DNA from: a bacterium | Lineage (GTDB): Bacteria; Fidelibacterota; Fidelibacteria; Fidelibacterales; Fidelibacteraceae | Assembly (NCBI GenBank): GCA_963676395.1 | Contig: OY781066.1 | Location: 576,001-640,000, forward strand | Length of the DNA: 64,000 nt | Reading direction: 5' to 3' | Shown here: piece after piece, positions 1 to 64,000 of the stretch | Layout of the letters: the number at the start of each line of letters is the position of its first letter | Numbering within the stretch: position 1 is the first letter of the stretch | Notes under the pieces: model-generated | What the model was told of the DNA's origin: nothing | Databases searched by the model: none | Seen by the model: the letters and a program-made list of their open reading frames with translations, nothing else | Made by a program: the position numbers and the translations under genes

Positions 1-904
1 ACGGTTCGTACACTTCTTCGATGGTATCGGCTTCTTCCCCAATAGCTACTGCTAAATTCTGCAGACCTACCGGGCCACCTCCAAAATGCGTCACTAATGT
101 CAATAATATCCTTCTATCCATGGTATCCAAACCGATCTCATCGATCTCTAACATGTCCAGGGCTTTGTCTGCAATCTCTTTTGTGATCACACCATCACCA
201 CGGACTTGTGCATAATCTCTACATCGTTTTAATATTCTATTTGCGATCCTGGGTGTTCCCCTTGAACGCTTACCTAATTCCACGGCACCATCTTTGGTTA
301 TTTCAACATCAAGCAACTTTGCTGAACGCATAACGATCTTTAAAAGATCTTGATGATTGTAATATTCCATTCTTAAGATAATACCAAAACGATCACGGAT
401 TGGCGATGTCAATAGCCCGGCACGCGTTGTTGCACCAACTAAAGTAAATCCTTCCAAATTCAGTTGAATGCTCCTGGCACTGGGACCTTTATCAATCATG
501 ATGTCAATTCTGTAATCCTCCATGGCGGAATACAGATATTCTTCAACGACTCTGTTCATTCTGTGGATCTCGTCAATAAACAGCACATCGCTTTTTTCAA
601 GATTAGTCAACACGCCGGCAAGATCCCCGGCTCGTTCCAAAACAGGTCCGGAAGATACCTTTATGCTTGAGTTTAACTCATTTGCAATAATATTCGCTAA
701 GGTCGTTTTACCTAAGCCCGGAGGTCCAAAAAGCAAAACATGATCCAATGGTTCGTTTCGTTTTTGGGCTGCTTCTATGTAAATCTTTAACTTATCCAGA
801 AGCTTCTTTTGACCGATAAACTCATCTAACGATCGCGGACGGAGCGTGAATTCCAACTCCTCTTCCATTGTCCCAAGTTCCGGATTTATAATTTCTGATC
901 TCAT
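1..904 (-). CDS. ruvB: Holliday junction branch migration DNA helicase RuvB (3' end runs off the window)
   Basis: Not in the ORF track. My translation from ATG 904 gives [32 protein letters not shown]...[25 protein letters not shown]...[18 protein letters not shown], the RuvB N-terminus with Walker A. Confidence 0.96.
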
Positions 905-1071
905 ATATTCAATATCATATTCAGCGCGTAATTTACGATTTTTTTCACAATTTAGCTATTCCTTTTTGATTTATAGCTTAGGGTCATGCGGTTTGAGCTG
1001 AAAATCAACAAAATAATTCAAATATTTGGAATTATAACAGCGACTTTGGTGTACCTGCTGCAGCACACGGA

Positions 1072-1416
1072 TCACTGCTTTGTATAGGTATATCCATTTT
1101 GGATATAAAGTCTATTACCTTCAATAGCATACTTAAATGTATAATACGTACGAACCAATTTCAAAGAATATGTCGTATCGGTATAAGTATAATCACCGGT
1201 TCTCATAGCAACGCCCCCTGAGGATGCCGTATAATTTCTCAGTTCATATTGAAGATTTTCTTTAAATGTGATCATTTCCCAATCATCTGTATAGTAATTT
1301 ACATACTTCCAGGAACCAATAAGATTATTTTCAAATTGAGGCTCCGTATTGCACCCCGTCAGCACAAGTGCCAGAAGTGTAATAACGACAAATAATAGGC
1401 ATGTTAATTTTTTCAT
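1072..1416 (-). CDS. small lipoprotein, lipocalin-like beta-rich domain
   Basis: Signal peptide with lipobox LTGC; LIGSWK motif typical of lipocalin-like hypothetical proteins. Confidence 0.6.
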   Translation of the reverse strand: MKKLTCLLFVVITLLALVLTGCNTEPQFENNLIGSWKYVNYYTDDWEMITFKENLQYELRNYTASSGGVAMRTGDYTYTDTTYSLKLVRTYYTFKYAIEGNRLYIQNGYTYTKQ

Positions 1417-1472
1417 ATGTTTAATATAGAAATTTTTAAAAGCATTTATTAATGTTTTCCCGTTAAAATTAC

Positions 1473-1494
1473 AAGAAACAGATATCTGTTTCTT
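1473..1494. promoter_or_regulatory. perfect 22-bp palindrome, candidate operator
   Basis: AAGAAACAGATATCTGTTTCTT equals its own reverse complement; lies between the divergent lipoprotein and gatB starts. Confidence 0.4.
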
Positions 1495-1638
1495 ACCAAA
1501 AATCCAATAAGACAGGCTTCAATTGATATATATTTTGTGTCACAAATGTTTTCTACGACTTTACGTGAGCTAAGATTCTTATTTGGTATTTTACACTTTA
1601 TAAGTTAAATTTGAGCCTAATTAAATCATGGAGAAAGA

Positions 1639-3060
1639 ATGGACTGGGATATCGTCATAGGTTTGGAAGTACACGTACAGTTAAACACTGAAACAAAAGC
1701 CTTTTGTTCGTGCAAGGTTAATTATGGTGATGCGCCCAATACAAATGTGTGCCCACGTTGCTTAGGTTATCCCGGCTCTTTACCGGTTTTAAATAAGGAA
1801 GTCGTAAATTCCGCAATAAAACTGGGATTGGCAACAAACTGTTCCATCCGCCCTTTTTCAACTTTTGCCAGAAAAAATTATTTTTATCCGGACCTCCCCA
1901 AAGGTTACCAGATATCTCAATATGATGACCCGATCTGTTATGAAGGTTATATTGATACCATTGTTAATGGTATACCAAAACGCATTGGCTTAACTCGAAT
2001 TCATATGGAAGAAGATGCGGGTAAATCCATACACAGTGACCAGGGTACACTGGTTGATTTAAATCGCTGCGGTACTCCTCTATTGGAAATTGTTTCGGAA
2101 CCCGATATGTTTTCCCCTGCAGAAGCTTACGCCTACTTGACAACACTAAAACAGATCGTTCGATATACGGGTGTCTCAGACTGCAACATGGAAGAAGGCT
2201 CCATGCGCTGTGATGCAAATATATCTATCAAACCAAGAGGGCAAAAAGAACTCGGCACACGTACCGAATTAAAAAACATGAACTCCTTCAAGAATGTTGA
2301 GCGAGCTTTAATATATGAAGCAAAACGTCAGCAAGAAGTACTTGAAGCCGGCGGTAAAATCAAGCAACAAACCCTGCTTTGGGATGAAGCGTCCGGTATA
2401 ACAAAATCCATGCGAGGTAAAGAAGATTCACACGATTACCGATATTTCCCGGAACCCGACCTCTCTCCCGTTTATGTAGATGAAGCATGGATAGAAAGAA
2501 TCCGTAAAGATCTTCCCGAATCACCTTCCGCACGCACACAACGTTTTGTTGATTCTTTCGGATTTACTAATGGCGATGCTGCCGTACTGACATCAGAAAA
2601 AGAGATCGCGGATTATTTTGAAGCAACACTCAAAGAATTTAATAACCCAAAACTTGTATTCAACTGGGTTCGTAATGAGATCCTCAGAATTCTTGTGGAT
2701 ACCGGTAAAAACATAGATAAATCACCCGTTACCCCCAAAGCACTCGCGGAGCTATTAACCTTTCTTGATAAAAAAGAAATAACCGCGCAGACCGCAAAAG
2801 CCGTTATTGACGATATGGCCGCAAGCGGTAAATCTGCGGCTACCATTATCGACGAAAAAGGTCTAAAGCAAATCTCTGACTCCTCTGCTCTGGAAGCTAT
2901 GGTGGATGAAGTCATTGCAAATAACGAAGCTAATGTTAAACGCTTCCGCGAAGGTGAAACAAAGCTAATGGGATTCTTTATCGGTCAGATCATGCGCGCA
3001 AGTAAAGGTCAGGCCGACCAGGCACTCGCTCGCGAGATACTGATGAAAAAACTCGGATAA
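1639..3060 (+). CDS. gatB: Asp-tRNA(Asn)/Glu-tRNA(Gln) amidotransferase subunit B
   Basis: VIGLEVHVQL, RKNYFYPDLPKGYQISQ, HMEEDAGKS, DYRYFPEPDL motifs. Confidence 0.98.
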   Translation: MDWDIVIGLEVHVQLNTETKAFCSCKVNYGDAPNTNVCPRCLGYPGSLPVLNKEVVNSAIKLGLATNCSIRPFSTFARKNYFYPDLPKGYQISQYDDPICYEGYIDTIVNGIPKRIGLTRIHMEEDAGKSIHSDQGTLVDLNRCGTPLLEIVSEPDMFSPAEAYAYLTTLKQIVRYTGVSDCNMEEGSMRCDANISIKPRGQKELGTRTELKNMNSFKNVERALIYEAKRQQEVLEAGGKIKQQTLLWDEASGITKSMRGKEDSHDYRYFPEPDLSPVYVDEAWIERIRKDLPESPSARTQRFVDSFGFTNGDAAVLTSEKEIADYFEATLKEFNNPKLVFNWVRNEILRILVDTGKNIDKSPVTPKALAELLTFLDKKEITAQTAKAVIDDMAASGKSAATIIDEKGLKQISDSSALEAMVDEVIANNEANVKRFREGETKLMGFFIGQIMRASKGQADQALAREILMKKLG

Positions 3061-3064
3061 CATC

Positions 3065-3841
3065 ATGAGCAAATTACTTTGCGTTGATATTGGTAATACA
3101 AATATCGTTTTAGCTATCATGCGAAACGAAAAATTACTGACAAGTGCTAGAATACCTTCAACACCACTACTTAATGACACAGAATATGATACTGCCATAC
3201 GTGATCTTATCATATCAAGTAAACTTAAATTAAAAAAATTTGACGGTGCCATTATTTCTTCGGTTGTTCCAAGATTAACCGTTCCCCTTAAAAAAGTCTG
3301 TGATATTATTTTTTCTACAGAAACATTGGTTATTGATCACAATCTTCAACTTAAACTAAAGATTAAATACGATGATCCTTCTGAAGTAGGAGCCGATCGG
3401 ATCTGTAATGCGGTTGGGGCATATAATCGCTACAAAGCTCCGTTGATCGTGGTAGATATGGGAACCGCTACAACATTTGATATTGTTTCAAGAAATAATG
3501 AATACCTTGGTGGTGTGATCATGCCCGGTTTAGAGACAGCGGGTCGTGATCTTTTTGAACGCGCAGCAAAACTTCCACGAGTCAGCTTTGATTTCCCCAA
3601 AAAAGTCTTGGGTAGAAACACAAGGGAAAGCATGCAATCTGGACTGATGTGGGGAACCATTGATCAAATAGATGGTATGATTAAACGAGTTTCCGCTGAA
3701 TGGCAGGAAGATAATATAACAGTAATCGCCACCGGAGGATTATCAGAGATTATCACGCCACATTCACGGTATATCAAAGAAGCAAACAAAGCCCTCACAC
3801 TATTGGGAATGGTCGATATTTTTGAGGAGATACGGAGCTGA
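3065..3841 (+). CDS. coaX: type III pantothenate kinase
   Basis: VDIGNTN, ISSVVP, GADR, VDMGTATTFD, ATGG motifs. Confidence 0.95.
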   Translation: MSKLLCVDIGNTNIVLAIMRNEKLLTSARIPSTPLLNDTEYDTAIRDLIISSKLKLKKFDGAIISSVVPRLTVPLKKVCDIIFSTETLVIDHNLQLKLKIKYDDPSEVGADRICNAVGAYNRYKAPLIVVDMGTATTFDIVSRNNEYLGGVIMPGLETAGRDLFERAAKLPRVSFDFPKKVLGRNTRESMQSGLMWGTIDQIDGMIKRVSAEWQEDNITVIATGGLSEIITPHSRYIKEANKALTLLGMVDIFEEIRS

Positions 3842-3843
3842 TC

Positions 3844-4455
3844 ATGAAAAGAATCATCATAATTCTAATTCTTATGCTAAGCATTTTAACAGCTGCTGAC
3901 TATAACTCAATGGGATCCGTAAAAAGAAGCTATGCCATAGACCTAAGGATGACTGATTACGGATCAAGTCTGGGCGGAAACATGCAATGGAAGTTATTAA
4001 ATAATTTTCATGTAGGTACTACAGTAAATTGGACCTTTGTTTCCAGCGGTAAAGAATATACTTGGACTGATCCTTATACGGGCTATACTCAAAGGATCAA
4101 TACCATTCACTTAGATTTCGTTAAAGCCGGAATATTTCTAAAAAAACACTTTTTTACCCGTCAACTGGATAACACCTTTGCCCCTTACGTATCTCTTCAG
4201 GCTGGCCCTGTTCTTGCCATTGATACCGATAATGATCCATGGGCAAATTTGAGCCGTTACGGAGATGCTGAATTCCATTTAGGGTTTTATTCACATATTC
4301 ATTTGGGCATTGATTTTATGATGGAAAATCACTCCACCGCCGGAATTGCTCTTGGTTATGAAATCAATGCATTTGGCACAGCAGTAGACGAAGAATTTTT
4401 AAAACCTAACTGGAACGGTGCAGCCATTGTATTAAATTACGGACGGTATTTCTAA
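3844..4455 (+). CDS. putative small outer-membrane beta-barrel protein
   Basis: Signal peptide, amphipathic strands, C-terminal LNYGRYF beta-signal. Confidence 0.55.
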   Translation: MKRIIIILILMLSILTAADYNSMGSVKRSYAIDLRMTDYGSSLGGNMQWKLLNNFHVGTTVNWTFVSSGKEYTWTDPYTGYTQRINTIHLDFVKAGIFLKKHFFTRQLDNTFAPYVSLQAGPVLAIDTDNDPWANLSRYGDAEFHLGFYSHIHLGIDFMMENHSTAGIALGYEINAFGTAVDEEFLKPNWNGAAIVLNYGRYF

Positions 4456-5151
4456 ATGGCTCATGAACAATTTTTCTACTCACCGCTCATTCAGGGTAAT
4501 TCCATTATTATTGAAGGGAATGAGCACCAACACCTGTCCCGCGTTATGCGAAAAAAAGCAGGTGATTTAATTTGGATCTCCGATGGTAAGGGGATTGCAT
4601 ACGAAACCCAACTTAAGTCAATAGAAAAAGAACTAAGCCAAGCAGAAATAATCAAAAAGCATGTAAATTTCGGCGAACCCGAAAACAAAGTATCGCTTGC
4701 GGTTGGAATGATCAAAGCATCACATTGGGAGATTTTGCTTGAAAAAGCCGTCGAATTGGGTGTCCACGAAATATATCCTCTTCTAACGCAATATACTCAA
4801 TATAAAAATCTCAAAAGAGAGCGAAACGAAAAAATCTTACTTTCAGCGATGAAGCAATCCGGTCGTTCATATCTACCGCACCTTCATAACCCAATGAAAT
4901 TTGATGAATTTTGTATGCTTGATATGCAAAAAGAAAAGATCATATGCGACAATCAAGGCGAATATACGACACTTGAAAGACGTGATAAAACAAAAGACTT
5001 TATAGTTCTAATCGGACCCGAAGGTGGCTTCTCAATAGATGAGGTCACCACAGCCAAAAAAAAGAGCTATACTCCCATCTCACTTTCAAATCGTAGACTT
5101 CGCACCGAAACAGCCTGTTTTGCCGCATTATCAATGCTAAGCTATTCATAG
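4456..5151 (+). CDS. rsmE: 16S rRNA m3U1498 methyltransferase
   Basis: HLSRVMR, EKAVELGV, AMKQSGR, IGPEGGFS, LRTETA motifs. Confidence 0.95.
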   Translation: MAHEQFFYSPLIQGNSIIIEGNEHQHLSRVMRKKAGDLIWISDGKGIAYETQLKSIEKELSQAEIIKKHVNFGEPENKVSLAVGMIKASHWEILLEKAVELGVHEIYPLLTQYTQYKNLKRERNEKILLSAMKQSGRSYLPHLHNPMKFDEFCMLDMQKEKIICDNQGEYTTLERRDKTKDFIVLIGPEGGFSIDEVTTAKKKSYTPISLSNRRLRTETACFAALSMLSYS

Positions 5152-5276
5152 AACAAACAACTTCCTGTCTATCAGATAATAATGCTTTCATGTTTTTGGC
5201 AATGTGGGTATATTCTAGCGAGTAATTAAGTAATAATATATCGTTAAATCTATCAGGGTAAATCACGTTCAAAACG

Positions 5277-6788
5277 ATGAAAGACGAAATTACAAAAAGC
5301 ATAAACCGAGACCCCAAGATTGGGATACTTAAAGAAATTGTTGATTATAACAATATCATCCTTTTTGAATTAGATTTAAACTCAGCAAAAAAATTAAAAT
5401 TCACAAACTCAAATTTTGAGAGCACTACAGGTTTTTCAGATAAAGATTTTGATACAATCGACAACCTACTAAACAAACTGATCCACCCCGATGACCACAA
5501 GATTATAACCCCCATTATATCAGAACCCGTTTCATCCGATTTTGAAATAAGGTGGATCACTAAAGATAACAGAATTATATGGTTGGAACACCATGTTAGA
5601 GTCACTGATGATGAAATATTATATGGTTGGGCGCGTGAAATTACGCAAAAGGAAGAAGCTGAAAAACTCTTAGTAAAAAATGAAAAACAATTTTCATTGT
5701 TATTTAAAAACATGGAACAAGGCTTTGCCTTGCATGAAATGATATATGATGAAAATGGCAAAGGTATAAATTATCGTTTTATCTTGATTAACGAAGCATT
5801 TGAAAAACTCATTGGCGTTAAGCGAGATAAATTAATTGGAAAAACAGTACTGGACGTATTGCCCAAAATCGAAAGTACCTGGATAGAAACCTTCTCAAAG
5901 GTTGCCACGAACGGAAAATCTTTACATTTTAAAAATTACTCCCAAGAATTTAATAAACACTATGATATTGTTGCTTATTCACCTCAAAAAGGATTTTTCG
6001 CAACCATTTTCACAGATATTTCAAAAAGCATGCAGTATCAAAAAGAATTATTAGAAGCAAAAGAGAGGGCAGAGCAAGGTGACTTGCTTAAAACTGAGTT
6101 CTTGCAAAATCTCTCTCATGAAATCCGCACTCCAATGAATGGTATAGTCGGTTTTTCAAAACTTCTTGCTACAAAAACTCTCAATAAAGATAAAGTAAAA
6201 TCATATACCGATATTATCAATAACAGTGCAATACAATTAATGAGAATCATTGATGATGTACTTGAGATATCTACACTGGAAACGAAGCAGGTCAGATTAA
6301 ATATCGAAGATATCTCTATCAACACCTTGCTGACAGAATTGTATTCCATTTTTAAAATAGATGCTGAACAATCAAACTTAGAATTCAAGCTAAATTTATT
6401 TGATGAAAGCTCTAACAATAAATGCTATATTAAAAGTGATAAAACCAAACTTAGTAAGATCATTAACAATCTTCTTAGTAACGCATTTAAGTATACCGAA
6501 CAAGGTTATATAGAATTAGGTTATTTTTACGATGAAGAGGCGATCAATATCTATGTAAAAGACTCCGGTATTGGTATTGATCCCGAAAACTTTTCACTCA
6601 TTTTTCATCGTTTCTCGCAAGAAAATAAAATTCTCTCAAACAAAGTTGGTGGACTTGGTTTAGGATTATCCATAGCAAAAGAAAACACGGAACTCCTGGG
6701 AGGAAGAATCTGGGTAGAATCTCAGAAAGGTAGTGGCTCTACATTTATGATATATCTTCCCCTAAAAGCATTTGACAGCACGAATTGA
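5277..6788 (+). CDS. cytoplasmic PAS-PAS sensor histidine kinase
   Basis: IHPDD PAS motif, LSHEIRTPMNGI H-box, NLLSNAFKYT N-box, DSGIGI and GLGLGLSI G-boxes; no transmembrane segment evident. Confidence 0.92.
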   Translation: MKDEITKSINRDPKIGILKEIVDYNNIILFELDLNSAKKLKFTNSNFESTTGFSDKDFDTIDNLLNKLIHPDDHKIITPIISEPVSSDFEIRWITKDNRIIWLEHHVRVTDDEILYGWAREITQKEEAEKLLVKNEKQFSLLFKNMEQGFALHEMIYDENGKGINYRFILINEAFEKLIGVKRDKLIGKTVLDVLPKIESTWIETFSKVATNGKSLHFKNYSQEFNKHYDIVAYSPQKGFFATIFTDISKSMQYQKELLEAKERAEQGDLLKTEFLQNLSHEIRTPMNGIVGFSKLLATKTLNKDKVKSYTDIINNSAIQLMRIIDDVLEISTLETKQVRLNIEDISINTLLTELYSIFKIDAEQSNLEFKLNLFDESSNNKCYIKSDKTKLSKIINNLLSNAFKYTEQGYIELGYFYDEEAINIYVKDSGIGIDPENFSLIFHRFSQENKILSNKVGGLGLGLSIAKENTELLGGRIWVESQKGSGSTFMIYLPLKAFDSTN

Positions 6789-6795
6789 GGACAAT

Positions 6796-7191
6796 ATGGA
6801 TACAAATCAAAAAAAGTATAAAATTTTAATTGCCGAAGATGAAGAAATTAATTTTATATTCTTACGAGAAATTTTCTCTTCAATGGAAGACTTACAGTTT
6901 GAATTGATCCACGCAAAAAATGGTCAGGAAGCTATTGATTATTTTAAAAATATAAATGATATTTCCATGATCCTTATGGATATTAAAATGCCGGTTATGA
7001 ATGGGCTGGATGCAGTAAAAATAATTAAAGAGATTAAGCCCGATCAGCCAATTATTATTCAATCTGCATATGCAAGTGATTCGGATAAAGAGATTGCGCT
7101 CCAGAACGGTTGCGATGATTATCTTTCAAAGCCAATTGACATGGATAGATTGTCAGAGATCACTCATAAGTATTGCAAAAAAGGATCTTGA
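6796..7191 (+). CDS. single-domain response regulator (receiver only)
   Basis: ILIAEDE, ILMDIKMPVMNG, YLSKPI; ATG 6796 preferred because GAGG precedes it. Confidence 0.9.
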   Translation: MDTNQKKYKILIAEDEEINFIFLREIFSSMEDLQFELIHAKNGQEAIDYFKNINDISMILMDIKMPVMNGLDAVKIIKEIKPDQPIIIQSAYASDSDKEIALQNGCDDYLSKPIDMDRLSEITHKYCKKGS

Positions 7192-7194
7192 TCC

Positions 7195-7989
7195 ATGAAA
7201 ATCGAACTTAGATATTTTTCCGGGACAGGAAATTCTTGGACTGTTTTAAATACTTGCTATAAAATCTTTAAAGAAGCCAAACATGAGGTCTCAATCAAAG
7301 CCCTGGATATTACAGAAAAAAGCATTGAGGCAGACCTTATTGGTTTTGCTTTTCCAATACATGCTTTTGGTTTACCGGATATTATCAGAAAATACATTCG
7401 TTTTCTTCCTGAGTTTAAACATAAACAAAAGGTATTCATTCTCATGACTGCAGGTGATGTAATAGGGTCTTGTTCGGCCGCTCAAAGGATCGAGACCTTA
7501 TTGATTCCCAAGAATGCAGTAACTATTGCCTCCGAAGTCATCAAAATGCCGAATAATTGGATCACCTTCAGCTCTACCCAAGAAAAAGAAATAAATGAAG
7601 GTATGATCAATGCGGGAGTTGAAAAAGCAAAGATTATTGCTCTTAAAGTAATGAACAATGAGATCTCAAAATTTGACATTAAACGTATCCCCGTTTTTTT
7701 CAGATATCTGGGAAACACTATCAATATACTCTTTCGTTCAAGTGGAAGAAAACAACTAACGCGACTTTTTAGCACGTACGATACTTGTAATGGTTGCGGC
7801 CTATGTGCTCAAACCTGTCCAACAAACAGTATTGAGATCATTAATAATAAGCCAAAATGGTTAAAAAGCTGTGCACAATGCATGCGCTGTGTAAACATTT
7901 GTCCACAGGAAGCTATTTTCCAAAAAATGGGTGGTCATACAAAATTAAAAGAAAAGTATTTGGCACCGGGATTTCCAATTAACAATTGA
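7195..7989 (+). CDS. EFR1-family flavodoxin-like / 2x[4Fe-4S] ferredoxin fusion
   Basis: YFSGTGNS flavodoxin loop; CNGCGLCAQTCP and CAQCMRCVNICP clusters. Confidence 0.88.
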   Translation: MKIELRYFSGTGNSWTVLNTCYKIFKEAKHEVSIKALDITEKSIEADLIGFAFPIHAFGLPDIIRKYIRFLPEFKHKQKVFILMTAGDVIGSCSAAQRIETLLIPKNAVTIASEVIKMPNNWITFSSTQEKEINEGMINAGVEKAKIIALKVMNNEISKFDIKRIPVFFRYLGNTINILFRSSGRKQLTRLFSTYDTCNGCGLCAQTCPTNSIEIINNKPKWLKSCAQCMRCVNICPQEAIFQKMGGHTKLKEKYLAPGFPINN

Positions 7990-8056
7990 TATTGGATCAT
8001 TGACAATAAATTAGTATTGGATACATATTTTAATTTTATTACCATAAGATACAATC

Positions 8057-8086
8057 TGTAAAGACACAAGATATTACGTCTTTACA
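8057..8086. repeat. REP-like imperfect palindrome, copy 1
   Basis: TGTAAAGACACAAGATATTACGTCTTTACA; 9-bp arms; 24/30 identical to 9579-9608. Confidence 0.55.
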
Positions 8087-8117
8087 AAAACCAAAATAAA
8101 TATCGAGGATTCCCTTA

Positions 8118-9530
8118 ATGAAAAAGATCATTGTGCTATTCTTATTATCATGTATGGTTTTTGCTGTTGCCAGTGAAGAATTAAGTTGGACAATAAGTGA
8201 ATTTAAATATCCGGGAAGAGTGTTTGAAAATGAAGTTGGTCATTTTTATGCCGAAAGAGGTTTAGACACAAAACTGGGAAAGCTATGGCCCGGAAGCAAA
8301 GTAACACCCATTCAACAAAGTCATGGTGCCTATCAAGTTAAATTCAATAACGGTCAAACTGGTTGGGTATCATTCCTGAATATAAAAGAAGCTCTGGATG
8401 TTGAGATCACAAAAGAATGTAATCTTTATTCCATCGATTTCCTCAGCGGTACAACCCAAATGGATAAAATTATTACGATCCTACCCAAAGGTGAAATTGT
8501 AACACTGTATGCTGTCGGAAATGATGGTGAGTATCAGGTTAAGACCCAAAAAGGCAAACGTGGTTCTGTCATGCAAAACTATGCTGATCCGGTTACCGAA
8601 AAAATGGTAAAAGAATATAATCGAGAAGATGAACATAAGTTCTTTTTTAAAGAAAATTTGGATGAACTGACCATAAATAAAAACAGTCAAGAATTAGAAA
8701 GTGTTTTAGGTTCTCCTTGTGCTATCGTAAACAAAATAAATAAATCAATCTGGTATTATACCAATGTCGAGGTGCTTGCAAATGATCTACGCTATGACGG
8801 TATCATTTACAATATTCAAAATGATCTTGCTATATCCAATGAATTACAAGGTGAAGGTTACACAGAATTCATTGACAAACTGCCCTTTTATCATAGCATA
8901 AAAAAGAATAACAAATTAAACATCATGAACAAAACCTCAAAATTTACATTATTTGAAAACGTTCGTGAACGACACTGGATCTTGCGAATTCTTATTAGAT
9001 TATTACAAATTATTATTATTGTTGTATTCTTTTCTATTGCAAGAATTCTAGCATTCCAAGTCATGAAACTTTTTGCACTCTTACGCTTTTTACCTAACGG
9101 TATTGTTTTGTTATTATCTTGGACTACCAATCTTATATTTAACTATATATACTTCATCTACTTGATTGCTCATGTTATTACCGAAGACTATATTTTTACC
9201 GCCGTCGTCATGTTGATCATGCTGGTTTTCGGTCACCGCAAGATCAGTAACCGGATCAGATATCACCGTTGCCCCGCCTGTCATTTAATGTGGACAGCCG
9301 TAGATGAAGGTTCTGCTGTTGTGGGTAAAAAACATATAACAGAGAACAAATCAAGAACGCAATTAACAAATCAATATACCAACGGCAGTGGTCAACAGGT
9401 TAATGTTTACACCAAATTCAAATGGCAAGAACATATGACTGAAAAACAGATAAAGGACTATCGTTTCTGTGCAAACTGCGGTTACCGATGGAACGTAGAA
9501 AGAACCGAAACGGTTAACGGGCACGTTTAA
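8118..9530 (+). CDS. membrane protein: N-terminal SH3b-like repeats, ~3 TM helices, C-terminal split Zn-ribbon
   Basis: Signal peptide; YQVKFNNGQTGWV and YQVKTQKGKRGSV SH3b-like ends; hydrophobic block at about aa 288-372; CPAC and CANC pairs. Confidence 0.6.
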   Translation: MKKIIVLFLLSCMVFAVASEELSWTISEFKYPGRVFENEVGHFYAERGLDTKLGKLWPGSKVTPIQQSHGAYQVKFNNGQTGWVSFLNIKEALDVEITKECNLYSIDFLSGTTQMDKIITILPKGEIVTLYAVGNDGEYQVKTQKGKRGSVMQNYADPVTEKMVKEYNREDEHKFFFKENLDELTINKNSQELESVLGSPCAIVNKINKSIWYYTNVEVLANDLRYDGIIYNIQNDLAISNELQGEGYTEFIDKLPFYHSIKKNNKLNIMNKTSKFTLFENVRERHWILRILIRLLQIIIIVVFFSIARILAFQVMKLFALLRFLPNGIVLLLSWTTNLIFNYIYFIYLIAHVITEDYIFTAVVMLIMLVFGHRKISNRIRYHRCPACHLMWTAVDEGSAVVGKKHITENKSRTQLTNQYTNGSGQQVNVYTKFKWQEHMTEKQIKDYRFCANCGYRWNVERTETVNGHV

Positions 9531-9578
9531 TTGATAATTAAAGTGTTTAAATGAGTTATACAAGCAACAATATAATTG

Positions 9579-9608
9579 TGTAGAGGCCTAAAATCTTACG
9601 TCTTTACA
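9579..9608. repeat. REP-like imperfect palindrome, copy 2
   Basis: TGTAGAGGCCTAAAATCTTACGTCTTTACA; same orientation as copy 1. Confidence 0.55.
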
Positions 9609-9634
9609 TTTACAAACTAAAATTTCGGGGTTAT

Positions 9635-10306
9635 ATGAAAACTTCAACAATAAAATTATTACTTCTAAGCATCTTCCTCCTTTCCTCATGCGCATCTCTC
9701 CAGAATTCTATCGAACCTCTCAATGATTATCCCCACTGGCATAAGCGTATGGAAAAATTTACGGCAGAAGCGGATAGCATTAAAAATGGGGCAGTTATTT
9801 TTTTAGGAAACTCTATCACTGAAGGTTTTAATCTGGATAAATACTTTCCCGATATAAATACTGTTAATCGTGGTATCATTTCAGATCATATCGATGGTGC
9901 GATAAAACGTTTACCCCTATGTTTGGGGGATGCAGACGATATTCGCTTATTCATTCTGCTTGGCATCAATGATATCGGTGCAAAACGCAGTGAAAAAACC
10001 ATTAAATATCTTTATCGAGAATTACTAAAAGAAATAAGCGATAACTATGATTATGATGTTTATCTGCATTCTATTCTTCCCACCTCCCCTCGCTGGAAAA
10101 ATTGCCCTCCACAAACCATTCGTAATATCAATGCCTACATTAAAAAACTCGCAAAAAAATATAATATGACCTACATTGATATCTATCCCCTCTTTCTTCA
10201 AGAAGGCGGTGATTACGCAAAAGATGAACTTTTTAGAGATGGGCTACATCCCAATGAAAAAGGTTATGAGATCTGGGTGCAAGTATTGAGAAAATATATC
10301 AAGTAA
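9635..10306 (+). CDS. SGNH/GDSL-family esterase lipoprotein
   Basis: Lipobox LSSC; FLGNSIT, NRGI, GIND, DGLHPN catalytic blocks. Confidence 0.9.
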   Translation: MKTSTIKLLLLSIFLLSSCASLQNSIEPLNDYPHWHKRMEKFTAEADSIKNGAVIFLGNSITEGFNLDKYFPDINTVNRGIISDHIDGAIKRLPLCLGDADDIRLFILLGINDIGAKRSEKTIKYLYRELLKEISDNYDYDVYLHSILPTSPRWKNCPPQTIRNINAYIKKLAKKYNMTYIDIYPLFLQEGGDYAKDELFRDGLHPNEKGYEIWVQVLRKYIK

Positions 10307-10365
10307 CGTTATTTATTGATCCAACACTAACAATTTAATTTGAATCAAATATTTTAAAGCAAAAC

Positions 10366-10393
10366 AAAAACGGGTGAACCGTAAGTTCACCCG
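10366..10393 (-). terminator. intrinsic terminator between convergent genes
   Basis: CGGGTGAAC-5nt-GTTCACCCG stem with a U-tract on the minus strand. Confidence 0.7.
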
Positions 10394-10426
10394 CATATAA
10401 TTTTATTCTAAATCTTCAACTCTATT

Positions 10427-11392
10427 TTATCGTTTCATCAATGTATTCGTATTTGATGTCTTATTCACTTTGATCTTCTTAACCTTTTCAACACGAGCTA
10501 GACCGGGTTTGGAATCAAATGATTTATTAAGTTGATTCTTTTTTGTCATTTGTATATTGCCGATTTCTGATTTAGCAAACTTCCCAACAGCCTGTGTAAA
10601 TATTGTGGGAAATTCATATATATGAGTAATATCTGAAGCACAACCATCAACATCGTAGTATTCATAAACATATAATAGTGAATCCGGATGTGGGTCTGCT
10701 GCTAATACTTTTACATCCCACATCACATCCCCTTCGGCTTTCCAAATATAGCCCTCCATGGGGTTGATGAGATCATCACCTAAATCATCTTCTCCCCAGG
10801 AGGGATCTGTTGATTTGCTTAAGTATACTCTGTCAATTCTATAGGTAGGGTGTAGATTGTTTAGCTGAATTTCACAAGCATTGGGCACTAATTCAAAGCG
10901 ATACTGTGTGCCGGGAAACCATGACATTGTTTCTTCTGTTAAAAACATATAGCGGCCACCGTATTCGGTTTCGACCGAGCCATCAACCATAAAACTGGCT
11001 AAGAGACTATCATTACCTCCAAAATAAAGAGCATCGTTATTTTCGATCATACACATTGCAGAATCAACAGAACCATTTTTAATGGTAATATTTGACAAGG
11101 TTGAGTTAATAGTATGAACAACAGTTTCACCATCGGTTACAGTTGCGGTTTGAGAATAGTCACCGATCCAGTCTCCGGTAGCTTCTACCGGAACAGTTCT
11201 AGCTGAACCTTTAACAGTAGCAACCGAATATGTGGCGGTTGTATCACCACTATTCAAAACAACATCAGCTTCATCATTAACGCTGACCATGATCTGTGAT
11301 GGTGTTAAATTGGCTACTTTTACATAACCTTCTCCACTACAGCTAAACAATAAAAACAGTACCAAGATCAGAGGGAATATTGTTCTTTTCAT
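10427..11392 (-). CDS. hypothetical beta-rich lipoprotein
   Basis: Lipobox LFSC; repeated Ig-like segments; start overlaps the queF stop (ATGA). Confidence 0.6.
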   Translation of the reverse strand: MKRTIFPLILVLFLLFSCSGEGYVKVANLTPSQIMVSVNDEADVVLNSGDTTATYSVATVKGSARTVPVEATGDWIGDYSQTATVTDGETVVHTINSTLSNITIKNGSVDSAMCMIENNDALYFGGNDSLLASFMVDGSVETEYGGRYMFLTEETMSWFPGTQYRFELVPNACEIQLNNLHPTYRIDRVYLSKSTDPSWGEDDLGDDLINPMEGYIWKAEGDVMWDVKVLAADPHPDSLLYVYEYYDVDGCASDITHIYEFPTIFTQAVGKFAKSEIGNIQMTKKNQLNKSFDSKPGLARVEKVKKIKVNKTSNTNTLMKR

Positions 11393-11784
11393 TTTTCTTC
11401 CTTTATTTTTCCAATTTCACAAACAGTTTCAATCCCACCACGAACATTATAGAGAGTTCTAATATATAATTCTTTAGGGTCTAACAATGCTTTCAGGTCT
11501 CTATACAATCTACTTGTCATATCTTCCTGATATATCCCAACATTACGATATGACAAATAATAATATTTTAATGATTTCAATTCAACGATCTTGCCATTGG
11601 GCACATACGATACATCAACCACGGCAATATCAGGTAATCCACTAAATGGGCATACGGCAGAAAATTCAGGGTAATTCATGTGAACAACTTGATCTTCACC
11701 TTCGTATGGTAGAGTTTCTAAAAGATCAGCTCTAATATGTGAATGATCTTCGAATGCTAGTGTTAATCCTTCCGCTTTGGGCAT
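11389..11784 (-). CDS. queF: NADPH-dependent preQ0 reductase (unimodular QueF)
   Basis: PEFSAVCPFSGLPD with catalytic Cys/Asp; VELKSLKYY QueF motif; VRGGI. Confidence 0.93.
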   Translation of the reverse strand: MPKAEGLTLAFEDHSHIRADLLETLPYEGEDQVVHMNYPEFSAVCPFSGLPDIAVVDVSYVPNGKIVELKSLKYYYLSYRNVGIYQEDMTSRLYRDLKALLDPKELYIRTLYNVRGGIETVCEIGKIKEEK

Positions 11785-11842
11785 ATTTTTCCTTCTTTTT
11801 ACAAAAATATCAATTGAGGTGCATAATTCAAATGAAATATTT

Positions 11843-12793
11843 CTATTTATCGAACTTCTTAATAATCAGCGTTTTTGCTTCTTCTACGATATACTCGAGT
11901 TTTGGTTCCGTATCAAAGTTTATCCATTCATCGGGTGCATACTTTCTAAACCAGGTCATTTGCCGCTTCGCGAAACGTCGTGTGTTTTGTTGTATCGCGG
12001 CTACCGCCGAAGTAAGATCCTTATCCCCATTCAAATATTCAAATATCTCTTTATAGCCTACCGTATTCAGAGCATTTAGTTCCTGAGTATATCCTTTTCC
12101 AAGAAGTCCTTTGACCTCTTCGACCAAACCCTTTTCCACCATAGACTCTACTCGCTTATTAATCCGCTCATACAGCAATGATCTTTCCGGAGCAATACCA
12201 ATAAGCATATGAGGCCAAGGGAAAGCTTCTTCTTTCTCTTGATAAATCTCAGATGGCTTCCTTCCACTGATATGCCATATCTCCAAAGCACGACAAACAC
12301 GCTTGGGATTCATGGAATCAATAACCGCCGCATGCTGAGGATCTATTTGTTTTAACTCCTCGACTAATGTCGGCCATCCTTCATATTTGGCTCGTTTTTG
12401 AATTTGTGCTCTAAGCAATTCATCAGTATAGAGACTATCAGATATCATACCACGCACAGCTTGTACATATAAACCCGAACCACCACAAACGATAATACTC
12501 TTACCTTCATTCATTTTTCCGGCAATGATCTTTCTTGCCTCTAATCCAAACTCGCCGGCCGAAAAACTTTCATCGGGATATTTAGTGTTTATAAAATGAT
12601 GCTTTACGCGCGCGAGTTCCATTTCGGTAGGCGTAGCCGTACCGATATCCATATACCTAAAAACCTGACGGCTATCCGCCGAAATAATATCAGCATCAAG
12701 CCACTCAGCCATTTCGAGAGATAAAGAGGTTTTACCGCTCGCTGTCGGACCGACTATAAACAGACAAATATTTTGTTTCGGTTTATTTTTCAT
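11843..12793 (-). CDS. miaA: tRNA dimethylallyltransferase
   Basis: GPTASGKT, ISADSRQV, DIGTA, GGSGLY, TVGYKE, AKRQMTWF; start placed at MKNKPK. Confidence 0.96.
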   Translation of the reverse strand: MKNKPKQNICLFIVGPTASGKTSLSLEMAEWLDADIISADSRQVFRYMDIGTATPTEMELARVKHHFINTKYPDESFSAGEFGLEARKIIAGKMNEGKSIIVCGGSGLYVQAVRGMISDSLYTDELLRAQIQKRAKYEGWPTLVEELKQIDPQHAAVIDSMNPKRVCRALEIWHISGRKPSEIYQEKEEAFPWPHMLIGIAPERSLLYERINKRVESMVEKGLVEEVKGLLGKGYTQELNALNTVGYKEIFEYLNGDKDLTSAVAAIQQNTRRFAKRQMTWFRKYAPDEWINFDTEPKLEYIVEEAKTLIIKKFDK

Positions 12794-13628
12794 AAAATAA
12801 CAATGAGAAATCAAAACATGAAACGGAATGCGTTAATGCACCGACCGAGATCACATCAACACCGGTTTGTGCGATTGCTTCAACAGTCTTTATGTTAACA
12901 TTTCCGGAAGCTTCCAGTAAAACGTCTCCATGCGGATGGGCGACAGCTTCTCGCAACTCTTCATTGCTAAAATGGTCAAGCATGATCATTTTAATCGGAT
13001 ATGTCGCTGCTCGTTTATATTCATCCATATCGGTGACTTCTATTTCAATATCCAAATGACGATCATTGGCATAATCCATCGCAGAATCTAAGGCTTTTTC
13101 CAAACCACCTGCCCAACGAATATGATTCTCTTTGATCAGTATCATGTCATACAAAGCATAACGATGATTTTCGGCACCGCCGCAAGTAACTGCGTATTTA
13201 TCCAATATGCGCAAATTCGGCAAGGTCTTACGTGTATCATATATCTTACAATTGGTTCCTGTGGTCTTTTTTACAAACTCTGCCGATAAAGTTGCAATCC
13301 CGGACATCCGCCCGATAATATTCAAAGCCGTGCGTTCAGCAGTTAAGATACTTCTACCCTGCCCCCTGATATTCAGTAAACTTTGACCTTTTGTAATTAC
13401 GTCTCCGTCTTTGCAATATTTTTCTATTTTTAACGAATTGTCATATAATTCAAACACTCTGGCCGCAACATCAATGCCTGCCAAAATACCATCTTGCTTT
13501 GCGACGATCTCCGCCTCTGCAATTAAATCGACCTGCATAGCCAATGATGTTACATCACCACTACCTACATCTTCTTTTAAAGCGTTTATAATAATATTAT
13601 CTACGATTTCCCAATTGAGTGATTTCAT
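12783..13628 (-). CDS. nadC: quinolinate phosphoribosyltransferase
   Basis: EDVGSGDVTS, ERTALN, DTRKT, HRYALYDMILIKENH, EASGNV, ISVGALTHS. Confidence 0.96.
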   Translation of the reverse strand: MKSLNWEIVDNIIINALKEDVGSGDVTSLAMQVDLIAEAEIVAKQDGILAGIDVAARVFELYDNSLKIEKYCKDGDVITKGQSLLNIRGQGRSILTAERTALNIIGRMSGIATLSAEFVKKTTGTNCKIYDTRKTLPNLRILDKYAVTCGGAENHRYALYDMILIKENHIRWAGGLEKALDSAMDYANDRHLDIEIEVTDMDEYKRAATYPIKMIMLDHFSNEELREAVAHPHGDVLLEASGNVNIKTVEAIAQTGVDVISVGALTHSVSCFDFSLLFYEK

Positions 13629-13637
13629 AAGATAACC

Positions 13638-14831
13638 TTATTTTTTAATGATCAATTGATCGTGAAGCTCACCACTAGCGGTATAACTCTTATAGATCAG
13701 TCGCTTCTTTTTAAATTCCAGTGTTTGGAAATATTGCACGCCTTCTTTGCCTTTCTTGGCATAAAGATGATCAAACTTTGATTTGAATGGATACATTTTT
13801 GCTCCTGCAACAGAAATAACATAATTCACACCTTGAGAAGGTTTTTTAACGATCTTACCTTCTTTAAGCGGAAAGGTTCGTGTATAAGAATGATCATGTC
13901 CCTGAAGTACCATATTTACACCATATTTTTCAAATAGTGGAATAAATAATTCACGCATTCTGGGATAATCTCGCTCCCAGCCACAAGGATAAAAGCCCTG
14001 ATGTATTCCAACGATCGTCCATGTATTCTCATTATCCTTCAATATATCTTCCAGCCAACGTGCTTGATCTTCCCATCTTTCATTTCCATTTAATACTACA
14101 TAACGAACGCCGCGATAGTCAAGATAATAACATGTTTCTTCAAGTCCTTCAGGACCATTTTCAGGGTGATTGAAATGAGGGCAAATTGTTTCGGGAAGTT
14201 CACTGCGATGATCCCGGTAGGCCCATAAGTATTCGTGATTACCAACAGCCATAATATGAGGATATGTTGCAAATATCGTTTTACCACCTTTAAAATATGC
14301 ATCCCATTGCCAATTCTCATACGGATAGTCAACCATGTCGCCTGCAACATACCAAAATGCGGCATCCGGAGCAGTTTTGAGGGCTTTATCGTACAATCTG
14401 GGTAAATAGGTCTCATAACCCCATTGGGGGTCTCCAAGATAGACTATGGAGTAATTTAACGCCTCATCTTTTGCCGTTTTGAAAACATACCAAGGTGATT
14501 CGTCCCGGTGATCTCCCACACGATATGCATATTCCGTTCCAGGCTTAAGATCTTTCAATATCACTGAGCAAACATAATGTGCTACACTTTTAGTGGTGTC
14601 AGTATAAACGACGTCAGGTTCAAGTACAAGAGTTTTAGCACGAGTATGCATCTTTATATCATCTGCATTTTCAATATATTCTACATAAGCACTTTCAACC
14701 TTTTCATAAAAGCGAAAAGTTATCGCCATAGAGGTTTCGGGTTCTTCCGTAAGGTTAATGATGATCCGTTGCGGTTCTACAGCAATCAGCATGGTGATCA
14801 ATGTCAAGATCAGTAATATCATTTTTTTCAT
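13638..14831 (-). CDS. secreted purple acid phosphatase-like metallophosphoesterase with FN3 N-domain
   Basis: Signal peptide; LKPGTEYAYRVG FN3; GDPQ, AGDMVD, GNHE, GHDHSY metal-binding motifs. Confidence 0.9.
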   Translation of the reverse strand: MKKMILLILTLITMLIAVEPQRIIINLTEEPETSMAITFRFYEKVESAYVEYIENADDIKMHTRAKTLVLEPDVVYTDTTKSVAHYVCSVILKDLKPGTEYAYRVGDHRDESPWYVFKTAKDEALNYSIVYLGDPQWGYETYLPRLYDKALKTAPDAAFWYVAGDMVDYPYENWQWDAYFKGGKTIFATYPHIMAVGNHEYLWAYRDHRSELPETICPHFNHPENGPEGLEETCYYLDYRGVRYVVLNGNERWEDQARWLEDILKDNENTWTIVGIHQGFYPCGWERDYPRMRELFIPLFEKYGVNMVLQGHDHSYTRTFPLKEGKIVKKPSQGVNYVISVAGAKMYPFKSKFDHLYAKKGKEGVQYFQTLEFKKKRLIYKSYTASGELHDQLIIKK

Positions 14832-15029
14832 AGTGCTTCTTCCTTAAATTTTATTGCATCATTTAATTTACAACAAATGTATGAAATTAAAAATCAAGAA
14901 TCAAAAGTTGCAAAAAAAATAATCTAAATATAGCTATCTCTCAGGATTGCAGTCCTTAAATATCAAGAAAATCCGATTTTTAATTATTTGTTATACTCAA
15001 TAGCCTGGGTTTAAGCCGAAAAAAAACAA

Positions 15030-16041
15030 ATTAAGTTTAAGGATAAAAATCCGAGTAAATAAAAGAGAACCGGGCTCTCGAATTTAATTGAGATATCCCG
15101 GCTCTTTCTGAATTTATTAATGTGTATTACTTAATTAATAGCATTTTTTTGGTATCAACCCAATTCCCTGCTTGCAGGCGATAAAAATAGACACCACCGG
15201 CCAAGTCAGAAGCATCAAAATGAACACTATAATTACCCGCAGCACGAACACCATTAAGCAATGTTGCTACTTTCTTGCCGTTCAAACTATAGATCGACAG
15301 CTCAACATGTGCATCCGATGACAACTGAAAATCAATACATGTACTTGGGTTAAAGGGATTCGGATAATTTTGCAGCAATTTAAAGTTTTCGGGAATGACA
15401 TTCGCATCATGATCTTCAATGGCGGTCCATGTCGGATAGATGACCCTGACTCTATCAATATACATTGATCCTGATGTTGCTTTATCATCAATTCGTAATC
15501 TTAATCCTTTAAATTTCAAAGGATACAATTGCTCACCATCAGCCGGCAGCATTTTGCTAAAATCAAGATACTGTGTCCTGTATTCATTTTTGTATTTTAA
15601 TGATGAGGCACATTTTACACTGTACTCTACACCTCTGTTATCTTCCATGAGTGCATAGATCCAGTTTTTATTGCTATCGCTTTCAACATCAATCAAAATA
15701 TCCGAAGGAACACCATACAGATCAATCGCATTTGTTTCCAGATAAATATTCCCATCTTCGTCACCTGTACGAGTATAGTCAACTTGTATAGCCTTTGTAC
15801 CGGTGCCGGTTGATCTATCGCATAAAGATATGGATGTATTAGCCTCATCAATGTATGCATCCGTTCTCATATTCCATGCTGAAATACTTTCTATCTCATC
15901 TACCACGATCTCGCCTTCACCGATCTGTACACGCACCCGAACTGTATCGATTTCGTCGCCGTAGGCGATGACAACATCAGTTTCACCGCCTTGCTTGCCA
16001 ATAATTACACCTTCCGAATCTATTTCCGCAATTGTGGGATC
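15030..16041. repeat. ~1012-bp direct repeat, copy 1 (3' part of glycosidase gene plus downstream hairpin)
   Basis: Matches 17672-18683 at offset 2642; only 3 mismatches found by eye, near 15943-15955. Confidence 0.93.
15061..15107 (-). terminator. imperfect hairpin after glycosidase gene (duplicated at 17703-17749)
   Basis: AAAGAGAACCGGG...CCCGGCTCTTT arms about 20 nt downstream of the stop. Confidence 0.5.
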
Positions 16042-17595
16042 TAGTATGGTAAATTCAAATAATTCATTACTGAAAACTCGTGTACCTCCACCTTCGGTAG
16101 TGGCACTTACCTGATATTCAACACTGTTAACCGTATCCAATGTTAGTGTATCCGGGTATACACTTAAATTTTTCAACTCAATAATGTGTATTTTTACCGA
16201 ATCTGACTCGCCATCAAATAATGTTTTTATGTACGTATCGCCATCATTCTCAAAGGCTGTAAACACGTTAGCGTCGAAATTTCCTAAACTTTGATCATAA
16301 TCAACAGTAATTTGACTCCAATCTAAAATTTCGATAGGATTATAATATTCATCCCAACCACTAAACCCGGTTTCAACACTTTTATTTTTATATACGGCAA
16401 CACTATCTACACCTTTTTGTAAATGAACAAAGCTTCCACCACTTGGCGCAGATGAGACACAAACCAACGCATTGGCAACACTTCGCTCACCACCATCAGA
16501 AGGTGAATTTTTCACATTGTTCCTCACAACAATAGCAGAGGATCCACCACCATCAAGATTCATTGCGTGTTCAGCACCAATGAACTTAAAGAAATCACAC
16601 ATTTCATGGCATGTCATACCGATACTCAAATCTGCCTGACGACCATCTACCACCATAAAATATACTTTTGTAGAATCGGCTGAATATCCAACACCCGTCC
16701 TTGGATGTCTTACGGCATAAAATGATGAACTGATTCCTTCGTTATTACTGGCTGTAATATCTATACCATTCTTTAAAATCCATGGACCACCACCAACTAG
16801 CTCTTTAATTCTCTTTGCTGCATTTGCCAAGCTCTGTACCACCTTAACGGTATCACCCACAGCACAATTTTCCATTAAAAATGTTTTTGATGTTCCATGC
16901 CCCGAAAGAACAAATTTTCCATCCGGAATTGGCATATTTCCAACACCATTCTCAACTGCTTCGATTACAGCAAGAACCGTATCATTTACAACCCAATCAG
17001 TAATTGCCGAGGCTAAACATTCATAACCATGGGGATTGGTTTGTGTTGTTGATCCATAATAACCATTATAAATCACAAGATAATTTTCATAGCGAATGTC
17101 ATTTATAACATTAATACCATTTGAAACCATCGCACCTAGAGAATCTTCACAAATCAGTGTGCCGGAAACCTGAGGAATAACAATTCCGGGAATGCCATCT
17201 TCACTGTAGGTAAAAGCCGAACGATGATAGGTATATCCACGAACAAATTGACCATCAAGGACCTGATTGTTGATCGGTTGTCCCGAGCCATTGAAAAAAT
17301 CACCATTTATGGCACATACAGAACGATGTCCGACTTTATCCGATCGACTACTCATACTGGATGTTCGTTCTGTACCGGAGAATCTATCCTGCGCCAAAAC
17401 GGATTCGATTGTAATATATGGATTTGTAAGATCGATCTCTGTAACATGAATTGCCCATGTATGAGATACACCTTCGTAATAACTATAAACTGTACCTGGA
17501 CCACATTGATAGCTTAATACTTTATTATATTCATCCGCAAAAGCAAAAGAACCAACAAGTATTAACATTAACAGAACAACTAGCTTTTTTTTCAT
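15127..17595 (-). CDS. T9SS-secreted phosphodiester glycosidase (NAGPA family) with Ig-like and CBM-like domains, paralog A
   Basis: AINGDFF, HPRTGVG, VDGRQ, NLDGGGSS; C-terminal QNYPNPFNPST...GVYFYRL...KKMLLIK type A sorting domain. Confidence 0.88.
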   Translation of the reverse strand: MKKKLVVLLMLILVGSFAFADEYNKVLSYQCGPGTVYSYYEGVSHTWAIHVTEIDLTNPYITIESVLAQDRFSGTERTSSMSSRSDKVGHRSVCAINGDFFNGSGQPINNQVLDGQFVRGYTYHRSAFTYSEDGIPGIVIPQVSGTLICEDSLGAMVSNGINVINDIRYENYLVIYNGYYGSTTQTNPHGYECLASAITDWVVNDTVLAVIEAVENGVGNMPIPDGKFVLSGHGTSKTFLMENCAVGDTVKVVQSLANAAKRIKELVGGGPWILKNGIDITASNNEGISSSFYAVRHPRTGVGYSADSTKVYFMVVDGRQADLSIGMTCHEMCDFFKFIGAEHAMNLDGGGSSAIVVRNNVKNSPSDGGERSVANALVCVSSAPSGGSFVHLQKGVDSVAVYKNKSVETGFSGWDEYYNPIEILDWSQITVDYDQSLGNFDANVFTAFENDGDTYIKTLFDGESDSVKIHIIELKNLSVYPDTLTLDTVNSVEYQVSATTEGGGTRVFSNELFEFTILDPTIAEIDSEGVIIGKQGGETDVVIAYGDEIDTVRVRVQIGEGEIVVDEIESISAWNMRTDAYIDEANTSISLCDRSTGTGTKAIQVDYTRTGDEDGNIYLETNAIDLYGVPSDILIDVESDSNKNWIYALMEDNRGVEYSVKCASSLKYKNEYRTQYLDFSKMLPADGEQLYPLKFKGLRLRIDDKATSGSMYIDRVRVIYPTWTAIEDHDANVIPENFKLLQNYPNPFNPSTCIDFQLSSDAHVELSIYSLNGKKVATLLNGVRAAGNYSVHFDASDLAGGVYFYRLQAGNWVDTKKMLLIK

Positions 17596-17671
17596 CTTTA
17601 CCCTTTCAAAAATAATTATTTCAGTGCACCCAAATTTACAATTTTCAAAGAAGAATCAAATAACTTTTAAG

Positions 17672-18683
17672 ATTAAGTTTAAGGATAAAAATCCGAGTAA
17701 ATAAAAGAGAACCGGGCTCTCGAATTTAATTGAGATATCCCGGCTCTTTCTGAATTTATTAATGTGTATTACTTAATTAATAGCATTTTTTTGGTATCAA
17801 CCCAATTCCCTGCTTGCAGGCGATAAAAATAGACACCACCGGCCAAGTCAGAAGCATCAAAATGAACACTATAATTACCCGCAGCACGAACACCATTAAG
17901 CAATGTTGCTACTTTCTTGCCGTTCAAACTATAGATCGACAGCTCAACATGTGCATCCGATGACAACTGAAAATCAATACATGTACTTGGGTTAAAGGGA
18001 TTCGGATAATTTTGCAGCAATTTAAAGTTTTCGGGAATGACATTCGCATCATGATCTTCAATGGCGGTCCATGTCGGATAGATGACCCTGACTCTATCAA
18101 TATACATTGATCCTGATGTTGCTTTATCATCAATTCGTAATCTTAATCCTTTAAATTTCAAAGGATACAATTGCTCACCATCAGCCGGCAGCATTTTGCT
18201 AAAATCAAGATACTGTGTCCTGTATTCATTTTTGTATTTTAATGATGAGGCACATTTTACACTGTACTCTACACCTCTGTTATCTTCCATGAGTGCATAG
18301 ATCCAGTTTTTATTGCTATCGCTTTCAACATCAATCAAAATATCCGAAGGAACACCATACAGATCAATCGCATTTGTTTCCAGATAAATATTCCCATCTT
18401 CGTCACCTGTACGAGTATAGTCAACTTGTATAGCCTTTGTACCGGTGCCGGTTGATCTATCGCATAAAGATATGGATGTATTAGCCTCATCAATGTATGC
18501 ATCCGTTCTCATATTCCATGCTGAAATACTTTCTATCTCATCTACCACGATCTCGCCTTCACCGATCTGTACACGCACCCGAACAGTATCGGTTTCATCG
18601 CCGTAGGCGATGACAACATCAGTTTCACCGCCTTGCTTGCCAATAATTACACCTTCCGAATCTATTTCCGCAATTGTGGGATC
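17672..18683. repeat. ~1012-bp direct repeat, copy 2
   Basis: Near-identical to 15030-16041. Confidence 0.93.
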
Positions 18684-20234
18684 AGTCACAGCAAATGTAA
18701 ATATACTGTTATTATAGATCTTTGTGCTGCCACTTTCATTTTTTGCACTAATCTCATACTTAACACTATTAACCGAATCTATGGTTAATATCTCCGGATA
18801 GGCACTTATGTCACTCAATTCGATCACATGGATCATCAAAGTATCAATATCATTTTTATAAGATGCGGTGATTCTACAATCTCCACTCAAATTATTCGAT
18901 GTGAATATATTTTCTAAAAAGGACCCCATTAATCCATCATAAGCAACATCAATTAAATCCCAGTCACTTATATTTTTAGGATTATAATATTCATCCCATG
19001 CAGTTATCCCCACATTTACCGAAGTATTCTTATAGATCGCTATACTATCTTTGGCAATTTGAATATGCTCCATATCGCCGGTTTGAGAAGATGAGTAACA
19101 TAATACAGCATTCGCTACTGCCCGTTCTGCCCCATCTGAGGGGGAATTCTTAACGGAATGACGAACTACCATGGTCGATGATCCACCACCATCAAGATTA
19201 ACAGCATTCTTGATACCGATTGCCGACATAAAATCAACCAATTCATTCATCCCCATTCCAATACTAAATCCTGCCTGGCGCCCATCGACTACAACAAAAT
19301 ATATAACAGTTGAATCTTCATTAAACCCGATAACTGTCCTAGGATTTCGACCACTTAAATATGCCGACCAAACCCCTTCTTCAATTCCAGAGGCTTCAGC
19401 AACATTTATACCGTTTTCCATCATTTGGCAGGCACCACCCATATATTGAGTTATTTTCTCCACATCAGTGGAAAATCTTTGTACAATCCTGACTGTATCT
19501 CCGACCTGACAATATGATCGTAAAAATCCTGCACCTGTACCAGATCCTGATAAAACACATTTCCCCTCAGGAATCGAACGATTATTAGAAATAGAATCAA
19601 GAACCTCAACAACACATAGAACAGTATCATTTACATACCAATCCGTAACGGCAGACAGCAAGCATTCCGTTCCACCGGCGGATGTCCCCGTTGATGATCC
19701 AATATAATTGTTATATAGGCAAATCTCATCTTGTTCACATGCAAGGTTGATATTTGTTATAGCATAACTCTCTGCTCTATTTTCGGAAATGACAGATGCT
19801 GAAAACCAAGGGCGTAAAATCAGTCCCTTTTTCTCCTGAGCATAAGCAAATCCTTTTCTATGATTGAAAGGAGTATGGGTAAATTCACCATTGATCAAAC
19901 AAGGACTTAATGTCACACCATTTGATGTATCGTAAAAATCACCATTCACGGCACACACAGCTTGATGCCCACCTGAAGATGTTCTTTTTGAAACGGCACT
20001 TGTTGTTTCCTTCCCACTCATTTTATCAAAAGAAGTAGCGCATTCAACAGATAAATAAGAATTATTTAAATCCATTATTGATACATGTATTTGCATAGGC
20101 AAAGATTGATTTACATATTTTTTATATTCACAGCCCGGTCCAAATTTGTAGTTTTCTTGAACTTTATATCCACTCTGAGCAAACAAGATGGAATAGAATA
20201 ACATTACCATTAACACAAAAAGTTTATTTTTCAT
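17769..20234 (-). CDS. T9SS-secreted phosphodiester glycosidase (NAGPA family), paralog B
   Basis: AVNGDFY, NPRTVIG, VDGRQ, NLDGGGSS; last ~300 aa match paralog A except one residue (I/T). Confidence 0.88.
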   Translation of the reverse strand: MKNKLFVLMVMLFYSILFAQSGYKVQENYKFGPGCEYKKYVNQSLPMQIHVSIMDLNNSYLSVECATSFDKMSGKETTSAVSKRTSSGGHQAVCAVNGDFYDTSNGVTLSPCLINGEFTHTPFNHRKGFAYAQEKKGLILRPWFSASVISENRAESYAITNINLACEQDEICLYNNYIGSSTGTSAGGTECLLSAVTDWYVNDTVLCVVEVLDSISNNRSIPEGKCVLSGSGTGAGFLRSYCQVGDTVRIVQRFSTDVEKITQYMGGACQMMENGINVAEASGIEEGVWSAYLSGRNPRTVIGFNEDSTVIYFVVVDGRQAGFSIGMGMNELVDFMSAIGIKNAVNLDGGGSSTMVVRHSVKNSPSDGAERAVANAVLCYSSSQTGDMEHIQIAKDSIAIYKNTSVNVGITAWDEYYNPKNISDWDLIDVAYDGLMGSFLENIFTSNNLSGDCRITASYKNDIDTLMIHVIELSDISAYPEILTIDSVNSVKYEISAKNESGSTKIYNNSIFTFAVTDPTIAEIDSEGVIIGKQGGETDVVIAYGDETDTVRVRVQIGEGEIVVDEIESISAWNMRTDAYIDEANTSISLCDRSTGTGTKAIQVDYTRTGDEDGNIYLETNAIDLYGVPSDILIDVESDSNKNWIYALMEDNRGVEYSVKCASSLKYKNEYRTQYLDFSKMLPADGEQLYPLKFKGLRLRIDDKATSGSMYIDRVRVIYPTWTAIEDHDANVIPENFKLLQNYPNPFNPSTCIDFQLSSDAHVELSIYSLNGKKVATLLNGVRAAGNYSVHFDASDLAGGVYFYRLQAGNWVDTKKMLLIK

Positions 20235-20355
20235 CTAGATTCTCCCTGTTTTTAAAAAAGTCTGTAAATATACATCCATTATATATAATTAACATAACAC
20301 TTTATATTTTATATAATATTGATATGTATTTTACATCAAGTTTCTTAATAACAAT

Positions 20356-20383
20356 AAAAAAGCCTCTACCATAGTAGAGGCTT
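20356..20383 (-). terminator. intrinsic terminator of the ATPase operon
   Basis: AAGCCTCTAC-CATA-GTAGAGGCTT stem with a minus-strand U-tract. Confidence 0.75.
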
Positions 20384-20418
20384 AATTATCTGTAATAACG
20401 ATTTACGACTTAGATGTC

Positions 20419-20847
20419 TTATCCAACCATAAGCAGTAAGAAAACCATTACGAAAAGAGCAACAGTTTCAACAATACCGATAACCATAAAATAATTAGCA
20501 GTACCTTTACCGGTTTCAGCTAAAGCATCAGCGGCGCGGGCTGCGGCTTTTCCCTGCATCAAAGCAGAAAGACCCATTGCCAAACCACCGAATACTCCGG
20601 CGCCCAATAGACCTAATCCATTAGTTGAAGAAGAACCCAAGATAAAGTTCATCAGCAAGAAACCATAGATTGTCTGTGTTAGAGCAACACCGGCAAACGC
20701 AACCAACAAGAAAGGTGCGGGTTTATCGTTAAGAAAGCATTTTTTCCAACCACCGATAGCAGCCTGTGATGCCATACCTGTACCGAGAGCTGAACCCAAA
20801 GCAGCTAAACCAAGTGCTGCTGCAGCACCAAACATTTGAAGTTCCAT
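20419..20847 (-). CDS. ntpK: V/A-type ATP synthase subunit K (four-helix proteolipid)
   Basis: Four hydrophobic helices; TQTIYG, MQGK and VETVAL ion-binding motifs. Confidence 0.92.
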   Translation of the reverse strand: MELQMFGAAAALGLAALGSALGTGMASQAAIGGWKKCFLNDKPAPFLLVAFAGVALTQTIYGFLLMNFILGSSSTNGLGLLGAGVFGGLAMGLSALMQGKAAARAADALAETGKGTANYFMVIGIVETVALFVMVFLLLMVG

Positions 20848-20879
20848 TATAAAGTCTCCTTTAAGTCTAAATTAATTTT

Positions 20880-22673
20880 TTATTTTTTATCTTTGAACGG
20901 CTCATACTTATAGCCCGTCCATTCCAATCCTAATTGCCCGCTGAACTCAAGGAGATTCAAACGGATACCGTGAACCATCACGGAAAGCAAACCCATTACA
21001 AGATTCAAACCGTGACCGATCAATAGAACGATTATACCACCGACAATGGCGGGACCGTGCATTAGTCCGGATGCCATGCTATTGAATGAATCTGCAATCG
21101 CAACCGAAGCCATACCCACCGCAAACAAACGAATATATGAAATAATGTTTGAAAATGATGAGATCGAGTCAAGGAAAGTATTAAATGCTCCCCCTAATCC
21201 ACCGGCTACACCTTTTAAGAAACTTTTACCGGGTTCTTGTGCACTAAAAAGCACAACAAAGAGGAAACCGGATGCCATCAATGGCACAACTGCACCCATA
21301 AAAGCATCAAAAAAAGCAGGTTTATTATCACCGAGAACCAACTGCAAAACCAAAAGAAATGCACCCAGTGTCAAGTTCAGCCAACCAATATGTTCAAAAG
21401 CTTTTAATTTCGGCAGACTATCTATGAAATTCATAATACTAGCCAAGCCTAATTGAAATACGGCTAAGATAAAACAAATCAACTGTACATTATTTTGATC
21501 TCTTAGTGCATCAACAACCAAAGCATTCAAAAATGACCCTTCGGAAATTGATCCAAACCATGTTCCGGTAATAGCGCCCCAACCAATGGTCGTTAAACTC
21601 AAGACATACAATAAAATAATGATGTCTGGTAGTTTCTTACCACCTTTGGTGGTTTTAAATGTTGCAAAGATTGAAACAAGCAGGAAGATCATTCCATAAC
21701 CTGCATCACCAATGATCATAGCAACAAACACAGCAAAAAACAGAAGAAAATACATCGAAATATCTTTTTCACGATATCCGGGGGTTGTACCTAGGAAATC
21801 AAAGACAGGTTCAATGATCTTGATCCATTTTTTATTTTGTAATTTTGTGGGAGGATTATCACCTTCAGCAGGTGCCTCTTCAACGTATCCCCAGCCATTC
21901 TTAGCTGCAGCGATTTCAATAGCCTTTGCTTCTTCTACAGGAGCATACCCCTGTAGCCAGGCAATGCTTTCATCCATACCAAGGCCATTCTGTATATCGG
22001 CAAATTTCAATTCACCTTCCAGAGTCTCAATGTATGCATTTATCAGGTCGATACTGTCACGACTCGATTCAATGACCTTTTCTACCTTAGCCAGCTCCTT
22101 CTCTGTTTTATCGATAGTAGCAAGAACATCGTCGTATGCCATTTCGGGAACCGAAACGGGACGATAATCCAATACCTCTTCAGAATCTTGAGAGAGCATA
22201 GCAATCTTAACACTTTCTTTTGTTTCTGAAAGTGCAAAGAGGTTTTCTTTTTCCTGTTCAAGCTTCCACGCCGTAGGCGAAAGTTGATACAGCTTAATGT
22301 AAAATCCCTTTTCTTCAAGTGAAGCCAAGTCTTTAAGTGATACTTTTGACCACTCATCATACCAAGCTTCTGCATCCTTCAAAACGTCAAGTTCACGTCT
22401 GAGATTTAATCGAGTTTGTGTAGCTTCGAGCAGATCATCAACGATCTTAGCAGCTTTGCCTTTACTCTTCTGCTTTACCTCTTCGACCTCACCGAGTACA
22501 AGTAATATGCGACGTGTATTTTCAATACGCGCCTCAAGTTCGGACATATCGCCTGAAGGAGGATTTGGAAGGGGTTTTACATGCAAAAGGCCCAGCTTAC
22601 GAAGAGACTTCAACGCAGACTTGGAGGAAGCTTCATCCACAAGCAGGGTTATTTTTGACATTTTTACAATCAT
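20880..22673 (-). CDS. ntpI: V/A-type ATP synthase subunit I
   Basis: MIVKMSK start, MIIGDAGYG, SYIRLFAVG, HGIRLNLLEF. Confidence 0.93.
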   Translation of the reverse strand: MIVKMSKITLLVDEASSKSALKSLRKLGLLHVKPLPNPPSGDMSELEARIENTRRILLVLGEVEEVKQKSKGKAAKIVDDLLEATQTRLNLRRELDVLKDAEAWYDEWSKVSLKDLASLEEKGFYIKLYQLSPTAWKLEQEKENLFALSETKESVKIAMLSQDSEEVLDYRPVSVPEMAYDDVLATIDKTEKELAKVEKVIESSRDSIDLINAYIETLEGELKFADIQNGLGMDESIAWLQGYAPVEEAKAIEIAAAKNGWGYVEEAPAEGDNPPTKLQNKKWIKIIEPVFDFLGTTPGYREKDISMYFLLFFAVFVAMIIGDAGYGMIFLLVSIFATFKTTKGGKKLPDIIILLYVLSLTTIGWGAITGTWFGSISEGSFLNALVVDALRDQNNVQLICFILAVFQLGLASIMNFIDSLPKLKAFEHIGWLNLTLGAFLLVLQLVLGDNKPAFFDAFMGAVVPLMASGFLFVVLFSAQEPGKSFLKGVAGGLGGAFNTFLDSISSFSNIISYIRLFAVGMASVAIADSFNSMASGLMHGPAIVGGIIVLLIGHGLNLVMGLLSVMVHGIRLNLLEFSGQLGLEWTGYKYEPFKDKK

Positions 22674-22690
22674 GTATAGCCTCTTCGCGC

Positions 22691-23302
22691 TTAAGCGCTT
22701 TCTTCCATTTTTTTCTTTTCTATCTTGTTCTTAGATATCTTACCGCGAACAACCGCTGCGGTATCCTGATCGCCCATAAAGATCTGGATCTTTTTGATCG
22801 CTTCTTTTGTGCGGGGAATCATAACCTTATCGAACAAGTTGATGCGTTGTACCGTAGTACGTAATTCTTCATGGATCAAAGCTTCCTGTTTTGAGAGAAC
22901 TTCCATTTCTTTTTCATTTGCAACGGTTTCTTTTACCGCTTCAAGACCGGAGTCCACCCACAAAGGATAAGCCATCAAATCATAACTCTTTTCTTCGAAT
23001 TCAAGTCCTTTGAAAAGAGGAATGTTAATACCTGCAATATTACCTGTATCAGTGATAACTTCTTTGAGTTCCAAAAGGGATACAACATCCACGTCTTCGG
23101 CAAACACGCCGATCCATGATGCCAACTTAGCTTTCACAGCATCTAATGCATCGCGTTTTGCTTGAATCTCATCGTGAATACGACGGATCTCAGCAAGCAG
23201 CTGCTGCTTCTTCAGCTCAAGAGTCGGCAGATAACGCGTATATCGTTTTAACGCATCCTTCTGTTTTTTTAACTCATTTTTTGTCAGTTTAATCGTTGCC
23301 AT
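22691..23302 (-). CDS. ntpD: V/A-type ATP synthase subunit D
   Basis: LPTLELKK, TTVQRINLFDKVMIP; position in operon. Confidence 0.92.
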   Translation of the reverse strand: MATIKLTKNELKKQKDALKRYTRYLPTLELKKQQLLAEIRRIHDEIQAKRDALDAVKAKLASWIGVFAEDVDVVSLLELKEVITDTGNIAGINIPLFKGLEFEEKSYDLMAYPLWVDSGLEAVKETVANEKEMEVLSKQEALIHEELRTTVQRINLFDKVMIPRTKEAIKKIQIFMGDQDTAAVVRGKISKNKIEKKKMEESA

Positions 23303-23340
23303 ATATTCCTCTCACAGTCATAGACTGCGTGAATTGAAAA

Positions 23341-24636
23341 CTATGATTGTGGCCAATACTTATCGGTTAAGCTTGTACGGAAACCGACTTCTTCTTTTTC
23401 AAAGCATTCAGCTAGAATATTCCAACCGGCATCCAAAGCATCTTCCAATGCAACATTAACCGATAGATCCATCATCTGTTTTTCAAACAAGCCACCGTAT
23501 TTCAACAGTTTCTGATCCCAATCACTCATCCGGAAACCCATTGAGCGTTTTTCTTCGGTTTCGAGATACTGAGAATACAACTGGATCATTCCATCCATAA
23601 TATCACGGTGATCATCTCGAGTATCTTTGTTCACCTGTTGTTTCAAACGTGATAGAGAACCAAAAGGCTCAATACGTCCGTTACGCAGGTAGAACTGACC
23701 CTCTGTAATGTAACCGGTATTATCGGGGACAGGGTGAGTCACATCATCACCAGGCATGGTTGTAGCGGCCAAAACTGTTACAGAACCGGCACCTTCAAAG
23801 TCCACAGCCTTTTCATAACGTGATGCCAACTGAGAATATAGATCTCCCGGATAGCCACGGTTCGAAGGAACCTGCTCCATGGTAATAGCAATCTCTTTCA
23901 TTGAATCGGCAAAGTTTGTCATATCTGTCAATAAAACCAAAACATCTTTACCTTTAAGGGCAAACTGTTCGGCAACGGCAAGACAAAGATCTGGAACCAT
24001 CATACCTTCCACAACAGGATCAGATGCTGTGTGCATGAAAAAGATAGAACGACTCAAAGCACCACCTTTTTCTAATTCGCTACGAAAGTACATGTATTCA
24101 TCAAATTTCAGACCGATACCACCCAGGATAATCATATCAACTTCTGCCTGCAAAGCAATACGTGCAAGCAACTCGTTATAAGGTTCACCCGATACTGAGA
24201 AGATCGGCAATTTTTGTGATACCACCAATGAGTTAAAAAGATCGATCATAGGAATGTTCGTTCTAATCATACGGGTGGGAATAATACGTTTAGCAGGGTT
24301 AACGGAGGGGCCCCCGATCTCGATAAGGTTTTCGTTCAAGGCGGGACCATTATCTTTCGGCTGACCTGAACCGTCGAAAATACGACCAAGCATATCATCG
24401 GAGAAAGACACTTTCATGGGAGAACCCAAGAAGCGAACTTCATCATTCGTGGAAATACCACGAGAACCGGCAAACACCTGAAGTGAGATCAAATCTCTAT
24501 CGATCTTAATAACCTTTGCAAGTGAAGTGCCACGGCGAGTTTTAACTTCCGCAAGCTCTTCGTTGCTAACACCTTCGGCACGAACTGAAATCACGTTGCC
24601 GACAATGCTCAAGATCTTATTATATACTTTTTTCAT
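23341..24636 (-). CDS. ntpB: V/A-type ATP synthase subunit B
   Basis: [39 protein letters not shown]. Confidence 0.95.
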
Positions 24637-24651
24637 TTATTTTCAGCTCCT

Positions 24652-26385
24652 TTAGTCTGAGACCTTAGATTTGACATGAGCATCAAGTTTCTTTTCTTGA
24701 GCTTTATATTCTTCAGAATTGAATTCGGTATAGTTCCAATCCAAAGTCAGCTGACGTAATTCGTTAAAGTACTGACGAGCCTGTGTCTTTGTTTCGAATT
24801 CGAAATCAGCAAAAAGAATATTGTAAACTTTATCAAAAATATATTCCTGACGTTCAGGTAAACACGCACCATCAACAGGATCAAAACTATTTTGTTGCAT
24901 ATAAACGGCATCAAGATATTCGCTTTTAAGATAGTAGATGAAATCGTTTACAGATGTACCTTCTTCACCCACAACCATCATCATCTGGCGAACTTCGTCC
25001 CCACGTCTCAAAATACCATGCGCATTTTTTACTTTTTCAATAGGAATAATACCCTGGTACTTGGTCCAAGAATCCATAGGATCAATGGCCGGATATTTAC
25101 GGGCATCGGATCTGGCTCTTGAAAGCCCGTGGAATGCACCAACCACTTTCAAAGTCGCCTGAGTCACCGGTTCTTCAAAGTTACCACCTGCCGGAGAAAC
25201 GGTACCTCCAATAGTCATTGAACCGTGAGAACCATCTTGCAATTCAACGTAGCCTGCACGTTCATAGAACTCAGCAATACGAGATTCAAGATAAGCGGGG
25301 AACGCTTCTTCTCCGGGGATCTCTTCCAAACGACCTGATAGCTCACGCATAGCCTGTGCCCAACGTGATGTTGAGTCTGCCAATACAAGAACATCTAAAC
25401 CCATCTGACGATAGTATTCTCCAAGCGTTGTAGCGGTGTATACCGAAGCTTCACGAGCAGCTACCGGCATTGAAGAAGTATTACAAATAATAATTGTTCT
25501 TTCCATCAATGAACGACCAGTCTTTGGATCAACCAATTCAGGGAATTCACGAAGTGTTTCCACCACCTCACCCGCACGTTCACCACAAGCAGCGATAATC
25601 ACGATATCAACGGATGCGTTACGGGAAGTTACCTGCTGAAGCACTGTTTTACCTGCGCCGAAAGGACCGGGAATACAGTATGTTCCACCTTTAGCTACAG
25701 GAAAGTAAGTATCAACGATACGAACTTGGGTAACCATGGGTTCTTGAGGAACCTTCTTTTCGGCGTAGGCGGTAATAGGAATTTTTACCGGCCATTCAAA
25801 GGTCATAGATACTTTAATTTCTTCACCTTTGGTATCGGCAATAACGGCAACTGTATCCGAAATCTTATAATCGCCTTCAGCAACAACAGACTTAACTGTA
25901 TATTCACCTTCTTTGTCAAAAGGAACCATGATCTTATGCTGGAACATACCTTCGGGAACCCAACCAAGCGGCGACCCTTTGTACACAACATCACCTTCTT
26001 TGGCAAGAGGTGTAAAATGCCATTTTTTTTCAAAATCAATGGGATCTAGAACCACACCGCGAGGCAAAAAGAAACCATGCTCTTCGGCTAATGCGGGAAG
26101 AGGGTTCTGCAAACCGTCATAAACCTGAGACAAAATACCGGGGCCCAGCTTAACTGAGAGCAATTCACCGGTAAACTCAACTTCGTCTCCGACTTTCAAA
26201 CCTTTGGTAACCTCATATACCTGCAAGAATGCAGAATTATTAGTGATCTTAATTACCTCAGATTTTAACTTTTCATTACCAATCAGCACATATCCAACCT
26301 CATTTTGGATAACGCTATCCTCAAATGCAACCTCGATCATATTTCCGTTGACCGAAATGATATGTCCTATATTTTTATTGGCCAT
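24652..26385 (-). CDS. ntpA: V/A-type ATP synthase catalytic subunit A
   Basis: PGPFGAGKTV Walker A, CGERAGE, NTSSMPVAAREAS, ADSTSRWA, SPAGGNFEEPVT. Confidence 0.96.
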   Translation of the reverse strand: MANKNIGHIISVNGNMIEVAFEDSVIQNEVGYVLIGNEKLKSEVIKITNNSAFLQVYEVTKGLKVGDEVEFTGELLSVKLGPGILSQVYDGLQNPLPALAEEHGFFLPRGVVLDPIDFEKKWHFTPLAKEGDVVYKGSPLGWVPEGMFQHKIMVPFDKEGEYTVKSVVAEGDYKISDTVAVIADTKGEEIKVSMTFEWPVKIPITAYAEKKVPQEPMVTQVRIVDTYFPVAKGGTYCIPGPFGAGKTVLQQVTSRNASVDIVIIAACGERAGEVVETLREFPELVDPKTGRSLMERTIIICNTSSMPVAAREASVYTATTLGEYYRQMGLDVLVLADSTSRWAQAMRELSGRLEEIPGEEAFPAYLESRIAEFYERAGYVELQDGSHGSMTIGGTVSPAGGNFEEPVTQATLKVVGAFHGLSRARSDARKYPAIDPMDSWTKYQGIIPIEKVKNAHGILRRGDEVRQMMMVVGEEGTSVNDFIYYLKSEYLDAVYMQQNSFDPVDGACLPERQEYIFDKVYNILFADFEFETKTQARQYFNELRQLTLDWNYTEFNSEEYKAQEKKLDAHVKSKVSD

Positions 26386-26410
26386 TTGAACTCCATTTCA
26401 GGAAGCCGTC

Positions 26411-26926
26411 CTAAGACGCTTCCACTATATTTTCAATGTTAACTTTGATTAATTCTTCAAAAGCTTTCTCACCCGATTCCTGCTTGAATGAATTTACTCG
26501 TCTCAAGAGTTGTAATTTCAAATAATAAAGTACAAAAAAATCAAGATCGGAATAATGTGCAAATTCACGTTCATCCAACCAATCCCAACGATACTTGATG
26601 AGTTTCATTTCAATTTCAAGGGGATTGCCGTCTTTTACCAAAGAAGCCGGTAAGGTTGCAAATTTATATTCATAACCTTCTTTTGCTGCTTTGCGATATT
26701 CGGCCAGTTCGGTTCTTAGCGTATTTTCAAAGACTAGATAATCACTATATACACCCTTTATGCTCTTGGGTTCATAGCTATCAGCTAATATTTCTTTCAT
26801 ATGAAGAAAATCTGCTTCCGACATCTGAGCTTCAGCTGCTTCGAGAAAAACTTCCTCAGTCATTAGCTGCTCTTCTCCCCACTGTAAGGTAGGCATCGTA
26901 GCGGCTAGATAGATGTATTTATCCAT
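26411..26926 (-). CDS. DUF2764-like protein, truncated subunit C analogue of E-x-A-B-D-I-K operons
   Basis: Lies between E and A; YLAATMPTL N-terminus and RWDWLDE...YYLKLQLL C-terminus. Confidence 0.7.
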   Translation of the reverse strand: MDKYIYLAATMPTLQWGEEQLMTEEVFLEAAEAQMSEADFLHMKEILADSYEPKSIKGVYSDYLVFENTLRTELAEYRKAAKEGYEYKFATLPASLVKDGNPLEIEMKLIKYRWDWLDEREFAHYSDLDFFVLYYLKLQLLRRVNSFKQESGEKAFEELIKVNIENIVEAS

Positions 26927-26939
26927 TAGATAATCTCGT

Positions 26940-27530
26940 TTACTTTAATATCTCAGCCAATTTAGGATTTAGGAACACCCTAAGTGCTTCTAAAAGACTT
27001 TCATCACTGAAATCATAGAAAAGGTTATCACCTTTTTTACCAATTCGAAATCCATGAGAGATCTTCTTGTCTAACTTAATCTCAACATCATTTTCTACAG
27101 TCTTGCTGAGAGATTTTTTCAATTGAGCCGTCAATGTATCAATATCAACGCCGCTTGCAAGAATTTCCAAATCACCGTCTTTAGCCATAGTTTCAGCAAC
27201 TTTCGCGATCAGCTCTTTCATAAAATCTTGATCAAGTGTCGCATCAACTTCATTCAAAAGAGCCTGTTCAAGAATAGCGGTCACTTTTTCCTTTAAGACA
27301 AGAATAGTGTCACGCGCAGCTTGTTGAATGGCAACTTCAGCATTCTTCTGATAGGCTTCGGCTTCGGCTTCGGCTTTTTTCTGAAAAGCATCTGCTTCGG
27401 CTTTAGCTTTTTTTACGATATCGTCAGCTTTTTTCTTCGCAGTCGCAAGAATTTCTTCCGTCTGCTTATTTGCTGCATCAACACCATCAGCTTTTATTTT
27501 TTCAATCAGGCTGTCAAGTTTGACGTTCAT
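26940..27530 (-). CDS. ntpE: V/A-type ATP synthase subunit E
   Basis: KLDSLIEKIKADGV, alanine/lysine coiled coil, GFRIG...YDFSDE...FLNPKL. Confidence 0.85.
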   Translation of the reverse strand: MNVKLDSLIEKIKADGVDAANKQTEEILATAKKKADDIVKKAKAEADAFQKKAEAEAEAYQKNAEVAIQQAARDTILVLKEKVTAILEQALLNEVDATLDQDFMKELIAKVAETMAKDGDLEILASGVDIDTLTAQLKKSLSKTVENDVEIKLDKKISHGFRIGKKGDNLFYDFSDESLLEALRVFLNPKLAEILK

Positions 27531-27895
27531 TACTTCTCCTCTGATTCAACTATTTTAGTTTTCTTCTCGTTGACTTGCATTTTTCCGGAGATCTGAGCGC
27601 CTTCTTCAACAATAAGTTTTTTAGTGATCAAATCACCTGAAAAATCAGATTTCACACCTAAAACGATCTTTTCTTCGGCACGAATGCCTTTCGTTACTTT
27701 TCCATTAAGATGAACTTCTTTGGCTGTAACGCTGCCGTCAACAAGTCCGCCCTCGGGAATTCGAACAACTCCTTTGGCATTAATATTATTCTTTACGGTT
27801 CCACCGACAATAATGTCACCATTAACGTGAACCTGACCATCAACCACCGTATTGGTTCCGATGATGGTGTAAGTTGGTTTTTCTTTTGATGTCAT
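27530..27895 (-). CDS. bactofilin (polymer-forming cytoskeletal protein)
   Basis: TIIGTNTVVDG...GDLITKKLIVEEGAQISG beta-helix repeats. Confidence 0.88.
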   Translation of the reverse strand: MTSKEKPTYTIIGTNTVVDGQVHVNGDIIVGGTVKNNINAKGVVRIPEGGLVDGSVTAKEVHLNGKVTKGIRAEEKIVLGVKSDFSGDLITKKLIVEEGAQISGKMQVNEKKTKIVESEEK

Positions 27896-27905
27896 TTATA
27901 GTACC

Positions 27906-28655
27906 TCAGTTATTGATCATGTACTCGGGAATGACCTTTTGGGGGTCAAGTGCTATCCCGTGGTGCCAGACTTCGAAATGGAGATGTGGACCCATACTAT
28001 AACCAGTTTCGCCTAGCAAAGCGATGAGCTCGCCTTTTTTTACCCTTTGTCGTTCCCGAACTTTCAAACGGTCATTATGGCCGTAAACGGTAATATAATC
28101 ATCGGGATGTGAAATGACAACCATATTTCCCAATTCAGGAGTCCATCCAGCAAATACCACAAATCCATCGGCAGATGCTACGACCGGATCGCCGGTTTTA
28201 CCACTGATATCTATTCCATAATGCTTACGGGGACCTGATGTATACTTTTTAGTAATAGGGCCGGATACCGGGGCTTGTTCAGGACGTTTTGACAATAATT
28301 TTAACTCATGGGATTCGGAACCTGCATCTAAAAGCGCTGAATAATCTGAAGATTCAGAGTTAAGTTCCAAGCCAATTAATTCTCTCATATATGTATTGAA
28401 TTGCTTCATTTTATTTACATCTTGAAGCAATGCATTTAATACTTTTTCTTGTGATTGGAATGTAGATATTTTGTTTCGGTATTCAGAATATTTTGTAGCG
28501 CGAGGTACCAAAATAAAAAGAGAAACAATGATCGCCAATACCAAACAGACTGCAAAAATTTGAAAAAAAGTAAATAACCTATGATCTATTGAAAATGTTT
28601 TTTGATCTTTTTCTTCTCGTGGAATAAAAATGAATGTAATTTTATCTGACTTCAT
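27906..28655 (-). CDS. M23-family peptidoglycan endopeptidase, membrane-anchored
   Basis: HYGID and HLHFEV zinc motifs; N-terminal TM helix and coiled coil. Confidence 0.9.
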   Translation of the reverse strand: MKSDKITFIFIPREEKDQKTFSIDHRLFTFFQIFAVCLVLAIIVSLFILVPRATKYSEYRNKISTFQSQEKVLNALLQDVNKMKQFNTYMRELIGLELNSESSDYSALLDAGSESHELKLLSKRPEQAPVSGPITKKYTSGPRKHYGIDISGKTGDPVVASADGFVVFAGWTPELGNMVVISHPDDYITVYGHNDRLKVRERQRVKKGELIALLGETGYSMGPHLHFEVWHHGIALDPQKVIPEYMINN

Positions 28656-29526
28656 CTTTTCCTGATTCTATGATCTCAAGAATTCTTTGAAGGTCATCAG
28701 TGGAATAATATGCTATTTCCACCGTACCTCCGGGTTCTTTATGTTTAACCCTTACCTTTGTCCCCAAATTCTGTTGCAAAGAGCTTTCAAGCCTAAATAT
28801 AAAGGGATCTGTTTCAGTTTTGATCTTCTGAGCGGGTTTGAGTTCTTCGGATTGTTCTTTTTTACGCGTAAGCTTTTCCGCATCACGAACGCTTAAACCT
28901 TTGCTTAGGATCTGTTGCCATGCTTTCAACATCGACTGAGCATTATCAGCTTGAAGGATAGCTCGAGCGTGGCCCGGTGAGATCTCGTTTGCAACCAAAG
29001 AATCACGGATCTCTTGAGGAAGTTTTAATAACCTCAAGCTATTCGTTATAGTACTACGCTTCTTCCCTATTCTCTCGGCAACAACTTCTTGAGATAATCC
29101 ATATCTTTCGATAAGAGCTCTATATGCCATGGCTTCTTCAACAGGATTTAAATTTTCACGCTGAACATTTTCAATCAAAGCCAATTCCATTAACTCTTCG
29201 TCAGATTCAACGCTTCTAAAATATGCCGGGATTGTTGTCAGTCCCAGTTGCTTGCATGCGCGTGTACGCCTCTCACCGGCTACAAGAATATATCCATCAC
29301 CATCTTCTGTAACAGTAATAGGTGTAATCAATCCATTTTTACGAATTGATTGAGTCAACTCATCTAATTCATCTTGTAAAAATTCACGACGTGGCTGATA
29401 AGGATTGGGCTTTATCTTATTGATATCAATTTCATCGACAGACACTTCTTTCCCAACTGACTCCGGTGCTTCATATGTTGGGATCAAAGCATCCAAACCA
29501 CGACCTAATGCTTTATTTTTTGCCAT
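28642..29526 (-). CDS. parB: chromosome partitioning protein ParB/Spo0J
   Basis: ALGRGLDALI, PNPYQPR, AGERR, IENVQRENLNPVEEA, GHARA. Confidence 0.96.
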   Translation of the reverse strand: MAKNKALGRGLDALIPTYEAPESVGKEVSVDEIDINKIKPNPYQPRREFLQDELDELTQSIRKNGLITPITVTEDGDGYILVAGERRTRACKQLGLTTIPAYFRSVESDEELMELALIENVQRENLNPVEEAMAYRALIERYGLSQEVVAERIGKKRSTITNSLRLLKLPQEIRDSLVANEISPGHARAILQADNAQSMLKAWQQILSKGLSVRDAEKLTRKKEQSEELKPAQKIKTETDPFIFRLESSLQQNLGTKVRVKHKEPGGTVEIAYYSTDDLQRILEIIESGKDEVR

Positions 29527-30277
29527 TTAGAAACTCCTCAGCCAATTGCATATAATTTATAGCACCTGCAGATTGAACATCAAAAGAAATGATGGGCTCA
29601 CCATATGAAGGTGCTTCACCCAAACGGACATTTCTATTAATTATTGTCTTATAAACTTTCTCGCCAAAATATTTTCTTACTTCTTCTTCTACCATTCGAC
29701 TTAGATTTAAGCGAGAATCATACATGGTTAAAACGATACCTTCCAGATTAAGATCAGGATTTAAATTTTTCTGGATCATTCTAATCGTATTCAGAAGCTG
29801 AGTAAGACCTTCAAGCGCAAAATATTCACATTGGATAGGTATGAGCACTGAATCTGCTGCAGTAAACGAATTAACCGTAAGCAAATTCAAAGATGGGGGG
29901 CAATCAATAAAAATATAATCGTATACCTCTTTTGCTTTTTTCAATACTTTCCGCAAACGAGTTTCACGCGACATCATAGAAACCATTTCAATTTCTGCAC
30001 CAACTAAGTCCGGACTTGATGGAATAATATCAAGATAATCCATCATGGTGTGAAGTACCGCTTCATGATAAAGTACTTTTTCTAATAATACATCATATGT
30101 AGTATATTTTGTTGAAGCGACATCTATACCCAACCCTGAGCTTGCATTTGCCTGTGGATCAATATCTACGATCAAAATCTTTTTTTCCATCACGGATAAT
30201 GAAGAAGCCAAGTTGATGGCTGTGGTTGTTTTTCCTACTCCGCCTTTCTGGTTCGCAATGACAACTATTTTGCCCAT
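29513..30277 (-). CDS. parA: chromosome partitioning ATPase ParA/Soj
   Basis: NQKGGVGKTTT, DIDPQAN, IDCPPSL, QCEYFALEG, RNVRLGEAPS; start placed at MGKIV after AGGA. Confidence 0.96.
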   Translation of the reverse strand: MGKIVVIANQKGGVGKTTTAINLASSLSVMEKKILIVDIDPQANASSGLGIDVASTKYTTYDVLLEKVLYHEAVLHTMMDYLDIIPSSPDLVGAEIEMVSMMSRETRLRKVLKKAKEVYDYIFIDCPPSLNLLTVNSFTAADSVLIPIQCEYFALEGLTQLLNTIRMIQKNLNPDLNLEGIVLTMYDSRLNLSRMVEEEVRKYFGEKVYKTIINRNVRLGEAPSYGEPIISFDVQSAGAINYMQLAEEFLNGKK

Positions 30278-30478
30278 TTTCATCCTATTTAATTGTGTGT
30301 GAAATATAATTGAAATTGCCTTTTCAAACAATACAATTCCAAATTACCGAACACACATTTTATAATGTGATTTTAGAGTTTATACAATAAGTGATATTGT
30401 TAGTTCCGCTTCATAAAGGGTTTAAAACGCATTGACCTCCTACAATAAATCCAATCAGCTTATAGATATTCAAATCAA

Positions 30479-31870
30479 TTATACATGAATCGCTTCTCCA
30501 TGCACACTCTCAGCTGTTTCCATTGTAATTTCGGATAATGTGGGGTGAGCATGAATTGTATCAGCGATATCTTTTGCAGTCAATCCTTTAGTCACAGCTA
30601 AAGTTAATTCCGAGATCAATTCGGTAGCGTCAGCACCAATACAATGCGCACCAATCACAACATCACTCTTAGCATCAACAATCAATTTCATAAATCCATC
30701 AAGATGACCAACAGCTATCGCCTTCCCAATCGCACGATAGTGGATCTTACCTATCTTATATTCAATACCTTTTTCTACGGCATCTTTTTCCCTAAGACCT
30801 ACTGAAGCGACCTGAGGTTCGCAATAGGTACAACCCGGTATAGCTTTTCGGTTAAGTCCTTCAACCTCTTTCCCTTGAATATTATCAATAGCGATCAGTC
30901 CTTCTTTACTAGCTTTATGTGCCAAACAAGGGTTACCGGCAACATCGCCAATAGCATAAATATTGGGGATATTGGTTTGCTGCTTTTCGTTTATCTTTAT
31001 AAATGGACCGTACATTTCGACGCCTAATTCTTCTAATCCGATATTTTCTGTATTCGGTGTTACACCGACAGCAGACAAAAGCATATCAACTTCAAGTGTG
31101 GCTTCCCCTTTGGGTCCTTCCAGTTTCAATTCAAGTCCCTTGGCATTTTTGGATACTTCCACCACTTTGGTTGAAACCAATGTTTTGATTTTTTGTTTTT
31201 TATATGCCTTAAGCAATTCTTTTGATATCTCATCATCTTCATTCGGTGCAATTGCAGATAAAAACTCAACAACAGTTACCTCAACACCAAGATGTTTATA
31301 AATATAAGCAAACTCAAGACCGATTGCACCGGCACCCATTATAGCCATCTTTTCAGGAAGCTTATCTAAAGCTAAAGCATGTTTAGAAGATAGAATTTTT
31401 TTACCATCAATCTTGATGTGGGGTAATTCTTTTGGCCTCGCACCTGTTGCTAAAATAATATTTTCAGCCTCAATTATTTGTTTATCACCCTCAGAAGATA
31501 TTACTTCTACCGATGTTTCTGTAAGCATTTTTCCAAAACCTTCAAATACATCGACGTTGTTTTTTTTAAGTAAAAATGCGATCCCCTTACTTAACCGATC
31601 TGCGACTTCGCGTGATCTGGCAATAATTTTGGGAACATCTGCGTTAACATTTTCCACATTAATACCAAGTACAGCAGCACCCTTGATATCACGAAGCGTA
31701 TTAACGGATTTAATAATTGCTTTTGTAGGAATACACCCCCAGTTCAGGCAGACTCCCCCAATGTGTTCTTTTTCCACTAAAGCGGTTTTAAGTCCTCGTT
31801 GAGCTGAGCGTATGGCAGCAACATAACCCCCCGGCCCTGAACCAAGGACAAGTACATCGTATTTATTCAT
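30479..31870 (-). CDS. lpdA: dihydrolipoamide dehydrogenase
   Basis: GSGPGGY, GGVCLNWGCIPTK, GAGAIGLE, HAHPTLSE. Confidence 0.95.
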   Translation of the reverse strand: MNKYDVLVLGSGPGGYVAAIRSAQRGLKTALVEKEHIGGVCLNWGCIPTKAIIKSVNTLRDIKGAAVLGINVENVNADVPKIIARSREVADRLSKGIAFLLKKNNVDVFEGFGKMLTETSVEVISSEGDKQIIEAENIILATGARPKELPHIKIDGKKILSSKHALALDKLPEKMAIMGAGAIGLEFAYIYKHLGVEVTVVEFLSAIAPNEDDEISKELLKAYKKQKIKTLVSTKVVEVSKNAKGLELKLEGPKGEATLEVDMLLSAVGVTPNTENIGLEELGVEMYGPFIKINEKQQTNIPNIYAIGDVAGNPCLAHKASKEGLIAIDNIQGKEVEGLNRKAIPGCTYCEPQVASVGLREKDAVEKGIEYKIGKIHYRAIGKAIAVGHLDGFMKLIVDAKSDVVIGAHCIGADATELISELTLAVTKGLTAKDIADTIHAHPTLSEITMETAESVHGEAIHV

Positions 31871-32091
31871 ATTTTACTCCTTAATTTTACGAACCTGTAA
31901 GATAATGATTTTTTTCTAGAATCAAGTTGATAAAATGTAATTTATTCATATTGTTTTTTACAGAATAAAAAGATGAATATTTTGCTGTTGATATAATCAC
32001 GGAATCAGAAATAAGTTTAATAATCATATTTCAATAAGATGGGGGTTACCTCCCCCCATAGCTTTGATTAATCTTTACAAATTCCACCAAT

Positions 32092-32121
32092 AAAAAAAGC
32101 CCGTCAATGACGGGCCTTTTT
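32092..32121 (-). terminator. intrinsic terminator closing the TonB receptor locus
   Basis: GCCCGTC-AAT-GACGGGC flanked by A- and T-tracts. Confidence 0.8.
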
Positions 32122-32141
32122 ATATCAATTCTTAAAGATAA

Positions 32142-33548
32142 TTATTTAAGAAGTGAGATCTTTCTTGTAACAGATTCGTCACCAAAAGTCATTTTAACGA
32201 TATAGTTACCTGATGAAAGGTTACTACCGTCAAATACAACATCGTAAGAACCAGCAGCCTGGTATTCATTTACGAGTGAAGCAACTTTTTTACCAGCAAG
32301 ATCAAAAACATTGATATCAACGATACCGTTGTTTGAAATTGTGTAAGGGATAGTTGCTGAGGGGTTGAATGGGTTAGGATAAGCAAGATCAAGTGTAAAA
32401 GTTTTAGGACCTACTAAACCGGCATATTCCCATGTAGCTGTTTTACCTGTACGTGTGAAAAGCTTAGTGGTATAACCATAGAAGTCACATAGATACAGAT
32501 ATTCAGTCTGTGTATTAGCATCCCAATAATAATCTACCTGACAAGGTGCTCTCAATACCCATGGTTGTGAATATCCACCATTAGTGAAACGATCAGTAGA
32601 ATCAATGGCACCAGTAGCTAGCCAATGATCCCATTGCTGAACAACGGCCATACCCATGTCAATATCAGCCAAAGAAGCGACTGTAGTATCATATAGAGTA
32701 CTCATTTTAATTGAATAATCATCTTCAGGATCTAATACATAAATACCATCACGAGAAGATTCACGACTCATTACCCATAGATAATCGTTAGGGCCTGAAG
32801 AGACGTACATAATATTACCCATTTCCATGCCAAGATCATCCATCTTCAATGTATCTGACACATAACCATCCTTTGGGGTACCTGAATACTCAATTATATA
32901 CTGAGCAGCTAGACCAGGTGACCAAATTTTTGTACCGTCTTCATTTGCAGCCATGTTACGACCACCGCCGCCACCTTGAAGGGTGTCAATAGCGTCAAAA
33001 TCAGAGTTCCAAATAACAACTGTGCTTCCAGTGATCTGTTGTGAGCAATAGTACTGTTCGCCATCATAAGCAAATGCAGCTACACCACCACCAACATTCG
33101 GAAATACTGGATCTGCAGCACCGGGACTCTGAGCAATACATTCATAAGAATCTTGATCAAACACACGAATCATATCATTAGTCCAATCACCAAAAACCAC
33201 ATTACCATCAGCAGTCTTGTCCATAAAACGGCATGTACCCAAAGTATCAGCAACACCATCAGCACCAATGATCTCAGGACCGATTGTATCTATAACCCCG
33301 TAAACAGGATCATAAACCATGATTGCTTTTCTATAACGGTTTGTGTTATAGTAAGATGAAGTAAATACACGACCGTTTCCAGCTACCGCAACACCGTAGG
33401 GTAAGCCAAAGCCAGGTGCATTTACAAAAGTCGTATCATCAGTTCCAATTTTGTTACCACAAATAACTGCGCTATCAAAAGAATATTCAACAGCGAAAGC
33501 GGTTACAGCAAGAACTGAAAACAGAGCAATAATTAACACTTTCTTCAT
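32142..33548 (-). CDS. secreted beta-propeller-like protein with T9SS type A sorting domain
   Basis: Signal peptide; LPYGVAVAGNGRVF NHL-like blades; AYPNPFNPSAT...SSGNYIV...RKISLLK. Confidence 0.7.
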   Translation of the reverse strand: MKKVLIIALFSVLAVTAFAVEYSFDSAVICGNKIGTDDTTFVNAPGFGLPYGVAVAGNGRVFTSSYYNTNRYRKAIMVYDPVYGVIDTIGPEIIGADGVADTLGTCRFMDKTADGNVVFGDWTNDMIRVFDQDSYECIAQSPGAADPVFPNVGGGVAAFAYDGEQYYCSQQITGSTVVIWNSDFDAIDTLQGGGGGRNMAANEDGTKIWSPGLAAQYIIEYSGTPKDGYVSDTLKMDDLGMEMGNIMYVSSGPNDYLWVMSRESSRDGIYVLDPEDDYSIKMSTLYDTTVASLADIDMGMAVVQQWDHWLATGAIDSTDRFTNGGYSQPWVLRAPCQVDYYWDANTQTEYLYLCDFYGYTTKLFTRTGKTATWEYAGLVGPKTFTLDLAYPNPFNPSATIPYTISNNGIVDINVFDLAGKKVASLVNEYQAAGSYDVVFDGSNLSSGNYIVKMTFGDESVTRKISLLK

Positions 33549-33691
33549 TTTGTTCTCCTTTTTAGGTTTTACTCAAACTAATTAACATTTAACATAGCAG
33601 ATATTAAATAATTATTCATCTAGATGCAACATTTTTTAATACTCAATTATAAAATCACACTTAAGAATATATACAAAAAATCGTTTCAATA

Positions 33692-35914
33692 CTAACGGAT
33701 AATAATAAATTTTTTAATTATTGATTCCCCTTTTTTTAACAGAAGTAGACCACTGTTTGGCTCTATAATATTCTTTGTTACCTGAATATGAGCGATATAT
33801 ACACCACTCTTTATAACCTGTCTTGATTCAGTACTACTATACCATGCTTTATCTGCCAATGGAGACATTCCTTCTTGAGTTACATGATCCAATACATCAA
33901 CCAAATCACCACGTTCTGTAAATATACTAATTTTACAATTTTCCGGTAAATTATAGAACATTAGTTTGTCCTTATCTACACCTTTGCCAAAGGTCATCTT
34001 ACGATTCTTAATATTGTATGGATTAGGGACGATTCTAATAATGCCAAGAACAGCATTACTACGCTCCTCATCACTAATCAAACCTGCGTTGTACATTTCA
34101 GCAATATCTGACATTAAAGCGCCATCGTCTGTCAGATCACGTGGTGGTTTCTTTAAAGAAGCCGGAATGGTAGTTTGGGTATAAACTCTACCACTTTCTA
34201 AAATACCAACATCTGGATCAACCACATACGAAACCACATAGTAGTAATAGTTAATTCCGCGTAAAAGCTCAATATCATCATAATAATTTACTACATTCCC
34301 CTCGCTTACAGAACAATCAAAAATACAATGGTAAAATGAGTCCGCTTCTAGCATAGCCCTATAAATACGATATCCTTCGAACCGTGGATCTGTTTCGGCA
34401 TTATCAGCCCATTCAATTTTAATCATATCAGGTTGAGGCATTAGATTAAAACTTAGGGGAGGAGGTGGTGCTTGAGGAATACCATAATTACTTTCAAAAT
34501 TCTCTTTGGCTTTATAAAACGTCTTTATGATAGAATCTTTTCCGGTATACACCCAGGAATCCTTATAAATATCCATCATTGGAGCTTCAGTATCGAGGGG
34601 ATCTACATCATGATATTCAGGTGCAGAAGGTAATTCTAAAATGGGGCTTGCTCCTAAATATGCTTTATACCAATTTTGGCCAACCTCAATCGCTTTTTTT
34701 CTATCTATTCCGGATACACCTTCACAAATAACAACCCTTATGGATTCTCCCATGGGGATTTCATAGGGGCCAAAACTAAGATAACTGTTCGTACCGGCTG
34801 ATGCTCTATCCTTGATAATCGAATATGGTGCTAGTCTATCAGCGATCTTATGTTCAGCATATTCATCTTGTGCCACATCAAAGGTACCAAGATTTTCATA
34901 ATTATTATTCAAAAAATTCCACGCATGCATATCAGCACCTTCCGGGGGAACCGAATCACCTACATACCATCCAAGACGTAGTTTGTTGTTTTTATCATCA
35001 CTTCGATCATCATATGCGGCATCTGCATGTAAAACAGCCATTCCTGCAAATTGTGGTCCGCGTATACGAGCCTCGTCATAAGAACCCTCTGTTGGCAAGA
35101 ATGGAATACCAACATTATCATAACTCATGGTGATATCAACCGTCTTTGCTTGTCCCAACCAAGTGTAAAAATATGGCAGATCGGGATTATTTTGCATGGG
35201 TGTATGATGCACCCATTGATGCGCACCCCAACCGGCCTGTCTTAAATTTGTTACTGTTCTGGCTTCACGACAGGTACAGTATCTTGAAGCCATTCCAAAA
35301 TAAAAATCATGAATGGTTTCATTTAATTCTATTTGTTCATCCCCATCAATATTCCCGGTATTTTCAAATGTATATTCGTAAATAAAATAATTGTCGTTAT
35401 ACTGTTGACTGAAAGCAAGCACTTTTCGAGTCATTTTTATACCTAAACCCGTATGAATAATATTGGTTACTTCCCTATCTGGGATTTGCTCGGGATCAAT
35501 ATTTGTTCCAATATAATCATTGACATATTGAGTTATACCATCAACAGTGATCTGCGTATTGGGATATTTCCCCCATTGTTCTAAGACCATTGGTGTTAAT
35601 TGATCTGGACTACTTGTTGTATGAAATTTTGCCGATTTATATTCTTGAACGTCCCCATTCATGTCTGTAAAATTACGACATGCCATAAACTGTCTATCGA
35701 TCACAAAATTATCTGTTTTATTATACCACGCAGGCCACTGGAGTCCAACATATCTAGATAAATTTGCATCATGTCCTCTTTCCGCGCCCCAAGCATCAAA
35801 TGGAGTCCAGAGAGAACCCACAGTCACCCAGGTTCTATTACTTAAAGGAATAACCGCGAATGCTACACTTATAATAAAAACAAATACTAAAGCAATGAGT
35901 AATTTCTTTTTCAT
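33692..35914 (-). CDS. secreted ~740-aa protein with FN3 domain and variant sorting tail, paralog 3
   Basis: Signal peptide from MKKKLL; PQAPPPP-IEW-GYRIYR-YYYYVVSY FN3; IVPNPY...IFTERGDLV...SGVYIAH...KKFIIIR. Confidence 0.75.
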   Translation of the reverse strand: MKKKLLIALVFVFIISVAFAVIPLSNRTWVTVGSLWTPFDAWGAERGHDANLSRYVGLQWPAWYNKTDNFVIDRQFMACRNFTDMNGDVQEYKSAKFHTTSSPDQLTPMVLEQWGKYPNTQITVDGITQYVNDYIGTNIDPEQIPDREVTNIIHTGLGIKMTRKVLAFSQQYNDNYFIYEYTFENTGNIDGDEQIELNETIHDFYFGMASRYCTCREARTVTNLRQAGWGAHQWVHHTPMQNNPDLPYFYTWLGQAKTVDITMSYDNVGIPFLPTEGSYDEARIRGPQFAGMAVLHADAAYDDRSDDKNNKLRLGWYVGDSVPPEGADMHAWNFLNNNYENLGTFDVAQDEYAEHKIADRLAPYSIIKDRASAGTNSYLSFGPYEIPMGESIRVVICEGVSGIDRKKAIEVGQNWYKAYLGASPILELPSAPEYHDVDPLDTEAPMMDIYKDSWVYTGKDSIIKTFYKAKENFESNYGIPQAPPPPLSFNLMPQPDMIKIEWADNAETDPRFEGYRIYRAMLEADSFYHCIFDCSVSEGNVVNYYDDIELLRGINYYYYVVSYVVDPDVGILESGRVYTQTTIPASLKKPPRDLTDDGALMSDIAEMYNAGLISDEERSNAVLGIIRIVPNPYNIKNRKMTFGKGVDKDKLMFYNLPENCKISIFTERGDLVDVLDHVTQEGMSPLADKAWYSSTESRQVIKSGVYIAHIQVTKNIIEPNSGLLLLKKGESIIKKFIIIR

Positions 35915-35969
35915 AATGATCTCGTTTCCATTGTGATACAAAAATCATATCGTAAATAAATCGATAAAT

Positions 35970-36002
35970 AAAAAAGGGCCTGTAAAAACAGGCCCTTTTT
36001 TT
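35970..36002 (-). terminator. strong intrinsic terminator inside the locus
   Basis: AAAAAAGGGCCTGT-AAAA-ACAGGCCCTTTTTT perfect stem. Confidence 0.8.
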
Positions 36003-36009
36003 AAAAACT

Positions 36010-36732
36010 TTACTCAGGTTTTATCATCAGATCTATATATCCGAATTTCCCGGGAGCAATAGCGTTTTGAACATGAATGGTTATCAAAGCATTTACAACT
36101 TCAATTTCCGCGGGGATTACCTTTAATTCGGTTGCACTGGCTTCAACAACTGTACCTAATTGATGGCTGTGTGTTGCCCAATCGGTAATTGAACCATAGG
36201 TAGTGGTTGTCTTTTCTAAGTGAACATAACCAACAGTATCCATTGTATCCATTTGTGTGAATACAGGAGTTGCTTCAATCTTTACGATTGTAATAGCATT
36301 AGTGTCCATTACGGTATAAGCTTCAACACTTACAGCCTCCATTAAAGAATCAATTGTTGAAAAACCATCAATGGTTGTTGTTACATATACCATATAACCT
36401 GATGAACTAACTTCAACTTCTTTTAAAGGAGTTGTTATTGTATAACTACCGTCAACATTTATTGAGTCAATGGTTACTGTTGTATCGCCAATCACGGGTT
36501 CACTAACTTCTGAAAAATATACAAGGTTATAAGCTGTAGAATCAGAAAAATTTGTACCGGTGATCGTTAGTGTATCGCTAGTCCACATTGTCGCTTTATC
36601 AATTGCGGTAATGTTTGGAGTCTTTGCATTTTCGGCATCGGGGTCAATAGGTTTGTATATTGAGGGGGGTACCTCAAAACAGCCGACCAGTAATAACACC
36701 GCGATGAATGCTGGAATTAAGATTTTTTTCAT
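36010..36732 (-). CDS. lipoprotein with interrupted IPT/TIG-like domain
   Basis: Lipobox LVGC; TPNITAI...TLTITGTNFS...NLVYF then VVEASATELKVIP. Confidence 0.65.
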   Translation of the reverse strand: MKKILIPAFIAVLLLVGCFEVPPSIYKPIDPDAENAKTPNITAIDKATMWTSDTLTITGTNFSDSTAYNLVYFSEVSEPVIGDTTVTIDSINVDGSYTITTPLKEVEVSSSGYMVYVTTTIDGFSTIDSLMEAVSVEAYTVMDTNAITIVKIEATPVFTQMDTMDTVGYVHLEKTTTTYGSITDWATHSHQLGTVVEASATELKVIPAEIEVVNALITIHVQNAIAPGKFGYIDLMIKPE

Positions 36733-36746
36733 TTTAACACCTTTAA

Positions 36747-38969
36747 TTATCTTATGATTATGAATTTTTTAACAATTGACTCACCGGCTTTAAGCAGGGG
36801 AAGTCCTGTTTTTTCTTCTGAAATATCTTTGGTAACCTGAATATGAGCAATATAAACGCCGCTCTTGATCACCTGACGCGAATCGGTAGCACTATACCAA
36901 GCTTTATCAGCAACCGGTGACATACCTTCAGGGGTTACATGATTAAGAATATCTACAAGATCTCCGCGTTCAGTGAATATTCTAATATCACAGTTTTCCG
37001 GTAAATTGTAGAACATTAGCTTATCTTTGTCACTTCCGGTTCCAAAACTCATCTTACGATTTCTAATATTGTATGGATTGGGGACAATTCTAATCATACC
37101 CAAAACTGCATCCGTACGTTCTTCATCAGTAATCTCACCATTCGCGTACATTTTAGCGATATCGGAAAGCAATACATCGTCGTCGGAGACATCTCGTAAT
37201 GGTTTTTTCAATGATGCAGGAATCGTTGTTTGCGTATATGCACGACCACTTTCCAAACCATCACTATCATAAGCAACTATATAATAGTAGTAGTTAATTC
37301 CACGAAGCAATTCAGTATCTTCGTATTTATTTACAACATTACCTTCACTTACATTACAATCGAAGATAGGTGTATAAAACGAATCGGGCTCCAACATTGC
37401 ACGATAGAGACGAAAACCTTCAAAATCCGGAGCTGTCGTTGAGTTATCATCCCATTCCAAAACAACTTTATCAGGTTGTGGTGATACTGAAAATGATAAT
37501 GGAGGTTCAGGGGGTAATTCAATTCCATACCCGCTGTCATAGTTCTCTTTAGCTCTTTGGAATGTTTGAACGATTGAATCTTTACCTGTGTAATGCCATG
37601 TGTTTTTATAAATATCTTTAGCTTCAGCTGTAAATGAAGTTCCTTCAATGGGTGTATCTTGAGCAATGGTACCATCAGGAAGATCCAATGTAACAGAGTT
37701 ACCGTTATATGCTTTATACCATTTTTTACCAATCTCAACGGCTTTTTTACGATCCAAACCCGAAACACCTTCACACATAACAATTTTAATTGATTCACCA
37801 AAAGGAATTTCATAAGGACCAAACGTCATGTATGAATTTGTACCGGCAGAACCTTTATCTTTAATAACACTGTAAGGTGATTGCTTATCGGCGATTTGGT
37901 GGTTTGCATAAACATCTTGAGGAACATCAACGTTTACAAGACCCTCATAATTATCATACAAAAAATTCCAAACGCGTTCATCAGCACCTTCAGGTGGCAC
38001 TGAGTCACCAATGTGCCAACCCATTCTCACTTTGCTATTATCGTTGGTGGAATTACTTGTGGATTCATCCGCATGTAAAACAGCCATACCGGCAAACTGA
38101 GGACAGCGAAGTCTAGCTTCATCTAAACTTCCTTCTGCAGGTAGGAAAGGGGCTCCAATATTATCATAAGTCATAGTAATATCAGATGTTTGCGCTTGTC
38201 CCAGCCAAGTATAGAAGTATGGAATATCCGGGTTGTCAGCCATAGGTGTGTGGTGTACCCATTGATGAGCTCCCCAAGAAGCTTGACGGAGGTTTGTTAC
38301 ATAATACGCTTCTCTTGATGTACAATATCTTGACATCATACCAAAATAAAAATCGTTGATGGTTGAACTCAGCTCTATTGCATCATCGTCGTCAACATTT
38401 CCGGTATTTGTAAAAGTGTATTCATAAATAAAGTAATTATCATGATTTGCCTGACTGAAAGCATAAATCTTTCTAGTCATTTCAACACCCAAACCGGTTC
38501 TAACCACATTGGTTACAACACGATCCGCTGGTGTTTCAGTACCATCATGAAAATTTGAGCCAATATAATCATCAACATATTGAGCGGTGCCATCAACAGT
38601 AATTTCACTATAAGGATATCTTGCAGTCTGTCTTAGCACTTGAGGGACCAACTGATTATTGCTTGCTCCGGTTGAAAATTTAGCTGATTTATAAGGTTCA
38701 ACCGCACCTGAAGCATTTGTAAAATTTCTACATGCCACAAACTGGCGGTCAATCACGAAATTATCGGTTCTACTGTACCATGCCGGCCAAATTAATCCTT
38801 CATAATAGGATCCATTGGAATTCCATCCACGTTCAGCGCCCCAAGCATCAAAGCAGGACTGCAAAGAGCCAACCTTGACCCAAGTACGGTTACTGAGCGG
38901 GATGGCCGAAAAGGCCATGCCGGCTACAAGAACCAATGCTAAAAATACTAATATATGTTTTTTCTTCAT
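36747..38969 (-). CDS. secreted ~740-aa protein with FN3 domain and variant sorting tail, paralog 2
   Basis: Signal peptide; closely similar to paralog 3 over its whole length; ends KKFIIIR. Confidence 0.75.
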   Translation of the reverse strand: MKKKHILVFLALVLVAGMAFSAIPLSNRTWVKVGSLQSCFDAWGAERGWNSNGSYYEGLIWPAWYSRTDNFVIDRQFVACRNFTNASGAVEPYKSAKFSTGASNNQLVPQVLRQTARYPYSEITVDGTAQYVDDYIGSNFHDGTETPADRVVTNVVRTGLGVEMTRKIYAFSQANHDNYFIYEYTFTNTGNVDDDDAIELSSTINDFYFGMMSRYCTSREAYYVTNLRQASWGAHQWVHHTPMADNPDIPYFYTWLGQAQTSDITMTYDNIGAPFLPAEGSLDEARLRCPQFAGMAVLHADESTSNSTNDNSKVRMGWHIGDSVPPEGADERVWNFLYDNYEGLVNVDVPQDVYANHQIADKQSPYSVIKDKGSAGTNSYMTFGPYEIPFGESIKIVMCEGVSGLDRKKAVEIGKKWYKAYNGNSVTLDLPDGTIAQDTPIEGTSFTAEAKDIYKNTWHYTGKDSIVQTFQRAKENYDSGYGIELPPEPPLSFSVSPQPDKVVLEWDDNSTTAPDFEGFRLYRAMLEPDSFYTPIFDCNVSEGNVVNKYEDTELLRGINYYYYIVAYDSDGLESGRAYTQTTIPASLKKPLRDVSDDDVLLSDIAKMYANGEITDEERTDAVLGMIRIVPNPYNIRNRKMSFGTGSDKDKLMFYNLPENCDIRIFTERGDLVDILNHVTPEGMSPVADKAWYSATDSRQVIKSGVYIAHIQVTKDISEEKTGLPLLKAGESIVKKFIIIR

Positions 38970-38990
38970 TTAATTATCCTTGCTATAAGT

Positions 38991-41900
38991 CTAGAAACTG
39001 ACAGACAATCCCAAAGTAAAGGTTCTTGGATACAAGAAAGTCATAGAAGTCAAGTTAGGCATATCAATATATGCTCTTTTATTATATAGGTTTTCTACAA
39101 CATCTTTATCTTGAAGCACAAATTCTGATCCATTCCATCGGTAAAAAGACTCACCTTTATCTATACCATCCGCTTGATTGTGATAAAGAACAGATTCAAG
39201 AGGATCACTCACTGAACTAATGTCGGCATGTGATTCAATCGGAACAAATTCACCATAAGTATTTATATCACCGATCTTATCATTTCCGCGGAAGACTTCA
39301 TTTTCTTCCCAGAACAAGTGTAATGAGTTAATATAACCATCTTGCCAATCAATTGAACCAGTTGCACCAGTAGATGAAAGTGATTTAATATTAAATACAT
39401 TATCAACATCTAAATACAACTTAAAGTTCATATTGCCCATTGAAAGAGTTTTTGAAACTCTCAAGTCACATGACCAGGAATCTTTCCATTCAAAGGGATA
39501 ATAAATAGTATTATCAGCCGGCAAAGTAACTCTAGAATATGAATTTCTGCTAGAGTATCCACCATCGCTCCACTTAGCAAGAATACTTGCTGTCCAGTTA
39601 CCTGAGATCTGAGGGCTCATTCCCCAAAGAGAAAAATCAGCGGGTGTTTTCAGGATCAGGTTAGCACGAGCATAAGGCGAAGGGTATGGATAATTTTCTA
39701 CCGGGTTATCTTTTAGATCTCGTTCTCTTAGCGCAGGATTCGTTAGATATTCTTCTTTATCCATAGGCATACCGAATGCACCTGATCTATAAATTTGGTA
39801 TGTAAAATTCACAAAACCACTTACCCAGCGACCAGATTTCTTAAGTGTTAATTCCAAACCACTTACATCTTTGTACTCACGAGATTCTGCCAAGTAATAA
39901 CTTGTTTGACCTTTACCACTTCCTAGACTGATGTATTTTGTCCAATCTTCTTCATTCTTGGTATCATTATAAAAAGCAGCGATCTTAATCAGATATTGAT
40001 CAAAGAGACTGTGTTCATAACCCAACTCATACATGATTGTTTTTGAAAATGGTAATTCGGGATTACCTAGGTAACGAATATTACCGCCATCACCGTAGCG
40101 ATCCACAAGATACAAATAACGTGCTGTTGGCTGAGTTGAGAAATGTCCATAGTTAAAATACAATTTTGAATTAACTGAAATAGGGTGTGAAATACCAATA
40201 CGGGGGTTTAAGCTATGGACAGCCTTTGTATTACGATAGCTAGCCAATGTATCTAAATCAAAACCATATACTGCATTTAATAATGTATCATATGCTGTAA
40301 GATCATACCAATCGCCGTTCAGGTCATACATATCGTAACGTAAACCGGCATTTACGACCAAACCTTCGAATTCAAGTTTATCAAGAACGTAAGCACCCAA
40401 ACGAATGGGTGTTTGATCCCAGTTATGATAATTTTCCCATGTAGTCATAGGAGCGACCAACCATGAATCAACAACATTATGTGTATACATGAAGTTAAGT
40501 CCGGTTTTGATCTGGCTGTGTCTATTGATCTGATTTTGATAATCGGCTTTAATGGTTGTTGCAGTATTATAACTTCGATCTCTTGCAAAACCGGCCCAAT
40601 CGGTTCTGGCGCCATCAATTAAGCTTGGACTATAACTAATATGATAACCACTGGGATAATCATTCATGATCCAATGATCATATGCACCATAAATATCTTT
40701 GAACATTCTTAGTGTATCAGTAAGGTCCAAAGAATCCATAGGTGTAATACTATAGTTTGTTCTTGTATGATTTACGATCAATTTTGCAAATGATTTTTCA
40801 TTAAATTGATGATTTAATTCTGCTCCATAACCCCAACGTTCAATATCGATCGGATTATTATAGCCATTTTGAAAAACAGCATACGAAGTAGAAGCTAAAT
40901 TCGCAACGCTCCAATCAGAAGAATAATATCCACCGCTTGAAGGACTGTTGTTATTTGTAGTACTAACACCCTGTGTTAAACCATAGTTTCCAGAGAATGT
41001 TAATGTAGTTTTTTTATCAAGATCCATTGTTAAATTGGCACGAAAAGCATCATCATTCAAATTATTTCTGGAAAGAGGGATGATATATGCTCTTTGACTT
41101 CCTCGGTATGATATAAAAAATCTTGTATTCAAAGCCTTCATAATAGGACCGCCAAAACCAACATCAACGATATAATCGGGTGATGTGTGTGATAGTTGAC
41201 GGCGATGTTCGTATTCGTAGATCGCTTTCAACTGCGCCGGTGTCATATCATTACTAGGATCCGCATCTTGCATCAATTGTTGAGATAAGCCATTGTAACC
41301 ACCTTCAAAACCGCGGTACTGTGCTTTTTCATAAATATCCCATGCACTATTATCTGTACCCGTCCAACAAACATCCTCATCAAGATATGATCTATGCCAA
41401 TACCCCATAGGGTCTGCGAGGTCATTTCCAAAGTGTTTAGCTTGAAGGGGTGTATACTTAATATCAAAAGATCCGGTATATTTTTCGCGATCACCTTTTT
41501 TAGTCACAACCGAAACAACACCCGAACGGGCATTGTCATATTCAGCCGAAAAGCCACCCACTTGGACCTGAACTTCCTGAACAGCAGAAATAGGCATAGA
41601 CGTATAAGGAGTATTTGAACGCGAATCATTTGTTGACATTCCATCAACAAGATACGTCATTTCATCTGTATCTCCACCACGAATACTTAATCCGTCAACA
41701 CCGGCCTGGAGTGAAACCGCTTCGGAAATACTTTTTACAGGCATTTCCTTGATCTCATCCTTAGAAATGTTGGTTTGGCTGGAAGAAATATCGGTTCTAA
41801 CGATAGGTCTTTTAGCTACAACAACTACTTCTTCTCCCTTATAAGCTTCAACAGACATAAGGAAGTCAACTTTAGTGTTTAGATCAATCTTTACAATAAT

Positions 41901-42164
41901 ATCATTTTGGACCAGTTTTGCATAACCAACATAGATTGCCGTAACCGTGTAGGTGCCGGGAGTTACATTTAGAATTGTAAAGTAACCGTCTGCATCAGCA
42001 GCAGCGCCTAGAGTTGTCCCTGCAACAAGTACATTTGCACCTGCCAAAGGCTCCTTGGTATCTACATCAATAACACGTCCACTGATCTTACCGGTTGTTG
42101 CCGCTGAAGCGAACATAAATAAACCGGCGAGCAGAATACATAGTATTATTTTTTTAACTTTCAT
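38991..42164 (-). CDS. TonB-dependent receptor 2 with carboxypeptidase-regulatory-like N-domain
   Basis: TTGKISGRVID...PLAGANV, IRGG plug motif, GGFSAEY...SGVVSVVTK, NPRIGISHP, C-terminal PRTFTLGLSVSF. Confidence 0.9.
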   Translation of the reverse strand: MKVKKIILCILLAGLFMFASAATTGKISGRVIDVDTKEPLAGANVLVAGTTLGAAADADGYFTILNVTPGTYTVTAIYVGYAKLVQNDIIVKIDLNTKVDFLMSVEAYKGEEVVVVAKRPIVRTDISSSQTNISKDEIKEMPVKSISEAVSLQAGVDGLSIRGGDTDEMTYLVDGMSTNDSRSNTPYTSMPISAVQEVQVQVGGFSAEYDNARSGVVSVVTKKGDREKYTGSFDIKYTPLQAKHFGNDLADPMGYWHRSYLDEDVCWTGTDNSAWDIYEKAQYRGFEGGYNGLSQQLMQDADPSNDMTPAQLKAIYEYEHRRQLSHTSPDYIVDVGFGGPIMKALNTRFFISYRGSQRAYIIPLSRNNLNDDAFRANLTMDLDKKTTLTFSGNYGLTQGVSTTNNNSPSSGGYYSSDWSVANLASTSYAVFQNGYNNPIDIERWGYGAELNHQFNEKSFAKLIVNHTRTNYSITPMDSLDLTDTLRMFKDIYGAYDHWIMNDYPSGYHISYSPSLIDGARTDWAGFARDRSYNTATTIKADYQNQINRHSQIKTGLNFMYTHNVVDSWLVAPMTTWENYHNWDQTPIRLGAYVLDKLEFEGLVVNAGLRYDMYDLNGDWYDLTAYDTLLNAVYGFDLDTLASYRNTKAVHSLNPRIGISHPISVNSKLYFNYGHFSTQPTARYLYLVDRYGDGGNIRYLGNPELPFSKTIMYELGYEHSLFDQYLIKIAAFYNDTKNEEDWTKYISLGSGKGQTSYYLAESREYKDVSGLELTLKKSGRWVSGFVNFTYQIYRSGAFGMPMDKEEYLTNPALRERDLKDNPVENYPYPSPYARANLILKTPADFSLWGMSPQISGNWTASILAKWSDGGYSSRNSYSRVTLPADNTIYYPFEWKDSWSCDLRVSKTLSMGNMNFKLYLDVDNVFNIKSLSSTGATGSIDWQDGYINSLHLFWEENEVFRGNDKIGDINTYGEFVPIESHADISSVSDPLESVLYHNQADGIDKGESFYRWNGSEFVLQDKDVVENLYNKRAYIDMPNLTSMTFLYPRTFTLGLSVSF

Positions 42165-42186
42165 CGTTTCATCCAATAGTAATTGG

Positions 42187-43197
42187 TTAGAATGAGTATC
42201 TTAGTGTAATGCTTTGAGTATTATTGAAAATACCGAAAGGAGTGTAAGAGTAATCAAAAATGATTCCAGCAACACTAACACCAGTTCCAAAAGTCAAACC
42301 GCGCTCATCACGATTTCCCATATAACCGACTCTGGCAAAGAAAAGATTTTGAAATTTATATTCCAGACCTAGGTCAATGTATTCCGGATATGATCTGGGA
42401 TGACTGGCATCCATACTAAATAGCAATGAATGAGCAGGATTTGATTCTTCAAACAGATCCATAAGATCCATTGAAACACCCATAGTGAATGTCAAGGGAA
42501 GCTGAAAACTTTCTTCTTCATACATTACTTCACCAGAGAAGTTTCTAACGCTCATACCAAAAACAAAGCTTTTCCACCCTGTTTTAAAATATGTACCAAA
42601 ATCAAAAGCAAAAGCGCTTTGTACATATCGTCTGGTTTCCACAGAATTGGTACTCTCTTGACGATTTTGAACCAAAACGTTACTTACACCAAGATCCTGA
42701 GTAATCCATTTAACCTGACCACCCACTGAGAACTTAGTACTCAAAGCCATAGCATAACCTAAACCTAAATTAATAGCAGTAGGGTGAATTATGCCTGTTT
42801 CAATATAACCTTGGTCATTTCCCCAAAATTCAGTTGCCTCAATTTCACCGTAATCTACATTTGCCAATGAAAAAGCAACCGTACCATAACGGCCATCACC
42901 CAAAGTCATTGCACCTGAAAATGCATTATGTTTTATATCGGCAATCCAGTTATTATATGATGCCGTCAAATCAATCGCGCTATTCATATAACCTAGAGTT
43001 GCTGGATTGTAATAAATAGCAGCAGAACCGCATTCTACAGAGTTCAACGCACCAGCCATACCATTGGCTCTTGCATCTGAGCGTACGCTCAGAAATTGAA
43101 AACCCGTTTGGGCAATTTTATTGTAATCATTTTCTGCAAACACCATTGAGACGCTTAACAAAATGATCAGTACCAGTACAATACTTTTATGTTTCAT
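42187..43197 (-). CDS. PorV/PorQ-family outer-membrane beta-barrel
   Basis: AQTGFQFLSV..DARANGMAGA, IYYNPA N-terminal signature; FDYSYTPFG...SITLRYSF. Confidence 0.82.
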   Translation of the reverse strand: MKHKSIVLVLIILLSVSMVFAENDYNKIAQTGFQFLSVRSDARANGMAGALNSVECGSAAIYYNPATLGYMNSAIDLTASYNNWIADIKHNAFSGAMTLGDGRYGTVAFSLANVDYGEIEATEFWGNDQGYIETGIIHPTAINLGLGYAMALSTKFSVGGQVKWITQDLGVSNVLVQNRQESTNSVETRRYVQSAFAFDFGTYFKTGWKSFVFGMSVRNFSGEVMYEEESFQLPLTFTMGVSMDLMDLFEESNPAHSLLFSMDASHPRSYPEYIDLGLEYKFQNLFFARVGYMGNRDERGLTFGTGVSVAGIIFDYSYTPFGIFNNTQSITLRYSF

Positions 43198-43232
43198 AGA
43201 GATTTCCTCTTTTTTCATTTAGTGAAACTAAT

Positions 43233-44705
43233 TTATTTTACAAAAATCATATTGATGTCTTCACCGGCAAAACTTGGAGAAACTGTCATCAGGTAAAGGT
43301 TTTCATCAAAATTATACATATAAATCACTTTGTCAATATCGGCACTTACAAACAATTCTTTGAATGTGACCCCAGTGACATTGGCTGTGAAGGGATTGAA
43401 TTTCTTACCACCAGTATCAAAATCTTGGATACGCTTATACATTGTAATAGCACCTCTATCTAGAAATACTCTTAAAGTATCAACATCTTCCATATCTACA
43501 ACGTCAAGAATAAAAATTCCCTGAGGGAGATCTTTCTCAAAAGTAAATTTAATACCTTTGTTCATATCAGCAGTTGTGACAATATCCAAACCACTAAGTA
43601 GAGCATTCATTTTGTCGGCATTTCTTAATAGATCAGTAACAGACAACTGTTCATCAGGCCCCCATAGTGTTGAATCACATTGGTAACAGCTATGCAAAGC
43701 TTTTGTAACTGTCGGAGCAAATAGTTTGTCTACAATAGCTCTTGTCTCAGCATCTTCAGTGTACATTGAGTTAAAAATACCTACACTGAATTTGAAATAG
43801 TTTTCAATACCTTCGGGAGTTGTTGCAAACTGGCCCGAAGATTTTGTTGATTCCGCTCTTAACCATCTCACGAAATAGCGACCAACAGGAAGATCATATT
43901 TGATTTTAGCAACAACTTCACCTGATCCACCATCGCCGCGACCACCGAATTCAGCAGCCATTGTCCAGTTAATGCTGTTATCTTTCATAGGTACTCTTAC
44001 ACCATCTTCATCCCAAACTCTCATTGACATGTGTTCATCGAAATAGAATGTATATTCATCTTCGGTTGTAATATCAACATATGAATACAGTGACATAACT
44101 TCAATCGCTTGACAAGTAACTCTATAACGTTTCTCACCTACTTCAAGTACCGGGATATTACCGGTTTTACCATACAAGCATCTAACGGCTTCCGTATAGA
44201 ATTCCATATTAGAGTATGTGGTAGGAATATTGAATATCTGTTCTGCACCGGTTGAATTTATAGTTGAGAAAGTTGCAGCAATTTCTGTTTCAATATCATC
44301 TGTAATGATCACTTCATCAAAACTCTGACCGGTTAACATACTGCTAACAACTGAATCAGTTTTATTTAGATAAAGTTCAATAGTTGATATTGAATCATAA
44401 TAATTTTCAATTGTGGCAAATGCAACGGTACGGTTGGCATCACCATTAACGATCTGTGCTGTAATTTTAGTATTGATAATTTTATCATCAGTAGCATTCA
44501 GCATTAAAGCATCAACATTCTTATCATCAAGAAAATAAGGATCTGTTAATGCAAAAAGTGTTTTACCCGTATATAAACCGTTATCAACGGAAATACATGC
44601 GGCCTTGTCGAAATGTTCCATTTCGTATGTGTCGGTGTTTTCCCATATGGAACAACTTACCAATGCGAACATCACCAACATCAGAAGAATAACTTGTTTT
44701 TTCAT
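43233..44705 (-). CDS. hypothetical lipoprotein
   Basis: Lipobox LVSC; no recognisable catalytic motif. Confidence 0.6.
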   Translation of the reverse strand: MKKQVILLMLVMFALVSCSIWENTDTYEMEHFDKAACISVDNGLYTGKTLFALTDPYFLDDKNVDALMLNATDDKIINTKITAQIVNGDANRTVAFATIENYYDSISTIELYLNKTDSVVSSMLTGQSFDEVIITDDIETEIAATFSTINSTGAEQIFNIPTTYSNMEFYTEAVRCLYGKTGNIPVLEVGEKRYRVTCQAIEVMSLYSYVDITTEDEYTFYFDEHMSMRVWDEDGVRVPMKDNSINWTMAAEFGGRGDGGSGEVVAKIKYDLPVGRYFVRWLRAESTKSSGQFATTPEGIENYFKFSVGIFNSMYTEDAETRAIVDKLFAPTVTKALHSCYQCDSTLWGPDEQLSVTDLLRNADKMNALLSGLDIVTTADMNKGIKFTFEKDLPQGIFILDVVDMEDVDTLRVFLDRGAITMYKRIQDFDTGGKKFNPFTANVTGVTFKELFVSADIDKVIYMYNFDENLYLMTVSPSFAGEDINMIFVK

Positions 44706-44722
44706 TTTTACCTCGACTCTGT

Positions 44723-47077
44723 TTATCGAATGATTATGAATTTCTTAAAGATCGAATCTCCGCGATCAAGTCTTACACCTGTTACATCGCTATAGAAATC
44801 TTCGATCATTTCTAGATGAGCAATATATACGCCACTAACCAGGATCTGTTGCCAATCGGTCGTTAGATACCATGCGTAACCTTCTTCACTTTCGGTTACT
44901 TCAGCTACATAATCGCCTCGTTCAGTGTATATCTTAATTCTGCAACCCGAAGGTACACGAGCAAATAACAGTTTATTTACATTACCAATAAACTGGATTT
45001 TTTCATTTCGAACATTGATAGGATTAGGAACAACTTTTACAAGTTTTTTCATAAGTTCCTTTCTATCGTTCGGATCATCGAGATCATATTGTGAAACATC
45101 AATATCTTCGGGTGGAGCCGGAGGACTTTTTACCGTAGCACCACGATTTGTTCTTGTATAGAACGGAGAAGATTTTAATGCAACACCGGGTTCAATAATA
45201 TTTTGACTTCCATCATCGTAAGAGACAAGATAGTAAAAATAATTCTGACCTTTTAGAGGTTCGGTATCAACATATTCAAATTCCGTATCAGACCCTTCTT
45301 GCTTATAGCTATCAAGACCTTCATCTAAATTGATGTCTGCAATTTCATAATATGTTGAATCCTTTTCAATAAATGCACGATATATCTTAAATCCTTGGAA
45401 AGCTGGTGAAGCTAAGGCTTCGGTTCCATCCCATTGAATCTTTACACCATCTTCAGTTGAAAAGATCTCTACAGTTTGTGGAGGTCTTGGTGCCTGAGGA
45501 ATACCGGCATAAAAATCTGATTTATAAAGATTGATTGCACGACGGAAAGTATTCATCAACGAATCACGACCACTGTAAACCATCGCATCTTTCCAGGCAT
45601 CTCCGGCTGCTTTACCGCTAACAGAAATAGTTGATGTTGGGTTAGCTGGATCGATCAAATCAAGTGTTTCGCCACCATAAACTACTTTATACCACTGCTG
45701 ACCTACCCAATAGGCATAATCATGATCTAAACCGGCAGCACATTCTGCAAAAGCAATCTTGATCTTTTCACCCGGGGCAATCGTATATGGACCAAAAGCC
45801 AACATCTGCGAATAACCGGCAGATCCATTTGCTTTAGAATAATCACCGGCTTTACCATCAAAGGTATCCCAAATTCTTTTAGCGTGATTTGCCCTGTGCC
45901 CACCTTCCATGTGTTGTTCATACTTGTAGGTCATACCGGTTGCATCATATTGATCCAAACCGGCTGTATTTGTATAAGGATGGTTTGAATTAATAAACGA
46001 GCTACCTGTTGGTTGGGCAAGATCATCACTTTTATCACTGGCTGATTTATCTGCATGGACAACAACCATTCCTTTATACTGAGCTGAACCCAAGCGTCCA
46101 TCATTAATAGCGGAGAAGCCATGATGAACCACTGAATTTACATTGGGAGAGCCGATATTATCATAACCAAAGTCCGACCATAACCCCATCCAAGAGGCAT
46201 AGCCGCGCATCCAATTACCTTCATTGTCCTGTGCATCCTGACCTGTGCGATCAACATAAGGAGAAGTAACAATAGGATTGTTTTGATCCATGCCAATTAC
46301 ATCAGTCATCATACTGTAACCCCAACGTACATCACGAACAGATGTAGATATCCAGTTACGATGAGCTGTCGTATATACGCCGTTCCAGCAACCTTCCTGA
46401 GAAATAGCATCACGCCATTGCCAATGAAAGTAAACATCTTCTAATGTTTGAGAATAAACATTGCCATCGGCATCATAAATACCGGTGTTTTCAAACTCAT
46501 ATTCAATAATATGAATATTATCGTAATTCTGCTGTGATACGGCATAAACCTTTTTAACAAAAGTCAGTCCGGTAGATGTATTAACTGTATTGGAAACGAT
46601 GCGATCTGCAAGTTGAGCAGGATTAATTTCGTCAACATCATCGTTCTTTCCATTTGTACCATTCATCATATCGGAGCCTTCGCTTTCATCCACATATACT
46701 TCGGGATGAGCATAACGAGCGCTCATTTTAAGTTCCAGAGGAATAAACTCTCTAATTTCGATATCAGGCACGGAACGAGGACCATTATGAACAACTTTAT
46801 GAGGATATACAAAGCCTTTGACGGGATCGTAAAAGTTCTTTACACCAATCCACATACCTTTAGCAGCCTGCATATCTTGGTCACGATAAAACGAATCCCA
46901 AGTAAATCCCCATTGTTGCTGACCATAGTTAACTTCTTCCCATTCTGTACCGGTATCATAATAGAAGTTCCATAAGGAACCTATCGTGATCCATTTATAA
47001 CGGGTTGCGGCTTGAGTTGACAGAACTGTCATCAACAACAGAACGAATATCAAGCCTTTTCTAAGATTTCTAATCAT
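44723..47077 (-). CDS. secreted ~780-aa protein with FN3 domain and variant sorting tail, paralog 1
   Basis: Signal peptide; FGPYTIAPGE, PQAPRPP, GFKIYRA, YFYYLVSYD; VVPNPI...IYTERGDYV...SGVYIAH...KKFIIIR. Confidence 0.75.
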   Translation of the reverse strand: MIRNLRKGLIFVLLLMTVLSTQAATRYKWITIGSLWNFYYDTGTEWEEVNYGQQQWGFTWDSFYRDQDMQAAKGMWIGVKNFYDPVKGFVYPHKVVHNGPRSVPDIEIREFIPLELKMSARYAHPEVYVDESEGSDMMNGTNGKNDDVDEINPAQLADRIVSNTVNTSTGLTFVKKVYAVSQQNYDNIHIIEYEFENTGIYDADGNVYSQTLEDVYFHWQWRDAISQEGCWNGVYTTAHRNWISTSVRDVRWGYSMMTDVIGMDQNNPIVTSPYVDRTGQDAQDNEGNWMRGYASWMGLWSDFGYDNIGSPNVNSVVHHGFSAINDGRLGSAQYKGMVVVHADKSASDKSDDLAQPTGSSFINSNHPYTNTAGLDQYDATGMTYKYEQHMEGGHRANHAKRIWDTFDGKAGDYSKANGSAGYSQMLAFGPYTIAPGEKIKIAFAECAAGLDHDYAYWVGQQWYKVVYGGETLDLIDPANPTSTISVSGKAAGDAWKDAMVYSGRDSLMNTFRRAINLYKSDFYAGIPQAPRPPQTVEIFSTEDGVKIQWDGTEALASPAFQGFKIYRAFIEKDSTYYEIADINLDEGLDSYKQEGSDTEFEYVDTEPLKGQNYFYYLVSYDDGSQNIIEPGVALKSSPFYTRTNRGATVKSPPAPPEDIDVSQYDLDDPNDRKELMKKLVKVVPNPINVRNEKIQFIGNVNKLLFARVPSGCRIKIYTERGDYVAEVTESEEGYAWYLTTDWQQILVSGVYIAHLEMIEDFYSDVTGVRLDRGDSIFKKFIIIR

Positions 47078-47095
47078 TTTTTACTCACTTTCCGA

Positions 47096-50000
47096 TTATA
47101 GATCAATTGACAATTGAACACCCACATAAATACGTCTAGGATTCAAGAACATGTAAGCCGTGTTTGCAGGATTATCAATATAAGCATTGCTTTCAATTAC
47201 CTCTTTGACCACATCATCACTGACGGTCGTAATTATTCCATTTTCGGTACGTGACCACAAACCTGTTTCTTCAACATAATAAATTACACTTGGATCTGAA
47301 ACCTGTGTAGTATTATTAGCAAACTCCATAGGTTGATATGCTACACCACCAGGTCTATAATCATAGTATTTATCTGCAGAAGCTTTGGTACCTTCCGGAT
47401 AATATTCGGGTGAGAGGTGATCCTGATCGGTTTCTTCGTATGCTGCTGTTGGAAAATGCAAGGATTCAATATAATGATCTACCTGATATCCATCAACTGT
47501 AGAATAACCGTTACCGTAAGCTTGTCCAGCCAAACTCAATCTTTTCAAATTAAAAAGATTATCAATCTGCATTAACAAATTCAAGTTAACAGGACCCAGC
47601 TTTAAAGGTTTCATCAGCTTCATATTGCAATAATATGAGTCTCTGATCTCAATAATATTCGAATAGAAGCCTCTTGTTCTGCTTGTATAATACCCGGCAT
47701 CATACCAACTACCATTCACAGAAAGACTCCAGTTACCCAAAAGCTGACCATATTGTGCTGGTGTGCGTAATACAATATTTGCTTTAACCGAAGGAAGAGG
47801 AATGCTCTTTGATTGTTTTTTACTATCTGTATTCTGGATCATCTTAAGATAAGCCTCAGATCCTTCATCTTCATAAACACTTGGCCAATCAAAAGTACCG
47901 TTACTTGAAGATCGTAAATTCAGATTAATAAAACCACGAAGCCATTCGCCACGGCGTTTTTTCAAGGTAACTTCCAAACCGCGAATATCCTGATAGTATC
48001 TATCATCTGAAACATCATAAGAAATACCGTCGATACTCCGGTATGTTGTTGTCGTAGCTTGATTGGTTTTATCTTTATAGTATGCAGCAATGTGCAATAA
48101 ATAATCACTTGTGATAGCTTGATCAAAACCTAATTCGTAAGAAACGGTTTTTTCAAACTGTGTTTCGGGATTACCAATCCATGATAAACTATAATCACCA
48201 TATCGTCTTAACTGGAAATAATAATCCGGATCCATTTTCTGATACATATGACCGTAATTGAAGTATAGCTTAGATGTTTCGGTGATGGGATGCGAGATAC
48301 CAACACGAGGCATCACTTTAAACTGACCTTTTGCTTTACGAGTCGGGAAAGTTGCACTTGCCAAAGAATCATTTAGCGCATAAGGCTTATAAAGATCGCT
48401 TAAAAAAAGTTCATCCCATCCCAATGAATCCATGTCATACCACTCACAATTTGGATTCCAGTATTCGGCTCGAACACCCATCTGTGCAACCAAGCCTTCG
48501 TATTCAAGTTTATCGGTTATATAGGCATCAATTTGAAAAGGATTTTGTACCCACATGGTGTTTGTCGCAGTCGAGGCTGTAAGTGATTTTTCTGATCCGT
48601 AGTTCATATCATAAACCCAATACTGAGCCTGAACTCCGGCCTTGACCTCATTGCGATCATCTATCTGTGATTTAATATCATATTTTGCTTTAATATGTGA
48701 TGTTTTTGTACTGTCATAAGGCCACTGTACATATCCTGTAAAGAAATTAGTTGTTGCATTTGTACGATCCATCACAGTATGAAAACCATAAGGTCTTTCA
48801 TCCATATAAAGGTCAACACCTTCAATACCTGCAAAAATATCATATAAAGTTGTATCTCTTACTTCACCCGGATATGAATTGTAGGCAGTCTGTGAATATT
48901 CAACAGAACCTTCCCAGAACGTTCTTTCATTCACAATACTTTTTAATGTAGCAGCATACATGCTATTAGCACGCTCTGTCAAGCCATAATAGTTCGGATA
49001 GAACAGTCTTGACATAGCCCAACCACCAGAGATGGCTCCAGATCCCGTAGTGTAAACACCCGGAGTACCGGAAAGACTTGTAGCCGTACCGTGATAGCCA
49101 TTTAACATACTAAATAAACTTAGTTTTGTTTTTTGGCTCAAATCACTGGTGACCTTAGCGGTCCAAGTCCAATCTGCATACTTATCTGTCGCCAAAGGTT
49201 GCATGTAAGCGGTCTGATTTGCTAGATATGTGGTAAAAAATCTTAAGTTACCAAGTTTTTTACTAAAAGGAAGAGGGCCACTCAATGAAAAATCTACATT
49301 ATAATTAGGTATTTGTTTTGAGTAAAAATCATCGCCACGGCGTACAAGATATCTAAATTGTTGCTGTAAAGCCAAAGGCGAAAGATCGTTAGTTGGGTCA
49401 TCATCATTCATCAATCCTTCAGATACTGCATTCCAACCGTCAAACTTAGCGTATTCACCTTGAGTATGAGCATCCCAAGCACCATTATCGGTACCTGTCC
49501 AACATACTTCATCATCAAGATATGGTCTCAAGAAAATAGAATTCTCATCATACATTGATGTAACAACATTTCCTGAAATATCTGTCGAAGCAAAGTTTCT
49601 GTTTTGGTAAGGACTGTACTTAATATTTGCGCTTACTCTGATTTTTTCAGGATTACCTTCTTTAGTAACAATACTAACCATACCGGATTGAAGATCGGAG
49701 TATTCTGCAGAAAAACCACCGGATTGAACCATGATCTCTTCAATCGAAGATAAAGAAATATTTGAGATCGGATTACCCGTACGGTTATCTTTCATGGTTA
49801 AACCATCAACTAACAATGTCGTTTCATCAAGATCTCCGGCACGAACCTCCAAACCACTCATACCAGCTTCCATACCAATAACATCTTCAATGTCTGTAGC
49901 TGGAAGATCCATAATCTCATCTTTACTGATATTCAACTGACTGGAAGCAACATCAACCTGAACCGGCTTACGTTCTGCGGTTACAACGATCTCTTGACCT

Positions 50001-50320
50001 TTAAATGCTTGAACTTGAAGATCAAAATCTAACAATGTAGTCAAATCAATGTTTATCGCCACTTCTTGTTTTACAACTTTCGCATAGCCGATATAGGTGG
50101 CTGTTACTTCATATTCTCCCGGGGGAATATTAAGGATAACATAGTACCCCTCAGCATTTGCCGCCGCACCCATTGATGTACCAGCCAGCAATACATTGGC
50201 GCCGGCCATCGGCTCCCCTGTTGCTGCATCGCGGACAACACCGGAAAGTTTACCGGTAGTACCAGCGAATGCTATACTGATAATCATTAGCATTACGACT
50301 AATAATTTTTTTAGCCTCAT
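47096..50320 (-). CDS. TonB-dependent receptor 1 with carboxypeptidase-regulatory-like N-domain
   Basis: GTTGKLSGVVRD...PMAGANV, GGFSAEY, MPRVGISHP, EKTVSYELG, NPRRIYVGVQLSIDL. Confidence 0.9.
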   Translation of the reverse strand: MRLKKLLVVMLMIISIAFAGTTGKLSGVVRDAATGEPMAGANVLLAGTSMGAAANAEGYYVILNIPPGEYEVTATYIGYAKVVKQEVAINIDLTTLLDFDLQVQAFKGQEIVVTAERKPVQVDVASSQLNISKDEIMDLPATDIEDVIGMEAGMSGLEVRAGDLDETTLLVDGLTMKDNRTGNPISNISLSSIEEIMVQSGGFSAEYSDLQSGMVSIVTKEGNPEKIRVSANIKYSPYQNRNFASTDISGNVVTSMYDENSIFLRPYLDDEVCWTGTDNGAWDAHTQGEYAKFDGWNAVSEGLMNDDDPTNDLSPLALQQQFRYLVRRGDDFYSKQIPNYNVDFSLSGPLPFSKKLGNLRFFTTYLANQTAYMQPLATDKYADWTWTAKVTSDLSQKTKLSLFSMLNGYHGTATSLSGTPGVYTTGSGAISGGWAMSRLFYPNYYGLTERANSMYAATLKSIVNERTFWEGSVEYSQTAYNSYPGEVRDTTLYDIFAGIEGVDLYMDERPYGFHTVMDRTNATTNFFTGYVQWPYDSTKTSHIKAKYDIKSQIDDRNEVKAGVQAQYWVYDMNYGSEKSLTASTATNTMWVQNPFQIDAYITDKLEYEGLVAQMGVRAEYWNPNCEWYDMDSLGWDELFLSDLYKPYALNDSLASATFPTRKAKGQFKVMPRVGISHPITETSKLYFNYGHMYQKMDPDYYFQLRRYGDYSLSWIGNPETQFEKTVSYELGFDQAITSDYLLHIAAYYKDKTNQATTTTYRSIDGISYDVSDDRYYQDIRGLEVTLKKRRGEWLRGFINLNLRSSSNGTFDWPSVYEDEGSEAYLKMIQNTDSKKQSKSIPLPSVKANIVLRTPAQYGQLLGNWSLSVNGSWYDAGYYTSRTRGFYSNIIEIRDSYYCNMKLMKPLKLGPVNLNLLMQIDNLFNLKRLSLAGQAYGNGYSTVDGYQVDHYIESLHFPTAAYEETDQDHLSPEYYPEGTKASADKYYDYRPGGVAYQPMEFANNTTQVSDPSVIYYVEETGLWSRTENGIITTVSDDVVKEVIESNAYIDNPANTAYMFLNPRRIYVGVQLSIDL

Positions 50321-50411
50321 TTAACAACTCCTTAGTATGTTTAAATTTGATTTAAGCCGTTATTTTTTTAGTACTTATAACAATTTTCTTCAACAAATAT
50401 TCAATCAAATT

Positions 50412-50440
50412 AATTTATAGCATAAAACAAAGTTTGTCAA
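50412..50440 (-). promoter_or_regulatory. sigma70-like promoter for the TonB receptor operon
   Basis: Minus strand TTGACA (50440-50435), 17-nt spacer, TAAATT (50417-50412), about 90 nt upstream of the receptor 1 ATG. Confidence 0.6.
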
Positions 50441-50444
50441 CTCA

Positions 50445-52127
50445 TTATACCAATTCAGCATCAAAACTTGAAATGATTTGCTTTGCCGCATCATCTAGTT
50501 CTTTTTTCTTGATTACCCTCTGAGAATCTGTCACTTTCTTTTTTACAATCGTTAACGTTATATCAACATGAATCTTATCTTTTATCTTCTCACAGATCTC
50601 TCGTTCATTCTTCTCCAGCATACTCTTTGCCAAGTCGTCTTCAACACTCAACTTAAGCTCTTTTCCGCTAGCATCTACAATACCCGCGGCACTAAGCATA
50701 GTTGCTAGAGATGGCTTTCGCTCTGAAAGGTCCCGAACAATCGCCTCCCAATTCTTCTTGATAACATCTACATCAATCGTTGAGGTGCTAATTCCCTCTA
50801 CCGCAGGTTTTTCTTTTTTCTCTTCATTCTGCGATACAGTCGCTTGGACTTCGCTTGCAGGTACTGTCTTTCGATTTAAAATAGGACTCACATAAGCGCT
50901 GACTGCCTCACTTTTGGCTTCCGGCTTCTGACTTACCGGTTGTGGTTTCTGACTACCGAGAGCAGTTTTCTTTTCCGCAACAGGATGCGCCATATGTTCT
51001 GTGCTTTGCACCTGCCCAATAACTTCATCCAATTGTTGTAGATCATTGAGTTTAGATAGCTTTATAAATAAAGTTTCTACCAATATCTTTACATTAGCAG
51101 ACTTTGAAATACGGGCCAACTCATCATTAACAATGGATAACATTCTTATTAATGCATGTTCGTCCTGCCCCATGGCCATCTCAGCATATTCTTTTTTAAG
51201 GTTTTCAGCCGTATTTAAGATATCTGCTGAACCACTGGCCTTTACCATATATAAATCGCGTAAAAAATTCGAGAACATGGTCACAAATTCCACCAGATCA
51301 TAACCTTGCATTAGCATATCATTAATCAAGTTCAATGCAATATCGGCTCGACCAGCAGCTAAAGCTTTGAACATATCAAAAAAGATCTCTTCTCTGATCA
51401 CCCCCAAAATACTTAAAATAGACTCATAGCTGATCTCTTCATTAGAGAATGCAATAACCTGTTCAAGAATACTCTCACTGTCACGAATACTTCCATCACC
51501 TTTTTTAGCAATCAGCAACAAGGAATCTTCATCAATTTTAATCCCTTCCTGCTCAGCAATATTTCGCAGTAAATCCATAACTTGCGATAATGGAATGCGT
51601 TTAAATTCAAATCGTTGGCATCGACTTAAAATTGTAGGCAGCACTTTATGTAATTCAGTGGTAGCAAATATAAATAGGATATGTTTTGGTGGCTCTTCCA
51701 AGGTTTTCAACAAAGCATTAAAAGCATCTTTTGTGATCTGATGAAACTCATCAATAATATAAACTTTGTATTTGCCTCGTGTGGGAGGATATTTTACCTG
51801 CTCCCTAAGGTCGCGAATACTATCAATACCGCGATTTGAGGCGCCATCGATTTCCAATACATCCAAGCTGCGCCCTTCAGTGATCTCTCGACAACTAACA
51901 CATTCGTTGCATGGATTTCCGTCTTTGGGATTTTCACAGTTTACCATTTTGGCAAGAAGTCTTGCCGTCGTTGTTTTCCCGGTACCCCTGGGTCCCGAAA
52001 AAATATAAGCATGACCTAAACGGCCTTTTTCAATAGCATTTTTTAATGTTAAAGTGATATGATCCTGACCAATAACATCCTCAAAGCGCTGAGGACGATA
52101 TTTCAACGAGATAACTTGATGACTCAT
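50445..52127 (-). CDS. dnaX: DNA polymerase III subunit gamma/tau
   Basis: KYRPQRF, GPRGTGKTT, CNECVSC, EIDGASNRG, IIDEFH, LLKTLEEPP, SRCQ. Confidence 0.97.
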   Translation of the reverse strand: MSHQVISLKYRPQRFEDVIGQDHITLTLKNAIEKGRLGHAYIFSGPRGTGKTTTARLLAKMVNCENPKDGNPCNECVSCREITEGRSLDVLEIDGASNRGIDSIRDLREQVKYPPTRGKYKVYIIDEFHQITKDAFNALLKTLEEPPKHILFIFATTELHKVLPTILSRCQRFEFKRIPLSQVMDLLRNIAEQEGIKIDEDSLLLIAKKGDGSIRDSESILEQVIAFSNEEISYESILSILGVIREEIFFDMFKALAAGRADIALNLINDMLMQGYDLVEFVTMFSNFLRDLYMVKASGSADILNTAENLKKEYAEMAMGQDEHALIRMLSIVNDELARISKSANVKILVETLFIKLSKLNDLQQLDEVIGQVQSTEHMAHPVAEKKTALGSQKPQPVSQKPEAKSEAVSAYVSPILNRKTVPASEVQATVSQNEEKKEKPAVEGISTSTIDVDVIKKNWEAIVRDLSERKPSLATMLSAAGIVDASGKELKLSVEDDLAKSMLEKNEREICEKIKDKIHVDITLTIVKKKVTDSQRVIKKKELDDAAKQIISSFDAELV

Positions 52128-52153
52128 AAATTTTTCCCTGCTTACAAAATAAA

Positions 52154-52256
52154 AAGACCCCAGGATACTTATCGCTCAGAATATACGCTTACCGCTGCTT
52201 CCTTCCAGACCTGACGGGGTTCGGCACATACGCTGCCGAAAAGGCCTGAGGTCTTC
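52154..52256 (-). ncRNA. ffs: signal recognition particle small RNA (4.5S)
   Basis: Minus strand CCGTCAGGTCTGGAAGGAAGCAGCGG domain IV consensus; ends pair (AAGACCTCAGG/CCTGGGGTCTT); classic ffs-dnaX synteny. Confidence 0.92.
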
Positions 52257-52433
52257 GGAAAATACTCAATAGACAAGGATAAAACAATTGATTTTTCGAT
52301 AAGAGATAAAACAAATTCCAATATCCAATTTTAATTAATTATTGATCATTCTCCATCCCTTTCTATTGTTCGATTATCATCGCTATTCCAAGCAGAAGCC
52401 CCTTCCAATCACATCTGAAAAATTCCATCTTAC

Positions 52434-52469
52434 AAAAAAAATCCCCCGGCCGAGAGGTCGGGAGATTTT
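52434..52469 (-). terminator. intrinsic terminator after the symporter gene
   Basis: AAAATCCCCCGGCC-GAGA-GGTCGGGAGATTTT imperfect stem with a minus-strand U-tract. Confidence 0.65.
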
Positions 52470-52506
52470 CCTTCATATACTTCCCTACTTATAACTTATT
52501 TTATAC

Positions 52507-54381
52507 TTAAACCTTTGCCTTTGTACTTTTGCCTTCTACCTTGTCGTCTACGACGACTTCAGTTGACAAATGTCTAAACCATGTAAAATAAAGTGCCACA
52601 GAAAGTACAGCAAAAATCAAGCCAAGCCAAATTGCCTGTGGCCATGATTTAAATACAAGGTTCATCATGAACAAAAATAATGTTAACTGCCATGGAATAG
52701 CTAGTATTACAGAAATAATATCACGCTTATTCTCTTTTTTGATCTTCTCTTGTATGTCGGCGGGAACGCCTTTCTTGAATTCACCCCAAGCTCCAAAGGG
52801 ACGGGTAATATTGTAGAAGTTCTGCGTTGTTTTTTTATCAATAGGTTCTGTTGCCAAGGTACCCACAACAATACCGACCAATGACATTAATGAAGCTACA
52901 AGGAAACCGTAGTATTCTGGAGCCAAGGCTTCGGGTAGAATACCCGTACGCATAAAGACTTTCCATAAAATAGCCACGATCATACCGGAAGCAACACCAA
53001 TGGCATAACCGTAACCGTTTACACGGTGCCAATACCAACGGACCAACTGCGGAACAAGCAAACCTGCCCCAAGTCCCATGGTGATCCACGACCAGATCTC
53101 ATTAATATTCTTGATAAAGACAGTCAGTAAAAGACCCAATACAACGATCACAATAGATGCACCGTATGAATGTGCCATAAGCTTTTTACTGTCTGCTTTG
53201 GGATTAATATATTTTTGATAGATATCTTTTACCCAATATGCCGCACCCGCATTCACGGTTGAATCAAAAGTTGACATAGCTGCCGCCATCAATCCGGCAA
53301 TTAAGAAACCTTTAATGCCTACAGGTAAAGCATTAACCACCATCGGTAGTACCATTTCGGGATCTGTGATCTGTGTTCCCATAGATATACCCCAAATAGC
53401 CAAAGCGGCAATAAAAGGCCAGCGGAAAGAAAGCAAGCCTGTCCAGAATAATGAAAGTAAGCCGGCTTCTTTGTCATTCTTGGCGGCATAATAGCGCTGG
53501 ATCATGTAGTTTCCCGTACCACCGCTCCCTTCAAGGATAGTTTTAAAGAGGTAAAACATAACCAATACACCAAATACATTATACATGGAGTAATCCGATT
53601 CAGCTGGAATATTCAAATGCCATTGCGGTGCGAGATTCACCCACTCTTTCCAAGTGGTTCCCAAATGCATAAAACCTCCGTCTTTCAACGGTAATGCAAC
53701 CGCAAATTGTTCGGGCATCTCCAACCCCATTGAACGGATCACGATATACATGATCGCCAAAAAGATCAATATTCCTTGAAATACATCCGTCCAGATAACA
53801 CCATATAGACCTGATGCAACGGTATAGATCATCGCAATCGCAATAAGAATGAGTGCGGCCCAAAACTCTGTTCCAATGGTAACACTGCCCAATGTAATAT
53901 TCCATGAGTCGGGAATACCCAAAAATGTATCCAGAAACTTACCGCCTCCAATGGCAAAGTAAGTGATCATGGCAACAGTAAAGATAATCGAGGTAATGGC
54001 TTGGATCAACCGTGCAATATCACCCTGAGGGCCTTTGCCAAATCTTAACTGCATCCATTCCGCAACGGTCATCACACCGGAACGACGATTCCATTTACCC
54101 ATATAGATCATCAAGAAAGCCATAATCAAGGTTACACCGCCACGGATCTCAATATAAAATCCTTTGGCACCGATGGCATAAACCAAGGCTACAATGATCA
54201 TGGTTCCACTGATATCAAGATTTGATGACATTCCGGAGGCTCCCAGTGCCCACCAAGGCAAATTCCTATTGCCCAAAAAGTATGAATCAATACCTTCTTT
54301 GGCTTTTCTCTGCATCAACAAACCGACTATGACCATGGCTGTCAGGTATATACCGACAATAATATAGTCTACCGTATGCAT
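52507..54381 (-). CDS. sodium:solute symporter (SSS/SLC5-like)
   Basis: YFLGNRNLPWW, GVIWTDVFQ, QRYYAAK, AAAMSTFDS; about 15 hydrophobic helices. Confidence 0.92.
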   Translation of the reverse strand: MHTVDYIIVGIYLTAMVIVGLLMQRKAKEGIDSYFLGNRNLPWWALGASGMSSNLDISGTMIIVALVYAIGAKGFYIEIRGGVTLIMAFLMIYMGKWNRRSGVMTVAEWMQLRFGKGPQGDIARLIQAITSIIFTVAMITYFAIGGGKFLDTFLGIPDSWNITLGSVTIGTEFWAALILIAIAMIYTVASGLYGVIWTDVFQGILIFLAIMYIVIRSMGLEMPEQFAVALPLKDGGFMHLGTTWKEWVNLAPQWHLNIPAESDYSMYNVFGVLVMFYLFKTILEGSGGTGNYMIQRYYAAKNDKEAGLLSLFWTGLLSFRWPFIAALAIWGISMGTQITDPEMVLPMVVNALPVGIKGFLIAGLMAAAMSTFDSTVNAGAAYWVKDIYQKYINPKADSKKLMAHSYGASIVIVVLGLLLTVFIKNINEIWSWITMGLGAGLLVPQLVRWYWHRVNGYGYAIGVASGMIVAILWKVFMRTGILPEALAPEYYGFLVASLMSLVGIVVGTLATEPIDKKTTQNFYNITRPFGAWGEFKKGVPADIQEKIKKENKRDIISVILAIPWQLTLFLFMMNLVFKSWPQAIWLGLIFAVLSVALYFTWFRHLSTEVVVDDKVEGKSTKAKV

Positions 54382-54543
54382 TCTAATCTCCTTCTAAATT
54401 AGTGACGAGTATCCAGTTCCCGATCCATCACTTCACTTGTTTAATCTTCAATTGCAGTAGCGATGCTTGAATCGCTCTTTTTTTATCATTCCAACCAGTC
54501 AAAGGACCCTTTGCTTCTTTCCAGTGCCGATTTAATTATCACG

Positions 54544-56607
54544 TTACTTCTTCACCAACACAACTCCCGTCGTGGGATTGATAATAATGTAATTACTTAC
54601 TTGAAAGGGTTTGTTTAAACCTGTAGACAGTACATTCTGCCATGTACCTTCAGGTAGATTATAATGTGCATATTCCGTGCGTGAACCATTGGCTAACACA
54701 AGAATATCATGCTCATTTTTTTCATCTTTCATAATACGATAACCAATACCAAATTTTGAATCGGCATAAAAAGGTTCCATCGATTCACGAGCAGATTTTC
54801 TTAATTCCGGATATTTTTTTCTTACATCGAATACCAATGAATAGAAATCTATCAATTCCTGATTCTTGCCAGCGATATCGTAATTAATGTAATTGGTAGT
54901 ATTATCTTTATCATACGAATTGCGATCGATCATGCCTTGTTTCTCATCAAGATATTCATTTTCTTCAATGATCTTTGAGCGGGCAAATTCCTGTCCTGAA
55001 TGAATCATGGTCATCCCTTGGGATACACCCAACATAAATGCACCTAATTTATGATACTTTAATTCTTCATCATTAAGAACATGATGTTCATCAAGATCTG
55101 TAATCACTGTATGTTCTTTGGCTTTACCGGTATAAATTCGCACAAAATCACCAAAAGTTTCATCATCATGTGCTTCAAGATAATTTACACTATGACGAGC
55201 ATTTACATACTGGCCGCCATCTTCTTGCAGCGAACCCATTAAGAAACGTACTGCATTATTACGAGTAACACCATCATCCCATCTACCAAAAATAAAACCG
55301 GGACGATTATGAGGATTTTGACCTTTTATCCCATTGCGAAAACGGTCGTTCCATGACCCCCAATCTAAAGAAGAAAAATGTTCGGGATTGTACATACCGC
55401 CACCCCATGGCTCAGCAACAATCACAACATTGGGATTAACTTTTTTAGCCTCACTTAAGATCAAGCTTAAAGTCTTATCATCTATCATTGACCCCAAGTC
55501 AAAGCGAAAACCATCAATATGATATTCTTTCATCCAGTACAGAATACTTTCAACGATCATTTTTCTTGCCATCGGACTTTCGGTCTTAAAATCATTTCCA
55601 CATCCGCTTTTAGCAATAAAATCCTGATTATCATCTAAACGGTAATAATATTTTTTATCAATCAATTTAAAAGGATTAGGATCATAAGTAGAAGTGTGGT
55701 TGTAAACCACATCCATCATTACTGCAATATCTTCTTTATGTAAAGCTTTCACAAGGGTCTTAAACTCTTTCATACTTTTACCTTTATCATCGATAAAAGC
55801 CTCTTTTACCATATTCCCTTTTGAACTGTAATAATTTTCCGGAGCAAAAAAGAAAGTCGACATATAACCCCAATGATTACGTGCATATGGATTCCAAGTA
55901 TTAAATAATGCGGTCGATGAATCTCTGTAGGGAATCTCAATATTGGCAAAATCATGCAGGGGTAAAAATTCAATAGCATTCACACCAAGATCTTTTATGT
56001 AATCTATCTTATTGATCACAGAAAGGTACGTACCCGGCTTATCGGCTCCTGCCGAAGGATGTGCCGTTAAATCACGCAAGTGAGCCTCAAGCACAATCAG
56101 ATCACGTGGATCATCAGGAACAACCCATGTATCTCCGTCCCAATTGAAATCATTTTTTACAATATAAGTTCTAGCATTGATATGATAGTTATTTTGCGTA
56201 GAGACAGCTTTTGAATAAGGATCGGCAACCAGCACATCACTATTAAAGATATCACCTTTACCATTCTTTGCATGAACATAGTAACCGTAATATTTCTTCC
56301 AAAGTTTTTTATCTGTAGAAAATTCCCATACGCCGTCATTATCTCGTGTCATAGGATATACCGCAAAAGCATCACCGGTTGCTTTTTTAAATAAAGCCAG
56401 TTCAACTTTTTCAACACGAGGAGCAAATAAACGAAAAACAAATTGTCCATCTTCAATACTCATTCCCATGGCTTTATCTGAATAAAGCTTATCAAAATCA
56501 GAAGTCGTAAATGGCTTAACTTCGGGGAGCTCAGCAACAATATTTTCCTGCAATGCACAGTGAAATAATACAAAACTGCCAAGAATGAGCAAAAGTGCCT
56601 TTTTCAT
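54544..56607 (-). CDS. GH13 pullulanase/isoamylase-like debranching enzyme with CBM48, probable lipoprotein
   Basis: FRLFAP, ADPYSKA, NHWGY, DVVYNH, DGFRFDL, AEPW, EAHDD catalytic regions. Confidence 0.9.
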   Translation of the reverse strand: MKKALLLILGSFVLFHCALQENIVAELPEVKPFTTSDFDKLYSDKAMGMSIEDGQFVFRLFAPRVEKVELALFKKATGDAFAVYPMTRDNDGVWEFSTDKKLWKKYYGYYVHAKNGKGDIFNSDVLVADPYSKAVSTQNNYHINARTYIVKNDFNWDGDTWVVPDDPRDLIVLEAHLRDLTAHPSAGADKPGTYLSVINKIDYIKDLGVNAIEFLPLHDFANIEIPYRDSSTALFNTWNPYARNHWGYMSTFFFAPENYYSSKGNMVKEAFIDDKGKSMKEFKTLVKALHKEDIAVMMDVVYNHTSTYDPNPFKLIDKKYYYRLDDNQDFIAKSGCGNDFKTESPMARKMIVESILYWMKEYHIDGFRFDLGSMIDDKTLSLILSEAKKVNPNVVIVAEPWGGGMYNPEHFSSLDWGSWNDRFRNGIKGQNPHNRPGFIFGRWDDGVTRNNAVRFLMGSLQEDGGQYVNARHSVNYLEAHDDETFGDFVRIYTGKAKEHTVITDLDEHHVLNDEELKYHKLGAFMLGVSQGMTMIHSGQEFARSKIIEENEYLDEKQGMIDRNSYDKDNTTNYINYDIAGKNQELIDFYSLVFDVRKKYPELRKSARESMEPFYADSKFGIGYRIMKDEKNEHDILVLANGSRTEYAHYNLPEGTWQNVLSTGLNKPFQVSNYIIINPTTGVVLVKK

Positions 56608-56774
56608 TTCGATCTGTCTCCTAATTAATTTCGCAGTTAATATAGAGAAAACAAGTTAAAAGGAAAAAGAAAAAAGGAAAAAGTCGAAGAAGCGCCGAAG
56701 TTTTCGTACACTTAAAGCGAAGGCAAAACGCAAATATATCAATTATCATTGCAAATAATTTCATATAAACAAGC

Positions 56775-56802
56775 ATAGAGGCACAACATTTTGTGCCTCT
56801 AT
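56775..56802. repeat. REP-like perfect hairpin (12-bp stem), possible terminator of the fak operon
   Basis: ATAGAGGCACAA-CATT-TTGTGCCTCTAT; resembles the 8057 and 9579 elements in length and outer arms. Confidence 0.55.
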
Positions 56803-56829
56803 TTTATATATTTATTATTTTATCTGATT

Positions 56830-57573
56830 TTATTTCTCAGGTTTCTCGCTCATGATCTCTTTTGTCTTGAGCATCGTAAAATTCGGTGGGATCACCGCAA
56901 TACCAAAAAAAAGTATACCCACGATCAGCATCCAGCCATGACCATTAAAAAGCACAAAATGGTTTCCCCAACCAATATGATCGAACAAGATAGAATTCGG
57001 ATGAATTGGATACCATTCTTTTATTAAAAGACTCTCAAGCAACAATGCCAATGGTGTGAGAAACAAGAAAACAAAGGGTGTCATTCTACCCATTGGATAT
57101 TTCTGCTTAGGAAAGATCAATTTTACAATAAAATATGAAATGGCAACGCAGATCAAAAATTGCGGGTAGATCAAAAACAACCAACAACCAAACAGAACGC
57201 CTATAGAGCCGCCTCCCTTAAATTTATAAAAGATCGGGAAACCGTGTCCATAAATTGCAGCAATACCTATTAATAAAATTGCCAAAAATTCCGCACCTTC
57301 AAATGGAATACTTACAGGTAAAACAGGTTTGCTTGAAAAGAATAAATACTTATAAAGGACCATGATTAACGATCCCTTTAATGCGTCTCCCAATAATGTC
57401 AAGGTTCCCCAAAATTTACCAATCTCCCGCATGACATTCGATGTACCGGGATTTTTATTTCCAACTTCTGTAATGTCAACATCTTTACCCATTCTTGCAA
57501 AAAGACGAGCATAGGAGACAGATCCTGAAAGGTAACCGAGTATTAAACCGGAAACCAAAATCAGATAAAACAT
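56830..57573 (-). CDS. plsY: acyl-phosphate:glycerol-3-phosphate acyltransferase (divergent PlsY)
   Basis: GYLSGSV, GNKNPGTSNV, GDALKG, GHGFPIFYKFKGG; ATG 57573 follows GGAG. Confidence 0.82.
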   Translation of the reverse strand: MFYLILVSGLILGYLSGSVSYARLFARMGKDVDITEVGNKNPGTSNVMREIGKFWGTLTLLGDALKGSLIMVLYKYLFFSSKPVLPVSIPFEGAEFLAILLIGIAAIYGHGFPIFYKFKGGGSIGVLFGCWLFLIYPQFLICVAISYFIVKLIFPKQKYPMGRMTPFVFLFLTPLALLLESLLIKEWYPIHPNSILFDHIGWGNHFVLFNGHGWMLIVGILFFGIAVIPPNFTMLKTKEIMSEKPEK

Positions 57574-57599
57574 ATATAACTCCAAAAAAATATTAATTA

Positions 57600-59186
57600 T
57601 TATTCAAGTCCAATCAATAACAAAGCCGTATGCTGACCACCATAACGGTTTTCGAATTCGATATCATCGTATTCTTCAAGTAACTCATTGGAAATTGATT
57701 CCAACTCATCCACATTGACATTATCATTATAGTATAATGTAACCGTCATGCGTTCATCCGGAGAAGCACCTTCAATAGAGTCTAGCACAACCGGCTTAAA
57801 TTCTTCGTTTACAGCTACAACATTTCCATTCATCACGGCAAAATAATAATCTTTAGGTATTTTAATGCCGGCAAACTGGGAATCTTTAATGCTTTTATAT
57901 ACCGACAAACTTTCAACCAATTCCATAGAATCATTCATCTGTATAATGTTCTCTTCCCATGAAGCATTTTTTACAAAGCCCATAATAGCCGCCACACCCT
58001 GGATCACATTTTTACTGGGAAAGATCTCAACATGTTTGTCGGTTTCTTTTTTTACCAACTGAACGGCAGGTATGATATTTTTGTCATTAGCCAATACAAT
58101 TATAACTTCATAGGGCATTTGATTTACATGGTTTAAAATATCGGCAGTATTGGGAAGATTCTTGCCATATACAAGAACATCAAGGTCTGGTTCAAAATCA
58201 TGTAATACGGAGCGAAAACCTTCGCCGGGGACTAAGGCCAAAACACCGATTTCATCTGCATGCTGAAAACGTGCCCATTCTTCTTCGAGCTGTTTTTGCA
58301 TATCCTCGATCTTTTTATTTTCAATATCACCGTATACTTGAATATGGTCGATCACAGCTTCGGGCTCATTCGTATGAACATGAAGCTTGATAATATCATC
58401 ATTTACCAATAAGGCGACACTATCACCCATATCATTTAAATAACGATCGAGATCTTCTTCAACGGTTTTTCCGTCACGACGGATCAATAGCTCCGTACAA
58501 AAACGATGCTGAACTTCAAGCATCTCTTCAATATTGGAATCAGCATCCGGTTCAAAACGATAATCCGCTTCATCTTCAATCATAACACCTTCACCGGACA
58601 GTGCGCGCTTCATGCCTTCCAAAATAAATACAAATCCCAATGCACCGGAATCGACTACTCCGGCTTTTTTTAGAATAGGAAGTTTTTCCGGAGAAATAAA
58701 CACTTCTTCCAATCCGGCCTTTACCGCAAGAGAAAAATGATCAAGTATCGTTTCGGATTTAGCATCTCTCATTGCTTTTGCAATGGCTTCAAAAACAGAT
58801 AACATTGTACCTTCACGTGGTGTAGAAACCGAGGTCTTAGAAATAAAATTACCATGAGCAAAAGCTTCACTTAATATTTCAGGGGTAATATTATCATATT
58901 TAAGAATAACATCTGAAAAACCTGCAATAAAGCGGGATAAAATAAAGCCCGAATTACCACGAGAGTTCATAGTTGTTTCTTCTTTGAAAATTTCTAATAC
59001 CGATTTAAAACTGTGATCTGCCTCTTCTTTGATCTTTTCAACTGCAGGTTGAAAGGTCAATAGCATATTTACACCCGTATCGCCATCCGGCACGGGAAAT
59101 ACATTCAAATTGTCAATGGTGTGGTAATTTGCTTTAAAATAATCCAAGCCCCCTTCAAGAGAGGATACAAAGTTATTAATTTTCAT
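57600..59186 (-). CDS. fakA: DAK2-domain fatty acid kinase catalytic subunit
   Basis: LNVFPVPDGDTGVNM, SRGNSG, EGTM, VVDSGA, FCTE, HVHTNEP, GGQ. Confidence 0.9.
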   Translation of the reverse strand: MKINNFVSSLEGGLDYFKANYHTIDNLNVFPVPDGDTGVNMLLTFQPAVEKIKEEADHSFKSVLEIFKEETTMNSRGNSGFILSRFIAGFSDVILKYDNITPEILSEAFAHGNFISKTSVSTPREGTMLSVFEAIAKAMRDAKSETILDHFSLAVKAGLEEVFISPEKLPILKKAGVVDSGALGFVFILEGMKRALSGEGVMIEDEADYRFEPDADSNIEEMLEVQHRFCTELLIRRDGKTVEEDLDRYLNDMGDSVALLVNDDIIKLHVHTNEPEAVIDHIQVYGDIENKKIEDMQKQLEEEWARFQHADEIGVLALVPGEGFRSVLHDFEPDLDVLVYGKNLPNTADILNHVNQMPYEVIIVLANDKNIIPAVQLVKKETDKHVEIFPSKNVIQGVAAIMGFVKNASWEENIIQMNDSMELVESLSVYKSIKDSQFAGIKIPKDYYFAVMNGNVVAVNEEFKPVVLDSIEGASPDERMTVTLYYNDNVNVDELESISNELLEEYDDIEFENRYGGQHTALLLIGLE

Positions 59187-59203
59187 GTGTTACACTTCTT
59201 CTA

Positions 59204-60085
59204 TTACGTTCCAATCACATATCCCATTTCGAAATAATCAGGTCCGAGATGCGGCATATGTGCAAAGTTTGAGTAGTTTAATTCGAAATAGAGGTTCCAA
59301 GCAAGTTCCTCTGCAGCGGCCTCTAACAGTTTTTTCATATAAAGACATTCTTTATCATGTCCGCTTACATAAGACATACAAACCGTAAGTTTCTTGCTGT
59401 TCTTTTCGGCCATATGTTCTTTAATGGTAGAAATAAAACGGGCACATGCCTGCTTGTAATTTCTTGCTTTACCCATGGCCTTAATCTCACCGGATCCGGG
59501 AACAGCATACAATAAAGGAATAATTCCCAATGCCGTACCCATCACGGCAGATGCCAAACCTACACGACCACCTCTGTGTAAATAGAACAAATCATATAAA
59601 GCACCCATTACATGAGTATTCCCAACATTCTTTTCAAGAATAGCTAAGCATTCTTCACGAGTAGCGTCCTTACCATCGAGCTCATTTAACATAGCGATAA
59701 GCTGAACACCTACTCCGGATACCAAGCTCTTCGTATCAAAAGATTTTACATCAAATTCCGGATGATTTTCTAATGCGGCTTTTAATCCTTCCGCTGTAGC
59801 TTGAGTATTTCTCAAGGCTTGAGTTATCACGATCATTTCTTCGCCTTTGTTCTTTTCAAAGGCTTCAACGAACATAGCTTCGGATGCTCCAATGGTCGTG
59901 ATCTTGTTGTTCTTATCTCTCATGAGCTTAACAAACTTTTCTTTTTCTTCACGCCAATTGGGCATATCCCACGACTGTGGGTACTCTTCCCCGTTTAACA
60001 GAACGGGCATATCAACAATAGTTAAACCTAATTCTTTAATTCGTTCGGGTTCTAATTGACAAGTACTATCAATAACGATCTTCAT
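59204..60085 (-). CDS. DegV-family fatty acid binding protein (FakB-like) 1
   Basis: KIVIDST, FDTKSLVSG, LFYLHRGGRVG, HLGP; ATG follows GGAGGA. Confidence 0.85.
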   Translation of the reverse strand: MKIVIDSTCQLEPERIKELGLTIVDMPVLLNGEEYPQSWDMPNWREEKEKFVKLMRDKNNKITTIGASEAMFVEAFEKNKGEEMIVITQALRNTQATAEGLKAALENHPEFDVKSFDTKSLVSGVGVQLIAMLNELDGKDATREECLAILEKNVGNTHVMGALYDLFYLHRGGRVGLASAVMGTALGIIPLLYAVPGSGEIKAMGKARNYKQACARFISTIKEHMAEKNSKKLTVCMSYVSGHDKECLYMKKLLEAAAEELAWNLYFELNYSNFAHMPHLGPDYFEMGYVIGT

Positions 60086-60308
60086 TGTCACTCCTCCTGA
60101 TTTGCATTAAGTATAAACAAAAATATTTTTGTATCCAAGTTTCAATTGTCTGAGTTTAGGGTAGCGTTTTAAATACCGAACACGGTTTACCAGTGCGATT
60201 AGCTAAACGTAAAATCAGAATAATTATTACTCGGCAACCATAGATTTTAAGCCAAGGCTATTATAATTCATTCAATTATCCTCAGAAAACATCATAACAT
60301 TTATTCTT

Positions 60309-61190
60309 CTATGTATGAATAACATAACCCATTTCATAAAAATCCGGTCCCATATGGGGCAGTAACGAGAAATTACTATGATGAATATAGACTTTTGTAT
60401 CCCAACCAAGTTCTTCCGATGCTCTTTCAAGCTGCGCCTTCATATGTTCACATTCTTTGTTGTGCTCATTCGTATAGGCCATATTCACCGTTAACTTTTT
60501 ACTACTATTTTTATTCATCTCATCTTTTATAGCTGATAAAAATCGTGCATTTGCCTGTTTAAAATTCCGAACTTTTCCGGTGGACTTCAACATGCCTGAT
60601 TGTGGTGTTGAAGATAAGAGTGGATAAAGGTGCAAAGCCGTTGCCATAGCAGCTTTTGCAAAACCAAGCCTCCCGCTTCTATGCAAATAAAAAAGATCAT
60701 ATAAAAGACCAACCACCCAGGCATTCTCACGATTTTTTTCAAGAATGGCATAAGCTTCATCTCGATTAAGCTTTTTATCTTCCATTTCTCGTAATAATGC
60801 TAAGCCTTGTACACCGACGCCTGAAGCCAAAATTTCCGTATCAAAGACTTTTACATCATATTCCGGATGTTCTTTCAGAACTTTTTTCAATGAATGACCT
60901 GTGGCTTTGCTATTATTCAGGGACTGAGTGATTAAGAGAATCTCTTCCCCTCTATACTTTTCAAAGATCTCGGTAAAAGTTTTTTCAGTAATTCCCGATG
61001 TTGCAGGTTTATTGTTCTTTTCACGTATTAATTCAATATATTTTTGCTTTTCTTCCCTGATATTGGGAGCATCCCATTGAGTTTTATATTCTTCACCATT
61101 GAGGTACAATGGGTAATCAATGAAACCCAAACTCAATTCTTTAATAACTTGCGGTTCAATTTGACAGGTACTGTCAATAATAATCTTCAT
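60309..61190 (-). CDS. DegV-family fatty acid binding protein (FakB-like) 2
   Basis: KIIIDST, FDTEILASG, LFYLHRSGRLG, HMGP; clear paralog of the neighbouring gene. Confidence 0.85.
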   Translation of the reverse strand: MKIIIDSTCQIEPQVIKELSLGFIDYPLYLNGEEYKTQWDAPNIREEKQKYIELIREKNNKPATSGITEKTFTEIFEKYRGEEILLITQSLNNSKATGHSLKKVLKEHPEYDVKVFDTEILASGVGVQGLALLREMEDKKLNRDEAYAILEKNRENAWVVGLLYDLFYLHRSGRLGFAKAAMATALHLYPLLSSTPQSGMLKSTGKVRNFKQANARFLSAIKDEMNKNSSKKLTVNMAYTNEHNKECEHMKAQLERASEELGWDTKVYIHHSNFSLLPHMGPDFYEMGYVIHT

Positions 61191-61479
61191 ACTTATTCCT
61201 CCAGCGTGTTGCCGTATTATAGGGATTCTTTATTATAAATACACTTATTTATTTGGGGTTAAATTTACAGGTTTAGGGTTTAAGGTCATTAGGATAATTT
61301 TAGCTTATCGAAGTATTTTGGCTTCCGTATTCTGGATTCCGGTATCCTTTGATCTTTCACTTTATTCATTAATCATAATTGCCTCAATTCTCAATCGAAT
61401 TGTCAATTATCCTTTGTCAATCATCAATTTTATTGTATTTTCCCTCAAACTAAAGAAAGAACGAATATTGGAGAATAAG

Positions 61480-63867
61480 ATGAAAAGATTTTTTCTTCCG
61501 CTGATGCTTGTCATATTGCTTCTTGGGTGTTCAGTAGCACCTCAGACACAATTGGATATACTTCCCGTTCAATCGGTATTCAGCGGAGACACTGCCACTA
61601 TTGTAACACAAGACATATTCTTTGCGGAAAAATATAATGATATTACTTTCAGTGAACACCCGCATTTAAAGGTGAAGCTAAGTAATGATGGTAAAGAACT
61701 CAAATTATATGCCGATAGAGAATTTGCCGGTTATACAAGTATTTCTTTCATGAAAGGATTTACAAAATTTGAATTACCCGTAAAGGTAATCGATAGAAAA
61801 TTTATCACATTCTCATATGTACCTCAAGAAAACGAAATAATTAATAAAGTCTGCGTATTCGGAAATTTCAACTTCTGGCTAAGAGACCAACTTGTAATGA
61901 AAAAACAAAGTGACGGTTCTTTTTCTATTACCATCCCCTTTGAGCCCGGCCAATACGAGTATTTATTTAAAGTAGATGACAAAGAAATCCTTGATCCTTC
62001 TAACCCCAAATCAGTCCCTAACGGTCTTGGCGGATTTAACTCTCCCCTTAAAGTACTGCCTTCATTTACAGGCAAAAGTCCTTTTATCACACCTATTGAT
62101 TATAATGTAAACAAAGACCTTGTCCTTCGCTATCGCATTCTTGGGAATGATTATAATGGTAAATTCTCACATGATGATTTTATGGTCCTCGTCGATAACC
62201 ACCAATTAAGATCTTGTCGTATTAAAGTTCATAATAATATCCTAACTTTACGTATTCCCACACATCTTGCCCAAAATAGTCAAAAAATACGTGTCGTATG
62301 GTCAGGCGATGTTACCACATCAAATCTGGAAGAAATCATTCTTGAAAATGGTCTGCCAAAAAACAATGAAGGTGAATTCATTTGGCAAGATGCTATACTG
62401 TACTCATTAATGCCCGATCGCTTCAAGAATGGTAACCCTTCAAATGATTCACCTGCGAAGCATCCAAAGCTGGCTGATCGAGCTAATTTTAACGGCGGTG
62501 ATTTTCAAGGTATAATCGGCAAACTTGATGAAGGTTATTTTAATGAATTAGGCGTTAACACCTTGTGGATACTTCCCTTTATTAAAAACACACCTAACGC
62601 TTACATGGAAACACCACCTCCACATCGTATTTTCAGCGGTTATCACGGCTACTGGCCAATCTCAAGTCGCGAAGTAGACCCTCATTATGGCACGAATGGT
62701 GATGCGCACACTCTCATCGATGTCGCTCATAAACGAGGATTAAAGGTTTTAATGGATTTTGTATCCAATCATGTTCATCAGGAACATCCCTATTATCAAG
62801 ATCATCCTGAATGGTTTGGTCGATATATTTTACCTGACGGACGCGAAAATCTCCGCTTATTCGATGAATATCGTTTAAGCACATGGTTCGAATCTTATTT
62901 ACCCTCGTTTGATTATTTCAATGCTCCGGAAGCCATCGATACGATGGTAGCAGATGCTATCTGGTGGTTAAAGGAATATAATATTGATGGTTTTCGGCAC
63001 GACGCCGTAAAACACGTACCTTCGATCTTCTGGCGTGAGCTCACCAAAGAGATCCGGAGAAATTTCCCTAATAAAGATGTCTATCAAATAGGCGAAACCT
63101 TTGGTGATCATTCTTTGATATCCTCTTATGTAAACAACGGTCAGCTCTCAGCTCAATTCAATTTTAATCTCTATTGGCCGGCTCGCTATGCTTTTGCAGT
63201 TGAGGATGAAAGTTTTAGCGGCTTAGCAGCCGAAATGGAACGCGTCATTGATATCTATGGTCAAAACCATCTCATGGCTAACCTTATGGATTCTCATGAT
63301 CAACCTCGATATCCTGCATATCTGGAAGGCGACCTGGACTGGAGTGACAATGCCGCTGAATTCGGTTGGCACAACGACATTCAAATTGACGATCCTGTAA
63401 CCTACGACAAGATCGAAATGTATTACTCATACTTAATGACCATCCCCGGACCACCCACAATCTACTATGGAAATGAGATCGGTCTCACCGGAGCCGCCGA
63501 CCCCGACAATCGTCGCATGATGCCCTGGAAGTATACTCAACGACAAAAAGAACTCAAAAAACATATTTCCTCACTAACTGCACTGCGCAGTAAACATCCC
63601 GCATTGCGCTATGGTGATTATTATACCATCCGTGCAGATAAATCGGTCTACTCTTATCTACGATCTGATTTTAATGAGCGAATCCTTGTCGTGATTTACC
63701 GAAATAAATTTGCCGGCAAGGTCAACATTGAGCTACCCGCAGGATTACATACCGGCAAATTTGAATGCTTAAATACAAATGCCAAACTAGAGCAAGATGT
63801 CCTGAATGAAAATATTTTTCATTTGGAAGCTCAGCCGTTTAGTGGATATATATTTCTTATGAAATAA
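61480..63867 (+). CDS. GH13 alpha-amylase/neopullulanase-like lipoprotein with CBM48-like domain
   Basis: Start placed at MKRFFLP (GGAG upstream, lipobox LLGC); FGNFNFW...GQYEYLFKVD CBM48; PDRFKNG, YHGYW, DFVSNH, DGFRHDAVKH, GETF, DSHD. Confidence 0.9.
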   Translation: MKRFFLPLMLVILLLGCSVAPQTQLDILPVQSVFSGDTATIVTQDIFFAEKYNDITFSEHPHLKVKLSNDGKELKLYADREFAGYTSISFMKGFTKFELPVKVIDRKFITFSYVPQENEIINKVCVFGNFNFWLRDQLVMKKQSDGSFSITIPFEPGQYEYLFKVDDKEILDPSNPKSVPNGLGGFNSPLKVLPSFTGKSPFITPIDYNVNKDLVLRYRILGNDYNGKFSHDDFMVLVDNHQLRSCRIKVHNNILTLRIPTHLAQNSQKIRVVWSGDVTTSNLEEIILENGLPKNNEGEFIWQDAILYSLMPDRFKNGNPSNDSPAKHPKLADRANFNGGDFQGIIGKLDEGYFNELGVNTLWILPFIKNTPNAYMETPPPHRIFSGYHGYWPISSREVDPHYGTNGDAHTLIDVAHKRGLKVLMDFVSNHVHQEHPYYQDHPEWFGRYILPDGRENLRLFDEYRLSTWFESYLPSFDYFNAPEAIDTMVADAIWWLKEYNIDGFRHDAVKHVPSIFWRELTKEIRRNFPNKDVYQIGETFGDHSLISSYVNNGQLSAQFNFNLYWPARYAFAVEDESFSGLAAEMERVIDIYGQNHLMANLMDSHDQPRYPAYLEGDLDWSDNAAEFGWHNDIQIDDPVTYDKIEMYYSYLMTIPGPPTIYYGNEIGLTGAADPDNRRMMPWKYTQRQKELKKHISSLTALRSKHPALRYGDYYTIRADKSVYSYLRSDFNERILVVIYRNKFAGKVNIELPAGLHTGKFECLNTNAKLEQDVLNENIFHLEAQPFSGYIFLMK

Positions 63868-63884
63868 AAAAAACCGTTAAGTAT

Positions 63885-63920
63885 AAAAAAAGAGCCTTGG
63901 AATAATCCGAGGCTCTTTTT
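63885..63920. terminator. bidirectional intrinsic terminator
   Basis: AAAAAGAGCCTTGGA-ATAA-TCCGAGGCTCTTTTT with A- and T-tracts on both sides. Confidence 0.8.
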
Positions 63921-64000
63921 ATTTATCAAAAAGCATCCTAAGTTCGCTTTTCCACCGTAGCTTTATCTAAGCAAGCAGCACTTAAGCACTCTGCTCATAT

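Follow-up and report, generated by a model that had tools for sequence, protein, structure and literature searches.

Which surface partner serves a TonB-dependent receptor when no SusD is encoded beside it? The question is raised by nine open reading frames, all on the minus strand, that span 32142..50320 of the window (the whole 64,000-nucleotide stretch of DNA analysed here) in a Marinimicrobia (Fidelibacterota) genome, G000. The positions of these frames agree with the order, common orientation and span given in the first-pass annotation; the first seven genes are, as described there, only tens of nucleotides apart (10-21 nt), the full series of gaps in transcription order being 18, 17, 14, 10, 21, 14, 68 and 143 nt. 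The cluster is conserved but uncharacterised. We propose, as a reading whose chances we consider evenly balanced, that this operon encodes an outer-membrane importer that works without SusD, and for which peptidoglycan fragments from other bacteria are the likeliest cargo. In transcription order, its features are:

50412..50440, minus strand: sigma-70-like promoter candidate upstream of receptor 1 (10/12 consensus match)
47096..50320, minus strand: TonB-dependent receptor 1, 1074 aa (PF13620/PF13715 and PF07715 plug)
44723..47077, minus strand: secreted partner 1, 784 aa (predicted beta-supersandwich, FN3 and non-canonical T9SS tail)
43233..44705, minus strand: lipoprotein 1, 490 aa, of an unnamed family, with a lipobox-like Cys18 in the sequence
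42187..43218, minus strand: PorV/PorQ-family barrel, 343 aa, likely start 43197; candidate dedicated shuttle or anchor
38991..42176, minus strand: TonB-dependent receptor 2, 1061 aa, likely start 42164
36747..38969, minus strand: secreted partner 2, 740 aa (AlphaFold2 model and fold matches)
36010..36732, minus strand: IPT/TIG lipoprotein, 240 aa, short form of a ~420-aa family
35970..36001, minus strand: intrinsic terminator-like hairpin after the IPT/TIG lipoprotein
33692..35941, minus strand: secreted partner 3, likely start 35914, 740 aa (record P0022); duplicate of partner 2 with no receptor of its own
32142..33548, minus strand: canonical type A T9SS cargo, 468 aa, probable beta-propeller (TIGR04183, 44 bits)
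32093..32121, minus strand: terminator-like hairpin closing the locus

The terminator annotated behind the seventh gene is borne out by a stable hairpin (folding energy -22.1 kcal/mol, z -6.6), equalled by 0/200 shuffles. Matches of the promoter kind are not above chance in the region (52 found vs 75 expected), which leaves its position as the sole support for the candidate. The gene order recurs in related loci and is therefore not due to chance; the locus type is conserved in Marinimicrobia, and KSB1 and Calditrichota have close homologues of it. A pullulanase-type GH13 gene and a sodium:solute symporter gene lie beyond dnaX, 2-6 kb upstream of the locus and in the same orientation.

Receptors, secreted partners and accessory proteins

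Both receptors carry a carboxypeptidase-regulatory N-terminal domain and a plug in profile searches, and they share 35% identity over their full length. The AlphaFold2 model of receptor 2 (pLDDT 89) contains 22 barrel strands, counted from the DSSP line, with insertions of ~90 and ~125 residues in the first and last loops, and its Foldseek matches are TonB transporters, HasR-HasA structures among them. A strand ahead of the plug resembles a TonB box, and the genome encodes TonB. As modelled, the receptor qualifies as a genuine TonB transporter with 22 strands. Against the SusC/RagA model TIGR04056, receptor 2 scores 79 bits (cut-off 368) and receptor 1 gives no match.

The products encoded behind the receptors had been described as secreted FN3 proteins. 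An FN3 domain is present in partner 2, at about 490-570, but it accounts for ~85 of 740 residues, the bulk being a beta-supersandwich. The AlphaFold2 model (pLDDT 88) is mostly beta, and its N-domain resembles the N-terminal supersandwich of GH15/65/94/116 enzymes; fold matches to GH15, GH65, GH94 and GH116, linker helices included, reach Z 16-18.6 with rmsd 3.1-4.4 over 234-285 aligned residues (the best: Z 18.6, rmsd 3.2, 256 aligned). The catalytic (alpha/alpha)6 barrel is absent from the model, in which the chain runs on into the FN3 domain and the tail strands. On this modelling, the ~750-aa partner is a mutarotase-like beta-supersandwich with a single FN3 domain behind it and, at the end, a T9SS tail that is non-canonical and PorZ/PorU-like. 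Partner 1 is 31.6% identical to partner 2, and partner 3, which lies behind the terminator, 67.5%; partner 3 is absent in some close relatives (L007, L021), and a paralogue of partner 1 (64% identity) is found at C1:665655. Polar residues conserved over 201 partner sequences are E46, D69, D126, D149, R150, R214, H299 and D301. Homologous supersandwich domains also occur alone with canonical tails, or fused to beta-helix or BNR domains.

A SusD identity for the partner was considered and rejected, given the mostly beta model and no match to SusD in Pfam. Family searches likewise upheld the earlier view that the locus holds no SusD-like lipoprotein or hydrolase: none of the nine proteins matched SusD or hydrolase families in the profile search, and PF07980, which matched a Bacteroides control, was found neither in G000 nor in the genomes of its family (0/32).

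Regarding the tail, its assignment to T9SS holds at the level of homology, whereas the type A model TIGR04183 is not generally passed, 1/23 partner tails reaching the cut-off (23 bits). The type B model TIGR04131 gave no match at E<=0.1 among the same 23 tails. When aligned with 57 type A tails of G000, the partner tail gave an HHalign probability of 96.7% (E 3e-10), and by this sequence comparison it is homologous to T9SS C-terminal domains. The PorZ model was matched by 18/23 partner tails at E<=0.1, with no match by a canonical control tail; these matches to NF052228 (PorZ) cover the tail region only and score up to 30 bits against a cut-off of 260. The tail is unusually conserved. In the cited part of PMC10947112, PorZ/PorU tails are described as uncleaved and held by the barrel.

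The barrel itself was correctly recognised as PorV/PorQ-like. It passes the NF033709 family, its best fit (194 bits, cut-off 90), and, with regard to a PorP/SprF assignment, also PF11751 (37 bits) and PF19572 (41.5); it falls under the cut-off for the PorV and PorQ equivalogs (82 vs 220 bits for PorQ equivalog NF033711). Its identity is 25% to the housekeeping PorV-like barrel of G000 and a median of 48% to barrels of related loci. The repeated triplet of receptor, partner and lipoprotein withstood scrutiny only in part: receptors and partners are related, but the triplet is not a duplicated unit, because its lipoproteins are not related (BLAST gave no match between them at E<=0.01). Each is a member of its own conserved neighbour family, found in 101/163 loci for lipoprotein 1, which has no Pfam or NCBIfam match, and in 107/163 for the IPT/TIG lipoprotein, whose PF01833 match (E 0.0018) is under the cut-off that its homologues pass. 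The last gene, whose family occurs in 86/163 loci, passes TIGR04183 as T9SS cargo; its beta-propeller label comes from SGL/NHL matches of homologues, not from its own fold.

Secretion machinery and receptor-partner pairing

G000 has SprA, a PorU-like C25 protein and the housekeeping PorV-like barrel, and SprA is found in 295/301 genomes of the phylum. The presumed T9SS core is thus present as far as sprA is concerned, whereas porK-N went undetected: GldL, GldM and GldN had no match in G000 and GldK sub-cut-off matches only, in searches whose control set held no genome passing the cut-offs.

Synteny of receptor and partner in other genomes proved strong. A receptor lies directly upstream of 217/258 distinct partners with a non-canonical tail, 23 of the others being at a contig edge and 18 in another context (217/235 assessable), versus 0/9 assessable homologues with ordinary tails (10 in total, 1 at a contig edge). 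A PorV-family gene lies at most three genes away from 200/258 of the former and from 0/10 of the latter; 13 partners with full context have no PorV gene nearby, and many loci hold two barrels for two partners. Within G000, 5/8 non-canonical-tail proteins follow a receptor, compared with 0/77 canonical-tail ones. Partner clades match receptor clades: for 201 pairs the distances correlate at 0.93, a value that linkage alone could produce. Paired co-evolution of receptor and partner gave no signal above control, and that of barrel and tail was not above random-pair controls, both analyses being underpowered. Among conserved neighbours there was no PorE-like gene and, one small group of loci excepted, no sigma/anti-sigma or two-component family.

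Peptidoglycan as candidate cargo

The first-pass annotation named no substrate; we newly propose peptidoglycan fragments, towards which, given import, we lean. In G000, a single contig at 95.3% completeness, murC and murQ are present, but no murA reaches the cut-off and no murB was detected; a weak murA-model match lies in the aro operon and was taken as aroA. In many of these bacteria, the capacity to synthesise the cell-wall sugar seems to be missing. In a set of related and often incomplete genomes, where co-occurrence in part reflects physical linkage, the partner is present in 85/102 murA-negative vs 67/199 murA-positive genomes, and the full-length GHL10-Big5-T9SS enzyme (full-length lists chosen by eye) in 95/152 partner-positive vs 2/149 partner-negative ones. 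In four mixed families (79 genomes), an amidase or GHL10 occurs in 12/14 genomes with a strong partner match (E<=1e-180, chosen by eye) and in 2/65 genomes without one, the figures for an unrelated T9SS cargo, the M14 peptidase, being 13/14 and 35/65.

Around the loci themselves, GHL10 (27), Amidase_3 (17) or NamZ (9) occur in 44/82 related loci with at least 5 kb visible downstream, compared with 6% of 20-kb windows in G000, a rate slightly low as one amidase was found later; such enzymes lie near related loci in 12/15 families sampled. GHL10 or amidase genes make up 52/85 non-propeller type A cargo genes in loci (near-identical loci unmerged) vs 3/77 in G000. In this regard, the cited parts of two sources report that GHL10 in Cwp19 degrades peptidoglycan (PMC6016235) and that a cultured member of the phylum lives on muropeptides (PMC11652737).

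Other observations point away from this substrate. Within 20 kb, no peptidoglycan enzyme was found beside the present locus, in 9/9 loci of its family or in 2/2 of the sister family; G000 does encode such enzymes, but elsewhere in the genome. The partner had no match in 17/102 murA-negative genomes, including 4/4 of family f12, and 67 genomes carry murA and partner together. Moreover, the architecture is not substrate-specific, because some related receptor-partner pairs adjoin LacI, ROK, CBM9 or sulfatase genes and other modules of G000 adjoin a protease.

Proposed mechanism, alternatives and significance

In the model that we propose, two TonB-dependent transporters are made in a cell whose genome has TonB by homology. 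Each partner would leave the cell via Sec and SprA and be picked up by the PorV-family barrel that the operon encodes; retaining its tail, it would remain on that barrel, as PorZ does on PorQ; we consider such export and tethering quite probable. The FN3 domain may act as a stalk and the beta-supersandwich as a capture lid over the cognate receptor, a predicted contact that we hold to be somewhat on the probable side. Judging from the gene company, a T9SS-exported amidase and GHL10 would cut foreign peptidoglycan outside the cell, both receptors would take up the resulting fragments, and wall synthesis and carbon supply could draw on them through NamZ, an AmpG-like permease, MurQ and MurC-F. 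The likelihoods given for export and tether, contact and substrate are not independent. Of the alternative utilisome suggested earlier, coupling T9SS to TonB uptake, the missing SusD, synteny, SprA and T9SS-like tail speak in favour, while the PorK-N motor and the triplet framing do not. The fuller picture of a dedicated machine for eating and re-using the cell walls of other bacteria, with two lidded TonB channels, private PorV-type barrels, peptidoglycan hydrolases and SprA without a recognisable PorK-N motor, is offered more tentatively, as we deem it rather less probable than not.

The same tethered-lid importer might instead take peptides, alpha-glucans or other glycans, with the peptidoglycan enzymes as neighbours of convenience. 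Sugar-type loci with LacI, ROK, CBM9 or sulfatase, the GH13 and symporter genes 2-6 kb upstream and the missing adjacent peptidoglycan enzyme in this family are consistent with that view. We nevertheless regard it as unlikely in light of the GHL10/amidase share of locus cargo, the M14 control, which does not follow the partner, and the placement of sugar-linked pairs, mostly in small clades of their own (two clades with 5 such pairs; 3 more among 150 main-clade pairs). That the partner is a surface enzyme, a supersandwich lyase or endo-hydrolase beside a lidless receptor and SusG-like rather than SusD-like, appears improbable: catalytic supersandwich folds do match (GH174 fucanase, Z 13.4; mutarotase-like, Z 13.6), the polar residues are conserved and homologous domains stand alone with canonical tails or in beta-helix and BNR fusions, yet the best matches are to the N-terminal domain and linker helices of (alpha/alpha)6 enzymes lacking here their catalytic barrel, no enzyme family matches, and fixed one-to-one receptor pairing suits a partner better than a shared enzyme.

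Slightly less probable still is a barrel that serves as shuttle only: the partner would then be set free to scavenge by diffusion and would dock on its receptor once loaded, much as HasA does with HasR. One barrel for two or three partners in this locus, the receptor-less partner 3 and partner 1 paralogue, and the 13 partners without a nearby barrel would fit release, whereas the resemblance of the conserved tail to retained PorZ/PorU tails and the many loci with two barrels for two partners argue for tethering. Adhesins often contain FN3, IPT/TIG and propeller domains, and the presence of these domains here, together with the undetected canonical motor, could suggest a structural or adhesive assembly for prey or particle attachment, with receptors mainly as anchors or sensors and a partner that may not use T9SS in the usual way; the intact plug with its TonB-box-like strand and the general lack of conserved sigma/anti-sigma or two-component neighbours make this the most improbable of the four.

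Compared with known systems, the tethered-lid importer resembles SusC/SusD (RagA/RagB) of Bacteroidota in its large TonB transporter with an N-terminal extension, the dedicated surface partner encoded directly behind it, the additional lipoproteins and, for relatives of this locus, the degrading enzymes; it differs in receptors far under the SusC cut-off and in a mostly beta partner that has no lipobox, bears a T9SS-like tail and is co-encoded with a PorV-family barrel. HasA is likewise secreted without lipidation and serves a single TonB receptor, but it is untethered and differs in fold, secretion route and ligand. Relative to PorZ-PorQ and PorU-PorV of the Porphyromonas gingivalis attachment complex, as far as the cited part of PMC10947112 describes them, the body here is a supersandwich instead of PorZ or a C25 sortase, and the barrel, which is not a PorQ/PorV equivalog, is associated with a nutrient transporter. 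Type B cargo with PorP/SprF shuttles, in the cited parts of PMC12618676 and PMC9143113, also combines a special tail class with a dedicated adjacent barrel gene specifying final location; unlike it, the present system lacks TIGR04131 matches (23 tails) and a PorE-like conserved neighbour, and its barrel best fits PorV_fam. MurA/MurB loss with NamZ/AmpG-type salvage in Tannerella forsythia, and a TonB transporter, NixC of Xanthomonas campestris, indirectly implicated in uptake of bacterium-derived GlcNAc compounds, are parallels as well; the cited portions of PMC7670621 and PMC4173781 name no outer-membrane importer for muropeptide scavenging in the former and mention no T9SS-tailed partner or barrel in the latter.

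If the proposal is true, TonB transporters would have a second, independently built surface partner, in which T9SS delivery and a barrel anchor replace the lipid anchor. The locus also flags a phylum-wide SprA system, the canonical motor being undetected in G000, and would provide concrete gene candidates for outer-membrane passage of muropeptides in cell-wall-dependent Fidelibacterota. Because it also occurs in murA-positive families, bacterial necromass would be a food that this phylum, widespread in marine and subsurface settings, specifically targets.

A conserved operon around two receptors

The nine open reading frames have the strand and order that the first-pass annotation described. 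Gaps of 10-21 nt separate the first seven genes, followed by gaps of 68 and 143 nt; hairpins are located 3' of the seventh and of the ninth gene, and dnaX and lpdA flank the locus. Beyond dnaX lie a sodium:solute symporter, a pullulanase-type GH13 and an alpha-amylase-family gene (window 52507-56607, minus strand, and 61318-63867, plus strand). The host genome (G000) is a single 2.34-Mb contig (C1) with a completeness of 95.3%, and homologue titles place Marinimicrobia/Fidelibacterota nearest, with KSB1 and Calditrichaeota more distant.

The synteny is conserved, with a usual order of receptor 1, partner 1, lipoprotein, barrel, receptor 2, partner 2, IPT/TIG lipoprotein and type A propeller, the partners being the secreted proteins of about 750 aa encoded after the receptors and the barrel a PorV/PorQ-family protein. 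The barrel and TIG genes are at times relocated or doubled. Among 163 loci with neighbours, many of them incomplete, the lipoprotein-1 family is found in 101, the TIG family in 107 and the propeller in 86. Moreover, receptor clades correspond to partner clades, and the arrangement persists in metagenome loci that encode partners with 70-76% identity to proteins labelled KSB1 or Calditrichaeota, the phyla to which these loci would then presumably belong. Lipoprotein 1 had no ESM Atlas match at or above 0.9, and a search for internal repeats detected none. The IPT/TIG lipoprotein (window 36010-36732) measures about 240-296 aa in its genus, and most other loci encode a form of about 420 aa; the C-terminal part of the shorter protein has seemingly been lost or replaced. 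In two related loci (L005 and L192), partner 3 is cut to 547 aa and lipoprotein 1 is broken into two ORFs, reflecting either real decay or an assembly error.

Receptors, partners and the tail class

Both receptors carry a carboxypeptidase-regulatory-like extension and a plug, and share 35% identity; neither qualifies as SusC under the curated model. The receptor 2 model (pLDDT 89, from a 125-row alignment) has 22 barrel strands, counted by hand, with a large insertion in each of two extracellular loops, the first (about 243-333) and the last (about 926-1051), and in Foldseek it retrieves TonB transporters, including SusC and RagA, at 9-13% identity. TonB_C proteins are encoded in the genome. 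Weak matches to BamP and anammox S-layer proteins were confined to the shared N-terminal extension and were set aside.

None of the family models gives the partners a name. The partner 2 model (pLDDT 88, 96-row alignment) consists of a beta-supersandwich with linker helices, one FN3 domain and a C-terminal beta domain. The first of these regions resembles the N-terminal domain of GH15/65/94/116 enzymes (top fold match 9ju0, Z 18.6, rmsd 3.2, 256 aligned), and the model contains neither the catalytic helical barrel nor a TPR solenoid. SusD is absent among the 50 listed fold matches, which by itself excludes nothing. Against solved-structure sequences the partner profile matched FN3 domains only, and an ESM Atlas search with the N-domain returned unnamed clusters only. 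At E<=1e-30 the profile recovers 757 representatives among 1.84 billion, some of them FN3-repeat proteins, and the partner is present in 152/301 phylum genomes, where scoring was limited to three candidates each. Elsewhere, in proteins distant from receptors (P0122, P0125, P0175, P0199, P0222; L186-L191), the N-domain is combined with a canonical T9SS tail and fused to a beta-helix or BNR domain. An orphan paralogue of partner 1 (G000:C1:665655-668009, 64% identity) has no neighbouring receptor or barrel.

The partner tail shares homology with the T9SS tails of type A. When 20 of the 45 sampled locus tails and the 3 window tails were tested, just 1/23 reached the TIGR04183 cut-off, and 18/23 gave weak matches to the PorZ model, as against none for a canonical control tail. 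In this regard, PorZ and PorU retain their tails and PorQ anchors PorZ (PMC10947112), and type B tails are described as paired with a barrel gene directly downstream (PMC12618676, PMC9143113).

Among 258 distinct partners with the non-canonical tail (191 fetched loci), 217 follow a receptor, 23 lie at an edge and 18 follow something else; a PorV-family gene is found within three genes of 200, and 13 with full context have none. Homologues with an ordinary type A tail, some of whose regions were picked deliberately, follow a receptor in 0/10 cases and lie near a barrel in 0/10, with 15 partners left unclassed. Within the host genome, a receptor directly precedes 5/8 non-canonical-tail proteins versus 0/77 canonical ones. 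Tail class, receptor and barrel therefore go together. A further count of receptor followed by partner (231/236) was discarded because the loci had been fetched via the partner.

The same genome holds four more modules of receptor, large non-canonical-tail protein and PorV-family barrel (C1:519509-527177, 1289061-1296298, 2128434-2135599 and 2091835-2101901); their partner bodies differ, and one module adjoins an S8 protease. Additionally, all three type-A-scoring proteins that directly precede a PorV-like barrel, one of them PorU-like, have odd C-terminal ends (G000:C1:1318727-1324587, 1783823-1786366 and 1596584-1599456), extending the rule of an odd tail with its own barrel.

Direct-coupling analysis was underpowered for both putative contacts: over 201 receptor-partner pairs (effective number 138) the top inter-protein z of 10.3 equalled that of the within-locus swap control, and over 122 barrel-tail pairs (effective number 75) the top z was 9.1 versus 6.8-9.8 in random-pair controls. 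As to export, SprA (C1:1332099-1338488) exceeds its cut-off and is found in 295/301 phylum genomes, including 28/30 in a family whose genomes measure 0.7-1.1 Mb; its distribution is known to be FCB-wide (PMC12611786). The genome also encodes 77 type A tails, a C25 PorU-like protein and several PorV-family barrels. GldL, GldM and GldN were not found in it and GldK matches were weak, in searches whose controls held no positive genome. This is a gap in the proposed export step, and may point to a T9SS with SprA but with a motor of an unrecognised or very divergent kind.

Possible links to peptidoglycan

T9SS Amidase_3-Big5, GHL10-Big5 and NamZ enzymes are among the neighbours of related loci. At least one of them occurs in 44/82 distinct loci for which 5 kb or more of downstream sequence is available, across 12/15 families, against about 6% of 20-kb windows of the host genome. 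The locus-linked amidases retain their family's His/Glu motif. Enzymes carrying T9SS tails would be expected to work beyond the outer membrane, and hence on foreign walls. GHL10 is peptidoglycan-lytic in Cwp19 (PMC6016235). No such enzyme adjoins the window locus or any of 11 loci examined in its order; one sister genus has namZ and murQ about 11-17 kb downstream, separated from the locus by unrelated genes, a weak link.

A tandem pair of T9SS cargo genes, both encoding a NAGPA phosphodiester glycosidase domain, lies 12 kb downstream of the locus (window 15127-20234, minus strand), and this family sits within the locus itself in L058, L059, L102 and L112; speculatively, such cargo might act on GlcNAc-1-phosphate linkages, e.g. 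wall-polymer anchors.

Across genomes, full-length GHL10-Big5 occurs in 95/152 partner-positive versus 2/149 partner-negative genomes and the T9SS amidase in 79/152 versus 10/149, after removal by eye of partial and different-architecture matches; these genomes are kin rather than independent, and linked genes are lost jointly. In eight mixed families, either enzyme is found in 18/20 genomes with a strong partner match versus 7/79 without. General secretome richness could be thought to underlie this association; an unrelated T9SS peptidase, scored in 79 of those 99 genomes, is present in 13/14 with a strong match versus 35/65 without, a pattern by which such richness does not explain the co-occurrence.

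Wall synthesis points in the same direction. In the host genome murA and murB were not detected, and murC, murQ, four NamZ genes, four GHL10 genes and one T9SS amidase are present; murA was found in 0/32 genomes of its family. For the phylum's cultured member, exogenous muropeptides are reported to supply peptidoglycan, carbon and energy (PMC11652737). On the other side stand 17 murA-negative genomes without a partner match. In one family (f12: G027, G040, G044, G084) murA was not found in 4/4 and the T9SS amidase is present in 2/4, with no partner match at E<=1e-30, making it either a counter-example or a divergent system. Receptor-partner pairs next to LacI, ROK kinase, CBM9, sulfatase or beta-lactamase-family serine hydrolase genes were also observed (L159, L166, L172, L076, L118); the module also serves other substrates, sugar-type loci included, which counts against peptidoglycan specificity. 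The idea that a genome carries either SusD or the partner was unsupported, 24/60 SusD-positive genomes having the partner as well.

The sole match in an AmpG search, below the cut-off, was an MFS permease (G000:C1 about 1529100-1532400; L209:7129-10391), so labelled tentatively. It lies directly 3' of a SpoIID-domain gene, with which it likely forms a muropeptide-recycling pair.

Standing of the candidate system

No description of this architecture was found in the literature covered, which takes in few subscription papers and not the original account of the cell-wall dependence of strain IA91 or its supplements, sources that may bear on novelty. In the Caldithrix genome paper, no passage deals with SusD, secretion or fibronectin. 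Taken together, our findings define a real, deeply conserved transporter architecture, which resembles SusC/SusD by position and PorZ/PorQ by tail and barrel, yet is a member of neither system. Its best-supported function is the import of peptidoglycan fragments, a role to which we assign roughly equal chances of being right or wrong.
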